This document shows, in pieces, positions 1 through 39,607 of a stretch of DNA of 39,607 nt. The position numbers and the translations under genes were made by a program. Below the pieces are notes generated by a model. It searched no databases. It had not been told where the DNA came from and saw nothing but the letters and a program-made list of their open reading frames with translations. The stretch is taken from sequence record SRR31156797_77; one strand, given 5' to 3'. How positions within the stretch are numbered: position 1 is the stretch's first letter; each line of letters opens with the position of its first letter.

Positions 1-885
1 CATCGTTTACGGCGTGGACTACCAGGGTCTCTAATCCTGTTTGCTCCCCACGCTTTAGCACTTTTACGTCAGAGTACACCAGACCGCTGCCTTCGCCAAT
101 GGTATTCTTTCTGAACTAATCGAATTTTACCTCCAATCCAAAAATTCTACGGTCCTTATGTACACTCAAAGCCAATCAACAAAAACTTAAGAAAAGGTCC
201 CATAGTCTTTCTTATGGGCTTGCCTTTTCCGTGTTCATGACCATATACATGCGCTATACGCCCAGTCAATATGAGTAACACTAGCTCCTCCCGTCTTACC
301 GCGGCTGCTGGCACGAAATTAGCCGGAGCTTATTCTTTCTCAGTCATGTCATAATCCACTAAGAAAAAAGGAAGTTACAATCTGCTTCGAAAAGCATGGA
401 CTTTCATGTTCCACGCGATATTGCTGGATCAAGCATTTGCTCATTGTCCAATATTCCCCACTGCTGACTTTCAAAAAGTCTGGGCCTTGTCTCAGTCCCA
501 GTGTGGCTGTTTTTCCGCTAAGAACAGCTAGACATTGAAGGCTTGGTGAGCCTTTACCTCACCAACCAACCCTAATATCGAATAAACTCATATAGCAGCA
601 ACTAAGTTTTTCAACCTATAAATAATTAATTTGGGCTTTTCATTAACACAATAATGTGTCTGTTTCGGTTGCATTTGACATTCAAAGTGCTTTGGGCAAG
701 CACAAAACTTGAATAATTTGTGCTTGCAACTTTGAAGCATTTAATTTTGGTCAAGCTGCTAGGTAGATTTTTATTTATTACTCACCCGTTCGCAAAAAAT
801 TGACAATTAATTGTAATTCATCGAACTCGCATGTGTAAAGCATATCGCAAGCATTCACTCTGAGCCAGGATAAAACTCATTTTTA
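1..885 (-). rRNA. rns: Small-subunit rRNA, 5' portion (continues beyond window start)
   Basis: Reverse complement has GAGTTTTATCCTGGCTCAG (27F-like, ~860-878), GTGCCAGCAGCCGCGGTAA (~296-314) and ATTAGAGACCCTGGTAGTCC (~16-35). The 5' end is approximate. Confidence 0.97.
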
Positions 886-1077
886 CTTATAGATCTATGA
901 ATTTGATGAATCTGGTGTTTCTTAACAATTGTGTCTATTTGTATTTGTGGGTAACGTGAATTTTTTGTTTAATGCATCATTACCTCAAATCTTTCTTTTT
1001 TAATTTAGTTTGTGTTTTACTGTCTATTACTGAAATGAATCTACCTAGATTTGGGATCCAAAATTGGACTCCATTAG

Positions 1078-1770
1078 TTAAGCTATTGGGAAGCAGTAAC
1101 TTTTTAGCATACAACGCAGTTCATTTTTGCTACAAAGTTTATTTGTTTTCAAAAAAATGAAAAAGGAAGAATTTGGAGACGCATAAGGACCAAAACACTT
1201 TGAGACCCAAGGTAAGCTATTTAGTGATTCAATAATAGATGCTAATAGTCCTAAAAAGTTTCCTACTTTCCATAAGTCACTTCTTCCATTTTTGCTTCTG
1301 TTTAGCTCACTAGAAACCTTAATCTTTGGGACATAAGTTCTCTTGTTAACATTAAAGGTCCACCAAAATGGCAAATATAAATGCAATATCTTGTCAAACA
1401 GAGGAAAAGATTCTCTTTTTTTTACACAAACCTCTATATGATAGATATCCTTAAAATTTAAATTTTCTATTTTCTTATCAATGTAAACGTCCAAGTAAAA
1501 CTCCAAAACACGCTTGCTAACATTAATATTGGGACGAAAGTATTTCTTATCAAACGCTGGACTCGCTTGAATGATTAAGCTTTCAACATTTAAAATCTGT
1601 TCTGCGTTAAAGTAATAAAATCTTTTAAGAATGAGCAGATTAACCTCTCTTTTTATAAGCATATAATATCTGCTGGTATAACCCACAAAAAATTGGTTAT
1701 AATCTTCAAGGGATTTTATCCATTTGCCATTATCCTTTTCTCCTTTTATTATATTGCTATTAAATATCAT
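1078..1770 (-). CDS. rpl5: Divergent ribosomal protein L5
   Basis: [31 protein letters not shown] resembles L5 [51 protein letters not shown] resembles [23 protein letters not shown]; C-terminal [14 protein letters not shown] resembles EEGRALLAAFDFPF. Confidence 0.7.
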   Translation of the reverse strand: [230 protein letters not shown]

Positions 1771-1978
1771 AAGTCCTTAAAAATTACTGGAATAACTTGC
1801 CCAAAAAATCAATAACCTCTTCGAAAAAAGACAACCATTAAAGTCGCTAAAAACGATTTCAATTAGTCTTCCATAACTTTTTCACAGTTAAGCAAATAAC
1901 CAAAGTAAACCCGTATTAGAGCATACATAAGCGTAAAAAACACAACTAGCTTTTGAATAGATTGACTAACAAATTTTA

Positions 1979-2050
1979 TGGGCTCGGCTGGATTCGAACC
2001 AACATCATCATTGTCATGAGCAATGTGTTATACCATTAAACCACAAGCCC
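1979..2050 (-). tRNA. trnI(cau): tRNA with CAU anticodon, probably lysidine-type tRNA-Ile
   Basis: Cloverleaf GGGCTTG/CGAGCCC-A, anticodon loop CTCATGA. GGGC acceptor is typical of Ile2, and separate initiator and elongator Met tRNAs occur elsewhere in the window. Confidence 0.8.
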
Positions 2051-2243
2051 ATTTTTTTGTAAAGAATGTTTTATGTCTAGATGTGTTTTTAACTTTAACT
2101 CATGTTGCCAATACATGAAAAACCTTCTAAGGAGAAAAAAGATAGCAATAAACGAAATTGTTTTCTGACTATAGAAAAGTTTGGAATTGGTGTCACACAA
2201 CCAATAAACACTTCAAAAAAAGTAATTTTTTCTATTTTTGCAA

Positions 2244-3908
2244 CTAGAACTTGTTATAAAAGGTATAAACAATTTCTTTAAATCGTCTCAATTTTGTCAA
2301 GCTTTCACCGTAAATTAGTTTCAGGAAATACTTTGAAAAACCTTTATATAACACGATACCATTGCGTGTACAAGCTATAGGAAGCTTCAGCTTTATTAAA
2401 AACTTTGACCATTTAACTTTACAAAAATCAACAATTCTAAGGCTAGAACTGTCCTCTAAAATAGACATAAATAAAATAACCAAAAATACGAGTAGTCCAA
2501 CAAGTGTCACATAAGACCCAAAAGTACTTATACTATTAAGAAAAAAATAGACGTCAGGATAGTCAGGAATGCGTCTAGGCATACCTGCCATACCTAAAAA
2601 ATGCATAGGAAAGAAGGTTAAGTTAACACCAATAAAAGTCAAAAAAAATTGAACTCTAGACAAAATCCAAGAGTAAGTGTTTCCAACAATTTCTTTATAC
2701 CAATAAAAAAAGCCACCAAAACAGCCAAAAACAGCACCCATAGAAAGCACATAGTGGAAATGGCTCACCACATAGTAAGTATCATGTAATACTAAATCAA
2801 CACCACTATTAGATAAAACTATACCTGTTAACCCCCCTATTGTAAATAAAAAGATAAATCCAACTGCCCATAACATTGGAACGCTAAGCTCGATTGCACC
2901 ACCCCATAATGTTGCCAACCAACTAAACACTTTTATCCCAGTGGGTATACCTATAATCATTGTCACTGCTGTAAAGTAGGCCTTAGTATCAACATCAAGG
3001 CCAACTGTATACATATGATGTGCCCAAACAATAAACCCCAAAACGCCTATAGACGACATAGCATATATCATCCCCAAGCTACCAAACACAAATTTATGTG
3101 AATATTCTGAAACTATATGACTAATTATTCCAAATGCGGGAAGTATTATTATATAGACTTCTGGGTGACCAAAAAACCAGAATAAATGCTGAAAGAGTAG
3201 TGGGTCTCCACCACTTGAAGGGTCAAAAAAAGACGAGCTGAAGTTTCTATCCGTTAAAAGCATAGTGATAGCACTAGCTAACACAGGTAGAGATAACAAT
3301 AGTAATATAGAAGTTATAAAAATTGACCAAACAAACAAAGGCATCTGATGCATTCTTAACTGATTTGACCTCATATTTATAACAGTGACAATAAAATTCA
3401 TAGATCCTAAAAGGGAAGAAATTCCAGCTATGTGCAAACTAAATATAGCTAAATCAACAGAAGGTCCCGAGTGATAGAGTTTATTACTTAAAGGAGGATA
3501 TATTGTCCATCCAGTACCAGCACCCATATCAAATAACAAAGCAATAAACAACACTATAAATGAAGAGTTAAGTAACCAAAAACTCAGGTTATTTAAACGT
3601 GGAAACGCCATATCTGGAGCCCCAATAAGCGTAGGTAGAAATAAGTTTCCAAATCCCCCTATCAAAATAGGCATGACCATAAAAAAAATCATAATTAGTC
3701 CATGTGAGGTTATAACCAAGTTAAATATCTGGCTATTGTCATTAAGGTATGTATTACCAGGACTAATCAGAACCATTCTGATTATAACAGATAAAGCAGA
3801 TCCAATAATTCCAGCCACAATTCCAAAGATCAAATACATAACACCTATTTTTTTATGATTGGTTGTAAATAACCAAGAGCATAATTCCTTGAACTTGTTT
3901 TTTTTCAT
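2244..3908 (-). CDS. cox1: Cytochrome c oxidase subunit 1
   Basis: [48 protein letters not shown]. Confidence 0.99.
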
Positions 3909-4070
3909 AAAGAAGCTGATTTTTCTAATAAAAACGAAAGCGGAGATATGGACGTCGTATTTAAAATAACTATAAAATTACACAAATGACAAAACTTATA
4001 AAAGCTTATTTTTTTTAAAAAAAAGAGTATACTTATTGTACAAAACATGCAACCCTTCTAAGGGTGAAAA

Positions 4071-4143
4071 ATCCGGAAGAAGGACTCGAACCTACAGTCT
4101 CCAGATTATGAATCTGATGAGTTGCCACTTACTCTATTCCGTT
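4071..4143 (-). tRNA. trnM(cau)f: Initiator-type tRNA-Met (CAU)
   Basis: D arm GAGT..ACTC typical of organellar fMet tRNA, anticodon loop TTCATAA, T loop TTCGAGT. Acceptor pairs 1 and 2 mismatched. Confidence 0.8.
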
Positions 4144-4166
4144 TATTTCACCAAATTTAAACTATT

Positions 4167-4580
4167 TTAACGAGATACGATCCTAACCTTAATTGGCAAC
4201 TTAGAGGATCCATAATTTAGTGCCTCAAATGCACAATTTTTCTTTAATCCCATTGTTTCCAAAATAATTTTTCCAGGCTTTACATTTGCAAGCCAATTAC
4301 TTATTGGTCCTTTACCTTTCCCCATTCTGACACCTATTGGTTTCTTGGTAACAGGCATTTCTGGTTTAACTCGAAAAATCAATTTTCCTTGCTTGTTAGT
4401 CACACTTATTATAGCTCTTCGCATTGATTCAATTTGTTTCTGATTAATATATCCATGCTCCAAAGCTAATAGCCCAAATTCTCCAAGGCTTAACTTATCT
4501 GCTGTGACTAACCTTTTTTTAGCAAACCTAATTTTTGTTTTATGATACTTTTTGTATTTTAAATTCGGAATTTTGAACAT
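4167..4580 (-). CDS. rpl16: Ribosomal protein L16
   Basis: KKPIGVRMGKGKG, GSSKLPIK. Confidence 0.97.
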   Translation of the reverse strand: MFKIPNLKYKKYHKTKIRFAKKRLVTADKLSLGEFGLLALEHGYINQKQIESMRRAIISVTNKQGKLIFRVKPEMPVTKKPIGVRMGKGKGPISNWLANVKPGKIILETMGLKKNCAFEALNYGSSKLPIKVRIVSR

Positions 4581-4592
4581 GAACTTCTTTTG

Positions 4593-6143
4593 TTAATTGT
4601 AAAAAACCCAGACTTTAATGCTGCTTATTCCTAGAGAGGTTTTAGCGGTTAAAAAAGAATAATCAATTACAGAGTCAAAGGAAAATCTTGGTGTACTTCC
4701 TATAATCATCCTACGCTTCTGTGATCTCTCCCCAGCAGAAGGGAATCCGTATATATTCAGGTGCCCCTTGCATTCTACTAAGACTCCTTTTAAAGTACCA
4801 TTCCCCAAAAAATTGGATATAAAACCTTCCACATTTTTAAAAATTTTTGGTATAGATTCGTTACGCTTAATCATATGTGTTATGTAGTGAGCAAGCTTAA
4901 AAGCATGTGTTGGGAGAACCAAGGAACCTAAATACGGCTCAGTTCTGCTCGTGTCTTCTATTGCAGACACCCATCTTGGTCTTCTACTAAGCTCTTCCTC
5001 AATAGAGTGTAATATCACGACGTGAACATCACTTTGAGTGTATTTTTCCAAAACGCTTAGAATGCTAGTTCTTCTAATTTTCTTAACATACTTGTTCTTT
5101 ATAGTGAGTTTTGCCGATCTGGTACTAGAGTCTATAGGAAGAATAATACCTAAAGAATTAGTAGAATGTTTGTTATCTAAGGATATGATTTCATTATTAG
5201 AAATTGCATTTGAATCATAATGCAACTCATGAAATAGTAAATCATTCTTGTAAGAGAATATACTTCTAAATTTTTTCTTAAATAAAATGGGCTTAAGAAA
5301 ATACCATGTCATCACTAGATTCATTTCTATCTTCCAGATATCCATTATAAACGCATAATATTCTTTTTCTGAACGAGTGTTTTGAAGATTAACTATGGAA
5401 AATTTACCTATAGACGAAAACTTATTGTTATAGTCCCTAAGAGGTAACACTTTTTCAAGATTATTTGACTTTAAAACAATATAATTGCTAACGAACACCC
5501 TAGCAAAGCCAGATTTGGAATTTAAATTATTTGCGACACCATATTGTAGATAGCAACTCCTCAATAAATCACGGAAAAAAATTTGAAAATTTATAGTATT
5601 ACCCTCTCTTTTTTCAGAAGGCAAACTCTTTGAAAAAGGGTTGGTTAAATCTTGAGTAATGAAATTATCACTTTCCGACAGTTGTCCAGCACTTGTTCTC
5701 CAGTTTTTCACCAAAAAGTCCAAGGAATGTTTTACCGAAACTAATTTAGAAGAGGATCTGAGTGAATTAAAACTAGTTTCATAAAATACACCTTTGCGTC
5801 CCTCAAACAATTTAAATCTAGGTGGTCCACTAACATAAAGCAACACCCAAATAGTAAAGCCGTCTCTTTTAATCACACAATGGTTCACTGTCCTCATAGA
5901 ACTTAGAAAGGAAGACATTTCCTTTTCTCTGAACTTAAATCTGTTTGCAAAGCTTTTTTTCCCCTTGTGCCTTTCAGCCTTTTGAGAGCTTTTCCTACTT
6001 ATCAAATAATTATTTATAATAAATTTTCTTAACGCAAAGTCTTCATATAGAAGGCTTGTATAGTTTTCCTTACTGAACCATTGAGAATTCCAATACCTTG
6101 AATTCCCCATTCTTATTCCAATCGGGTTGGCCCTTCTTGACAT
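4593..6143 (-). CDS. rps3: Ribosomal protein S3 with large internal insertion (516 aa)
   Basis: N-terminal RRANPIGIRMG..WNSQWF; C-terminal GVLVECKG..IDYSFLTAKTSLGISSIKVWV; rps19-rps3-rpl16 synteny. Confidence 0.95.
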   Translation of the reverse strand: MSRRANPIGIRMGNSRYWNSQWFSKENYTSLLYEDFALRKFIINNYLISRKSSQKAERHKGKKSFANRFKFREKEMSSFLSSMRTVNHCVIKRDGFTIWVLLYVSGPPRFKLFEGRKGVFYETSFNSLRSSSKLVSVKHSLDFLVKNWRTSAGQLSESDNFITQDLTNPFSKSLPSEKREGNTINFQIFFRDLLRSCYLQYGVANNLNSKSGFARVFVSNYIVLKSNNLEKVLPLRDYNNKFSSIGKFSIVNLQNTRSEKEYYAFIMDIWKIEMNLVMTWYFLKPILFKKKFRSIFSYKNDLLFHELHYDSNAISNNEIISLDNKHSTNSLGIILPIDSSTRSAKLTIKNKYVKKIRRTSILSVLEKYTQSDVHVVILHSIEEELSRRPRWVSAIEDTSRTEPYLGSLVLPTHAFKLAHYITHMIKRNESIPKIFKNVEGFISNFLGNGTLKGVLVECKGHLNIYGFPSAGERSQKRRMIIGSTPRFSFDSVIDYSFLTAKTSLGISSIKVWVFYN

Positions 6144-6181
6144 TTTATACGGTTATGAATATAATCAAAAAACCTAAACCA

Positions 6182-6499
6182 CTAACGTCTCTTTTGAGAC
6201 GATTTCTTGTTCTTCAAACGCTTTCTTGAAAGGGACCTTGGTCTTCTTGTCATAACTAATTCTCCAAATTTATACCCGATCATTTCACTAATTATACGTT
6301 TGGGGACGAAACGCATACCATTATGTACAAATACAATAGAGCCCACAAACTCTGGTGATATAGCAGAAGCTCTAGATGATGTATTAATTTGTAATGTTTT
6401 AACTGAACCAGCAACATTATTAATTGAACTATTAACAGCAGAGATCTTACTCATTACTTGCTTGTCAAAAAATGGCCCTTTAAATTTAGAGCGACCCAT
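6182..6499 (-). CDS. rps19: Ribosomal protein S19
   Basis: MGRSKFKGPF, VHNG, MIGYKFGELVMTR. Confidence 0.97.
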   Translation of the reverse strand: MGRSKFKGPFFDKQVMSKISAVNSSINNVAGSVKTLQINTSSRASAISPEFVGSIVFVHNGMRFVPKRIISEMIGYKFGELVMTRRPRSLSRKRLKNKKSSQKRR

Positions 6500-6518
6500 T
6501 TACAGTTACTTTTTTAGT

Positions 6519-7400
6519 TTAAATTCGTCTACTTTTAGGGGGACGACACCCGTTAAATGGAATTTTGGTAGAATCAACAAAAGACTTAATCAAAAGTCTT
6601 CCTTTATCAACCCTTAAACCACGAGCCGCGGGATTACGTCCTGGTCCAAATCCCTTAAAAACTACCATAACTGATTTTTTATAATCACTGTTACCCAAAA
6701 CTAACTGACTTCCTCTTTTTTCCCTCTTCTCTTTTTCCACCCCCTTTTGGTAGTGCAAATTAGCAGCGTTCATTAGCTTCTTTATAGCAACTTGTACTGC
6801 AATCCCAGTTTTTCTTTTACCACCCTTAAAACCTACAGCCCCAGGTGTGGTTGTGCAAATGGGGAGGTTGTTTTCACCTTCCACTAAGCTCAAAAATGTG
6901 TTATTTGTATCAGATCGTACCACTATAAAGTACTTGCTTTTGCCACAAATTGAATCTAAATACGACTCATATTTTCCTTTTTCATGTTTAACGTCCTTAA
7001 CTAAACTCTTTTTTATAGCCTTAAACTTATTATAAAGTTTTTTTTCACGGTTTTTTGCAACTTCTAATCCTTCATTTGACCTTATAGCATGCAATGCATC
7101 TCTCTGCTTGTAACCAGCCCATCGCATTTTACCCACTTTATCATCCTTGTACTTTGTATACTTTTCATTCAGGTAGTCTTTAATTTGGTCGGGAGTTTTC
7201 AGATTGTTTTGGATCCTTTCCTTTAAACTTAATGGGGGTCTTCTCTTCTCCACCATTAATTTTCTTCTTCTTTCTTTTGATCGGAATCTTCTTTCCTTTC
7301 TTCTTAACTCCCTTCTTAGTTTAATAAAATCGTCAGAATTGACCACACTCTGGTCATGTATACCATTATTATATCTATTACCATTTATATTATTAGTCAT
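6519..7400 (-). CDS. rps11: Ribosomal protein S11 with ~150 aa basic N-terminal extension
   Basis: NNTFLSL, GAVGFKGGKRKT, KGFGPGR, DSTKIPFNGCRPPKSRRI. Confidence 0.96.
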   Translation of the reverse strand: MTNNINGNRYNNGIHDQSVVNSDDFIKLRRELRRKERRFRSKERRRKLMVEKRRPPLSLKERIQNNLKTPDQIKDYLNEKYTKYKDDKVGKMRWAGYKQRDALHAIRSNEGLEVAKNREKKLYNKFKAIKKSLVKDVKHEKGKYESYLDSICGKSKYFIVVRSDTNNTFLSLVEGENNLPICTTTPGAVGFKGGKRKTGIAVQVAIKKLMNAANLHYQKGVEKEKREKRGSQLVLGNSDYKKSVMVVFKGFGPGRNPAARGLRVDKGRLLIKSFVDSTKIPFNGCRPPKSRRI

Positions 7401-7517
7401 TCTTTTACTAGATTTTACTTATATAAATCAATGCAGACATCAGGGCTCTACTTTTTTTACAAAAAGTACAATTATTAAATGCTAACAAACAACTTTCTCT
7501 GCCCAAACACAAATAAT

Positions 7518-8165
7518 TTAAAAAACACTCTCATTTTTGAACGTCCAAGTCCCAATTAGTGGAAAAATACTACTAATGTAATTAGTTTCTTTTTTACTTT
7601 TAAAGCGGTTTTTGCCGAAAACATTGGAAAGTTTCTTTCTTGAAAAAAGAACCTTTCTATTTAACAAACTATTATTCACTTTTCTCTTATCATATAAAAA
7701 CCGGCAATATTTCTTCCCCAATTTCCTAGACGTTTTTGCGTTATTATGAGTACGTTGCCCATGTACTGGCAAATGCACACTATGACGAGCACCCCTATTA
7801 CACTTAATAAAATGCAAGTGAAGCAGATTAGACTTAACACGTTCCCTTAAATCCAAGTTAAAGGCAAACCAAGTGTTCAATTTAGATAAAGTGCTACTTA
7901 CTTTAAGTAAATGATCCACAAATACAGGCTCGTTTACCGGATGTCTATCGTCTGTATACCCTAAGGCTCTGCAAACTTTTATTGAAGTAAGTTTACCAAC
8001 TCCAACAATACGTTCTATATTTTTCTGAATAGAGTGTGGAAAATATATTTTTTTGTCTAAAATTCTGTAGCTTTCTGGGGTTCTCCTTGTATTGCTCAGT
8101 TTACTAGTAGAAAGCAGCACCCTTTTTCTATGGAGTGTACCTTTATATTTAACTTTTAAGTTCAT
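7518..8165 (-). CDS. rps13: Ribosomal protein S13 with terminal extensions
   Basis: IVGVG, RGARHSVHLPVHGQRTHNNAKT. Confidence 0.95.
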   Translation of the reverse strand: MNLKVKYKGTLHRKRVLLSTSKLSNTRRTPESYRILDKKIYFPHSIQKNIERIVGVGKLTSIKVCRALGYTDDRHPVNEPVFVDHLLKVSSTLSKLNTWFAFNLDLRERVKSNLLHLHFIKCNRGARHSVHLPVHGQRTHNNAKTSRKLGKKYCRFLYDKRKVNNSLLNRKVLFSRKKLSNVFGKNRFKSKKETNYISSIFPLIGTWTFKNESVF

Positions 8166-8191
8166 ATTTATTGAAATCAGAGCCTATTATA

Positions 8192-8262
8192 AGACAGGTA
8201 GCATAATGGCAATGCCGGGGATTGCAAATCCCTAAATAGTGGTTCAATTCCACTCCTGGGCT
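8192..8262 (+). tRNA. trnC(gca): tRNA-Cys (GCA)
   Basis: Anticodon arm GGGGA-TTGCAAA-TCCCT, T arm AGTGG-TTCAATT-CCACT, U73. Acceptor pairs 1-3 mismatched. Confidence 0.92.
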
Positions 8263-8305
8263 TTAACTACTTAATCTTTTTTAAGTGCAAAAAAAAACTA
8301 CATTG

Positions 8306-9328
8306 CTATATAATAACCAAAAATATGGAAAAGATAGTAAATATTGTTAGCAATACTTTAGAACAGTATCTAACTAAGTATTGATATTCTCTTTTGCTGG
8401 AGAAATGGTAAGTAGATTTATAATTCATAAAAAGAAAATCAGCATTGATCAATTTGTTAACAGAATAGAGTGAGTATATAAGGGAGAATAGTTTGTGAAA
8501 AAATCCAATATAGCACCGGTTAAATTTAACGTATAAAAAGAAAGCCATAAGGGTAAAAACAAAGCTGAAGGCAGCCATCTCAGGCATTAGGAAAAAATAA
8601 AGTCTTACTTCTTCCTCAAAAATATTAAATTTGTTTGAAATTATAGAATTGACTATGTTAGAATTTGAGAAGGAGTTTAGTGTTTTAACATTAACATTAA
8701 TTATAGGCCAAATTTGGACAAAGAGAAAGAAGCCAATAAGAAAAAACGGAAAAAAAAAGCCTTTATAGTTACAAAGATACATTAAAAAAATGACGAAACC
8801 AAGTTTCCTAAGCCCAAAGTTTCTATTTAAGATAATCATAAAATGCAATAATAAGGAACCACTAGTATAAACTAGATGCAGAAAACAAGCTCTCAAAAAA
8901 AGGCACAACCCTTCACTTTCCAAACCCACAAAACTAACAAATAGTAACTTGTTTTTTTTCATTATGTTATTTAACGTTATAAACGAAACTAAATAATTTA
9001 AAAACAAATTTAATGGAACCAAGATTACTTTATTACTAGTAAATTTTGACACGATCTTTATAACTTTAAAAGATACTTTTTCCACAGTTTTTACCTGAAA
9101 AAACAGAAAAACATACCAAAATATAAATATACTTTTGTCTATTATCGGATTAGCTATATAAAAAGTGTGAAATAAACTAGAAAATGGTATTTTATAGAAT
9201 AAGAACTCCCCTAAGTAATCAAGAGCATCAAGACCTACATTCATACCCATACAAGGAACGACAATATAGTCGCTCCAAAACGAAAATGTCCAAAAGATAC
9301 TCAACGTGATTAGACCTTGTATTATCAA
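8306..9328 (-). CDS. secY: Divergent preprotein translocase subunit SecY (TTG start)
   Basis: Polytopic membrane protein with colinear SecY motifs: YIVVPCM (FIPIPGI), KSIF (ASIF), TSGSLLLHFMIILNRNFGL (VTGTMFLMWLGEQITERGI), LMPEMAAFS (VIPAIFASS), FSLIYSLYSVNKLINADFL (FCFFYTALVFNPRETADNL). Lies upstream of rps13-rps11. Confidence 0.8.
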   Translation of the reverse strand: MIIQGLITLSIFWTFSFWSDYIVVPCMGMNVGLDALDYLGEFLFYKIPFSSLFHTFYIANPIIDKSIFIFWYVFLFFQVKTVEKVSFKVIKIVSKFTSNKVILVPLNLFLNYLVSFITLNNIMKKNKLLFVSFVGLESEGLCLFLRACFLHLVYTSGSLLLHFMIILNRNFGLRKLGFVIFLMYLCNYKGFFFPFFLIGFFLFVQIWPIINVNVKTLNSFSNSNIVNSIISNKFNIFEEEVRLYFFLMPEMAAFSFVFTLMAFFLYVKFNRCYIGFFHKLFSLIYSLYSVNKLINADFLFMNYKSTYHFSSKREYQYLVRYCSKVLLTIFTIFSIFLVII

Positions 9329-9337
9329 CAGTTATTT

Positions 9338-9955
9338 TTACTCTTTTAACTTATTTCTATGAAACTTCAAGAAGACTTTACTTTTGTTAACCAGTGAATA
9401 TAATTCATTTCTTTTTTTTACACAAAGACCATGACCCAGATAAGCTTCAAGACTTTGAGTAACCAGTCTAGGCCAACTTCCCATTGAGTGGAACCTATCT
9501 ATAGAACTAGAACACTTGATCCAAAACCGAATTGTGCTTTGCAACTGTCTAAAAGACGTTACTACAATAGGAATTTGAGTTACAGTTTTATTTTTTTTTA
9601 CCCTACGAATTTCAACGGTTCTACCTATATTGTGAATCAACGAGTATAGGAACTTATTTGGATCCTTAGAAATACGGGACTTTATACAAAAACAAATCTT
9701 GCTCAACAAAGAAATTCCCTTACTTTTGTGTCCTTTCTTATTAAAGGCTCCAACAACCCCTTTGGTAAAGGGATCTAAAAACAAATCAGTATTTTTTGCT
9801 CTAACATTACTAGTGACAGCCAAACAAGAGTTATAAAGCCAATCTACAGGAGAAGTATCAAATTTGTCTAGTTTGGAATACCTATTTCTTTTTGCTTCAT
9901 CCTTTTTTGAGGAGAAATATACGTGCTTAATATAACTTTTTACCATAAATTTCAT
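9338..9955 (-). CDS. rps7: Ribosomal protein S7
   Basis: KKGHKSKG, VEIRRVKK..TQIPI, IRFW, KKRNELY; directly downstream of rps12. Confidence 0.9.
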   Translation of the reverse strand: MKFMVKSYIKHVYFSSKKDEAKRNRYSKLDKFDTSPVDWLYNSCLAVTSNVRAKNTDLFLDPFTKGVVGAFNKKGHKSKGISLLSKICFCIKSRISKDPNKFLYSLIHNIGRTVEIRRVKKNKTVTQIPIVVTSFRQLQSTIRFWIKCSSSIDRFHSMGSWPRLVTQSLEAYLGHGLCVKKRNELYSLVNKSKVFLKFHRNKLKE

Positions 9956-9963
9956 GCGTTTAT

Positions 9964-10338
9964 TTACTCTTTGGAAGTACCATACAATGAGCGACTACGC
10001 TTTCTGTCAAATATTGGGCTCAAATCAAATTTTCCCCTTACAAGATGATATCGCACACCAGGTAGATCTGGAACTCTCCCTCCTCTAACCATAACGACTG
10101 CATGCTCTTGAAGGTTGTGTCCTTCACCAGGTATATAAGCAAACAATTTTTTTTTATTTGAGAGCAATATTTTAGCAACTTTTCTTCTTGCGGAGTTAGG
10201 CTTTTTAGGTGACCTAGTAAAAATCTTTATGCAAGTTCCCTTTTTTAAAGGCGCACCATCAAAGGCCGGAGTCTTTTTTCGTCTTTTTTTTTTTATGCGA
10301 GCGTTACTCTTTATAAGTTGTCGTCTGGTAGAGAACAA
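9964..10338 (-). CDS. rps12: Ribosomal protein S12 (TTG start)
   Basis: [36 protein letters not shown]. Confidence 0.99.
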
Positions 10339-10403
10339 TTAGTTTTATCTGTAGGGTAAAAATTAACAATTATACTTGTCGAATATATAACATAAACGAA
10401 ATT

Positions 10404-10478
10404 GGTGAACTGTGGGATTTGAACCCACGTTTTTAGTTTCACAGACTAACGTCATAAACCAACTAGACCAAACTCACC
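10404..10478 (-). tRNA. trnH(gug): tRNA-His (GUG) with encoded G-1
   Basis: Anticodon loop CTGTGAA; G-1:C73 pair encoded. Confidence 0.95.
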
Positions 10479-11375
10479 TTATTGAGCCACTTTGGGTACT
10501 CTCTGAGTAGCAGATAGCTGCAAATACTTTAACAGTACAAATAACTGTTTATATATATTATTGCAACTTTTAAGTTGCGTTGTTAAAACCTTTCTGTAAA
10601 ATGTAATGGCATTATTCACTGAAGTGAAACGAACCAATTTGTTTATATCAGTGGTTCTAAGCATATAAAACCCGACACAAACTATACAAGGAAAACAGTC
10701 TCCCGTAGAGAACTCTCCCTCCAAATTTAATTTACTAATACCCTTTAAGGCACACCATGAGTTATTACTGAATCCTACCAAACTATTAGATGATATACTG
10801 TTGTACAACCAGTTGAGAGTGATTTCTCCACACCCATTTCTTCCGACAAAATTGGCTTTTTTAGACATCCTGTATGGGACAGATCCAACCTTTTTGAAAA
10901 AGTTAGTTGTTCGACGAATTAAATGAAAGGTAGGACCACAAAAATCCACTATTTTAAGACTTTTTACAGTTTTCATAGATTGTGTATGAAAAACAACGAC
11001 AAAGTTAGGAATATTTAAACACAACAAAAATCTTTTCTTTTCTACGTTTGCACGCTCACTATGTTTGTGTATTCTTTTTTTACTATCTTTTTTACCATTA
11101 ATCTTTTTAAAACTATTATAATCCTGATTAAGGGCTTCCAAAAGACCTTTCGTCTCAGAAAGCCACTGTCTTGGAGATCCTATAGTCCTTTCAAGAGCCG
11201 TCTTCTTCAATTGCCACCATATATCACCTGGATATATATCCATGAAAAAACCTAATTTTTTCTCCACGAATTTTTCCTCCTTACTCCATTTAAAGCTACC
11301 AAATCTGTTCCTATTTATTATAACAGATAACTTAACCTGCCTGTTTTTTAATTGATCTGCGACCTTACTTTTCAT
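10479..11375 (-). CDS. rpl10: Probable ribosomal protein L10 with N-terminal extension
   Basis: VVVFHTQSM, LYNSISSNSLVGFS and VGFYMLRTTDINKL loosely match the pattern of protist mitochondrial Rpl10; by-eye only. Confidence 0.5.
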   Translation of the reverse strand: MKSKVADQLKNRQVKLSVIINRNRFGSFKWSKEEKFVEKKLGFFMDIYPGDIWWQLKKTALERTIGSPRQWLSETKGLLEALNQDYNSFKKINGKKDSKKRIHKHSERANVEKKRFLLCLNIPNFVVVFHTQSMKTVKSLKIVDFCGPTFHLIRRTTNFFKKVGSVPYRMSKKANFVGRNGCGEITLNWLYNSISSNSLVGFSNNSWCALKGISKLNLEGEFSTGDCFPCIVCVGFYMLRTTDINKLVRFTSVNNAITFYRKVLTTQLKSCNNIYKQLFVLLKYLQLSATQRVPKVAQ

Positions 11376-11481
11376 AGTTAAATTACATAATTTTCTTTAC
11401 CATAAAATCCAATGAGTAGTATCCAAATTGAATACAATCCCATTTTTTTACTACTTAAGCAGGTTTAAATAAAATTCAATA

Positions 11482-13359
11482 TTACTGACAGTAAAAAGAA
11501 CATAAAGCCTTACACAACAAGTATTGAGCTCGTAACCAATCACTTAAATTATTTTTTCCTAAAGATGATACAACTAAAATGTTTTGTAAATTTACAAAAC
11601 ATTTTGACTTCAAGTTTCTACCATAATACTGAACTTTTGAATCAGAACTGTTTAAAGCAAGAAAGCGTACTATTTGGAGAAAAAAGAACGTCACAAAAAC
11701 ATCTAAGTCGCACAAAGCCAAATTGATGTTAAACTGATTAAGAAGTCCCGACACAACAGCATACAATTTAACAACTTGTACATCAAGTGGAAGCGGACAG
11801 TGTATATCTTGTTTTAACAACTCAGTAAATAATTGACCTCTTTGCAACAAATATACGGTAGATTGCTCTAAATCTGAGCCAAACTGAACAAAAGCAGCTA
11901 TTTCCCTATACTGTGCTAATTCAAGCTTCAAATTAGATGAAATACGCTTCATAGGAAGCTGCTGAGCTGAAGAACCAACCCTGCTAACGGACAATCCTAT
12001 ATTTATTGCTGGTCTTATTCCCTTATAAAATAATTCAGTTTCCAAAAATATCTGACCATCCGTAATAGATATAACATTTGTTGGAACATATGCTGATATA
12101 TCACCAGCTTGAGTTTCGATTATAGGCAGTGCCGTAAGCGATCCAGAACCAAATTCTTCTCTCATTTTGGCCGCGCGCTCTAATAGTCTAGAGTGTAAGA
12201 AAAACACATCACCTGGAAATGCTTCCCTACCTGGAGACCTACGCAAAAGGAGAGACATTTGTCTATAAGCAACTGCCTGTTTGCTTAGATCATCATATAC
12301 AACTAAACAATGCATTCCTTCATTTCTGTAATACTCACCTATGGTACAGCCTGTAAAAGGAGCCAAAAATTGTAGTGGGGCCGCGTCAGATGCGGTTGCT
12401 GCAACCACTGTAGTGTAACTAAAACTTCCTTTTTTGTTCAAAAAATCAACAACCTTTGAAATTGTTGATCTTTTTTGTCCTATTGCAACATAAACACAGT
12501 AAACTACTTCCCAGGGGTTATTATTATTATATGCAATAATATTTGAAAATGACTGATTTAGTATGGAGTCTAAAGCAATGGATGTCTTACCTATTTGTCT
12601 GTCCCCAATTATCAGTTCACGTTGCCCCCTTCCAATTGGAATCAAACTATCTATTGTTAATATACCAGTGTAGAGAGGCTCATTAATAGATTTTCTTTTT
12701 ATTATTCCAGGAGCTTTACTCTCCAAAAGATAGAATGGTATGTTTTTTTTCATTATGAACTCATACCACTCACTAAAACTGTTTTTTTGATTATCTGGAC
12801 ACCCTAAAGCGTCTACAACTTTACCTAATAAAATTTTGCCTACAGGTATATATATAACCTCTCCTGATCTAGAAACACTCTGCCCCTCTGTAATGTCCTT
12901 ATCATTTCCAAAAACAATAGCATTTACCTTTTCTTTTTCTATATTAAGCGCCATTCCCATAACACCTCCACCAAAATCTATTTTTTCACCAACCTTAACA
13001 CCCAATAACCCAAAAATTTTTGCAACTCCGTCACAAACTGACAGCACTCTCCCAACTCTATCCAGACGGACCGTTGCTCTGTAATTGATTAATCTTTCGT
13101 GAACAAGTAAATAGAATGTAAGAAAATTGTTTTCAAAATCCTGGCTACGACCTAAACCGAACTCTGCCCAGTAAGTATAAAGAAAGCGAAAAAAATTTCC
13201 ATGTGGATACTTGGTTGATACAGTGACCCTTTTTGCATAATTTAATACTCGTTCGGCATCTCCCTTTCTTATGGGAAAGCCATCTATGTTTTTGGGAAAT
13301 AAGTTTTTATCCATTTTCTGGATTACGAAAAGATTGTTTACATTTTTTGACACACTCAA
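11482..13359 (-). CDS. atp1: ATP synthase F1 alpha subunit with N-terminal extension (true start uncertain; may be fused to upstream delta-like ORF)
   Basis: [63 protein letters not shown]. The ORF-track start is a TTG immediately after an in-frame TAA. Confidence 0.98.
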
Positions 13360-13804
13360 TTATAACTTCTTTAGTCAAAACGTTAAACATTATGTCATTG
13401 AGACGATTTATTGAATTAGTATTGTCTACAGTGCTACTATTGACATAATTAATCAGTCCGCTTTTCCAGTCCTTTAGACCGAAAACGATGTACTTTGGAA
13501 GTTCGGAAAAATCACCCTTTTCTGCTATACTTTCGACAAGCTGCGTTCTAGTTTCAAACCACAACTCAAACTCTTCATCAGTAAAGTGGCTACCCATAAT
13601 ATTTCTCATCTCATTTTTTAGCTCCAAACTGTTAATCCTTGAATCTGGATCAAAAGGAATTTTTCCCAATTTTGGTCCCCTGAATATTAATAAAGAGTTC
13701 CTCCTTTTTCTCACCATAAAGTCAATTGTCGTGTATGGAAGCCACATAAATGGGCCATCTGGAAGCTTCTGATTATAATTTTTATTCTTGTTTCTTTTTG
13801 TCAT
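13307..13804 (-). CDS. Putative ATP synthase delta subunit (bacterial AtpH / mitochondrial OSCP homologue), N-terminal part
   Basis: [19 protein letters not shown] resembles Atp[51 protein letters not shown] aligns ungapped to [31 protein letters not shown]; atpH-atpA adjacency. Confidence 0.65.
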
Positions 13805-13845
13805 TTTATTTTATTTCGTTGTTTCTTAGATTTCCTTATTTTTAA

Positions 13846-15432
13846 TTAAAGTTGGTAATATGATGAGTATAAGTCTTTTTTAAAAAGTACTGTTTCCTCA
13901 CCTCCCAACTGTATCGGGGTTCCTCCCCACCAATATAAACCAATTAAAATGAATAGCCATAAAGCATCCACAAAATGCCAGTACCACACTACGGCATCAA
14001 ATCCCACGAAATTATCATCACTTCCAAACTGTCCAAGTTTACATCTTATTAAGAGTATCCCTATTAAAGATACACCTATAATAACGTGAATTCCATGAAA
14101 TCCAGTTAGTAAGTAGAAAACTGAATGATATATACCATTTGAAATACTGTTTCTTGACTCAACATACTCACAAATTTGTGTAATTATAAATAACATTCCT
14201 AATAAAAATGTGACTTTTAAATCTCTGTTAATTTTTTCATTGATTTTAGAGTCGTAGGTTCTAACATATTCGTAGTTCTCAATCTTGTGTCTTTCCTTAG
14301 AAAATAATCTGTAAGATGAACGCATTTCTGAGATGTAAAATAGTTTATTCTTTAAGGAAATGGAATATTTTGAATAGTAATAAACCACTAAATTGACTAA
14401 ATTTTTATTTAGCTTAGTAAAAATGACTGTTAGAGTAACTTTATTATACCTGTGATTAATCACAGAGTCTGTTAAAGCACGTGTAAAGGATACTGCAGTA
14501 TCCTTTATATTTAGAACAGAATTAGGAAGTGACCCCAGGCACTTATGTGATACTTTATTGTACAAAGTTGATAGTCGTTTGAATAATAATGGAAATAACA
14601 AACTTTTATTGTACTTGTTACGGTGGAAAAGTTTAAAGTCTTCAAAAACGGCGTTTGCTCTGTAGATAGTTGGTTGAGTCAAAAGTGCTAAAAAAAAACG
14701 ATAGTGAACTAAAATAAATTCCCCAACATTATCAATATTAGTATGGAACCAAGCCTTATACAAAGAATAATTACTATACTCTTCACACAAAAACCAATCA
14801 ATAAACCTGAAAAAAATAAAATTCAAACCACCAACTTTTTTCACCTCAGTAGCAGCGGACCGAGTAAAGATTATAGGGTCTTTTTCTTTGTCCAGCAAGA
14901 TAACGTTAGAAGTTTCTGTATTGGCTCTGTTTCTTTTTTGAAAGACTAATTGATAGTGACTTGAGGTTATGGTAATACTTGATATTAGCAAAATAACTGT
15001 ATTTATGAGTGGAATTCCCCATGGGTTTATATAATCAGTCCCTATAGGGGGCCAGACTATTCCAGAAGCAATAGAAGCAACCAAGCTATTATGAAAAAAG
15101 GACCAAAAAAAACCAACAAAAAATAATACCTCAGAAAGTATAACCAGTAAGACCATAAACTTGTAATTAATTACAACCTTATAGCTGCATTTTTCCAAGA
15201 ATATACTTTCTCTAATTACATCTCTTATCCAAAGAGCCATACAATAAAACAATAGGCTAAACCCTATAAGGGATACTAGAGGCCCCTCTTTATAACCGTT
15301 AAAATAAAGAGCCAAACCTATACCAACAATAATCAAAGGAAAACAAGCAAAAAATGGCCACGGGCTGTACCCAATAGAATAAAATCTATTTCTTAATTTA
15401 ATATATTTATAATTATTCTTTTTTTTGTTCAT
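13846..15432 (-). CDS. cox3: Cytochrome c oxidase subunit 3 with ~240 aa in-frame insertion
   Basis: SPWP, WIRDVIRES, SEVLFFVGFFWSFFH, WPP, LLTGFHGIHV, WYWHFVD. Confidence 0.97.
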   Translation of the reverse strand: MNKKKNNYKYIKLRNRFYSIGYSPWPFFACFPLIIVGIGLALYFNGYKEGPLVSLIGFSLLFYCMALWIRDVIRESIFLEKCSYKVVINYKFMVLLVILSEVLFFVGFFWSFFHNSLVASIASGIVWPPIGTDYINPWGIPLINTVILLISSITITSSHYQLVFQKRNRANTETSNVILLDKEKDPIIFTRSAATEVKKVGGLNFIFFRFIDWFLCEEYSNYSLYKAWFHTNIDNVGEFILVHYRFFLALLTQPTIYRANAVFEDFKLFHRNKYNKSLLFPLLFKRLSTLYNKVSHKCLGSLPNSVLNIKDTAVSFTRALTDSVINHRYNKVTLTVIFTKLNKNLVNLVVYYYSKYSISLKNKLFYISEMRSSYRLFSKERHKIENYEYVRTYDSKINEKINRDLKVTFLLGMLFIITQICEYVESRNSISNGIYHSVFYLLTGFHGIHVIIGVSLIGILLIRCKLGQFGSDDNFVGFDAVVWYWHFVDALWLFILIGLYWWGGTPIQLGGEETVLFKKDLYSSYYQL

Positions 15433-15499
15433 GCTTATAACCTGTAACTCAGTCCTTAGTTACTTTTGTCGGGGTTTCTTCTCTTGCTTCTATTGTCCT

Positions 15500-16117
15500 C
15501 TACTTAATAAATAAAGTATAAGACAATATAATATTATCAACATTAGCAACACGAAAATCTTCCTTATAGGAAGGATCTATATAAAAAAGAACAGGGAGCT
15601 CTATTATCTCTTTTGGTGCTATCCACTGTTCTTCAAAGCAAAAGCACTGTATTTTATTAAAATAAATGCTTATGTTATTTGGTGTGGTAGTATAGGTTGC
15701 TATAACTGAAATAGCATGATTTTCCAAATTTTTTATTTTATAAAAAACCAATGCAGCTTCTCCAGATTTAACCAATACCTCCGGCTGTAACGGCGAAAAG
15801 ACTACCCTAGTGGGTTGAAGAACATCAGTATTTAATCTTACTAGAAAGTTGTTAGTGTCCTTTACTCTGTCCTTTAACAAAGACTCTCTCAAGAGCTTTG
15901 CTTTACGAAACAAAGTCTCACCTTCCATTATATTAGCTTGACAGAAAAGGTTATAAACCGGCACTGCACCATATGCCAAACTTACCATAATAATTATAAG
16001 AATCACAAGATAAGAATAATTATAACCACTGTTCTCGAATATTCTTCTCAATTTTTCTTGTCCCTCTTTTTTAACAAAATTCCGATGGATTTGGACGTTC
16101 CAATTAACATTTTGCAC
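15500..16117 (-). CDS. cox11: Cytochrome c oxidase assembly protein Cox11 (CtaG); start may be the TTG at 16051
   Basis: YGAVPVYNLFCQ, YFNKIQCFCFEEQ, LPVLFYIDP, LSYTLF. Confidence 0.97.
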   Translation of the reverse strand: MQNVNWNVQIHRNFVKKEGQEKLRRIFENSGYNYSYLVILIIIMVSLAYGAVPVYNLFCQANIMEGETLFRKAKLLRESLLKDRVKDTNNFLVRLNTDVLQPTRVVFSPLQPEVLVKSGEAALVFYKIKNLENHAISVIATYTTTPNNISIYFNKIQCFCFEEQWIAPKEIIELPVLFYIDPSYKEDFRVANVDNIILSYTLFIK

Positions 16118-16485
16118 ATACCACGTATTTCGTGGGCTGATTTTTTTTCACCATATTTAAGCATACATATTTCATATATAGTTCTTAGAGAAATACGCCC
16201 AGCCAATTCCTTCTTGGGAAGACTACTGCCATACTCGGTGTTGGAAACCCTTTTTACAAAAAATGAGTTGGTTGGTTTAAAGTACTTTATTTTGAAGCTC
16301 TTATCAGGTAAAACCGTAATTTCAACAGGTATTATAGTACCATTTTTGTTATAACTCATTTGTTTCTCAAACTCTTCGCAAACTTGTGAAGAACTTGCAT
16401 TATTTTGTCCTATTGTCTGAGTAACACTTGGCTCTTCAAGTGACCCACCGACCGGAACGAACATCTTGAATTTTTTTTTCCACAT
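16048..16485 (-). CDS. rpl11: Ribosomal protein L11
   Basis: PSVTQTIGQ, CEEF, IPVEITVLPDKSF, GRISLRTIYEI, GTSKSIGI. Confidence 0.92.
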   Translation of the reverse strand: MWKKKFKMFVPVGGSLEEPSVTQTIGQNNASSSQVCEEFEKQMSYNKNGTIIPVEITVLPDKSFKIKYFKPTNSFFVKRVSNTEYGSSLPKKELAGRISLRTIYEICMLKYGEKKSAHEIRGMCKMLIGTSKSIGILLKKRDKKN

Positions 16486-16539
16486 TTTATTTTATTCTTT
16501 TTCAGTCTCTTATATACACTTGTCTATATTTTATATAGA

Positions 16540-16612
16540 CAGAGGAGACGGGATTTGAACCCATATCGGTGGTTTTGGAGACCACTGCTCTACCAAATTA
16601 AGCTACTCCTTT
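16540..16612 (-). tRNA. trnW(cca): tRNA-Trp (CCA)
   Basis: Anticodon arm GTGGT-CTCCAAA-ACCAC, G73; A2:C71 mismatch. Confidence 0.95.
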
Positions 16613-16637
16613 TGAGAACCACCCAAAAAGGGTTTTT

Positions 16638-18470
16638 TTAATAAAAATTCTTATAAGTCTCCAAATCAATCACTGTAAACAAGTTGTATAAGGAACCAGT
16701 TGTAGCCACATCACTAATGGAGCTTTCAACAATCCTATTAATGTGTGCAACGTCCAGTGTTTTAGTGGAACCAAAAAGGTTCAGTTGCGACCAGTTGTAA
16801 AACTTTGATTCCATTCTACGCATGGTAGCATTTTTGCCTGATCTTATAAGTTTTTCTTTCAAACCTATTGTCAATCCTCTGTAATGCCTTTTTCTAATAA
16901 GATTTTTGTCCCATTCGTGCTTGTAAACCAAAGAGCCAATTGAACTTATACTTTGATTGTGACATCTCTGAGTGTTAAAACCTTTGATTTTATTCAAAGT
17001 TCGTAATAAAAATTTGTTCATTTTTTTCTTTTTATATATAGGATTAGAGTTGTTAATACCAACCAAGAAAGATTTTCTAAAGTAGTTTCTTTTTATTGTT
17101 AAATATAAAACGTCATCTATGGAGCGAGAAAAAGTTGACTTTAATACAAGTAAAGTAAAAAGCTCATTTAAGTAACTATGATCATAACAAGCTTCTAGTT
17201 TAGAAACTTTAACGTGATACCCTTCTAAACCAAGTAAAATCTGTTTAAATTGCATTGAATATAGACGTTTTAATAAAGGCCCTACCCGCTTTTTCAAGTG
17301 GGAACTACAAATAGATGACCTCAAACCATAGGATTCTTTGAAACCACTTAAAACATCAGCAGAGGAAAAAACACTTTTATCAATGTTCAGTGTGCTCATG
17401 AGACCACAATAACATAATGACATTATGTTATCATTAACCCATGAACTTTTCAGGTTAATAAGTGACATTACTCTCAAAATTAATGTATGTAGTGAACCAA
17501 CATACATGGCTTTAATATCATAATTAGTCCAACTTACTGCGTCTATACGTTCATCGTCATCTTGACTAAAATCCATACCATAATTTACTTCTGTACAAGA
17601 TACTAGGTCTCTTTTTGCAATTTCTAAATTATTTGAAACAAGGGTTAAGCAAGTTATGTAAGGTATATACACACCAAGCGTATCGAAAAAGGACATTCTA
17701 ACCTTGGATTTAAAGTCTGATAAATTGATTTTATTAGTGTATGTTTCTAGTTTCCATTGCTCCGCTGACGTTTTGTGAACGTGAGGAGATCTCTGCATGG
17801 AAAAAGAATGCTCTTTAGAAGGTAGGTAAAAGATATTGTTCTTTTTGGGACTGTTAAAAATGTCAAGGATATAACTTTTTTTTGTTCTCATCATAACCCC
17901 CAAGCCGCCAAAACTTTTAGATCTTGTGGAATATATACATGTTGAAAGACATAAACCTTTTTTCCAAACAGATAACAATTTAGTAAAAATTTCAGCCTTT
18001 TTAGAACGCAATTGCGTTCTAAGTATAATATAAAGAAGAAAAAAGAATTTTGATTTAAGCAAATTGAAGTACATTATGAACAAACACAACTCATATATAG
18101 ATAAAATATTAATAATAACACCCTTTCTAAAACTAATAAAATGGTATTCCAATAGGGTATTGCTACCAATGTAATCACCAAATAACATGAGACTCATAAG
18201 TTTATTTTTCATCGAAAATTTTTTCATAAGCCCAGTAAACCGCATGGTTCTCAACTCTTTTATTTTACACTTCCCTTTGGATTTAATAACCTTAAAAACA
18301 AATTTTACTAACTTGTCCTCAAATTGTTTATAATTTAAATCCTCTGCGTTAACCTCATTTAAATACAAATTAATCATTTTTTGTATAAATACTGACTGGT
18401 ATTTACACTGTATTTCATTGTAACATCTAACGTCTAAACTTAGGTTTGCTAAAGCTTTATTGCTTTTCAT
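16638..18470 (-). CDS. rps10: Greatly expanded ribosomal protein S10 (610 aa)
   Basis: YLPSKEHSFSMQRSPHVHKTSAEQWKLETY matches the S10 signature LP..R.F.VLRSPHV.K.SREQF. Confidence 0.8.
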   Translation of the reverse strand: MKSNKALANLSLDVRCYNEIQCKYQSVFIQKMINLYLNEVNAEDLNYKQFEDKLVKFVFKVIKSKGKCKIKELRTMRFTGLMKKFSMKNKLMSLMLFGDYIGSNTLLEYHFISFRKGVIINILSIYELCLFIMYFNLLKSKFFFLLYIILRTQLRSKKAEIFTKLLSVWKKGLCLSTCIYSTRSKSFGGLGVMMRTKKSYILDIFNSPKKNNIFYLPSKEHSFSMQRSPHVHKTSAEQWKLETYTNKINLSDFKSKVRMSFFDTLGVYIPYITCLTLVSNNLEIAKRDLVSCTEVNYGMDFSQDDDERIDAVSWTNYDIKAMYVGSLHTLILRVMSLINLKSSWVNDNIMSLCYCGLMSTLNIDKSVFSSADVLSGFKESYGLRSSICSSHLKKRVGPLLKRLYSMQFKQILLGLEGYHVKVSKLEACYDHSYLNELFTLLVLKSTFSRSIDDVLYLTIKRNYFRKSFLVGINNSNPIYKKKKMNKFLLRTLNKIKGFNTQRCHNQSISSIGSLVYKHEWDKNLIRKRHYRGLTIGLKEKLIRSGKNATMRRMESKFYNWSQLNLFGSTKTLDVAHINRIVESSISDVATTGSLYNLFTVIDLETYKNFY

Positions 18471-18613
18471 AAATATATTAACTTATAATTTTGGTTTGTA
18501 TAGAGAAGACAATACGTTGTCTTAGATTACTACCTTGACAAATTTAGAAAAGCGTACCGACACCGTTAATTACCTACTTTAGTTAAAAAAAGCACATAAT
18601 TAGAAAAAGATCA

Positions 18614-18685
18614 AACTCCTTACGGGATTCGAACCCGTATTGACGCCATGAAAAGGCGTTGTCCTTGCCATTAGACGAAAGGAGG
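18614..18685 (-). tRNA. trnE(uuc): tRNA-Glu (UUC)
   Basis: Anticodon arm ACGCC-TTTTCAT-GGCGT; C1:U72 mismatch. Confidence 0.94.
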
Positions 18686-19060
18686 TTATACAATACCATG
18701 AGCAAGAGCCATTAACTTAAACACTTTTACATTTTTAATTTCAGAGGGTAAAACTCCTTTCACTCTTGTTCCAGCTAACCTTTTGGTCTTCCTAGAATTA
18801 AATAAAACACACTCGTTGTTTTCAAATGAAACCCTAACTCTATCTTTCCTATACAAATATTTTTTTGCACGTATCAATAAACCATAAACCAGCTCACCTT
18901 TCTTTACATTCGACTTAGACCTTAGTGATTTAACACTACCAAGGAAAAAACTACCCACCTTTACTTCTTTTGTATGATTTCCGTAGACCTTAAAACATCT
19001 TACTATCAGCGGACCGGAATTGTCCGCAACTTTAACACAGGTTCTAACAGTTTGATTCAA
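18686..19060 (-). CDS. rpl14: Ribosomal protein L14 (TTG start)
   Basis: KVADNSG, KKGELV, FENNECVL, GTRVKG. Confidence 0.96.
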   Translation of the reverse strand: MNQTVRTCVKVADNSGPLIVRCFKVYGNHTKEVKVGSFFLGSVKSLRSKSNVKKGELVYGLLIRAKKYLYRKDRVRVSFENNECVLFNSRKTKRLAGTRVKGVLPSEIKNVKVFKLMALAHGIV

Positions 19061-19134
19061 TTATTCTTTAAAGCTCTTAAGTTTCTAACTTGCATTATTT
19101 TCCATTAATTCTGTTCAAAGAGAAACAGATTATC

Positions 19135-19208
19135 AGTGCTCTATAGGATTTGAACCTATAACAATCGATTTAGAAGACCGATGCTCTATCCAATTGAGCT
19201 AAGAGCAA
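19135..19208 (-). tRNA. trnR(ucu): tRNA-Arg (UCU)
   Basis: Anticodon arm TCGGT-CTTCTAA-ATCGA; U1:C72 mismatch. Confidence 0.94.
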
Positions 19209-19258
19209 ACTCCTGGTGCGGAAAACAACTTTCTGTTGCTTATCAGCAAGTAAAAAAA

Positions 19259-19330
19259 ACGGGTATAGATTAATTGGCAAATTCATTACCTTCCAAGTAA
19301 TAAATATGGGTTCGAATCCCATTACCCGTA
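19259..19330 (+). tRNA. trnG(ucc): tRNA-Gly (UCC)
   Basis: ACGGGTA/TACCCGT acceptor, anticodon loop CTTCCAA. Confidence 0.95.
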
Positions 19331-19342
19331 TGCAACTATAAG

Positions 19343-19429
19343 GCCCGTTTGGTGAAAATTGGTAAACACAGCAGACTTAAAATCTGCGTTCCAAAAATGG
19401 AACTGCTGGTTCAAGTCCAGTAACGGGTA
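19343..19429 (+). tRNA. trnL(uaa): tRNA-Leu (UAA)
   Basis: GCAGA-CTTAAAA-TCTGC, long variable arm. Confidence 0.95.
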
Positions 19430-19449
19430 AAAAGTTAATCCTGTTTACT

Positions 19450-19523
19450 TGAGCTCAAGTAGATTCGAACTACTGACTTCACACTTATCAGGCGTGCACT
19501 CTGTCCAACTGAGTTATGAGCTC
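19450..19523 (-). tRNA. trnI(gau): tRNA-Ile (GAU)
   Basis: GAGCTCA/TGAGCTC acceptor, anticodon loop CTGATAA. Confidence 0.95.
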
Positions 19524-19546
19524 TGTGCTTAATTGTAAACTACTTA

Positions 19547-20566
19547 ATGAATAATATACACATTAAGCGCACAGAGCTCACTGCTGACTTAATCATTTAT
19601 TCCTTCTCTCAAGAAATGCCAAATAGCACTCTGTTTTGGTTGGTAATTCCACGCATACTAAATGAAGAGAGGGAAAGTAATAATGAAAATTGTTTTGAAC
19701 TCACCACTTTAAGAAAGTCTGTTTATCCTATAGATGCGAAAAATTTGGAGGGCCTAATGGTTTTAGACGCCTTGTTTTTCGTAAAAAACTATATTGATAG
19801 CACACTTTCATTTAGGAGGTCTTGCAGAGAAGGCATCTGTGGTAGTTGTTCAGTTAACATAAATGGTCTAAATACACTCTCTTGCATTCTTGACTGGAAT
19901 AATGTCAGAACTTCAACTTGCCTAATACATCCTATTCCAAATTTTTTAGTTAAACGAGATTTAGTTGTTGACTTAAAGCGGTTCTGGACACATTATAATT
20001 CCATTTCGCCATGGATAAATAAACGCTCCCTTATAGCCACAAATGATTCCTATAATAAAAAGCCAGGGCGTCTAGTAACCTACTCTAAGTCGTTTGACAA
20101 AATAACAAAGACCATTAGAGCTAGTGAAAACTGGAGTTTAAGCGGCAACAAAAACGCAGAATGGTGGGAAAGCAGCTTCATAAGATCTTTTTTAAATGGT
20201 ATATATGAATGTGTTCTCTGCGCTTGTTGCTCTTCAAGTTGCCCGAGTTACTGGTGGCAAAGCGAGCTTTATTTGGGTCCAGCTGTATTGCTACAGATGT
20301 CTAGGTGGGTAAATGATATAAAAGATGACTTTTTACTGGAAAGGATCAGTTATATGAAAGACTATTATAGATTATTCCAGTGTCACAATATTTTCAATTG
20401 CACCAAGACGTGCCCTAAAAACTTGAACCCAGGGGTTGTAATTTTAAACTTAAAGAAAATCTACGAAGTCGAGCTTGTACGACTATTTTCAGAGAGGATT
20501 TTGATTGATACCAAACAAAATAGTTATTTCACTAACACTTATTACATGAAGCACACAAGACCATAA
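19547..20566 (+). CDS. sdh2: Succinate dehydrogenase iron-sulfur subunit
   Basis: FRRSCREGICGSC, YECVLCACCSSSCPSYWW, CHNIFNCTKTCPKNLNPG. Confidence 0.98.
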   Translation: MNNIHIKRTELTADLIIYSFSQEMPNSTLFWLVIPRILNEERESNNENCFELTTLRKSVYPIDAKNLEGLMVLDALFFVKNYIDSTLSFRRSCREGICGSCSVNINGLNTLSCILDWNNVRTSTCLIHPIPNFLVKRDLVVDLKRFWTHYNSISPWINKRSLIATNDSYNKKPGRLVTYSKSFDKITKTIRASENWSLSGNKNAEWWESSFIRSFLNGIYECVLCACCSSSCPSYWWQSELYLGPAVLLQMSRWVNDIKDDFLLERISYMKDYYRLFQCHNIFNCTKTCPKNLNPGVVILNLKKIYEVELVRLFSERILIDTKQNSYFTNTYYMKHTRP

Positions 20567-20608
20567 AAAACGTAATTTAGAGTTACTTATTTGACTCACT
20601 GATTAGCT

Positions 20609-21433
20609 GTGTTATTAATGTCTATAGGACAAAGTGCTGTCTGGTGTCCAGAAACAAGAGCTTTAATGAAGAAGCAACATTCCATAATTAATTTAACCAG
20701 AACGAGACACATAAAAGTGGTTGTTTTGTTGGCTGTAATGGTGCTATTTCCTATAATAGGTTTGAGTCTATCGTTTGTGGATTTATTCTCTTTTATTGTT
20801 ACAATGGTGGTTATATCTGTCTCAACTGTTTATGTCAATCAAAGGAAGTCCGAAAGTGTGGAAAAAATTTTACAAATTAGAAGAAACCTAGACATCTCCT
20901 TATTAAACAGTTGTTTAATTCTTACTTTTATTTACTCTTATACATACGGATTGAAAAATTATTATTATTTAAGTAGTATGACCTACTCTAATCCATTGCT
21001 ATTCCATACCCCAAATAATCACCCAAATAAATTCCTGTTAGATATTTTGACTGCATACAACAGAATAGGTTCACATCATCTCTATAATGGAAGAAAAGTA
21101 ATAACTGCAAAGAAAAGTGATCACAATATTTATTGCCCAGTATTAAACTCTCAAGACTTTGTTAACAAGTACAACTATAATTGGTGTTCCAATGATTTCG
21201 CTACAAATAAAAAATTTACATTTACAGTGTTAAACACTACATCTTCACCGTTATATTTGTTTTCATTTTTGATGACCTGGATCATATATGCATCTTACCT
21301 AAGCATACAAAACACTACTATAAGTTTAGAGCAGGAAACCTTTTTAACAAATTATTACAGTAAACACAAACTAGACTATAGAGCCATTAACTCAAAGTTA
21401 CTAAACGTATTAGTGTCAACAATTATCATTTAA
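20609..21433 (+). CDS. Unidentified membrane protein, about 4 TM segments (orf274)
   Basis: Fills the gap between sdh2 and trnK; three N-terminal hydrophobic segments, a polar loop and one C-terminal hydrophobic segment. GTG start, or ATG at 20618. Confidence 0.65.
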   Translation: MLLMSIGQSAVWCPETRALMKKQHSIINLTRTRHIKVVVLLAVMVLFPIIGLSLSFVDLFSFIVTMVVISVSTVYVNQRKSESVEKILQIRRNLDISLLNSCLILTFIYSYTYGLKNYYYLSSMTYSNPLLFHTPNNHPNKFLLDILTAYNRIGSHHLYNGRKVITAKKSDHNIYCPVLNSQDFVNKYNYNWCSNDFATNKKFTFTVLNTTSSPLYLFSFLMTWIIYASYLSIQNTTISLEQETFLTNYYSKHKLDYRAINSKLLNVLVSTIII

Positions 21434-21446
21434 GTTAGAAGGAAAA

Positions 21447-21519
21447 TGTGCGTATTGGGATTTGAACCCAAAACCAGTGGATTAAAAGTCCAATGCTCTA
21501 CCAATTGAGCTATACGCAA
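21447..21519 (-). tRNA. trnK(uuu): tRNA-Lys (UUU)
   Basis: Anticodon loop CTTTTAA, A73; U1:C72 mismatch. Confidence 0.94.
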
Positions 21520-21529
21520 CTAGTTTGGA

Positions 21530-21602
21530 ACCGAATTAGCTCAATTGGTAGAGCAATTGATTTGTAATCAATTTGTTACTGGTTCAACTCCGGTATTCGG
21601 AT
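21530..21602 (+). tRNA. trnT(ugu): tRNA-Thr (UGU)
   Basis: ATTGA-TTTGTAA-TCAAT; A1:A72 mismatch. Confidence 0.93.
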
Positions 21603-21648
21603 CTTTCTTTGGGTATTTGTTCCTTTTTAAGCTAAAAAAAATTAGTTA

Positions 21649-23976
21649 ATGTCAAAACGAAGACTAAAAATTATCGCAACAAATTTGATATTTAATAAGT
21701 TGATTTATGTCGTTTATAAAATACTGGTTGCTTATAACTTTCTCTCAAAAAGAGGAGGCAGGTGTTTCCACAAGTCTGTAATAGAGCATCAATTACACTA
21801 TAGACTCATAACAGAAAAAGGGTTAAGACATAAGCTTAGTTTATTCTATGGACAAAACTATAATTTTCGCAATAACTTTGTTATAGAACTGCAAAGCATT
21901 ATTTATTGTTGCAAGATACTTAATGAGGCAGTAAGAAGATTTGAGGGTATATGTATAACAACAACACAATGGACTTGTGCTTTATCTCAATACTACGGCT
22001 ATTTTAATGAGGTAAAAGCCGGAGAGGGAAAAACAATTATTATATTGGTCTCCGCATTTATAAGTAATATAGACAGGAAAGGAACTCATGTTTACACATT
22101 TAATGATTACCTGGTTTTGCGTGATGCTATTAACGCGTCTAGGATATTTAACCCGATAGGAATATCGGTTGGTGCTCTGACGGTTGAAAATTGGCAACTT
22201 GTAATTAAGGACAAAGCATTAATGTCCAAAATGGCTTGGATGGATATAATTTATTCGACCTGTAAAACTTTTTCTTTTTGTTACTTAAGTGGGATTGAGA
22301 AAACCAGAGCTCCATATACAGCCATAGTTGACGAAGCGGATAATTTGATTTATGACCAAGCATATGTACCAATAATATTGTCTGAGGGCCATGTTCCATT
22401 CTTAGTGAATGAAACATTGAAAAGAGAATTGTTTAATATTGCTTCAATATTGAAAGAAAAAAAACACTATTTTGTGGTAAAAGGCAACGTTTTTCTTAAC
22501 GAACTGGGCCTTTTACAAGTAGGTAAGGCGTTAAAAGAAGGAAACCTTAAATTTAACTTTATAAATGAAACTTCATTTATGAACCTAAATTTACTAAATT
22601 TAATTAAACAGTATATATTTGCAATAAAAGTTTTAAGAAAAAATGTTGATTACTCAATTTATAAGAAAGACAATAAAATTGTGCTGCTTGATCCTAGTAC
22701 CAGTCGTATTTCTGAAGGTTCAGTCTTTTCCTATGGCTTACAGGAAGCCCTTTACATGAAGGAAAACATTTTTCATCTAGATAGTGAAACAAGAGGTGAT
22801 TCTCATATGGTTGTAATGGATTTGTGGGGCAAATACTGTAAAGTTGTTGGCTTGTCTGCTACTCTTAAATATAATAATATTTATCACTTTTTAAAGGTAC
22901 ATTTTTCTATTCCGAAGTATCAAATACTTTTATTTCCAAAGGCAAAAAAAGATAGCAGATTTGATTTCAAAGGTGTCCATTTATCACGTGTTAGTGATGT
23001 CAATAACATATTAATATTGTTTATAATAGCTTTAGGTATTTGTGGCAGACCTATAGTTATGGTTGATAATAGTCATAATCACATAATCAAAATTACTCTT
23101 CAGCTCAAAAGGCTCGGCGTAGCTTTTCAAAAAGTGAGTTTTGACGATGCAAGTCACGAAAATATAATGGTTAGAAGAGCTGGATCTCCTGGTTTTCACA
23201 CGATTTGTTCTAGGGTGATCTCCAGAGGAACAGACATGGTCTCAAGTGAGTCTTATAGCTTACGTTTGTCTAGATTGTCTCTTAGTAATGCATTATCTTC
23301 CGCTGCAGGTGGAACTTCTCTTATATTAATTAATGGGGAGAAACAATCTCCTCGCTTGGTGGAACAAATCAAGGGAAGAGTCTCTAGAAGAGGTTCTATA
23401 GGAACCTCTTTTAATTTCAGCTTATCAAAATTGAAAAAGTTTGAGTCGTTCCTCAATTCAAGTTTTAATTCTTCTTCTAATATCTACTCGTGTAGACAAA
23501 AAAATTTTGAGTCTATATTGGAATTCTCAACCGCAATAAACAATAATTATTTATATAAGCTAATTCAGACTAAAAACACTGAAAAAGAAAAAATTTTATG
23601 TGCTTTATTTGGAAGGGGAAAATTAACTGACTCTGTGAAGAAGAAGGTAATAAAAATAATATTTATGGAATTAGAAAGTATTAAATTCAGAAGCATAAGT
23701 GCCTTTTTGTTAAAAAGAGACATAGTTACAAGTCTTACTTATCTAATGGAGAGAGATCTACAAAAAGATGGTAAAAAGCTAGAAAACTTTTTTGCGGAAA
23801 ACAAGTTATGTATAAATTATGGTTTACCAGTTAACAGAGGTCTTTTATTATATGAAATAAAATTTATAAGTAGGATAAATGACTTTAAGCTTTCTGAAGA
23901 TAATAATAAAACAGTGGTAAGATTCCTTATGGAATTGGAAAAATTAAATATTCAAAAAATAAGAAGAAGGCAATAG
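21649..23976 (+). CDS. secA: Preprotein translocase ATPase SecA (775 aa)
   Basis: EVKAGEGKT (Walker A, EMxTGEGKT), HVYTFNDYLVLRDA, AIVDEADNL, GLQEALYMKE, GLSAT, GRPIV, SRGTDM, QIKGRVSRRGSIGTS, all colinear with SecA. Confidence 0.95.
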   Translation: MSKRRLKIIATNLIFNKLIYVVYKILVAYNFLSKRGGRCFHKSVIEHQLHYRLITEKGLRHKLSLFYGQNYNFRNNFVIELQSIIYCCKILNEAVRRFEGICITTTQWTCALSQYYGYFNEVKAGEGKTIIILVSAFISNIDRKGTHVYTFNDYLVLRDAINASRIFNPIGISVGALTVENWQLVIKDKALMSKMAWMDIIYSTCKTFSFCYLSGIEKTRAPYTAIVDEADNLIYDQAYVPIILSEGHVPFLVNETLKRELFNIASILKEKKHYFVVKGNVFLNELGLLQVGKALKEGNLKFNFINETSFMNLNLLNLIKQYIFAIKVLRKNVDYSIYKKDNKIVLLDPSTSRISEGSVFSYGLQEALYMKENIFHLDSETRGDSHMVVMDLWGKYCKVVGLSATLKYNNIYHFLKVHFSIPKYQILLFPKAKKDSRFDFKGVHLSRVSDVNNILILFIIALGICGRPIVMVDNSHNHIIKITLQLKRLGVAFQKVSFDDASHENIMVRRAGSPGFHTICSRVISRGTDMVSSESYSLRLSRLSLSNALSSAAGGTSLILINGEKQSPRLVEQIKGRVSRRGSIGTSFNFSLSKLKKFESFLNSSFNSSSNIYSCRQKNFESILEFSTAINNNYLYKLIQTKNTEKEKILCALFGRGKLTDSVKKKVIKIIFMELESIKFRSISAFLLKRDIVTSLTYLMERDLQKDGKKLENFFAENKLCINYGLPVNRGLLLYEIKFISRINDFKLSEDNNKTVVRFLMELEKLNIQKIRRRQ

Positions 23977-24069
23977 AGTTAATATACATTAATATATAAT
24001 GAATTAAGCAGAAGCAAGATATAGAACCCAAAGCAATTAGCTAAAGAAAGTAAAAAGGAAGAGAAAAGA

Positions 24070-24966
24070 ATGGCTGATATTAATAAATTTAAGGCAAAAA
24101 TAAAGACTAATGAGTCCGCAAAAAAAATAACTAAAGCTATGAAAATGATATCAACCTCTAAATTAAGAAATTTGCAGCGTGAAAAGATGAATCTTGATCT
24201 TTTTTTTCCTCGATTTTTTAGTGTGTTTAAAAGCTTTTATAGTTTGGAGAAAAGTTTCTTAAATTTAACTCCGTTGAATTATAATATTGTATTAATAACC
24301 ACCGATCGCGGTCTCTGTGGTAGTATTAACAACTTGAATATGAAAAAGTACGGTTTTATGATTCACAGATTAATTACTTTTGCTAATTATAACAATAATA
24401 AACACTCAGTTAGTACTACATGTTTTGGAAATAAGGGTCTGCTGTTTATAAGTAAGTACAAATACTTTACAAAAATGGATGACACATTTGTTTTCAGTGA
24501 GTTGAACAAAAAAAACACATTTTTTAATTGGATGAACAACGTTATAAAACAAATTTTTGATTGCTTGCCTAAAGAGAACCTACTAGAGTCCCAAAAATAT
24601 GGATGTGATTTAACTATCTTCTTTTTTCATAGATTTTATTCTACAATGGTTAATAAACTAAGGATTCAGTTTTTTTTTTCTAAACCACTGTTTAAAACCT
24701 CAAACGTTGCGAAGAAAAACGACAAAAACGTAACAACAAATCCCAATGTATGGGAATATTTTTACATAACTCATTTATTTTATTCTATAATAAATAATAG
24801 CAAGAGTGAACTTGCTTCACGTATTAACGTTATGCAGAACTCAATTAATAGTGCAGAGAAATTAATATCAAAACTAGTCATACAAGAAAATAAAACTAGA
24901 CAGTCTTTGATAACTAGGGAATTATCGGAATTGGTAGCGGGACTTAATGCTACATTCATAGAATAA
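24070..24966 (+). CDS. atp3: ATP synthase F1 gamma subunit
   Basis: KITKAMKMIS, TDRGLCGSIN, SELASRINVM, RQSLITRELSELVAG. Confidence 0.97.
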   Translation: MADINKFKAKIKTNESAKKITKAMKMISTSKLRNLQREKMNLDLFFPRFFSVFKSFYSLEKSFLNLTPLNYNIVLITTDRGLCGSINNLNMKKYGFMIHRLITFANYNNNKHSVSTTCFGNKGLLFISKYKYFTKMDDTFVFSELNKKNTFFNWMNNVIKQIFDCLPKENLLESQKYGCDLTIFFFHRFYSTMVNKLRIQFFFSKPLFKTSNVAKKNDKNVTTNPNVWEYFYITHLFYSIINNSKSELASRINVMQNSINSAEKLISKLVIQENKTRQSLITRELSELVAGLNATFIE

Positions 24967-24994
24967 AATAAAAAGTCTAAACGAAAGAGGCCTA

Positions 24995-25228
24995 ATGTTA
25001 AGTTTTACGATTAAACAAGTATTTAATCTTACAATCAAACTTTTAAAAAATTGCTATTGCAGCAACTACAAAGTCATTAAATCATTAATTCTGTACTCAT
25101 ATTCCATCATTTGCGGTTATTGTGCCTTTATAAGAAAAGAGGAAACAAGCCCAACCAAATTAATTGGAATTGGATATATAATGTTCTTTGTTCTTATTAT
25201 ACTTGATCTAATTTGCAGATTTTGTTAG
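24995..25228 (+). CDS. Small ORF with C-terminal TM helix (orf77); weak SecE candidate
   Basis: ATG-started ORF filling the gap between atp3 and orf339; hydrophobic end LIGIGYIMFFVLIILDLI. Confidence 0.45.
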   Translation: MLSFTIKQVFNLTIKLLKNCYCSNYKVIKSLILYSYSIICGYCAFIRKEETSPTKLIGIGYIMFFVLIILDLICRFC

Positions 25229-25261
25229 ATAAACAAAATTAAAATTTGATTAAAAGAAAAG

Positions 25262-26281
25262 ATGACCAAGTTTGTAAAATTTCCTGAAACAAAAACCCCA
25301 AAAATTTGTTATATGACTTCTGAACCGAAAGACATATATTGCTATCTTGACGTTTTGATGGATGAATCTGAAAGGGTTAAGGAAGACAGATTTTGGGTTG
25401 AAAGAGGCACTATTAAAAAAGAAGATCTTCTCACTACCCATTTGTCAAACAATATAGACTGGTTCTTAAGGTTTAGGCATTATTGGTATTCATTTAGTTC
25501 TATTTATTATTTATTGAGCAATTGGGAAAAATTTACTTCTTATAATTCCAAGGCTTGCGGGATGGCGAGAGGCATTGCTTGCACTTCAAGCTATGTTGCA
25601 AACAAACACCTTATGTTAAAAAACAAAAGGAGCAAGTTTATTGCTAGATGGTTAAACAAGAAAAATTGGAAACCTATGTTTAAACAAAATACTCTTGTCA
25701 CCAACTTAGTCTTTAGAGAGGCTTTTCCTACAAGACTATTGTTTTTGGAGCATTTAGATATTTTTGAGGCTTATGGTGATGATTCTAGTAGTGGAATAAA
25801 TGATGAAGTAGGTGCAGAGGAAAATTTGGATCTGCATGAAACATCACTTGATATAGAGGCGGAAGCGTTTGAAGAGGAACCAAATTTTCTCAAATGTTTT
25901 CCCAATAACTTTGAAGTTATAAACTGCGCCTTTAAAGTCGACAATATTTTCGTTGTAAACGTTTGTGATCCGGATCACTATGACGCTTTAGATTATGCAG
26001 ACTTAGATAATGCAATCTACAGAAAGGATCATAAAAAACAGACTTATGAATGGCAAACGAATTTTGCGTATACTGTTTTAAACATGGATGCAGAAAGCAA
26101 AGTATTGGCAAGGTTATTCATTAAAAATATAATAACAAACAAAAAAATTAAAACAAAAAGAAAGCTTACCTTGCTCAAATTATTAAAAGGTACCAAAAGT
26201 AGCAACCCAACGTCCAATTGGGTAAGATCCGATATATTTCGCTTCTTTCTACTAACCAGTTGTGTTTCTATCTTCGGATGA
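25262..26281 (+). CDS. Unidentified protein (orf339); possible expanded ATP synthase epsilon (AtpC) homologue
   Basis: Long ATG ORF with an acidic tract; two segments resemble AtpC (see findings). Confidence 0.65.
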   Translation: MTKFVKFPETKTPKICYMTSEPKDIYCYLDVLMDESERVKEDRFWVERGTIKKEDLLTTHLSNNIDWFLRFRHYWYSFSSIYYLLSNWEKFTSYNSKACGMARGIACTSSYVANKHLMLKNKRSKFIARWLNKKNWKPMFKQNTLVTNLVFREAFPTRLLFLEHLDIFEAYGDDSSSGINDEVGAEENLDLHETSLDIEAEAFEEEPNFLKCFPNNFEVINCAFKVDNIFVVNVCDPDHYDALDYADLDNAIYRKDHKKQTYEWQTNFAYTVLNMDAESKVLARLFIKNIITNKKIKTKRKLTLLKLLKGTKSSNPTSNWVRSDIFRFFLLTSCVSIFG

Positions 26282-26359
26282 AGTAGGATTCGAACCTACG
26301 GTGATTAAGATCACTCCAGTTTTCAAGACTGGCACTTTAAGCCTCTCAGTCATTCATCC
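26275..26359 (-). tRNA. trnS(uga): tRNA-Ser (UGA)
   Basis: GGATGAA/TTCATCC-G, CCAGT-CTTGAAA-ACTGG, long variable arm; 3' end overlaps the orf339 stop. Confidence 0.95.
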
Positions 26360-26375
26360 AATTATTTTTTCTACT

Positions 26376-26462
26376 TGGAAAAGGTAGGATTTGAACCTAC
26401 GAAGATTTGTTTAATCAACAGATTTACAGTCTGCCGCTTTAGACCAACTCAGCCACTTTTCC
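26376..26462 (-). tRNA. trnY(gua): tRNA-Tyr (GUA)
   Basis: GGAAAAG/CTTTTCC-A, anticodon loop CTGTAAA, long variable arm. Confidence 0.95.
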
Positions 26463-26549
26463 AACACCAAAACCAGAACATATTAATAATGATCGAATTT
26501 ATTGCTTAAGAAGTTTTTTCTGTTCGTTTTAGTAAGAAGCTTTTTATAA

Positions 26550-27257
26550 ATGTTGTCCCCACTTGAGCAATTTAGTTTAGATTTTGGAATTGTCTTTACT
26601 AGTTTGATCGTGTCTATTGACGTTGCACTACCTTCGTTCATTAACGCCTCATTGAACAACTCTGGTTATAAAAGTAGAAAGGGTTCATCTAGTAGCTTGG
26701 GAACCTCCTTTATAAAGGGGTTGTTGAGTGAAATAGTTGGTGTTAAAGGTTATGGCCTAGTTGTGAATTGTATATTTACAACTATAGTTATAACAAATTT
26801 CATAGGTTTTGTTATAGGAAGTGGAACAGGAACTAGTAATATATCACTGACTTCTTTTTTTTCATTTAGCATTATTTTTGGTGTTACTTTCATTGGTTTA
26901 CTAAAAAATGGTTTAGCTTTTTTCAAGCTTTTCATGCCTTCTGGAGCCCCTAAGGCTCTTATACCTTTTTTGATAGTTATTGAGGTTGTTTCTTACTTAT
27001 TTAGAATATTAAGTTTATCTATAAGGTTATTTGCCAATATAACTGCAGGACATGTTTTAATTCACATATTAACCGGATTTATATGGACTTTTTATCAGTT
27101 TGAGTCTGCCAGTTTGCAGTCAGGGATTGCAATTACATTATTAAGCGCCTTAGTAGTAATATTAGGTTTTATGGAATTTGCCATAGGTTTTTTACAGGCC
27201 TACGTTTTCATAATCTTAACTTGCATTTACTTAAATGAAGCAATACACCTACATTAA
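26550..27257 (+). CDS. atp6: ATP synthase Fo subunit a
   Basis: SPLEQF, LSLSIRLFANITAGH, LQAYVF. Confidence 0.98.
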   Translation: MLSPLEQFSLDFGIVFTSLIVSIDVALPSFINASLNNSGYKSRKGSSSSLGTSFIKGLLSEIVGVKGYGLVVNCIFTTIVITNFIGFVIGSGTGTSNISLTSFFSFSIIFGVTFIGLLKNGLAFFKLFMPSGAPKALIPFLIVIEVVSYLFRILSLSIRLFANITAGHVLIHILTGFIWTFYQFESASLQSGIAITLLSALVVILGFMEFAIGFLQAYVFIILTCIYLNEAIHLH

Positions 27258-27269
27258 AATTTTTTAAAG

Positions 27270-27569
27270 ATGAAAAAAAGTATTGTTGATAAAGAGAGAA
27301 GAGCCATTTATAGAAAAAAGGAAATAATAAAAAAAATACAGAAGGCATATCTGTTCAACTGTTATATTAAGTCCTCATTCAGGTGGTGGTTTGGAGTAAG
27401 TAAACTAAATCAACACCCAAAAAATTCGTCAATAACACGCATTAGAAATAGGTGCGTGTTTACCGGCAGGGGTCGGGCTGTTAACAAGAAATTTAGAGTA
27501 TCCAGAATAGTTTTTAGGGAATTGGCATGCAAAGGACTACTACCAGGAATACAACGGCTTTCCAGATAA
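27270..27569 (+). CDS. rps14: Ribosomal protein S14
   Basis: RIRNRCVFTGRGR, SRIVFRELA, LPG. Confidence 0.97.
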   Translation: MKKSIVDKERRAIYRKKEIIKKIQKAYLFNCYIKSSFRWWFGVSKLNQHPKNSSITRIRNRCVFTGRGRAVNKKFRVSRIVFRELACKGLLPGIQRLSR

Positions 27570-27632
27570 AATTATAAAAGCATCTTTTTTTTATCGAGTG
27601 CAATTCTTTTGACATTTGTTAAAACAGTAATA

Positions 27633-27845
27633 ATGCCTCAACTAGACGGTTTGATTTTTTTAACACAGGTACTAATATCAACCTTTGTATTTTCTTTGTC
27701 TTATTATTTACAGGCTGAGTTTTTGTCTCCATACAGGACAGCGGTGTCTTGGGAAAGTTCTATGTTTCTGGCCCGCACTGTAAAACAAATTTACATAATA
27801 AGACTAATTAAGGAGAAAAAAGTCCGTAAAAAAATAACGTTATAA
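27633..27845 (+). CDS. atp8: ATP synthase subunit 8
   Basis: Hallmark MPQLD start at 27633, followed by one TM helix and a basic tail. Confidence 0.92.
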   Translation: MPQLDGLIFLTQVLISTFVFSLSYYLQAEFLSPYRTAVSWESSMFLARTVKQIYIIRLIKEKKVRKKITL

Positions 27846-27959
27846 TATATTAAAGACTCAATTTAGTTCATAGCAGCTTTTTTTACAAAGAAATAAAGAT
27901 ACTTCAGTGATATTGAAAAATTATCAAATTCAGCTCAATATATAAATGCACTTTTTTGA

Positions 27960-28187
<228 letters not shown>

Positions 28188-28193
28188 TGGATT

Positions 28194-28265
28194 TTTGAGT
28201 AAGAGGATTCGAACCTCTGTATGTCAGTGCCAAAAACTGATGCCTTACCACTTGGCTATACTCAA
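28194..28265 (-). tRNA. trnQ(uug): tRNA-Gln (UUG)
   Basis: TTGAGTA/TACTCAA acceptor, TCAGT-TTTTGGC-ACTGA. Confidence 0.94.
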
Positions 28266-28326
28266 CCCATTTTTTTCCTTTTATTTTACTCATTATTCAA
28301 TTTATGTTTGTTATTTAATTCAGAGC

Positions 28327-28411
28327 GAAGAGATGACCGAGAGGTTTAAGGTGCCAATTTGCTAAATTGGAGTGATCTTAATCACCATGGGTTCGAATCC
28401 CATTCTCTCCG
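28327..28411 (+). tRNA. trnS(gcu): tRNA-Ser (GCU)
   Basis: CCAAT-TTGCTAA-ATTGG, long variable arm, G73; A2:C71 mismatch. Confidence 0.95.
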
Positions 28412-28538
28412 CGCAATTTTTTTGTGACAATAGAGGCTTGTCTATTTAATTAAACAAATAAGCAATTTTCGTCAAAGACAACAAGAGTTTTTTTGGAAAA
28501 AAAAAACGAATTCAACAAAAGTTTTTAACAAAAAAAAA

Positions 28539-30350
28539 ATGATTAGAAAATTGAAGAAAATTTACGTAAAATATTTACGCATCAAGAAGTATGAGGCCTG
28601 GGCAATAAAAAAGTCCCACGTTGAGCTATTAGAGGAAAAATACGTTCCAAATAAAGAAGGAAAGTTAATTGTTTCTCGTTATATTGACGTTAATCAAAAA
28701 TATGAATTTTCCTTTGAAGACTGGAGGGAACTATGCAGAAGCAAAAAAGACAAGCGGGATTGGCTAGCCGGTAGGTTAGCACGTAGGGTTGTAATAAGGA
28801 ATGAACGTGGAAACTTAGAAATGAGACAAGTAAAAGAGGTTGTTGACATGAAGAGAAAAGAATATGAGGAACTTTCTTATCTTTCCAAGTTATTATATAA
28901 TTCAGGTCGCAAGTACAGAAAATTTAGATCTTTACTATTTTTCAGGTTAGGAAAGTATAACCTTGTTTTATGGATACTTGCAAGCTTTTATTGTTTATTG
29001 AAGATTAGAAAAGATGAACTAAGGATTGATCTTTCAAACATTAATAAACAGCAAGTTCTTGTGTTTATAATATTTTATATTACTATAACAATGTCATGGT
29101 ACAAATTCAAAACCTGTAAATTTGGTATACACATGCAATATACAAAAATAGGAATCTCTATATCCAGAATAAAGCAAATTATATTGCTTCCATTTAGAAG
29201 ATTTATTGGTCCGAAACTGAGTCTTTTAAAGGGATTTTACGACGATCCAAATAGATTTACTTTAGAGTTATTAAAGCCTATCTCTGATGGTTCAGAAACA
29301 CTAAAAAAAAGGTTTTTTAAGTACAGTAAATATACAATAATTATTACACACTATACATATTGCCTCTTTTTTTTATTGAACTTATTTACGAAGGTTATCA
29401 GTCGCGCAACTGCCTCTTTAAGTGAGCGTTTAAATCAACTAGAACAGTGGCTAAAAAACTGGGAAAATTTTGTGAAAAATCCATCGTATTTCCTTTTACC
29501 AAAATCACTAAAAATAGATGACTCACAAACTATAAAAGAAATAGGTCTACTTAGATTTGACGAATACATTTATTTAGATCCACAAAGAACAGGAACATTT
29601 TTTGAAAGCTTATTCCTGGATGTCTTTTATTATGGCGAAAAAAGTGCAATACCTTTATCTTCGTTTCAGACGTCAAAAACCCCATTACTAAACATAAAAT
29701 TGAAAAAAGAAGGGCGCTGCCGTGTTGAGGAGATGGAAGACCTTTTATCAGATGTTAATTTTGAGTGTTTTGAGTATGTAAGTTATCTTGTTCAATCCCT
29801 TTTCAAGCCAAGGCTTATTTTTAATATGTCATACTCAACAATAAACTTCATAACCATGAAAATGATTGCCTACAAAAAAAGAAACATTGATTCAAACGTA
29901 CTAAAATATTCACTTGGAAGCTTTAATAAAAAAAGAATGCAAATATTGTTTCGCGTGTACGTCAGGAAGGTCATATATTTCATTACAAATAAAGTATTCA
30001 TTGATGCTTCATGTTTAAATGATAGTAAAGAAGAAGTCATAAGATGGGCAACCGTTACGCTTTTGTATTACACATTCTTCTCGCTGTTTTATGGTGAAGA
30101 GTTTGACAATGTAATAAATAATGAAGTGGATAATTACTTTTTTAATTTCATAATTGAAAACCTCAATGGATTAAAAGAAACGGAAAATGGAAAAGATTGG
30201 CTTATAAACTATATAGAAATTAAAAAATGTTATACTGAAGAGACTAAAGACGTGCTAAGACAAAAAAAGAGATATGATGTTCAGGTCTATGAGGAAGAGC
30301 TGAAATCATATGAAGAAGCACGAAAGGCCAAAAAAAGACATAATAAGTGA
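28539..30350 (+). CDS. Unidentified 603 aa protein (orf603)
   Basis: 1.8 kb stop-free frame in AT-rich DNA; its TGA overlaps the cob GTG start (GTGA). No motif recognised. Confidence 0.75.
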   Translation: MIRKLKKIYVKYLRIKKYEAWAIKKSHVELLEEKYVPNKEGKLIVSRYIDVNQKYEFSFEDWRELCRSKKDKRDWLAGRLARRVVIRNERGNLEMRQVKEVVDMKRKEYEELSYLSKLLYNSGRKYRKFRSLLFFRLGKYNLVLWILASFYCLLKIRKDELRIDLSNINKQQVLVFIIFYITITMSWYKFKTCKFGIHMQYTKIGISISRIKQIILLPFRRFIGPKLSLLKGFYDDPNRFTLELLKPISDGSETLKKRFFKYSKYTIIITHYTYCLFFLLNLFTKVISRATASLSERLNQLEQWLKNWENFVKNPSYFLLPKSLKIDDSQTIKEIGLLRFDEYIYLDPQRTGTFFESLFLDVFYYGEKSAIPLSSFQTSKTPLLNIKLKKEGRCRVEEMEDLLSDVNFECFEYVSYLVQSLFKPRLIFNMSYSTINFITMKMIAYKKRNIDSNVLKYSLGSFNKKRMQILFRVYVRKVIYFITNKVFIDASCLNDSKEEVIRWATVTLLYYTFFSLFYGEEFDNVINNEVDNYFFNFIIENLNGLKETENGKDWLINYIEIKKCYTEETKDVLRQKKRYDVQVYEEELKSYEEARKAKKRHNK

Positions 30351-31501
30351 TAAAGGCCAAAGGGAACAACCTGTTGAGATTATTTAGCAGTCACTTAATA
30401 ATTTATCCAACCCCCATAAATTTAAACTATATGTGGAATTTTGGTCTTTTGGCCGGTTTGTTTCTTGGAATACAACTGGCTTCTGGTATTTTCTTGTCTA
30501 TGCACTATTGTGCGGACACCTATCTGGCATTTAGAAATGTTGACTTTATAGTTAGAAATGTACAATTTGGTTGGTTTATAAGATATTTGCACTCTAATGG
30601 TGCTTCTTTTCTGTTTCTTCTTATTTATCTTCATATGTTTAGAGGCATTTTCTATGGATCTTTTAGATATCCTAGAAGGCTCGTCTGGATTTATGGCGTT
30701 GTTATTTTTATGTTGACAATGGGTACCGCATTTACAGGTTATGTCTTGCCATGGGGACAAATGAGCTTTTGGGGAGCAACTGTAATAACCAACCTCCTGT
30801 CAGCTATACCTAAGATAGGAAACTCAATTGTGGTTTGGTTTTGGGGAGGCTTTGCAATAGACAGTCCGACACTCAACCGCTTTTATACAATTCATTTTTT
30901 GATGCCATTTATAATGGTTGTTTTCGTAATTTTACATCTAAATCAGTTACACAAGATCAGCTCAAACAATAGTGTTGGCGTTTCTTTTGGAAATTGTCTG
31001 TTGTCAAATACCAACTTTTATCCACTGTATGCGGTAAAAGATTTCTTTACCGTTGCAATTTTGGCGTTAATTTACTTTAGTTTAGTATTTTTTTCACCTA
31101 ACAAGCTTGGACACTTTGATAATTTTGTGGTTGCAAATTCTATGAAAACTCCACCTCATATAGTACCTGAATGGTATTTCTTACCATTTTACGCAATTTT
31201 ACGTTCCATCCCACACAAAATGTTAGGGATAATTGCAATGGCATTGTCTATTTGTTTGCTGCTTTCAATAATGGTTTTTGTTAGCAAAAATTATCCTAGA
31301 AACTTGTTCTTTTCTCCTTTAAATAATATATTTTTTTGGTGTTTTTTCTTTAACTCAGTATTCCTTGGCTGGTTGGGTACTAAACCTATATCTTATCCAT
31401 TTACAGAATTGGGTTTGATCTCTACGTGCTTGTACTTTATTTTTGCTTATGTTGTTTTTCACCCTTTGAGTATTAGGTGTAGAAATAATAACAAAGAATA
31501 A
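30347..31501 (+). CDS. cob: Apocytochrome b (GTG start)
   Basis: WNFG, RYLHSNGAS, GYVLPWGQMSFWGATVITN, HIVPEWYFLPFYAILRS. Confidence 0.99.
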   Translation: MIKAKGNNLLRLFSSHLIIYPTPINLNYMWNFGLLAGLFLGIQLASGIFLSMHYCADTYLAFRNVDFIVRNVQFGWFIRYLHSNGASFLFLLIYLHMFRGIFYGSFRYPRRLVWIYGVVIFMLTMGTAFTGYVLPWGQMSFWGATVITNLLSAIPKIGNSIVVWFWGGFAIDSPTLNRFYTIHFLMPFIMVVFVILHLNQLHKISSNNSVGVSFGNCLLSNTNFYPLYAVKDFFTVAILALIYFSLVFFSPNKLGHFDNFVVANSMKTPPHIVPEWYFLPFYAILRSIPHKMLGIIAMALSICLLLSIMVFVSKNYPRNLFFSPLNNIFFWCFFFNSVFLGWLGTKPISYPFTELGLISTCLYFIFAYVVFHPLSIRCRNNNKE

Positions 31502-31588
31502 ACTCGTTTTTTTTTCAGAAAAACTTTATTTATTTCGTCTGAACCGAATTTTATCCACTCTTTTCTCCTAACTGAGAAACAGTAATAA

Positions 31589-31661
31589 TTGGGAGTAGCG
31601 CAGTTGGTAGCGCATCTGTTTTGGGTACAGAAAGTCACGTGTTCAAGTCACGTCTCCCATA
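31589..31661 (+). tRNA. trnP(ugg): tRNA-Pro (UGG)
   Basis: TCTGT-TTTGGGT-ACAGA; U1:U72 mismatch. Confidence 0.94.
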
Positions 31662-31710
31662 TGTTGTTTAGGGTGTAACATGTATGTTACGCAACAAACT
31701 CCTAAAAATA

Positions 31711-31783
31711 TAGGTAATAACAGACTCGAACCGTTAGTCTTCTCCGTGTAAAGGAGATGTTTTGCCAATTAAACTAATTACCA
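31711..31783 (-). tRNA. trnV(uac): tRNA-Val (UAC)
   Basis: TCTCC-TTTACAC-GGAGA, A73; U1:U72 mismatch. Confidence 0.94.
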
Positions 31784-31806
31784 AAGTTTATTCCCTAAAA
31801 TCATAT

Positions 31807-32625
31807 ATGTCAAAATTAGCAAAAAATTGGATTATTTTCCCTAAAGAGGAAGATAAAGAGAAGTACTCCTTTAAATTACCTTATTTTTTAAACAGTATGG
31901 CGTACTATAGTGCCAGCTCTGCTTGGTACTATAGCTTTAAAGAAAAAAAGTGGTTTCGCACTGGAGCAAATAGCTTATTTTTAAGCTCCTTTTTTGGAAC
32001 AAGTGTTATAAATTTGCCTGCTCCTTTAACATTTAAATTTGCAAAAGAGTTCTCGAGGGGCTTACAAGAAAAGCTGGACACAAAACAAGCCGGCCAAATA
32101 GTTATGACGCCTTTAGGTTCATATGATTTAGTTAGAAAGGTTTGGTTAAACAGAGGATTAGTTTATAAAGGATTTAATAATCCCTATATAAAAAATCTTT
32201 ATAATTTTTTTAGCTATTTTAAGCACGACAGAAACATCCGTAAGAGATGGCCGAAACTTATGAGCTCCTGGGGAATGACCAATACTATGGTTCAGCAAGC
32301 ATTATCCGCACTTTACAAACCCTTTAAAAAGGGCCTTTCTATATCTGGTATAGGATATAGAGCCTTTGTAAATGAGAAAAAAAACCTGTTGATTCTTAAA
32401 TTAGGGTATAGTCATCTTTGTTATGTAAGCGTTCCTAAAGACCTTAAGGTGCTTTGCCTGAGACGCAACAGGATTGTTATATTAGGTAGCGAAAAGGACT
32501 TAGTAAACTCCTTTGCCAAGGAAGTTAGGTCTTTAAGAAGTCCAGACGCTTATAAGGGCAAAGGAATTCGTTTTTTTAAAGAAAAGATTAAACTACGTCC
32601 TGGGAAAAAAGCGAGCTCAAAATAA
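31807..32625 (+). CDS. rpl6: Ribosomal protein L6 with expanded N-terminal half
   Basis: GIGYRA, LKLGYSH, RSPDAYKGKGIR. ATG at 31807 chosen to avoid overlapping trnV. Confidence 0.94.
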   Translation: MSKLAKNWIIFPKEEDKEKYSFKLPYFLNSMAYYSASSAWYYSFKEKKWFRTGANSLFLSSFFGTSVINLPAPLTFKFAKEFSRGLQEKLDTKQAGQIVMTPLGSYDLVRKVWLNRGLVYKGFNNPYIKNLYNFFSYFKHDRNIRKRWPKLMSSWGMTNTMVQQALSALYKPFKKGLSISGIGYRAFVNEKKNLLILKLGYSHLCYVSVPKDLKVLCLRRNRIVILGSEKDLVNSFAKEVRSLRSPDAYKGKGIRFFKEKIKLRPGKKASSK

Positions 32626-32642
32626 ACAGACTTTTGCTTTAA

Positions 32643-33392
32643 TTATGCGTTGATAATTAAAAACATAAAAGTCCATTTAATTAACTCAACTTGCTGTAAT
32701 TTTTTAAAATCATAAATACTAGCTTTCCCGGCACGGAGAGATAGAGATATTAAACGACCCGTTGTTATTAGAGCCTCCAAGGAGCTTGTATTACATGGTA
32801 TGGGGTATAATATATTTTCAAGAGAATATTTTAGATTGGTTACTGCAACTGTTGGAAGCAGTATTTTTTTTGCTTCTTTTATAAAACTAGATCTTTTTTT
32901 ATCTTCCTCTATAAATGGAATAAAAATAAACAAAGAAGGAATCTTTTTATAATATGGTTTCCAATTAAAGTTTGGGTATGAACTTTGCAAATACAAACTT
33001 TTTTTGTGTATTTTTTTTCTCTTTTTCGTTGGAAGTGAAATTAATACACTGTTTAATTGCCAATTGGATAATATTCCGCTAAACCACAAAGTGTTAAGGT
33101 AAAGCTGATCGCAAGACATTGCTAATTTCCTCATTAGTGGAAGCAATGTCTTGTTTCCGGAGCAGAAGAGTACAGATGGCCAAGGATTTTGTGTAGAGTG
33201 AAGCCTTAAAAATGAAATTGTCCTCTTTAAGAACCATGCCGCTTGATTTATATTATAAAATTTTATCTTATCATAAAAGTTATCAATTAATGGAGATAAA
33301 CTTTTTGAGTCATTTGGGTCTGCCCAATTAAACTTAATCCTCCACAGCTGATTTAGTGTTATGTTAGAATAATAACTTATTATTTTTTTCAT
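32643..33392 (-). CDS. rps2: Ribosomal protein S2
   Basis: VLFCS, WFSGILSNW, PSLFIF, IKEAKKILLPTVAV, YPIPCN. Confidence 0.88.
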   Translation of the reverse strand: MKKIISYYSNITLNQLWRIKFNWADPNDSKSLSPLIDNFYDKIKFYNINQAAWFLKRTISFLRLHSTQNPWPSVLFCSGNKTLLPLMRKLAMSCDQLYLNTLWFSGILSNWQLNSVLISLPTKKRKKIHKKSLYLQSSYPNFNWKPYYKKIPSLFIFIPFIEEDKKRSSFIKEAKKILLPTVAVTNLKYSLENILYPIPCNTSSLEALITTGRLISLSLRAGKASIYDFKKLQQVELIKWTFMFLIINA

Positions 33393-33444
33393 GCAAGCTA
33401 ATAATTTTTAAATTAAATAATACTAATAATAACAATTATTTTGT

Positions 33445-33525
33445 TTCCCCCAGTTGGATTTGAACCAACAAGCGTAAAGCATTAAATTTTGAGTCTAACG
33501 TGTTTACCAATTTCACCATGGGGAA
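33445..33525 (-). tRNA. trnL(caa): tRNA-Leu (CAA)
   Basis: Anticodon loop CTCAAAA, long variable arm. Confidence 0.92.
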
Positions 33526-33555
33526 AAACACTTACAATAATAAACTAATTATTGC

Positions 33556-33628
33556 CTTCCCAGGCCGGATTTGAACCAACAACTTTGTGATTAACAGTCA
33601 CACGCTCTACCAATTGAGCTACTGAGAA
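33556..33628 (-). tRNA. trnN(guu): tRNA-Asn (GUU)
   Basis: TGTGA-CTGTTAA-TCACA, G73. Confidence 0.95.
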
Positions 33629-33632
33629 TTTT

Positions 33633-33706
33633 TGGAGACGGTTGGACTTGAACCAACACTCTTACGTGTGCAAAACGTACATTTTACCTATTTAAATTAC
33701 GCCCCC
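33633..33706 (-). tRNA. trnA(ugc): tRNA-Ala (UGC)
   Basis: Anticodon loop TTTGCAC, G3:U70 identity pair. Confidence 0.95.
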
Positions 33707-33713
33707 AGTTAAA

Positions 33714-33786
33714 CAGGAGAGGCGGGGCTTGAACCCGTAACATTTGGTACGACAAACCAACGCTCTGCCATTTGAGCTACTCCCCT
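33714..33786 (-). tRNA. trnD(guc): tRNA-Asp (GUC)
   Basis: TTGGT-TTGTCGT-ACCAA, G73. Confidence 0.94.
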
Positions 33787-33856
33787 TTATTAAATTAGCC
33801 ATAGTAGTTAACAACTAATTCCTGATTAAAAAGGATTTTTAATGTAAAAAACATTT

Positions 33857-36800
33857 ATGAGCAAACGAAGACTAATTGAGAAAAAAAGGATAGTATTCCC
33901 ACAGCTGCTTTCCAATGAAAAAGTTGGTTGGGCACATGTGCGTTTAAAAATATTTAATTGGGATGGTTTAGGAAGATATACTATTCATAACAATGAGGAC
34001 AAAATAGCTATTTTCAACACATATACAATATACAAGTGGATGTCCAACACGCACGGTTTGAAATTTTTAGAGCCTTCTAGAGTTTTTTATGTTTTGGCTA
34101 TACGCTCACAAACAGGGTGGTCTCTAGACTTCTTGGACTCCAGAGAAGAAGTTGGTTGGAAGTCGCAAATTGGGGTCAAAATCTATAACACAAATGATTT
34201 TCCTAAGCACTTTCCAAAGCTTGGACCTAAAGACTTGGCTAAGAAATCTTTCTGGGGATTTCGGTTTTTGCTACACTATATTCCCAAAATTTTTTCCTTT
34301 GCAACAAAGATGATTCAATGTAAAGGTTGGTTGTATCACCATAATCTATTCTTAAGAGATGGGGGTGTGTCAATCAAAGCTTGGAGACTAGAGAGTGAGC
34401 CTCTTTATTACAATGAAATTGGCGGTATAAGAAAAAAAGGTAGAAGTAAAAACAAGGACACTGGTGTTCGTTCATTCAAAGCTTCCATGTATTTGAACCA
34501 ACGTGTCAGAAGGTTTTATGGCTTTATGTCTAGAACTGGGAAAAATTTGGTGCAAACAGTTGATCGCAAAAAAGGTATCTTGTCCAATGGTTCAAATGTT
34601 CTATTTGAGGGTAAAGTCGATATTATATTGTTCCGAATAAAATGGACGCCTAATATATCAGAAGCAAAGCTTATATTCAATAGCAAAATTTTATTCCTCA
34701 ATGACTTTTTAGTAAGAAAAAGTAAAATTTTGCTTAAACGGAGTGACTACTTACATTTTGGCAGTGAACATTCCGTTAATGTCTCACTTGTACCAGAAGT
34801 TGTAAAACGTTGGAAAGGTAATGAGTTATTTAATTCTCCTCAAGTGGTTGAACTTTTTGAGCGTTCCTGGGACTCTTTTTTGTCAACTAAGTTCGTACTC
34901 TTATCAATACCTTTGACCCTCTTAATTAAGACCCTTAAAAGCAAATTCAGCATAGAAGATATAAAAAATAATCTAGCCTCACCCGAGCCAATTGAAAAGG
35001 GACTTGACTTTTATTTTGGGACCCTGTTAGAATTTAATCCTTTCAGTTTGCATTCTTTGAGCCACTGTGATAAATACAGAGTCTTCAGACCTAAAGCAAA
35101 AAATAAAGGTTATACTTTTGTTTTATGGTTTGCTGGTAAAACTTTGAACCTAAAAATGGGTCCAATAATAAACGTATCTGAAAGGCTCAGCAAGATTAGC
35201 AAATTTGAATCACTTCCTGTCCTCTCTGGCCTTAACGGTCCTTCTTTTTTTGGCGAAGTTGAGAACTTGTTGGGTTTGAGTTCACAACACTTTTGTGGTC
35301 TCTTTTGCTCCACCTTAGAACGGATGGAATTTCCTATAAATTTGTCTACAGTTTGGAAACGTTTAACTCAGAAAGATCGAATTAACTTCAAGTATTGGAC
35401 ACTTAATAGGGTTTCTAAATCCGGAAGTAAGGATCTTTTGCTAAATGAGTTTTTGCACGACTTAATAAGTGCAAAAAATCCACACTTAATTAATGCCTCT
35501 GAAAGTATTTTTATTTCAAAATACTTGAACACAAAATTGTGGAGGCTTTATCTTTCAAACGTGGAGCGAGAAGTAGGTTCATCCAGATCAAACATCTTAC
35601 AGGAAAAAGTAGGTATGCTTTCAAGTAATGATTACATTTTCATAAAGGCTGAGAGGAAAATTAGAAAAACTTTCCTCTCAAACTTCGAGATTTCAATCCT
35701 CTTCTCTACCATTAGAGAGTATTACCTAATTATAAACTCTAACAATAAAGAACTGGAATTCTTAAATAATAATTATATAAATACAAGAGACACAGGTATT
35801 AAAAATTGTTTAAAATCTATCTCCAGTCGATTTGTTAATGAAAAAGAGAAACTTATAATTACTGAAATGAGGTACTTATTGGGGAGTATTTTTGTTGCCG
35901 GAAAGAGGATAATAAAATTTGTTCGATATATTGGTTCTAGATCTCTAGATGAAAGTTTAATGACCATTTCCTTAAGAAGGAAAATCAGTAATGTTTTAAT
36001 GGACTATAAAACTCTTCTTTTAAAAATTGTTGGTCACCTTGACTTTATTTTAACTAAATTGAAAAAAAACCAACCGGAAATTCAAATGGTATTGAAAACC
36101 GTACTATTTAAATTGCTAGACAGTAAAAACTTGTCAAAATATTGTAGCTATGATGGTTATAGTGATAAAGAAGTTCCATATTGGTATAAATACAATAAAA
36201 TAGAAAAAGGATTATACACACACAACGATCCCTTTGAGGAAATATTTTCTGGCTTGAAGACTCATTTTAACGAATCTCTACCTTTAAGTCTGAATAAAAA
36301 AACATTCATGCCCGGCGAAATTTGGCTTCCTTATCCAGGCTATGCTGAAGTTGATTATAATAATATGATCTGTACTATGATTGACACACCATATCACCTT
36401 TCATGGGAGCCTAGAAAGTCAAAGTATCTATCGGTACCAAGAGGTGATTCTAGGTGGCTGTATCATTTGGTCTATAATCTATCTGGGAAGGTTATAAGTG
36501 TTCCTAAGGGCATGAAATTCACCTCATTTAATGAAGTGGATCCTAGATTCCTTAAACTCTTGAAAGTGTGGTCTCTGCTCCCTTCAAAAATACAAGAGAC
36601 ATACAAAGAAAAAAGGTTGATGTTCTTAAGTTTAATGTCTGACAGTAATATTAAACATTCTGAGGGCTTAACCGATTATTGGATGTCCGAACTAAGCTTT
36701 AACCCATATATTCATGTTCGGATTGAGGAGGATATACCTCCAAGGATGCTTAACTACTCAAAAATCTCAATTGATTGGCTGAACTTTGATTTCACTAAGG

Positions 36801-36994
36801 ACGTTAAATTTTTGTCTGTTATTACAAACCCTTATGATATGGATCCTTCTCTTGCTGAGGAAATTAAGGAAGACGGCATTCAACATAAGCGTAAGGTGCA
36901 CAATAAATTAAAAGATTATTTTATAGAAAATAATCTATTTACTAGAAAAAGGAGGTATTCTAATGAAGTATGGTACTACAAGAAGAATATCTGA
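33857..36994 (+). CDS. rps4: Giant ribosomal protein S4 (1045 aa)
   Basis: LNQRVRRFYG, FEGKVDIILFRIKWTPNISEAKLI..LND..LLKRSDYL (S4 RNA-binding domain) and distal PGYAEVDY (S4 C-terminal P.YLEVDY). Confidence 0.8.
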   Translation: MSKRRLIEKKRIVFPQLLSNEKVGWAHVRLKIFNWDGLGRYTIHNNEDKIAIFNTYTIYKWMSNTHGLKFLEPSRVFYVLAIRSQTGWSLDFLDSREEVGWKSQIGVKIYNTNDFPKHFPKLGPKDLAKKSFWGFRFLLHYIPKIFSFATKMIQCKGWLYHHNLFLRDGGVSIKAWRLESEPLYYNEIGGIRKKGRSKNKDTGVRSFKASMYLNQRVRRFYGFMSRTGKNLVQTVDRKKGILSNGSNVLFEGKVDIILFRIKWTPNISEAKLIFNSKILFLNDFLVRKSKILLKRSDYLHFGSEHSVNVSLVPEVVKRWKGNELFNSPQVVELFERSWDSFLSTKFVLLSIPLTLLIKTLKSKFSIEDIKNNLASPEPIEKGLDFYFGTLLEFNPFSLHSLSHCDKYRVFRPKAKNKGYTFVLWFAGKTLNLKMGPIINVSERLSKISKFESLPVLSGLNGPSFFGEVENLLGLSSQHFCGLFCSTLERMEFPINLSTVWKRLTQKDRINFKYWTLNRVSKSGSKDLLLNEFLHDLISAKNPHLINASESIFISKYLNTKLWRLYLSNVEREVGSSRSNILQEKVGMLSSNDYIFIKAERKIRKTFLSNFEISILFSTIREYYLIINSNNKELEFLNNNYINTRDTGIKNCLKSISSRFVNEKEKLIITEMRYLLGSIFVAGKRIIKFVRYIGSRSLDESLMTISLRRKISNVLMDYKTLLLKIVGHLDFILTKLKKNQPEIQMVLKTVLFKLLDSKNLSKYCSYDGYSDKEVPYWYKYNKIEKGLYTHNDPFEEIFSGLKTHFNESLPLSLNKKTFMPGEIWLPYPGYAEVDYNNMICTMIDTPYHLSWEPRKSKYLSVPRGDSRWLYHLVYNLSGKVISVPKGMKFTSFNEVDPRFLKLLKVWSLLPSKIQETYKEKRLMFLSLMSDSNIKHSEGLTDYWMSELSFNPYIHVRIEEDIPPRMLNYSKISIDWLNFDFTKDVKFLSVITNPYDMDPSLAEEIKEDGIQHKRKVHNKLKDYFIENNLFTRKRRYSNEVWYYKKNI

Positions 36995-37005
36995 TGTGTG
37001 ATATA

Positions 37006-37467
37006 TTAAGCTTTGATTTTATAAGTATAGAAAGACCAAGACCATCTGTTATGCTCTTTCTTGACTCTTGAAAATCGCCTTGCTTTATCTCTTACAAAAA
37101 AAAAATTATTTCTTCCTCTTTTACTAACGAACTTATTGAATGTGACCGCAGAACAAAGCCTTGGGGATTTAAGAGGAAACAAGTGTTCAACTATGCTCTC
37201 GTGAAAGACGTTTCTTATGAGTACAGCACCTTCCGAGTGCTTTACTAACTTACCAAAAAAAAACATTCTTTTTCTAGAAAATTTCTCTCCTACTATGTGA
37301 AGTATGTTGGTAAGAGGGCCTGCACTTGTATTAGGTGTTAATTTAATGAAATAACTACTAGAAAGCGTATTTTGGGAAAAAAATTCTTGTCTTTTAAAAT
37401 TTGATAGGATATTATTATTAATGAAAGGTTGCATGTACTTTATTACAATAAACGTCAAAGAGAGCAA
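37006..37467 (-). CDS. rpl19: Ribosomal protein L19 (TTG start, or ATG at 37434)
   Basis: FFGKLV, LIRNVFHESIVEHLFPLKSPRL, RNNFFFVRDK. Confidence 0.85.
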   Translation of the reverse strand: MLSLTFIVIKYMQPFINNNILSNFKRQEFFSQNTLSSSYFIKLTPNTSAGPLTNILHIVGEKFSRKRMFFFGKLVKHSEGAVLIRNVFHESIVEHLFPLKSPRLCSAVTFNKFVSKRGRNNFFFVRDKARRFSRVKKEHNRWSWSFYTYKIKA

Positions 37468-37526
37468 GTCTTAACTTTGTATTTGAACTCTAAATATAAA
37501 CTTTAAGACTGTGGTTAATCCTTTTA

Positions 37527-37598
37527 GGCGAAGTAGTTTAATAGGTAAAACAGCGGAATCATAACCCGCCCACAGAGGTTCAATTCCTTTCTTCGCCA
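37527..37598 (+). tRNA. trnM(cau)e: Elongator tRNA-Met (CAU)
   Basis: GGCGAAG/CTTCGCC-A, GCGGA-ATCATAA-CCCGC; resembles alphaproteobacterial elongator Met tRNA. Confidence 0.85.
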
Positions 37599-37659
37599 TA
37601 GAAATCTATTTTTTTACACTAGACCCAAAGTTAAATCTCTTTGGTCTGTTACGACTTAT

Positions 37660-37744
37660 TGTTGAAGATGGGACTCGAACCCATATTTTTTGTAAAAAAG
37701 CTGGATCCTAAGTCCAGTGCGTTTGCCAGTTCCGCCACTTCAAT
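37660..37744 (-). tRNA. trnL(uag): tRNA-Leu (UAG)
   Basis: CTGGA-CTTAGGA-TCCAG, long variable arm; A1:C72 mismatch. Confidence 0.94.
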
Positions 37745-37761
37745 AAAATTGTTTGTTGATT

Positions 37762-38778
37762 TTAGCTTCTCTTGCGCTTAAGCTGATTAGCTTTTTTAGG
37801 TAACTCGTATTTGCGAAGCTTGAATGTTTCACGTGATTTGTTTTTGTTTATGTAGTCTAGCATCACGATTCTTAAACCCTTTAAAACATGCAATGTAATA
37901 ATAAATGTGATTACTTTTACAAACTTTGAAATTACAAAGGAATATCTGAGAAAGTCGTTAGCAGATAAAAAGAAGAAAAATTTGTATGTTAAAACAACTA
38001 CCATCATCATGTAAACCGCATTGATTTTACTCTCTACGAAGCCCTTAGGCGGTACTCTTTTTCTATAATAAGCATATCTGCTGTATATTGCAAGTTTATT
38101 CATTATCATCTCGGCGTTGAAAAACTTCCTTGCTGTTACAAATCTCCAGTAGGCCTCAAAGAAAAGCTCCTCTATAGACACAGAACCTCTTAAATCACCA
38201 AGTATACCTCCGAAATAACAGTAAAGTGAAGATAGCACGTTCTTAACATATATAATATACATCCAACTATATATTAAGTACTCTTGAATAAGAAGAAGCA
38301 AAAATGAAACTACTATGGAAAAGAAAAGTTTAGGTGCGTATAGACTTATATTAATTAGAAAGGTTAATGTATAATAGTTTATATTAAAACTCAAAACCAT
38401 ACCAATTATGGTTACAATAACAACAAACATTATTTGTGTTAAAATTTCGAGCTTGGAAAAAAATGTTTTGATCCCTTTCTCGTCAATAAGATCTCTTTCT
38501 TTTAGCTTTATAACAGGTATGTTTTTTGAAAAAAAATGGTGTGTACTCAAAGATATATGAATTATTAAAAAAAACGTTAAAAACAAAAATAATACCTCAG
38601 CAAAAAAAGGCAAACATTTATGGCATTTAATCAAAAGGTCAATAAATATATCATCCTTTGTTACTAAAAAGAATACAACCAGAGAAAATAGCCACACGGA
38701 GCTTATCCTGTGATTCAATGACAAAATTGTGTTATCAGTAAGTTTGAAATTAAAAAGTGCAAGTGAGGAGTTGTTCAT
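37762..38778 (-). CDS. sdh3: Fused succinate dehydrogenase membrane anchors Sdh3+Sdh4
   Basis: N-terminal ILSLNHRISSV and FLIIHISLSTHHF (Sdh3 SxxHRxxG and H...GxRH); C-terminal LHVLKGLRIVMLDYI (Sdh4 H...G......DY). Confidence 0.75.
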   Translation of the reverse strand: MNNSSLALFNFKLTDNTILSLNHRISSVWLFSLVVFFLVTKDDIFIDLLIKCHKCLPFFAEVLFLFLTFFLIIHISLSTHHFFSKNIPVIKLKERDLIDEKGIKTFFSKLEILTQIMFVVIVTIIGMVLSFNINYYTLTFLINISLYAPKLFFSIVVSFLLLLIQEYLIYSWMYIIYVKNVLSSLYCYFGGILGDLRGSVSIEELFFEAYWRFVTARKFFNAEMIMNKLAIYSRYAYYRKRVPPKGFVESKINAVYMMMVVVLTYKFFFFLSANDFLRYSFVISKFVKVITFIITLHVLKGLRIVMLDYINKNKSRETFKLRKYELPKKANQLKRKRS

Positions 38779-38974
38779 GTTTAAGTTAATAAAATTATGT
38801 GTAATGAAGAAATTTATTTTTTAATAAATGACTAGACCAAAATAAGATCACCTCGAAGTTAAGGAAATTTTCCACTTCATACGTGGTAGAAGACCTAAGT
38901 AGTCCTTTTTACAGCTCGTATAATATTAACGTGTATGTGATCTACCAAGTGAAACCCAGCCAATTTCTTTTGAA

Positions 38975-39262
38975 CTTCAGAAAAAACGCAAGATAAAAAC
39001 TGTGTACTACCACTGTCTTGCATTTCAGCCACGCCCTTTAAAGTAAGAATGAGTCCCACAGGTCACCAGACTACTACTAAAACATTTACGAGGAATATAC
39101 CACAATAGCAAACTTAATTTTACAACCTTATAGTGGAAACAATAAAATGAATAAGCACCTAAATTGAACAAAAATGCCACTAGATGGGTTCACAACCTAT
39201 ACACTTAAAGTGTGACTAGGCACCCTAGAAACTCCTAGTGAAATATTCGTTTTTTTCTGAAG
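38975..39262. other. Structured non-coding element bounded by inverted repeats
   Basis: CTTCAGAAAAAACG (38975-38988) pairs with CGTTTTTTTCTGAAG (39248-39262) with one bulge; internal hairpins and a four-way junction at 39178-39240. Confidence 0.5.
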
Positions 39263-39324
39263 CTTCAGTCAACGTAAATGCTACAAAAAAGATAGTTTTG
39301 TCAAAAGACACACTAATAATAGTG

Positions 39325-39607
39325 GTCTATAACTAATTTTGTTTACTAAGCTCCATCTGTTACCAGATAAACACCTAGATACAAAAACATAAAGTAGTCT
39401 ACTTTTCTTTTTAGAAAATTAGTCTTAAGATTGCCTTCCCACCTATATGCTTTCAGCGGTTATGCAATTGGTATTTAGCCTACCGGCCATGCTGCCGGAA
39501 CAACAACCGGTTAACCAGAGATACCTTCAACCCGGTCCTCTCGTACTAGGGTTGGGACCTTTCAATTTTCCTTACATCCACGGTAGATAGGGACCAAACT
39601 GTCTCAC
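39325..39607 (-). rRNA. rnl: Large-subunit rRNA, 3' end (continues beyond window end)
   Basis: Reverse complement has GTGAGACAGTTTGGTCCCTATCT, the sarcin-ricin loop AGTACGAGAGGACC and ATAACCGCTGAAAGCAT. The 3' boundary is approximate. Confidence 0.96.

Follow-up and report, generated by a model that had tools for sequence, protein, structure and literature searches.

Mitochondrial 5' tRNA editing depends on polymerases that run in reverse, in the 3'-to-5' direction, and its known or predicted cases are scattered over Amoebozoa, chytrid fungi and Heterolobosea. In Acanthamoeba castellanii, 12 of 15 mitochondrial tRNAs are affected, according to the account of Lonergan and Gray (1993) given in PMC4284800, and in Dictyostelium discoideum 10 of 18 (PMC4284800). 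Predicted cases in the Heterolobosea include Acrasis, with 8 of 11 tRNAs, and Naegleria, with 8 of 20. The genomic criteria used in the literature to recognise the process are mismatches in acceptor pairs 1-3 only, many affected tRNAs, and mismatches of all types (PMC4284800).

Here, we analysed a DNA stretch of 39,607 nucleotides (sequence record SRR31156797_77; hereafter the window), in which every one of these features was found. The fraction of affected tRNAs, 11/24, lies within the range spanned by the four organisms above, and the window is probably a further case of the known process. We propose, with a probability of about 0.68, that the encoded 5' ends are rebuilt on the 3' strand by this type of editing, the RNA change, the repaired side and the enzyme family being what we infer from the genes.

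Results

The window derives from a protist mitochondrial genome that is rich in genes. Its genes lie on both strands, its main reading frames need no TGA, and its gene set, which includes secA, cox11 and atp3, is unusually bacteria-like. The best 120 cox1 hits listed show ~56-70% identity, none among them exceeding ~70%. When metagenomes were scanned with the SecA-like protein, 233 pattern matches were obtained, none of which was confirmed by tblastn. The published mitochondrial DNA of Mantamonas sphyraenae has a G+C content of 26.55% and is without cox11, whereas the window has 32.8% G+C and encodes cox11; the two are thus not the same genome. In the literature searched, we found no report of a mitochondrial DNA that combines such a gene set with tRNA editing.

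ARAGORN identified 23 tRNA genes, and Rfam the same 23 plus a tRNA-Cys at 8195-8258 that aligned with model positions 4-67 only, giving a total of 24 (Table 1). A permissive Rfam scan of the window found no additional tRNA; besides the tRNAs, it returned only antisense tRNA echoes matched by plastid UTR models, below the thresholds of those models. Each anticodon occurs once in the window, CAU excepted. Only one tRNA-Arg gene (UCU) is present, and no tRNA-Phe gene was found in the window by ARAGORN or by the permissive scan. Thus, tRNA-Phe and the other arginine tRNAs must be supplied by import or by a missing part of the genome. U8 is present in all 24 tRNAs. The tRNA-Met(CAU) with a mismatched acceptor stem is likely the initiator (fMet), judging from its A11:U24 pair. 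In tRNA-His, the G at position -1 (10478) is encoded opposite C73, and its post-transcriptional addition is therefore not needed.

Table 1. tRNA genes of the window, in order of position, with the 5'-side changes predicted for the affected ones.
tRNA	Coordinates	Strand	Encoded acceptor stem	Detection or comparison	Predicted change
Met(CAU)_a	1979-2050	-	fully paired control		
Met(CAU), likely initiator	4071-4143	-	A1:A72, A2:G71; N73 = U	ARAGORN; Rfam model positions 3-68 only	A2 to C; also A1 to U if pair 1 is templated
Cys(GCA)	8192-8262	+	A1:C72, G2:G71, A3:G70; U73	Rfam 49.5 bits, positions 4-67; missed by ARAGORN	A1 to G, G2 to C, A3 to C
His(GUG)	10404-10478	-	fully paired control	ARAGORN, Rfam register	
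Trp(CCA)	16540-16612	-	A2:C71, 1:72 paired; G73	C71 and G73 as in E. coli trpT	A2 to G
Glu(UUC)	18614-18685	-	C1:U72	ARAGORN, Rfam register	C1 to A
Arg(UCU)	19135-19208	-	U1:C72	C72 as in E. coli argU	U1 to G
Gly	19259-19330	+	fully paired control		
Leu-UAA	19343-19429	+	fully paired control (G1:U72)		
Ile	19450-19523	-	fully paired control		
Lys(UUU)	21447-21519	-	U1:C72	C72 as in E. coli lysT	U1 to G
Thr(UGU)	21530-21602	+	A1:A72	ARAGORN, Rfam register	A1 to U
Ser-UGA	26275-26359	-	fully paired control		
Tyr	26376-26462	-	fully paired control		
Gln	28194-28265	-	fully paired control		
Ser(GCU)	28327-28411	+	A2:C71, 1:72 paired	C71 as in E. coli serV	A2 to G
Pro(UGG)	31589-31661	+	U1:U72	ARAGORN, Rfam register	U1 to A
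Val(UAC)	31711-31783	-	U1:U72	ARAGORN, Rfam register	U1 to A
Leu-CAA	33445-33525	-	fully paired control		
Asn	33556-33628	-	fully paired control		
Ala	33633-33706	-	fully paired control (encodes G3:U70)		
Asp	33714-33786	-	fully paired control		
Met_b	37527-37598	+	fully paired control		
Leu(UAG)	37660-37744	-	A1:C72; A73	C72 as in E. coli leuW	A1 to G

The register of each acceptor stem was set by the ends of the Rfam hits together with T-arm geometry; on this scale, position 73 of the initiator lies at 4071 of the window and position 1 of tRNA-Leu(UAG) at 37744. A preliminary description of the window had listed non-pairing acceptor positions in 11 of the 24 tRNAs, and every one of them is present in the Rfam register. 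There are 14 in all, nine at pair 1:72, four at 2:71 and one at 3:70. As had also been described, pairs 4-7 are free of mismatches (0 of 96 cells). Watson-Crick pairs, G:U pairs and mismatches number 14/1/9 at 1:72, 19/1/4 at 2:71, 22/1/1 at 3:70, 22/2/0 at each of 4:69, 5:68 and 6:67, and 24/0/0 at 7:66. If the 14 mismatches were spread at random over the 168 cells, all would fall within the 72 of pairs 1-3 with a probability of 3.2e-6 (hypergeometric).

The other stems served as an internal control. Anticodon stems and T stems are mismatched in 2 of 120 cells each (tRNA-Lys(UUU), for example, has U27:C43 in its anticodon stem), and the D stems in 9 of 96, every one at 13:22, a position that is commonly non-Watson-Crick. 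With 13:22 set aside, only 4 of 408 other helical cells are mismatched. The Rfam scores of the affected tRNAs are 46-67 bits, the gathering score being 29. No affected gene overlaps another on the same strand, and the 20 bases that precede each of the 24 genes show no shared motif that would account for the odd 5' letters.

Given that seven tRNAs are mismatched at 1:72 only and that 4 of the 14 cells are A:C, perhaps no nucleotide is replaced at all: terminal mismatches would be tolerated, A:C cells deaminated (C to U, A to I), and tRNA-Cys, perhaps also the initiator, would be decaying and compensated by import. In some systems, U:U and other mismatches at 1:72 can stay unedited, as exemplified by the U x U of Seculamonas tRNA-His (PMC3590771). 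Both C-to-U editing and the import of tRNAs are found in mitochondria of other protists (Acrasis), and the tRNA-Phe and tRNA-Arg genes not in the window call for import or a missing genome part in any case.

We nevertheless consider this explanation unlikely. In tRNA-Trp and tRNA-Ser(GCU) the mismatch at 2:71 is internal to a paired 1:72, and tRNA-Cys has three consecutive mismatches, which goes beyond mere fraying of the stem end. Deamination would mend just 4 of 14 cells and 3 of 11 tRNAs (Trp, Ser-GCU and Leu-UAG), and is powerless for G2:G71 and A3:G70 of tRNA-Cys and A2:G71 of the initiator. Since 10 of the 14 repairs on the 5' side need transversions, deamination is no explanation for them; the case for replacement of nucleotides in Acanthamoeba has likewise been made from transversions (PMC4284800). 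Moreover, although tRNA-Cys has just four acceptor pairs encoded, its D, anticodon and T stems are perfect and it keeps the anticodon GCA and the determinant U73, which is not pseudogene-like. Finally, pair 1 is mismatched in 9 of 24 tRNAs, compared with ~1% of cells elsewhere, the departures appear to lie on the 5' side, and such free 5' letters need a reason.

The two strands of the mismatched cells do not behave alike. Their 5' letters are G or C in 2 of 14 cells, compared with 85 of 154 paired cells (Fisher 0.004), whereas their 3' letters do not differ from those of paired cells (9 of 14 versus 84 of 154; Fisher 0.58). Similarly, G1 is found in none of the nine tRNAs mismatched at pair 1 but in 9 of the 15 paired there (Fisher 0.007), while C72 occurs in 4 of 9 and 8 of 15, respectively (Fisher 1.0). 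We also compared 18 of the 24 tRNAs, including all 11 affected ones, with their E. coli K-12 counterparts of identical anticodon. At mismatched cells, agreement with E. coli is seen for the 5' letter in 1 of 14 cases and for the 3' letter in 8 of 14 (Fisher 0.013); paired cells of pairs 1-3 give a baseline of 26 of 40 on either strand; these strand statistics cover 14 cells and one distant outgroup, a gammaproteobacterium. The 3' letter departs from E. coli in the remaining 6 of 14 cells, namely pair 1 of Glu, Thr, Pro and Val and pair 2:71 of the initiator and Cys, and these cells therefore lend no support to a direction of repair.

The mismatch pattern and the strand asymmetry are thus directly seen in the window. 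The composition and E. coli comparisons suggest that it is the 5' strand that lacks constraint, the 3' letters behaving as in a normal stem. The identity elements agree with this reading: tRNA-Ser(GCU) shares C71, C72 and G73 with the other serine tRNA of the window, tRNA-Ser(UGA), and repair on the 5' side would yield A1-U72 and G2-C71 with G73 in tRNA-Trp, and G2-C71 with C72 and G73 in tRNA-Ser, which are the bacterial determinants listed for these two tRNAs in Table 1 of PMC9976931.

The asymmetry is not uniform, as Glu, Thr, Pro and Val carry a U72 or A72 that resembles neither strand of the bacterial tRNA. Both ends might be edited in one organelle, with Cys, Trp, Ser-GCU, Arg, Lys and Leu-UAG repaired at the 5' end and these four at the 3' end or left unpaired. 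We regard this as improbable; 5' and 3' editing together in one organism had not been found as of a 2014 review (PMC4284800).

Alternatively, nucleotides 70-72 could be removed and resynthesised on the 5' strand in all affected tRNAs, as proposed for the centipede Lithobius forficatus, where all four nucleotides are used and stems are perfectly restored (PMC4284800). Such templated 3' editing would mend any type of mismatch (PMC4284800). The preliminary description had kept 3' editing open for Glu, Thr and Pro, a caveat that holds and extends to Val and to pair 1 of the initiator, where the sequence gives no direction. However, constrained 3' letters (G/C in 9 of 14 cells, agreement with E. 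coli close to the baseline) and free 5' letters are the opposite of the outcome expected if the 3' strand were replaced. With 3' repair, G1 would also be present in 0 of 9 tRNAs mismatched at pair 1, versus 9 of 15 others. Furthermore, in Lithobius 21 of 22 tRNAs are affected, up to five pairs deep and in overlapping genes, whereas the window has no mismatch beyond pair 3, no same-strand overlap and a 3' strand that looks conserved. Templated 3' editing is thus decidedly improbable.

A very improbable variant is the editing of the Seculamonas type, in which a CCA-adding-like activity places C or A at positions 71-73. It has been described from a protist whose mitochondrial DNA is gene-rich and bacteria-like, and its mismatches likewise lie in the first three pairs (PMC3590771, PMC4284800). 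An A at position 72 could mend the U1 tRNAs Arg, Lys, Pro and Val. However, these four are the only wholly mendable ones among the 11, since a 5' U or G, which would pair with an added A or C, is present in just 5 of 14 cells; eight cells with a 5' A would require U, and in Cys position 70, which lies outside 71-73, would have to change. Seculamonas-type editing, with its C/A bias, concerns just two tRNAs (PMC4284800), compared with 11 in the window.

An artefact of wrong registers or sequencing errors is hardly credible: ARAGORN draws an eighth pair in some stems and a naive search for the register put Ser-UGA, Val and Asp in the wrong place, but the Rfam covariance model registers agree with T-arm geometry and with U8 in every tRNA, and errors would not be confined to pairs 1-3 or to one strand.

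Discussion

The preliminary reading of the window as a pattern of 3'-templated 5' editing is supported, indirectly, by the genomic features and by the composition and E. coli comparisons, which favour drift of the 5' strand. In the 5' repair that we propose, transcription and end processing would be followed by a nuclease that strips the 5' end of one to three nucleotides, and the gap would then be filled 3' to 5', templated by nucleotides 72, 71 and 70. To our knowledge, the identity of the 5'-stripping nuclease is known in no system. The refilling enzyme would be a Thg1-like protein encoded in the nucleus and targeted to mitochondria. Among 30 ORFs of the window scanned against Pfam, no Thg1 relative was found, in line with a nuclear location of the gene. 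CCA is absent from all 24 genes and would therefore be added last.

It should be noted that a fully templated repair of the initiator would leave its pair 1:72 paired, contrary to bacterial formylation, which relies on an unpaired 1:72 (PMC9976931).

If our proposal is correct, the window adds a predicted data point from a lineage without close database relatives and with a bacteria-like gene set. It touches on the question of whether this repair system has many origins or reflects an old mitochondrial function of Thg1-like proteins; on a broad reading that we regard as improbable, 5' repair in an orphan lineage, beside Amoebozoa, fungi and Heterolobosea, would speak for an ancestral mitochondrial role. 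There is also a consequence for annotation, given that ARAGORN missed tRNA-Cys: tRNA finders should be expected to miss or truncate such genes.

Among the described systems, that of the chytrid fungi (Spizellomyces, Monoblepharella and others) is also a 5' editing system, in a lineage different from that of the window. In the account of Acanthamoeba castellanii cited above, as in the window, the mismatches occur only at 1:72, 2:71 and 3:70, in many tRNAs, and are of all kinds, including those that require transversions. Use of the 3' strand as template is a further likeness, predicted on the window's side. According to the same account, sequenced tRNAs demonstrate the editing in Acanthamoeba, and truncated substrates are repaired in vitro by two Thg1-like proteins, whereas for the window both the edited RNA and the enzyme are predictions from the genes. 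The genomes also differ in kind, in that the window has genes on both strands, no need for TGA, and secA, cox11 and atp3.

The genomic signature of Dictyostelium discoideum (enzymes DdiTLP3 and DdiTLP4) and Polysphondylium is the same as that of the window. In Dictyostelium, the G3:U70 of tRNA-Ala is left unedited, and the tRNA-Ala of the window likewise encodes G3:U70. A G:U at 1:72 is sometimes edited in Dictyostelium; the window's G1:U72 in tRNA-Leu-UAA is the same as in E. coli leuZ and may therefore go unedited. Finally, the prediction made for the Heterolobosea uses the same genomic criterion as ours and shares its argument, namely that tRNAs so well conserved are not pseudogenes.

Acceptor-stem mismatches cluster in the first three pairs

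ARAGORN found 23 tRNA genes in the window and Rfam found the same genes plus tRNA-Cys, giving the 24 counted in the preliminary description; a permissive Rfam scan of the window revealed no further tRNA. Positions 1 and 73 were fixed by the Rfam match ends, T-arm geometry and U8. In the final register table, all the mismatches previously claimed in 11 of the 24 tRNAs were reproduced: fMet (A1:A72, A2:G71), Cys (A1:C72, G2:G71, A3:G70), Trp (A2:C71), Glu (C1:U72), Arg-UCU (U1:C72), Lys (U1:C72), Thr (A1:A72), Ser-GCU (A2:C71), Pro (U1:U72), Val (U1:U72) and Leu-UAG (A1:C72). These 14 mismatches fall at pairs 1:72 (nine), 2:71 (four) and 3:70 (one). Pairs 4–7, described earlier as mismatch-free, indeed have none in 96 cells (a cell being one helical base-pair position in one tRNA), and the hypergeometric probability that 14/14 mismatches lie within pairs 1–3 is 3.2e-6. 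Outside the acceptor, the anticodon and T stems each show 2 mismatches in 120 cells, and the nine D-stem mismatches are all at 13:22, a position that is commonly non-Watson-Crick. With 13:22 set aside, the stem counts correspond to a mismatch rate of 14/72 in pairs 1–3 versus 4/408 elsewhere. The acceptor mismatch pattern is real and far beyond chance.

CCA after position 73 is encoded by none of the 24 tRNA genes, the affected tRNAs are free of overlap with same-strand genes, and no common motif is visible in the 20 bases upstream of the 24 genes.

Strand asymmetry of the mismatched pairs

Repair of mismatches in the first three pairs is known on either side of the stem. Acanthamoeba, dictyostelids, Physarum and chytrids mend the 5' end (PMC4284800), and the jakobid Seculamonas mends the 3' end, as described in passages of PMC3590771 and PMC4284800. 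A strand that is replaced after transcription drifts freely in the gene, whereas the template strand must keep its function; 5' editing should leave the 5' strand free, and 3' editing the 3' strand. Among the 14 mismatches the base on the 5' side is A in eight, U in four, G in one and C in one, so that G/C accounts for 2/14 versus 85/154 at paired cells (Fisher 0.004), the corresponding values for the 3' letters being 9/14 and 84/154 (0.58). None of the 9 tRNAs mismatched at the first pair has G1, against 9 of the 15 in which that pair is intact (0.007), whereas C72 occurs at similar rates in the two groups, 4/9 and 8/15, respectively (1.0).

As an outgroup we used E. coli K-12 tRNA genes with the same anticodon. 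This comparison took in each of the 11 affected tRNAs and seven others (18 of 24), and left out Met_a (a second tRNA-Met(CAU) gene with a fully paired acceptor stem), Ile, Ser-UGA, Leu-CAA, Asn and Ala. The 5' letter is the same as in E. coli at one of the 14 mismatched cells (Cys G2), and the 3' letter at eight (Cys C72, Cys G70, Trp C71, Ser C71, Arg C72, Lys C72, Leu-UAG C72 and fMet A72). Given that 26 of the 40 paired cells of pairs 1–3 in the same tRNAs agree with E. coli on each strand, conservation at the mismatches reaches about the normal level on the 3' strand but not on the 5' strand (Fisher 0.013).

By composition, first pair and outgroup alike, it is the 5' strand that looks unconstrained, which favours the interpretation initially put forward. 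Overall, 5' editing, as predicted from gene sequence, is the best-supported reading, with a probability of roughly two in three. We propose that the 5' nucleotides of the affected mitochondrial tRNAs would be replaced after transcription, with the 3' strand as template, through refilling of 5'-truncated tRNAs. A Thg1-like protein is the candidate enzyme by analogy, since refilling of 5'-truncated mitochondrial tRNAs has to date been demonstrated for this family alone (in Dictyostelium and Acanthamoeba; PMC4284800).

In our judgement, Cys, Trp, Ser-GCU, Arg, Lys and Leu-UAG make a stronger case for 5' editing than the other affected tRNAs. At the mismatched cells of Glu, Thr, Pro and Val neither strand resembles the E. 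coli tRNA; these tRNAs, as well as pair 1 of fMet, may be 5'-edited, 3'-edited or left unpaired. The earlier caveat allowing for 3' editing of Glu, Thr and Pro was therefore well placed.

Identity elements, initiator and tRNA-His

Table 1 of PMC9976931 gives bacterial determinants that include G73, A1-U72 and G2-C71 for Trp, G73, C72, G2-C71 and R4-Y69 for Ser, and U73 for Cys. Changing A2 to G in Trp and Ser-GCU would restore exactly the listed determinant pairs, and the unaffected tRNA-Ser(UGA) of the window has C71, C72 and G73, as in Ser-GCU. For Cys, 5' repair would yield C3-G70 and C2-G71 with U73 kept, and 3' repair G2-C71; identity rules favour neither side.

Fully templated repair would make the 1:72 pair of fMet paired. 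The fMet label looks right, given that this tRNA carries A11:U24, which we take to be a bacterial initiator mark, and that Met_b, the third tRNA-Met(CAU), has an elongator-type A at position 32. A32 is described for elongator tRNA-Met of many protists in a passage of the jakobid paper (PMC3590771). The anticodon-stem mismatches of Met_b and Lys could not be repaired by 5' editing. Since tRNA-His has an encoded G-1, no added G is needed; its position opposite C73 is the bacterial arrangement, noted in jakobids too in part of PMC3590771.

Alternative explanations

For the seven tRNAs mismatched at 1:72 alone, tolerance of the terminal mismatch is plausible, and a passage of PMC3590771 describes a retained U x U in Seculamonas tRNA-His. 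Such tolerance leaves unexplained, however, Trp and Ser-GCU with their internal 2:71 mismatches, fMet with A2:G71, and Cys with just four acceptor pairs encoded. The Cys gene may instead be decaying, a cytosolic tRNA being imported in its place, but the gene keeps perfect D, anticodon and T stems as well as U73 and the GCA anticodon. Templated 3' synthesis of the Lithobius type could mend every mismatch, but the asymmetry between the strands speaks against it, and the window lacks the gene overlaps and deep mismatches of Lithobius (PMC4284800). The C/A-biased 3' repair at positions 71–73 known from Seculamonas can explain the pattern only in part, as it pairs only with 5' U or G (5/14 cells) and mends 4/11 tRNAs whole (Arg, Lys, Pro, Val). 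Deamination can mend only A:C cells (4 of 14), and 10 of the 14 substitutions that would mend the 5' strand are transversions.

Gene content of the window

Pfam scans of 30 reading frames and protein search identified cox1, cox3, cox11, atp1, atp3 (gamma subunit), atp6 and sdh2, a weakly matching sdh3/4-like frame, and 14 ribosomal protein genes (rpl6, rpl11, rpl14, rpl16, rpl19, rps2, rps3, rps7, rps10, rps11, rps12, rps13, rps14 and rps19); cob was recognised by eye from its translation. This gene content, together with main frames that need no TGA reassignment, indicates that the window comes from a gene-rich mitochondrial genome of a protist. The best 120 cox1 matches listed show only ~56–70% identity, so a close relative is absent from that collection. 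Along the minus strand the gene order would be rns, gap, rnl.

No nad (complex I), cox2, atp8 or atp9 gene was recognised in the 30 Pfam-scanned frames and the cox1 and cob frames of this window cut in rns and rnl, yet 24 tRNAs, 14 ribosomal protein genes, sdh2, cox11, atp1 and atp3 are encoded. A SecA homologue is also present, its top match among solved SecA structures having E = 1.3e-29, and none of the window's frames was recognised as secY, secE or secG. To our knowledge, secA is very rarely encoded in mitochondria; a 2025/26 paper reportedly describes one in a relative of Meteora.

At E up to 0.01, Pfam matched none of eight long open frames of 165 to 1045 residues. Several known genes are strongly extended (cox3, 528 residues; rps3, 516; the rps10-domain frame, 610; cox1, 554), the COX3 domain forming two separate stretches. 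The sign of the G/C skew flips near 20–22 kb (about 19200–21600), where the coding strand goes from mostly minus to mostly plus; this switch may be a divergent transcription or replication point.

Table. Positions of features in the window
Feature	Position	Strand	Remarks
Small-subunit rRNA gene, partial	1-886	minus	Rfam model positions 1-811; window begins inside gene
Large-subunit rRNA gene, partial	39323-39607	minus	Rfam model positions 2621-2925; window ends inside gene
tRNA-Cys, Rfam match	8195-8258		aligned over model positions 4-67 only
tRNA-His G-1	10478	minus	genome-encoded, opposite C73
tRNA-Lys	21447-21519	minus	anticodon-stem mismatch U27:C43
tRNA-Met_b, elongator-like	37527-37598	plus	anticodon-stem mismatch A31:C39
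SecA homologue	21649-23976	plus	775 residues; Pfam SecA_DEAD 3.6e-28, preprotein cross-linking domain 1.8e-09
Frame without Pfam match	33857-36994	plus	
Frame without Pfam match	28539-30350	plus	
Frame without Pfam match	25262-26281	plus	
Frame without Pfam match	20618-21433	plus	
Frame without Pfam match	8306-9250	minus	
Frame without Pfam match	10479-11375	minus	
Frame without Pfam match	1078-1770	minus	
Frame without Pfam match	13307-13804	minus	

Comparison with known systems

In its gene set the window is reminiscent of gene-rich mtDNAs from orphan protists: passages of two preprints report atp3 and cox11 in Meteora (10.1101/2023.08.13.553137) and a mitochondrial secA in Mantamonas sphyraenae (10.1101/2024.01.30.577968). 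The window is not the mtDNA of Mantamonas sphyraenae, whose genome is given there as 26.55% G+C and without cox11, whereas the window has 32.8% G+C and cox11. The passages matching our term searches in the two preprints make no mention of tRNA acceptor-stem editing, nor did our literature search turn up a report of such editing in a comparable genome.

Predicting 5' tRNA editing from gene sequences is standard practice, and the genomic signature of the window matches the features by which mitochondrial 5' tRNA editing is defined. The share of affected tRNAs, 11/24, compares with 12/15 in Acanthamoeba and 10/18 in Dictyostelium (PMC4284800), and with sequence-only predictions of 8/11 in Acrasis and 8/20 in Naegleria quoted in part of PMC4202320. 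Since signature and fraction match these known or predicted cases, the kind of system would be one already known, and it is the lineage that may be new.

What the first reader, a model, noticed from the sequence alone, without database searches (positions are those of the whole stretch)
8306..9328. Cryptic mitochondrial SecY that appears to lack its last helix
Five separate motifs align colinearly with bacterial SecY, including the ungapped FSLIYSLYSVNKLINADFL versus FCFFYTALVFNPRETADNL. The cytosolic PGIRPG loop that binds SecA and the ribosome is replaced (YHFSSKR), and the protein ends after the TM9 equivalent with no GGTSLLI/TM10. This implies a remodelled channel or a separately encoded TM10.
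Basis: partly seen in the sequence, partly recalled or inferred. Interest (0 to 1): 0.8.

Follow-up and report, generated by a model that had tools for sequence, protein, structure and literature searches.

The report
Orphan membrane gene, possible cryptic SecY
A real mitochondrial gene for a multi-pass membrane protein sits where bacteria keep secY, in a genome that also encodes SecA, but its sequence shows no measurable likeness to SecY, so that identity remains an unproven guess.

Summary
The ORF at 8306-9328 (minus strand, 340 codons) is real. Its codon usage matches the other genes, and an open frame this long has a chance probability of about 3e-12. It encodes a very hydrophobic protein with 7-10 membrane-spanning segments.

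- The quoted 19-mer match has 6/19 identities and a BLOSUM62 score of 19. All 1000 shuffles gave a better one.
- Pfam, NCBIfam, an HMM I built from 43 SecY sequences (-4.5 bits; 573 of 2000 shuffles did as well), hhalign (probability 0.04%), PDB sequences, 1.84 billion representative proteins and the ESM Atlas all find nothing.
- Seven other membrane families score no better than SecY. The AlphaFold model is unusable (pLDDT 44).

Two pieces of context, which the finding does not mention, keep the SecY reading alive:
- The same genome encodes a bona fide SecA (21649-23976), a gene known in mitochondria only from Mantamonas.
- The ORF lies directly upstream of rps13-rps11, the ancestral secY position.

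No recognisable secY, secE or secG occurs anywhere else in the window.

Verdict: an orphan inner-membrane protein. A SecY-type partner of SecA, diverged beyond recognition, is the most likely single identity (about 35%). This rests on context only and is not shown.

The parts
8306..9328 (-). ORF340: orphan polytopic membrane protein gene (340 codons, TTG start as listed; first ATG is codon 27). Candidate cryptic SecY.
   Evidence: Searches show a real coding frame with 7-10 hydrophobic segments. No family hit.
8432..8488 (-).
   Evidence: 6/19 identities, BLOSUM62 score 19. 1000 of 1000 shuffles give a better 19-mer.
8390..8410 (-). Codons 307-313 (YHFSSKR). In my global profile alignment R313 falls on the column of the conserved C5-loop arginine (named R357 from memory). 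The PGIRPG motif itself is absent.
   Evidence: the alignment, which is not significant.
8309..8365 (-). Codons 322-340, the last and strongest hydrophobic segment. The stop codon is at 8306-8308.
8195..8258 (+). tRNA in the spacer between ORF340 and rps13. I read its anticodon loop as GCA (Cys). It leaves no room for a downstream TM10 ORF.
   Evidence: Rfam RF00005, 49.5 bits. ARAGORN missed it. Sequence and fold.
7518..8165 (-). rps13, directly downstream of ORF340.
   Evidence: Pfam Ribosomal_S13, 1.4e-10.
6519..7400 (-). rps11, following rps13 as in the bacterial alpha operon.
   Evidence: Pfam Ribosomal_S11, 6.7e-10. E. coli order.
9338..9955 (-). rps7, directly upstream of ORF340.
   Evidence: Pfam Ribosomal_S7, 3.5e-10.
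9964..10338 (-). rps12, upstream of rps7.
   Evidence: Pfam Ribosom_S12_S23, 2e-31.
21649..23976 (+). secA: mitochondrion-encoded SecA ATPase (775 aa). The motor domains are well kept. The C-terminal 594-775, which should face the channel, is unrecognisable.
   Evidence: Pfam SecA_DEAD 3.6e-28 and SecA_PP_bind 1.8e-9. NCBIfam SecA models to 2.4e-48, all below their curated cut-offs. Best bacterial SecA E 2.5e-40 at 28% identity. GEGKT 125-129 and D228/E229/D231 invariant in the alignment. AF2 pLDDT 70-94 over about 50-590 and below 50 over 594-775. Foldseek top hits are SecA, 1tf5 at E 6.9e-35.
15500..16117 (-). cox11, the protein proposed in the literature as a substrate of mitochondrial SecY in jakobids.
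   Evidence: Pfam CtaG_Cox11, 6.2e-41. The substrate proposal is quoted in PMC8662606 (passages) and in bioRxiv 10.1101/2024.01.30.577968.

Best explanation
ORF340 is a genuine mitochondrial gene for a compact polytopic inner-membrane protein that has no detectable relative anywhere. The most likely single identity is the SecY-type channel subunit that the mitochondrion-encoded SecA of the same genome needs, diverged beyond sequence recognition.

Shown: the gene is real, the protein is multi-spanning, SecA is present with intact ATPase motifs, and the gene order matches the ancestral one.

Inferred: that ORF340 forms the channel, that SecA docks on its matrix-side loops (residues 211-247 and 293-321), and that together they push hydrophilic parts of mitochondrion-made proteins such as Cox11 across the inner membrane. 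Whether it lacks TM10, or TM1, cannot be decided.
For: 1. SecA is encoded in the window and looks active. From general knowledge, SecA has no established role without SecY. In the papers read, every mitochondrial SecY reported so far is encoded in the mitochondrial genome: jakobids (PMC8662606 passages) and Mantamonas (preprint text).
2. No recognisable secY, secE or secG exists anywhere in the six-frame translation of the window. The best SecY hit among 1075 ORFs is E 0.021, antisense to another ORF. ORF340 is the only unassigned ORF with many hydrophobic segments.
3. ORF340 lies directly upstream of rps13-rps11 on the same strand. This is the secY position in E. coli, in 29 of 33 alphaproteobacterial loci with at least 1.4 kb of downstream flank (29 of 42 loci examined), and in jakobids and Mantamonas according to the preprint.
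4. The window holds 24 tRNA genes and lacks only Phe and Arg(CGN). So most of the genome is probably in view.
5. Failure to be recognised is common in this genome. 8 of 34 ORFs counted have no Pfam family even at E<=10. Several identified proteins sit at or below Pfam cut-offs: S3_C 23.8 against 34.1, L19 22.6 against 22, Sdh_cyt 19.9 against 25.8.
6. The part of SecA that should face SecY (594-775) has itself lost all recognisable sequence. This fits a co-diverged partner.
7. This is suggestive only.
Against: There is no sequence or structural signal at all.
- Pfam and NCBIfam give 0 families at E<=10.
- My SecY HMM scores -4.5 bits, and 573 of 2000 shuffles do as well. A repeat gave 295 of 1000.
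- hhalign probability is 0.04%.
- The global profile alignment has z 1.06, with 21 of 150 and 23 of 150 controls as good.
- The hydropathy-profile alignment has z -0.71, with 45 of 60 block permutations as good.
- Sub-regions are null. The ESM Atlas has no SecY among its top clusters; the best score is 0.83.
- SecA in the same genome still scores E 1e-40 to 1e-48. An equally decayed SecY should have remained detectable.
- Even jakobid SecY, called the most divergent known, keeps 25% identity in R. americana (PMC8662606 passage).
- The protein is about 100 residues shorter than bacterial SecY (340 against 434-502 aa open frames), whereas most identified proteins here are longer than usual.
- The PGIRPG loop motif, a GGTSLLI-type TM10 and a basic C-terminal tail are all absent.
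- Part of the genome (between rns and rnl) is unseen and could hold a canonical secY.
Confidence: 0.35

Rival explanations
1. ORF340 is a lineage-specific inner-membrane protein unrelated to the Sec system. Its position next to rps13 results from rearrangement. SecA's partner is encoded elsewhere, or SecA has another role.
For: ORF340 has no relative in 1.84 billion representative proteins, in the 5.8-billion-protein word search, in metagenome contigs or in the Atlas. Seven other ORFs of 165-1045 aa in the window are equally orphan. All SecY tests are null. The ribosomal gene cluster is clearly rearranged here: rps11 is followed by rps19-rps3-rpl16.
Against: It leaves SecA without any visible partner in a window that probably holds most of the genome. 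Exact adjacency to rps13-rps11 on the same strand would be a coincidence, roughly 1 in 30 by my estimate from the gene count.
Confidence: 0.28
2. ORF340 is a known mitochondrial membrane component, other than SecY and the seven families tested, that has diverged beyond recognition. An example would be a respiratory-chain or ATP-synthase accessory or assembly subunit.
For: This genome's proteins are extremely diverged and often extended. cox2 and several usual mitochondrial genes are not recognisable in the window. So some orphan ORFs are probably known genes in disguise.
Against: The usual missing candidates that I recall (Cox2, Atp4, Sdh4) have 1-3 membrane helices, not 7-10. No Pfam or NCBIfam family appears even at E<=10.
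Confidence: 0.17
3. ORF340 is a diverged member of one of the other polytopic families that gene-rich mitochondrial genomes encode: TatC, CcmB, CcmC, CcmF, Cox15 or Cox10/UbiA.
For: cox11 in this genome shows that rare ancestral genes are kept. UbiA gave the lowest shuffle count in hmmsearch (117 of 1000) and z 2.0 against block permutations (3 of 150). Cox15 proteins have a similar length (open frames mostly 359-430 aa).
Against: None beats shuffles in hmmsearch: 117-434 of 1000 shuffles do as well. hhalign probabilities are 0.1-0.6%. The six-frame scans are empty. TatC, CcmB and CcmC are shorter proteins, with HMM lengths of 221-266. The UbiA figure does not survive correction for 16 tests.
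Confidence: 0.1
4. ORF340 is a very diverged Nad1 (complex I subunit H).
For: Nad1 gave the best global profile alignment of the eight families: z 2.34, with 3 of 150 class-preserving shuffles as good, and 8 of 150 block permutations. The length is the same (340 aa against an HMM of 353). hhalign's best local match is at equivalent positions, 234-262 against 236-264.
Against: The HMMER score is -18.0 bits, and 696 of 1000 shuffles do better. hhalign probability is 0.1%. With 16 tests run, 3 of 150 is not significant. No other nad gene is recognisable in 39.6 kb. From memory, Nad1 is normally among the best conserved mitochondrial proteins.
Confidence: 0.04
5. It is not a gene but a chance open frame.
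For: There are no homologues anywhere.
Against: P(340 open codons) = 3e-12. Codon usage is gene-like in this frame only. The ORF fills the space between rps7 and the tRNA tightly.
Confidence: 0.01

Closest known systems
Mitochondrial SecYEG-SecA of Mantamonas sphyraenae (Moreira et al., bioRxiv 10.1101/2024.01.30.577968; parts 1-2 of 3 read)
   Same: It is a mitochondrial genome that encodes SecA. secY is described there as nested in the ribosomal-protein gene cluster. The genome is gene-rich and uses the standard code.
   Different: There SecY is described as well conserved, with a C-terminal KK motif, and SecE and SecG are also found. Here no SecY, SecE or SecG is recognisable, ORF340 ends in a hydrophobic segment with no tail, and cox11 is present (it is absent in Mantamonas). 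The Mantamonas genome is 53,051 bp with 73.45% A+T. This window has 29-39% G+C. I could not fetch the Mantamonas sequence for a direct comparison.
Jakobid mitochondrial SecY (Reclinomonas americana and relatives; PMC8662606, passages read)
   Same: It is mitochondrion-encoded and very diverged. No SecE or SecG has been found. Cox11 is encoded in the same genome and has been proposed as a substrate.
   Different: R. americana SecY still shares 25% identity with its bacterial counterpart and models onto ten helices plus a plug. ORF340 has no measurable identity. Jakobids have no SecA.
Bacterial SecY (Pfam PF00344; E. coli K-12 b3300 and 42 alphaproteobacterial sequences used here)
   Same: It is a polytopic membrane protein. 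The gene lies upstream of rpsM-rpsK. The partner ATPase SecA is present.
   Different: ORF340 is about 100 residues shorter. There is no profile match (-4.5 bits). The PGIRPG and TM10 motifs are absent. The helix count is uncertain.

Membership tests
SecY (PF00344 / bacterial SecY) | Significant match to a SecY sequence profile | tested here: not met
   Pfam and NCBIfam give no family at E<=10. My own 43-sequence HMM scores -4.5 bits, with 573 of 2000 shuffles as good. hhalign probability is 0.04%. Sub-regions are null.
SecY (PF00344 / bacterial SecY) | Ten transmembrane helices in two five-helix halves, about 430-500 residues | tested here: inconclusive
   Kyte-Doolittle profiles show 7 clear and up to 10 possible segments in 340 residues. 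The hydropathy-profile alignment to SecY has z -0.71. No dedicated topology predictor was available.
SecY (PF00344 / bacterial SecY) | Conserved C5-loop motif (…PGIRPG…) that contacts SecA and the ribosome (motif recalled from memory and as quoted in the finding) | tested here: not met
   Residues 307-313 read YHFSSKR. Only R313 coincides with the conserved arginine column, and that is in a non-significant alignment.
SecY (PF00344 / bacterial SecY) | SecY fold (plug, lateral gate, hourglass pore) | tested here: inconclusive
   The single-sequence AlphaFold2 model has pLDDT 44.1. Foldseek against the PDB gave 0 matches at E<=0.001. No orthologues exist to build an alignment.
SecY (PF00344 / bacterial SecY) | Gene position at the end of the spc cluster, upstream of rps13-rps11 | tested here: met
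   The order on the minus strand is ORF340, tRNA (opposite strand), rps13, rps11. The E. coli order is secY-rpmJ-rpsM-rpsK. 29 of 33 alphaproteobacterial loci with enough flank agree.
SecY (PF00344 / bacterial SecY) | Partner subunits in the same genome (SecA; SecE and SecG) | tested here: inconclusive
   SecA is present. SecE and SecG were not found in six-frame scans with my own HMMs; the best E-values were 0.23 and 0.15.
TatC (PF00902) | Profile match | tested here: not met
   -15.0 bits, with 427 of 1000 shuffles as good. hhalign 0.3%. The HMM length is 266, against 340 residues here.
CcmB / CcmC / CcmF (PF03379, PF01578) | Profile match | tested here: not met
   Shuffles as good: CcmB 348, CcmC 434, CcmF 360 of 1000. 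hhalign 0.1-0.6%.
Cox15/CtaA (PF02628) and UbiA/Cox10 (PF01040) | Profile match | tested here: not met
   Shuffles as good: Cox15 254 of 1000, UbiA 117 of 1000. hhalign 0.1-0.2%. Global alignment z -0.25 and 1.30.
Nad1 / NuoH (PF00146) | Profile match and co-occurrence with other complex I genes | tested here: not met
   -18.0 bits, with 696 of 1000 shuffles as good. Global alignment z 2.34 (3 of 150), which is not significant after 16 tests. No other nad gene is in the window.

The most novel reading that the evidence does not exclude
ORF340 is a drastically remodelled, shortened SecY (8-9 helices, without the PGIRPG loop motif, TM10 and the C-tail). It works with a mitochondrion-encoded SecA whose channel-facing C-terminal domain has co-diverged. 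That would be a minimal organellar Sec translocon in another eukaryotic lineage besides Mantamonas, in a mitochondrial genome that shows no complex I genes.
Probability: 0.3. Interest if true: 0.8.

Novelty: new variant of a known kind. Interest (0 to 1): 0.58.

Why it matters
In the papers I could read, a mitochondrial Sec system with its SecA motor is reported only from Mantamonas, and mitochondrial SecY only from jakobids and Mantamonas. It is used there as evidence that the last eukaryotic common ancestor kept the bacterial export machine.

This window shows a second mitochondrial genome with SecA. Every motor needs a channel. If ORF340 is that channel, it would show how far SecY can be stripped down and still serve SecA. 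It would also give a natural minimal translocon for structural study.

If ORF340 is not the channel, then this SecA either works with an unseen SecY or has a new role. Either answer is of interest for mitochondrial evolution. The question becomes directly testable as soon as the rest of the genome or a relative is sequenced.

Tried and rejected
- **Homologue searches for ORF340 all came back empty.** These were the word-indexed search (2418 candidates, none at E<=0.01), phmmer against 1.84 billion representatives (0 hits), PDB sequences (one hit at E 0.098 to an inositol-phosphate kinase, judged to be noise), and the ESM Atlas twice (best score 0.83, unrelated families).
- **Metagenome contig scans found no relatives.** I scanned with ORF340 and with SecA.
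- **Sequencing runs:** none was listed for window 7400-10400 and no RNA holder was listed.
- **Whole genome:** none is held for this window.
- **Complex prediction** with SecA 49-775 and ORF340 100-340 returned 'no answer' (score 0.00). This is not evidence either way.
- **Foldseek on the pLDDT-44 model** found nothing usable. I did not run pdb_via_wide, because almost the whole model is below pLDDT 60.
- **The hydropathy-profile alignment** and the count of conserved columns matched did not discriminate between families.
- **I rejected feeding AlphaFold an alignment of ORF340 forced onto SecY sequences.** That would be circular.
- **Mitochondrial SecY sequences of jakobids and Mantamonas could not be fetched** with the tools at hand, and I did not type them from memory.
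- **One script timed out** and one failed on an option. Both were rerun.
- **Literature searches:** 'Solarion' + secA + mitochondrial found 0 papers. 'Solarion arienae' found 1 unrelated listing. secA + mitogenome + protist found 7 papers, of which only the Mantamonas preprint is relevant. SecA + Mantamonas + mitochondrial found 2 papers. I recall, from no call, a 2025 report of a mitochondrial secA in another protist. I could not read it, so I make no claim about priority.
- **Supplements** of the Mantamonas preprint (trees, signal-peptide figures) were not opened and may hold SecY alignments that bear on this question.

Full report
**What the window is.** The 39,607 bases are part of a gene-rich, fast-evolving mitochondrial genome that uses the standard code.
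- It is bounded by the 5' half of rns (1-886, minus strand) and the 3' end of rnl (39323-39607, minus strand).
- It carries 23 tRNA genes by ARAGORN, plus one more found by Rfam at 8195-8258. Only Phe and Arg(CGN) are missing.
- Pfam identifies cox1, cox3, cox11, cob, atp1, atp3, atp6, atp9, sdh2, a weak sdh3/4-like ORF, SecA and 14 ribosomal proteins.
- cox1 is 52-65% identical to alphaproteobacterial CtaD. It is at most 70% identical to any protein among the 120 best listed, which include named mitochondrial cox1. So no close relative is on record.
- Eight ORFs of 165-1045 codons, ORF340 among them, have no Pfam family even at E<=10.

**The observation.**
- It is a real gene. Its in-frame codon-usage score is +0.134 bits/codon, against -0.26 to -0.96 in the other five frames. 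Identified genes score 0.19-0.22. The chance of 340 open codons is 3e-12.
- The protein is very hydrophobic. It has seven clear and up to ten possible membrane segments, and three longer polar loops at 80-103, 211-247 and 293-321.
- It ends in its most hydrophobic segment.
- The 140-nt spacer before rps13 holds a tRNA on the other strand. I read its anticodon loop as GCA. No downstream frame could supply a further helix.

**The claimed likeness to SecY.** I took E. coli SecY from the K-12 record and 42 alphaproteobacterial SecY genes from unnamed species genomes. One unpublished genome was left out.
It is not among the 12 best 19-mer pairs between the two proteins.
- All 1000 shuffles of ORF340 gave a better 19-mer (mean 32.0).
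- A 444-position HMM of the 43 SecY sequences scores ORF340 at -4.5 bits with all filters off. 573 of 2000 shuffles do as well.
- hhalign gives a probability of 0.04%.
- Sub-regions are null.
- A global profile alignment scored z 1.06, with 21 of 150 hydropathy-preserving shuffles and 23 of 150 block permutations as good.
- A hydropathy-profile alignment scored z -0.71.
- Pfam and NCBIfam list nothing at E<=10.

One detail is worth recording. But it started at SecY column 81, that is at TM2. This is a lead, not a result.

**Rival families.** I built HMMs in the same way for Cox15, TatC, CcmF, CcmC, CcmB, Nad1 and UbiA/Cox10.
- None beats shuffles in hmmsearch: between 117 and 696 of 1000 shuffles do as well.
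- All hhalign probabilities are below 1%.
- Nad1 gave the best global alignment (z 2.34; 3 of 150). With 16 tests run, an HMMER score of -18 bits and no other nad gene in the window, I treat this as chance.

**No relatives and no structure.**
- ORF340 has no hit in the word-indexed search, in 1.84 billion representatives, in PDB sequences, in the Atlas or in metagenome contigs.
- The single-sequence AlphaFold model has pLDDT 44.1, and Foldseek finds nothing.
- No sequencing run was listed, so the stop codon could not be checked against reads.

**Context that favours SecY.** The finding does not mention either of these two facts.
- First, the window encodes SecA at 21649-23976.
  - Pfam gives SecA_DEAD at 3.6e-28 and the preprotein cross-linking domain at 1.8e-9.
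  - NCBIfam SecA models reach 2.4e-48, all far below their curated cut-offs.
  - The best bacterial SecA has E 2.5e-40 at 28% identity.
  - GEGKT and the D-E-x-D box are kept.
  - The AlphaFold model is confident over the motor domains, and its best PDB matches are SecA structures (1tf5, E 6.9e-35).
  - The C-terminal 180 residues, which in bacterial SecA carry the scaffold and the two-helix finger that enters SecY (from memory), are helical but unrecognisable.
- In the literature I could read, SecA was stated to be absent from mitochondria (PMC8662606, passages). A later preprint described Mantamonas sphyraenae as the sole eukaryote with mitochondrial SecY, SecA, SecE and SecG (bioRxiv 10.1101/2024.01.30.577968, parts 1-2 read). 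This window is not that genome: cox11 is present here and absent there, and the base composition differs.
- Second, ORF340 sits directly upstream of rps13-rps11 on the same strand. secY holds that place in E. coli and in 29 of the 33 alphaproteobacterial loci that had enough downstream flank. The other 9 of the 42 loci were too short to tell.
- No other part of the window resembles SecY, SecE or SecG.

**Weighing.**
- For SecY: a soluble SecA still encoded in the organelle makes an organelle-encoded channel very likely. ORF340 is the only many-helix orphan in what is probably most of the genome, and it is in the ancestral position.
- Against SecY: the lack of any signal is total, in a genome where SecA itself is still found at 1e-40. 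The protein is about 100 residues short, and the hallmark loop, TM10 and tail are missing.
- About a quarter of the ORFs here (8 of 34) are unrecognisable, so non-detection is not decisive.
- I put the SecY-type reading at about 0.35. That makes it the most likely single identity, but it is less likely than all other readings taken together.
- 'Lacks its last helix' cannot be evaluated without a trustworthy alignment.

**Novelty.** If the SecY reading is true, ORF340 is a strongly remodelled variant of a known machine. The firmer and independently interesting result is the mitochondrion-encoded SecA with an unrecognisable channel-facing domain. It sits in a genome that also keeps atp3, sdh2 and cox11 and shows no complex I gene in 39.6 kb.

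Noticed in passing
window 21649-23976 (+): A mitochondrion-encoded SecA. The ATPase motor and the preprotein-binding domain are recognisable. The C-terminal 594-775 is helical but matches no SecA scaffold, wing or finger sequence. In the papers I could read, mitochondrial SecA is known only from Mantamonas.
   Followed up: yes
whole window 1-39607: No nad (complex I) gene and no cox2 is recognisable in 39.6 kb that hold 24 tRNAs and about 34 protein ORFs. The rare mitochondrial genes atp3 (24070-24966), sdh2 (19547-20566), cox11 (15500-16117), rpl19 (37006-37467) and rpl11 (16048-16485) are present. Either complex I genes are absent from this mitochondrial genome or they are all in the unseen part.
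   Followed up: partly
window 8195-8258 (+): A tRNA found by Rfam (49.5 bits) but missed by ARAGORN. Its anticodon loop reads GCA (Cys) and its acceptor stem looks irregular.
   Followed up: partly
window 1-886 (-) and 39323-39607 (-): The window starts inside rns and ends inside rnl, both on the minus strand. The unseen remainder lies between the 3' part of rns and the 5' part of rnl and should hold at least trnF and trnR(CGN).
   Followed up: no
window 37762-38778 (-): A 338-aa hydrophobic ORF. Only its last ~70 residues match succinate dehydrogenase membrane-anchor models (Pfam Sdh_cyt 8.1e-4; TIGR02968 1.4e-4). It may be an sdh3-sdh4 fusion, or an anchor subunit with a long unexplained N-terminal part.
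   Followed up: partly
window 4593-6143, 16638-18470, 11482-13359, 13846-15432 (all -): Several identified proteins are far longer than their bacterial counterparts: rps3 516 aa, rps10 610 aa, atp1 625 aa, cox3 528 aa. The recognisable domain covers only part of each.
   Followed up: no
window 33857-36994 (+), 28539-30350 (+), 25262-26281 (+), 10479-11375 (-), 1078-1770 (-), 13307-13804 (-), 20609-21433 (+): Seven further orphan ORFs (1045, 603, 339, 298, 230, 165 and 274 aa) have no Pfam family at E<=10 beyond noise. Some may be ribosomal proteins (rps4, rps8, rpl2, rpl5) diverged beyond recognition.
   Followed up: partly
window 24968-25225 (+): An 86-codon open frame between atp3 and orf339. 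It has a basic stretch followed by a single C-terminal hydrophobic helix, an architecture reminiscent of single-helix SecE. Neither Pfam, NCBIfam nor my SecE HMM supports it.
   Followed up: partly
window 27570-27842 (+) and 27960-28184 (+): Small genes below the 80-aa ORF cut-off. One is atp8-like: it has MPQLD at its first Met, and a weak YMF19 hit (E 0.67). The other is atp9 (ATP-synt_C, 2.1e-15). They give the run atp6-rps14-atp8-atp9.
   Followed up: partly
window 16048-16117 (-): The listed cox11 ORF (GTG start at 16117) and the rpl11 ORF (stop at 16048) overlap by 70 nt. The real cox11 start may lie further downstream.
   Followed up: no

Follow-up and report, generated by a model that had tools for sequence, protein, structure and literature searches.

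Mitochondria descend from bacteria, and the SecA-driven protein export of those bacteria has long been thought to have been discarded by the organelle; to our knowledge, SecA has been lost by almost all mitochondria. A 39,607-nucleotide stretch of DNA from sequence record SRR31156797_77 (the whole of which is called the window here) contains an open reading frame that an initial annotation, made from the letters alone, took for a full SecA motor lying among mitochondrial genes and accompanied by a gene for the SecY channel. Is this protein really SecA, does its gene belong to the genome in which it lies, and through what might it move proteins? We put the probability that the window encodes a genuine, intact, mitochondrial SecA that exports proteins through a SecY-type channel at slightly under 60%. 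The frame, its parts (residue numbers are those of the protein) and the neighboring genes that bear on these questions are as follows:

21649–23976, + strand: secA ORF, a single uninterrupted frame of 775 amino acids from ATG to TAG (ORF list)
21793–22869, + strand: NBD1, DEAD-like motor domain 1, residues 49–407, with the PPXD inserted within it (PF07517)
22021–22035, + strand: Walker A motif GEGKT, residues 125–129, aligned with TGEGKT of B. subtilis SecA
22330–22341, + strand: DEAD box/Walker B motif, residues 228–231, aligned with the bacterial DEVD
22429–22752, + strand: preprotein cross-linking domain (PPXD), residues 261–368 (PF01043)
23041–23412, + strand: NBD2, residues 465–588 (PF21090 and motifs V and VI)
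23434–23973, + strand: shortened C-terminal region, residues 596–775 (AF2 model, alignment gaps)
21530–21603, + strand: trnT(UGU), immediately upstream of secA (ARAGORN, Rfam)
24070–24966, + strand: atp3 (ATP synthase gamma), immediately downstream of secA (Pfam ATP-synt 2.6e-41, TIGR01146 1e-37)
24995–25228, + strand: orf77, a small protein with a single C-terminal hydrophobic segment (residues 56–74)
15500–16117, − strand: cox11 (Pfam CtaG_Cox11 6.2e-41)

The secA frame is native to the mitochondrial genome in which it lies. Pfam-type matches place 24 of the 33 scanned ORFs of the window in mitochondrial-type families; its genes include cox1, cox3, cob, cox11, sdh2, sdh3, atp1, atp3, atp6, nine rps and five rpl genes, as well as rps4 (found with NCBIfam), atp8 and atp9, and no plastid genes were found in it. 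There are in addition 24 tRNA genes (ARAGORN, Rfam) and the ends of the SSU and LSU rRNA genes; the window begins and finishes within rRNA genes and is thus part of the genome only, and annotated features cover 90.1% of it. The genes sdh2, atp3, atp6 and cob are on the same strand as secA. The best matches of cox1 are 56–70% identical and include no close relative. The codon usage of secA correlates with that of the gene pool at r = 0.935 (RSCU), the highest value among the 33 genes, and its G+C content of 0.313 (GC3 0.272) lies within the 0.27–0.38 range of the other genes (the window as a whole varies between about 0.29 and 0.39), so that the earlier description of a full motor surrounded by mitochondrial genes and sharing their base composition holds. 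Could secA instead result from faulty assembly, as a chimera or as contaminating bacterial DNA fused to the mitochondrial sequence? The one sequencing run in which this genome was found, a marine sediment metagenome (share 0.10), contains just two 251-nt contigs of it, identical to the window at 20913–21163 and 21240–21490, neither of which reaches over secA, but codon usage and G+C that are indistinguishable from those of the neighbors, the tight spacing to trnT and atp3, and the lack of any bacterial SecA above 30% identity among 1.84 billion representative sequences make such a join exceedingly improbable. The rest of the matches in that metagenome are tRNA-like and come from other organisms.

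That the protein is a genuine mitochondrial SecA homologue is, in our judgment, nearly certain. Pfam SecA_DEAD (PF07517) matches it with E 3.6e-28 (99.1 bits against a cut-off of 24.6) and SecA_PP_bind (PF01043) with E 1.8e-9 (38.6 bits against 23.5), while P-loop_SecA (PF21090) matches NBD2 at 23.8 bits, slightly under its cut-off of 27. NCBIfam secA models match at about 1e-42 to 1e-48 and TIGR03714 at 5.1e-41; the NCBIfam equivalog cut-offs are not reached (164.8 against 862 bits for NF006630, and 143.9 against 800 for TIGR00963). All 24 distinct matches in a search of PDB sequences are named SecA or SecA2 (best 1.3e-29). The five motifs picked out by the initial annotation, GEGKT (125–129), DEAD (228–231), GLSAT (401–405), SRGTDM (525–530) and Q..GRVSRRG (573–582), are all present and line up with the motifs of bacterial SecAs in our alignment; in NBD2, motif V is (S)RGTD at 525–529 and motif VI is QIKGRVSRRG at 573–582. 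Walker A residues G125, E126, G127 and K128, DEAD-box residues D228, E229 and D231, and NBD2 residues R526, G527, Q573, G576, R577, R580 and G582 are invariant across the 51 aligned sequences (this protein and 50 bacterial SecAs).

Judged by this alignment, the protein is also a very divergent member of the family. Its overall identity to the bacterial SecAs is 19–24%; it keeps 32 of the 45 columns that are invariant across the 50 bacterial sequences and 50 of the 70 that are conserved at ≥95%, and the 13 altered invariant columns include D211C, E407K, LNA changed to VSF, MAG changed to VIS before RGTD, and Q581R. The best match found by HMMER with the secA protein among the 1.84 billion representatives is 30% identical, and no match in either the word search or the full HMMER search exceeds that value. 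The top matches are A+T-rich proteins, as shared composition predicts, and those in the word search that have names are mostly Bacillota SecA2-type proteins. When 20 top or A+T-rich matches were considered individually, 2 of the 20 were named (a Mycoplasma SecA and a generic SecA label) and none was mitochondrial, and a scan of metagenome contigs for relatives of secA gave 233 pattern matches of which 0 were confirmed.

The predicted structure agrees with this assignment. The AF2 model (pLDDT 74.3, pTM 0.73) retrieves SecA structures in a fold search with Z scores from 35.5 down to 24, followed by DEAD-box helicases as the next family at Z 23 or less. The top match, 3jv2_B, has Z 35.5 with 640 residues aligned, and 6itc_A, a SecA bound to SecY, has Z 34.6 and an rmsd of 3.6 over 583 residues; identity to bacterial SecA in the structural alignments is about 20–22%. 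The feature that we used to separate SecA architecture from other DEAD-box ATPases, a PPXD inserted in NBD1, is present, and the model retains the two RecA-like ATPase domains, the first of which carries the PPXD, and a long helix of the scaffold type. NBD2 is modeled mostly at a pLDDT of about 80–90, with 3bxz_A aligned through residue 597, and the long scaffold-type helix is predicted at residues 633–679, SecA chains aligning up to about residue 683. The helical scaffold is identical in 5 of 17 conserved columns and has no Pfam SecA_SW match.

Beyond the scaffold helix the protein is reduced, and we conclude that it is a stripped-down SecA whose C-terminal region is halved and which has no SecB/zinc tail. 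About 95 residues of low-confidence helices follow the scaffold helix in the model (C-terminal pLDDT 25–53), residues 684–765 corresponding to residues 623–779 (~157 residues) of the B. subtilis SecA chain, and the alignment with bacterial SecAs has about 100 gap columns in this region, in which conserved motifs are not recognizable. Neither the helical wing domain nor the two-helix finger that enters SecY could be identified in the AF2 model, the fold match or the alignment. The initial annotation had noted that the C-terminal zinc finger is missing; we likewise found no SEC-C (PF02810) or SecA_SW match in Pfam, and the short C-terminal part ends ...QKIRRRQ, with no cysteine cluster. The zinc-binding/SecB-binding tail is not universal within the SecA family. 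The accompanying suggestion of a specialized enzyme fits a protein whose C-terminal region is half as long as usual and lacks a zinc finger.

From which bacteria did this SecA come? In a quick free tree the terminal branch of secA ran to the program's ceiling of 10 and was joined to the next longest branch. A scan of 106 placements spanned 11.8 lnL units, with 73 of the 106 within 5. The best placement, beside a Calditrichia row, pairs the two longest branches; placements in or at the alphaproteobacterial clade are 2.2 lnL units below it and the alphaproteobacterial stem is 2.4 below, and the Melainabacteria placement, whose single row was the only plastid/cyanobacterial representation in the sampling, is 4.9 below. 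No SecA2-bearing group takes secA in the tree. A clade of secA plus Alphaproteobacteria is not rejected (p-AU 0.884); the constrained tree gained 30 lnL units simply because a better backbone had escaped the quick search. Two A+T-rich sequences on 52- and 43-kb contigs (P0240 and P0179) were considered as organellar relatives and grouped neither with secA nor with any other set of sequences with support. With a saturated branch and so flat a placement scan, these data do not point to any one bacterial group as the source of secA.

Horizontal transfer, with a bacterium or a plastid as the donor, might have brought the gene in, rather than inheritance from the mitochondrial ancestor. The best placement does fall outside Alphaproteobacteria, the word matches are mostly of the Bacillota SecA2 type, and red-lineage plastids are described as encoding SecA in their organelle genome by Petru et al. 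2021 (PMC8662606). However, that placement pairs the two longest branches with each other, its lead over the alphaproteobacterial ones is only 2.2 lnL units, the clade with Alphaproteobacteria stands at p-AU 0.884, A+T-rich top matches are expected from shared composition, and the SecA of Mantamonas mitochondria is reported to be alphaproteobacterial (10.1101/2024.01.30.577968). The codon usage of secA is fully host-like and any transfer would therefore be old; we consider descent by transfer very improbable.

The same divergence raises the possibility that secA is a decaying relic or has acquired a new role unrelated to protein export, since its branch reaches the ceiling of 10, it departs from 13 of 45 invariant columns, the zinc finger and tail are missing, the wing is not recognizable and the scores are far under the equivalog cut-offs. 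We think this improbable: the frame stays open for 775 codons in a compact genome, what stays conserved is exactly the PPXD and the motifs for binding and hydrolyzing nucleotides, and rps3, rpl19 and sdh3 of the same genome, which are clearly essential, match their families just as weakly (6.4e-5, 1.1e-4 and 8.1e-4, respectively). The motifs for ATP binding and hydrolysis are retained, and the product is quite probably still an active ATPase.

As for the channel, the initial annotation assigned secY to the following frame:

8306–9328, − strand: ORF340 (340 amino acids), a hydrophobic orphan and positional SecY candidate

ORF340 has rps7 on one side and rps13-rps11 on the other, all of them on one strand, and contains 5 or more hydrophobic segments. 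Its location upstream of rps13-rps11 is that of secY in the ribosomal-protein cluster of jakobid mitochondria. This position and the hydrophobicity are the only points that fit SecY, and ten tests all came back blank. ORF340 has no match in Pfam or NCBIfam at E up to 10, nor in PDB sequences, the atlas or the word search. It scores −2.0 (E 17) against a SecY HMM built from 29 proteobacterial SecYs, and its hhalign score against SecY, 10.1, is under those of all 12 shuffles (12.0–21.9). The AF2 model of ORF340 has a pLDDT of 44, and in a complex prediction with SecA residues 117–775 the score was 0.00 and ORF340 was unfolded. The best match of the SecY HMM among the six-frame ORFs of the window, at 1594–1812 (+ strand, 10.5 bits), is a short hydrophobic chance match. 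ORF340 is thus a SecY candidate by position only. Searches for SecE and SecG, which the initial annotation had proposed, gave no Pfam or NCBIfam match among the small and unassigned ORFs scanned; orf77 likewise has none at E up to 10, and its predicted shape is compatible with a SecE-like subunit. Of the earlier claim that motor and channel are both present, the motor is confirmed and the channel is not, none of these tests having linked ORF340 to SecY; because the secY assignment is unsupported, a SecA–SecY pair is not demonstrated.

One explanation of this imbalance is that SecA here acts without SecY, either bound to the ribosome or as an ATPase or chaperone of the matrix that passes mitochondrially made proteins on to Oxa1/YidC. 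No SecY, SecE or SecG signal comes from the six-frame ORFs of the window, and the C-terminal region, which in bacteria carries the finger inserted into SecY, is halved. On the other hand, the window covers the genome incompletely, its ends lying within rRNA genes, ORF340 is a multi-pass protein at the place that secY occupies in bacterial and jakobid gene orders, and the PPXD clamp is retained. It is also plausible that a SecY has been missed, because the SecYs of jakobids are extremely divergent according to the description in 10.1101/2024.01.30.577968. We regard SecA action without SecY as rather unlikely, and somewhat favor the view that the product is a motor that translocates proteins together with a SecY-like channel.

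Under the favored reading, SecA-driven export through a SecY-type channel, the secA product would be translated in the mitochondrial matrix, would bind hydrophilic segments of mitochondrion-encoded proteins as SecA does in bacteria and plastids, and would use ATP to drive them out of the matrix and over the inner membrane by way of a SecY-type channel, which could be ORF340, the product of a gene beyond the window, or that of a nuclear gene. Proteins that combine an N-terminal anchor with a large intermembrane-space domain, such as Cox11, which is encoded here, or Cox2, would be likely clients. Cox11 of this genome has an N-terminal hydrophobic segment at residues 36–54 followed by a soluble domain, and by analogy with jakobids, for which Cox11 has been proposed as a SecY client (as quoted in 10.1101/2024.01.30.577968), it is a possible SecA substrate. 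A more specific version, that an independent lineage, not related to Mantamonas, uses a minimal SecA, devoid of wing, zinc tail and canonical SecYEG, with a diverged channel (ORF340) or another insertase, is in our view decidedly unlikely; if true, a minimal SecA that dispenses with canonical SecYEG would represent a novel way for SecA to act, and this genome would supply a second, independent indication that export in the first mitochondria was driven by SecA.

A SecA gene in mitochondrial DNA is direct evidence that this route outlived the last common ancestor of eukaryotes, and a case outside Mantamonas broadens that evidence. A naturally pared-down SecA also raises the questions of what the motor cannot do without, which of the proteins made in mitochondria (Cox11, Cox2) continue to depend on it, and whether SecA can work with a channel that is no longer recognizable. 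As a kind of finding, a mitochondrion-encoded SecA is already known; what is added here is that the identification of SecA is secure, that of secY is not, and the ancestry is not readable from sequence.

Compared with known systems, this SecA has the same order of NBD1, PPXD, NBD2 and, as modeled, a scaffold-type helix as the bacterial proteins (B. subtilis, 3jv2, 6itc, 1m6n) and shares their Walker A, DEAD, RGTD and Q..GR..R motifs (Z about 35), but differs from them in an N-terminal extension of about 15–20 residues and a C-terminal region of roughly half the length. In being small, with a reduced C-terminal region and no zinc tail, it resembles SecA2 (Clostridioides difficile 6sxh/6t4h and M. 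tuberculosis 4uaq), and its scores are similar too, SecA2 structures appearing in the fold search at Z 35.2 and 28.7 and TIGR03714 matching at 5.1e-41. SecA2 systems belong to Gram-positive bacteria that also possess SecA1. Small size and a composition rich in A+T best account for the likeness. The thylakoid cpSecA of plastids is likewise retained by an organelle and exports from its inner compartment, whereas the genome studied here is mitochondrial; SecA motors are stated to be absent from mitochondria in Petru et al. 2021 (PMC8662606). The SecY of jakobids (Reclinomonas and relatives) is a relic of the same bacterial pathway in mitochondrial DNA, and these are described as having SecY with no SecA at all (10.1101/2024.01.30.577968), whereas in the window SecA is certain and SecY unproven.

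The nearest counterpart is Mantamonas sphyraenae, and the initial annotation was right in stating that a mitochondrial secA/Y/E/G set had been reported there, and in calling such a gene very rare rather than unprecedented, the kind being already in print: the preprint calls this species the sole eukaryote known to have such a set (10.1101/2024.01.30.577968), and our search of main texts in the literature found a mitochondrial secA for Mantamonas sphyraenae only. Going by that published description rather than by sequences, both carry secA in a mitochondrial genome that is rich in genes and follows the standard code, and in both SecA is read as a relic of proto-mitochondrial Sec export, with no SecD/F or SecB. 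They differ in that Mantamonas has recognizable secY, secE and secG, the last found by its authors only with special tools (10.1101/2024.01.30.577968), whereas the window yields no detectable SecY, SecE or SecG, and in that the SecA of Mantamonas is said to be well conserved and of clear alphaproteobacterial affinity, whereas the SecA of the window is too divergent to place. The Mantamonas mitochondrial genome is given as 53,051 bp, 73.45% A+T and without cox11 (10.1101/2024.01.30.577968). Because cox11 is present and the G+C is higher, the window is not from Mantamonas sphyraenae. Valt et al. are said to have reported a mitochondrial secA in Solarion arienae, a marine protist that is sister to Meteora. 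With the mitochondrial genome of Meteora itself, as described in the Meteora preprint, the window has in common the rare pair atp3 and cox11.

The secA gene is one open frame on the plus strand (21649..23976, ATG to TAG, 775 aa in the ORF listing), with exactly the coordinates that the initial annotation had given it. The motifs quoted there are all present in the predicted protein, and HMMER aligned each with the matching motif of B. subtilis SecA.

Motifs of the window SecA, by SecA residue
125-129, GEGKT
228-231, DEAD
401-405, GLSAT
525-530, SRGTDM
573-582, QIKGRVSRRG

Pfam finds SecA_DEAD with an E-value of 3.6e-28 (99.1 bits, cut-off 24.6) and the preprotein cross-linking domain (PPXD) with 1.8e-9 (38.6 bits, cut-off 23.5), and the P-loop domain scores 23.8 bits, slightly below its cut-off of 27. 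The NCBIfam secA and secA2 models cover residues ~50-593 at 1e-42 to 1e-48, with a score far under the equivalog cut-off (164.8 vs 862 bits), and all 24 distinct PDB sequence matches (best 1.3e-29) are named SecA or SecA2. An AlphaFold2 model built on an alignment of SecA with 50 bacterial homologues has a mean pLDDT of 74.3 and a pTM of 0.73; VIA-align puts SecA structures at the top ranks, with 3jv2_B (SecA) at Z 35.5 over 640 aligned residues (model 34..765) and 6itc_A (SecA bound to SecY) at Z 34.6 (rmsd 3.6 over 583 residues), and the next family, the DEAD-box helicases, reaches Z 23 at most. The identification is thus borne out by Pfam, NCBIfam, PDB sequences and predicted fold, and on these comparisons we consider a SecA homologue confirmed and robust, far beyond chance.

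The 50 bacterial proteins share 19-24% overall identity with the window SecA. SecA keeps 32 of the 45 columns invariant in 50 bacterial SecAs and 50 of the 70 conserved at ≥95%, and the retained positions belong to the motifs for nucleotide binding and hydrolysis (Walker A, DExD, motif V RG and motif VI Q/G/R/R/G). The 13 altered invariant columns include D211C, E407K, Q581R and R675L, and among them are also LNA to VSF, MAG to VIS before RGTD, and GL to TS at 556-557. A relic gene, or one turned to a new function, could have such alterations, and the retained catalytic motifs speak against it; we regard it as decidedly unlikely. At the sequence level, the pattern looks like that of a fast-evolving yet constrained ATPase.

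The C-terminal part is shortened. In the AlphaFold2 model a long helix (residues 633-679) is aligned by VIA-align with the SecA scaffold helix, and residues 684-765 correspond in the structure alignment to B. subtilis SecA 623-779, that is, to about half that length, with pLDDT of 25-53. About 100 gap columns open in the C-terminal part of the sequence alignment, where conserved motifs are not recognisable, and Pfam finds neither a wing/scaffold family nor a SEC-C zinc motif in SecA. From these observations the wing domain appears to be largely missing, beyond the loss of the zinc finger, which had been noted correctly at the outset.

A Pfam family is matched by 24 of the 33 ORFs scanned in the window, SecA included; the others are respiratory and ATP synthase genes (cox1, cox3, cob, cox11, sdh2, a weak sdh3, atp1, atp3 and atp6), small-subunit genes (rps2, 3, 7, 10, 11, 12, 13, 14 and 19) and large-subunit genes (rpl6, 11, 14, 16 and 19). 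NCBIfam adds rps4 as a 1045-aa ORF (3.6e-6), Rfam finds 24 tRNA genes and two partial rRNA genes, and two further putative genes were picked out by eye inside the largest apparent gap.

rRNA genes and putative genes
1-886, minus strand, SSU rRNA, 5' half (Rfam), cut by the window end
27609-27845, plus strand, putative atp8, begins ...MPQLD, no family match
27963-28187, plus strand, putative atp9, glycine-rich hairpin
39323-39607, minus strand, LSU rRNA, 3' end (Rfam), cut by the window end

Because both rRNA genes are cut by its ends, the window is a piece of a larger molecule, and since no nad gene was seen in these 39.6 kb, a sizeable share of the genome lies beyond it. TGA is the stop of four ORFs and the trnW anticodon is CCA, so the standard genetic code applies.

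Within this setting, secA has a G+C of 0.313 and a GC3 of 0.272, within the range of the other window genes, and in synonymous codon usage it correlates with the pool of known genes at r=0.935, which is the top value among 33 genes. It lies 45 nt past trnT and 93 nt ahead of atp3, in a same-strand run (sdh2, orf274, secA, atp3, orf77, orf339, atp6, rps14, atp8, atp9, orf603, cob) that begins near 19.2 kb, at a change of gene strand and GC skew. An assembly chimera or contaminant is very unlikely, given the mitochondrial neighbours, the matching composition and codon usage, the tight fit between trnT and atp3 and the same-strand run. The mitochondrial setting and shared base composition claimed for secA therefore hold, by its neighbours, G+C and codon usage, and the gene is native to the mitochondrial genome. 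At ~19100-19550, with genes on the minus strand to the left and mostly on the plus strand to the right, the GC-skew sign flips and there is a cluster of five tRNA genes; the region may be an origin or the place where divergent transcription starts.

Several window genes are lengthened, and in the ribosomal protein ORFs among them little of each frame is recognisable domain. Another six ORFs (165-603 aa), normal in codon usage, match no family in Pfam or NCBIfam.

Lengthened genes and ORFs with no family match
4593-6143, lengthened rps3, 516 aa
11482-13359, lengthened atp1, 625 aa, N-terminal extension
13846-15432, lengthened cox3, 528 aa, Pfam match split in two
16638-18470, lengthened rps10, 610 aa
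33857-36994, lengthened rps4, 1045 aa
1078-1770, 10479-11375, 13307-13804, 20609-21433, 25262-26281 and 28539-30350, no family match

In one of the six, orf274 (20609-21433), directly upstream of secA, the N-terminus is basic and a strongly hydrophobic stretch comes next. The cox11 frame (15500-16117, GTG start) shares 70 nt with the end of rpl11 (16048-16485, minus strand), and translation of cox11 probably begins further downstream.

The origin of SecA was approached with a tree of 54 of 80 named bacterial SecA loci, chosen for phylum spread with 26 left out (LG+C20+F+G4, PMSF), and containing no plastid, cyanobacterial or Mantamonas SecA. The SecA composition departs from the rest of the alignment, its terminal branch is at the program ceiling of 10 substitutions per site, and it groups with a Calditrichia row, which has the next longest branch, in a join flagged by the tree tool itself. 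A clade of SecA with 12 alphaproteobacterial rows and a Micavibrio row, defined after the first tree and omitting one row (L056) that sat with Gammaproteobacteria, was not rejected (p-AU 0.884); the constrained tree was 30 lnL units above the free one, whose quick search had failed to reach a better backbone. When SecA was attached to each of the 106 branches of the constrained-tree backbone, the placements spanned only 11.8 lnL units, 73 of them lay within 5 units of the best, and the best was again the Calditrichia row.

Selected placements of SecA, delta lnL relative to the best placement
Alphaproteobacterial stem, -2.4
Gamma/beta stem, -2.4
Pseudomonadota stem, -2.4
Bacillota, -4.7
Melainabacteria, -4.9

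Ancient horizontal transfer of secA would find the Calditrichia placement on its side and the unrejected alphaproteobacterial clade against it; we rate it as improbable. Judged by these alignments, the SecA sequence is too saturated for a donor to be named, and the trees speak neither for nor against the grouping with plastid or non-alphaproteobacterial SecA that had been named at the outset as a refutation.

The initial annotation had also placed secY at 8306-9328, giving both motor and channel of the Sec translocase. This ORF (ORF340, minus strand, 340 aa, TTG start) is real, has at least five strongly hydrophobic segments and sits between rps12-rps7 and rps13-rps11 on the same strand; in bacteria and jakobids the secY slot is directly upstream of rps13-rps11. 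The gap between rps13 and ORF340 holds, on the other strand, a tRNA-like gene (8195-8258, plus strand, Rfam 49.5 bits, missed by ARAGORN). Every homology test of ORF340 was blank, however: no Pfam family at E ≤10, no NCBIfam family, nothing among PDB sequences beyond a chance kinase match at 0.098, scores of 0.83 to unrelated families in the protein atlas, and no match at E ≤1 among 2437 word-sharing candidates. A SecY profile from 29 of 35 collected Pseudomonadota loci (six were dropped, as the longest frame picked there was not SecY) gave E 17 and a score of -2.0 for ORF340 (hmmsearch, filters off, 275 six-frame ORFs), and the hhalign local score of 10.1 against it was below all 12 ORF340 shuffles (12.0-21.9) and eight other window proteins (12.5-18.3). 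A single-sequence AlphaFold model has pLDDT 44. Pfam and NCBIfam found no SecE or SecG, which had been proposed as targets of a search, among the small and unassigned window ORFs scanned; orf77 (24995-25228, plus strand, downstream of atp3, one C-terminal hydrophobic segment) is compatible in shape with a SecE-like subunit and matched no family in Pfam or NCBIfam. ORF340 is an orphan membrane protein whose position fits secY, and not a demonstrated SecY. The SecA half of the original claim holds up as robust, and a SecA plus SecY system is not confirmed. A SecY-independent role for SecA would fit these blank searches, and the position and hydrophobicity of ORF340 point the other way; we consider it possible, on the unlikely side.

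The protein has SecA architecture and intact catalytic motifs, and its gene is a native mitochondrial one. By analogy with bacterial and plastid SecA, as described in Petru et al. 2021 (PMC8662606), we consider it most likely, at somewhat better than even odds, that SecA acts with a SecY-type channel: it would be made in the matrix, its PPXD would clamp hydrophilic stretches of mitochondrially made proteins, and its ATP hydrolysis would drive these clients across the inner membrane through the channel. Candidate clients are Cox11, encoded in the window and bearing an N-terminal hydrophobic anchor, and Cox2, whose gene is not in the window. The Mantamonas preprint (10.1101/2024.01.30.577968) proposes Cox2 and Atp4 as clients there and cites Cox11 as a client suggested before for jakobids.

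No close SecA relative was found in a word-indexed search of 5.8 billion proteins (274 matches at E ≤1e-3, best 2.5e-40, 28% identity) or in a full HMMER scan of 1.84 billion representatives (4308 matches, nine at E ≤1e-30, best 1.7e-35, 30% identity), and the window's cox1 matched nothing above ~70% identity. Two HMMER-scan matches, P0240 and P0179, are A+T-rich, long-branched SecA proteins from assemblies in which the longest pieces, at 52 kb and 43 kb, have the size usual for genomes of organelles or very small symbionts. Metagenome contigs were also scanned with SecA, and none of the 233 pattern matches was confirmed. In a marine sediment metagenome, two 251-nt contigs are identical to window 20913-21163 and 21240-21490, inside or at orf274, directly upstream of secA, and nothing there covers secA; this organism, or one very closely related to it, is therefore present at low depth in marine sediment.

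As a kind of feature, mitochondrial secA is already in print and is not new. Valt et al. reportedly found one in Solarion arienae, sister of Meteora, and we presume that the case of the window's lineage is probably in print too. In the literature searched, no mitochondrial secA besides that of Mantamonas sphyraenae was found. The window's atp3 (ATP synthase gamma, 24070-24966, plus strand, Pfam 2.6e-41) together with cox11 narrows the kind of genome: according to the Meteora preprint, this rare pair is otherwise reported from Discoba and Meteora, and mitochondrial atp3 was known from Discoba only before Meteora. The M. sphyraenae mitochondrial genome, as given in its preprint (10.1101/2024.01.30.577968), has 53,051 bp, 73.45% A+T and no cox11; the presence of cox11 and a G+C of 0.29-0.39 per kb rule it out as the source of the window. 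The preprint lists secA, secY, secE and secG, as the initial annotation had stated, and names Mantamonas as the only eukaryote whose mitochondria have a complete Sec system. The window SecA is far more divergent than the Mantamonas SecA as described there, namely as "well conserved".
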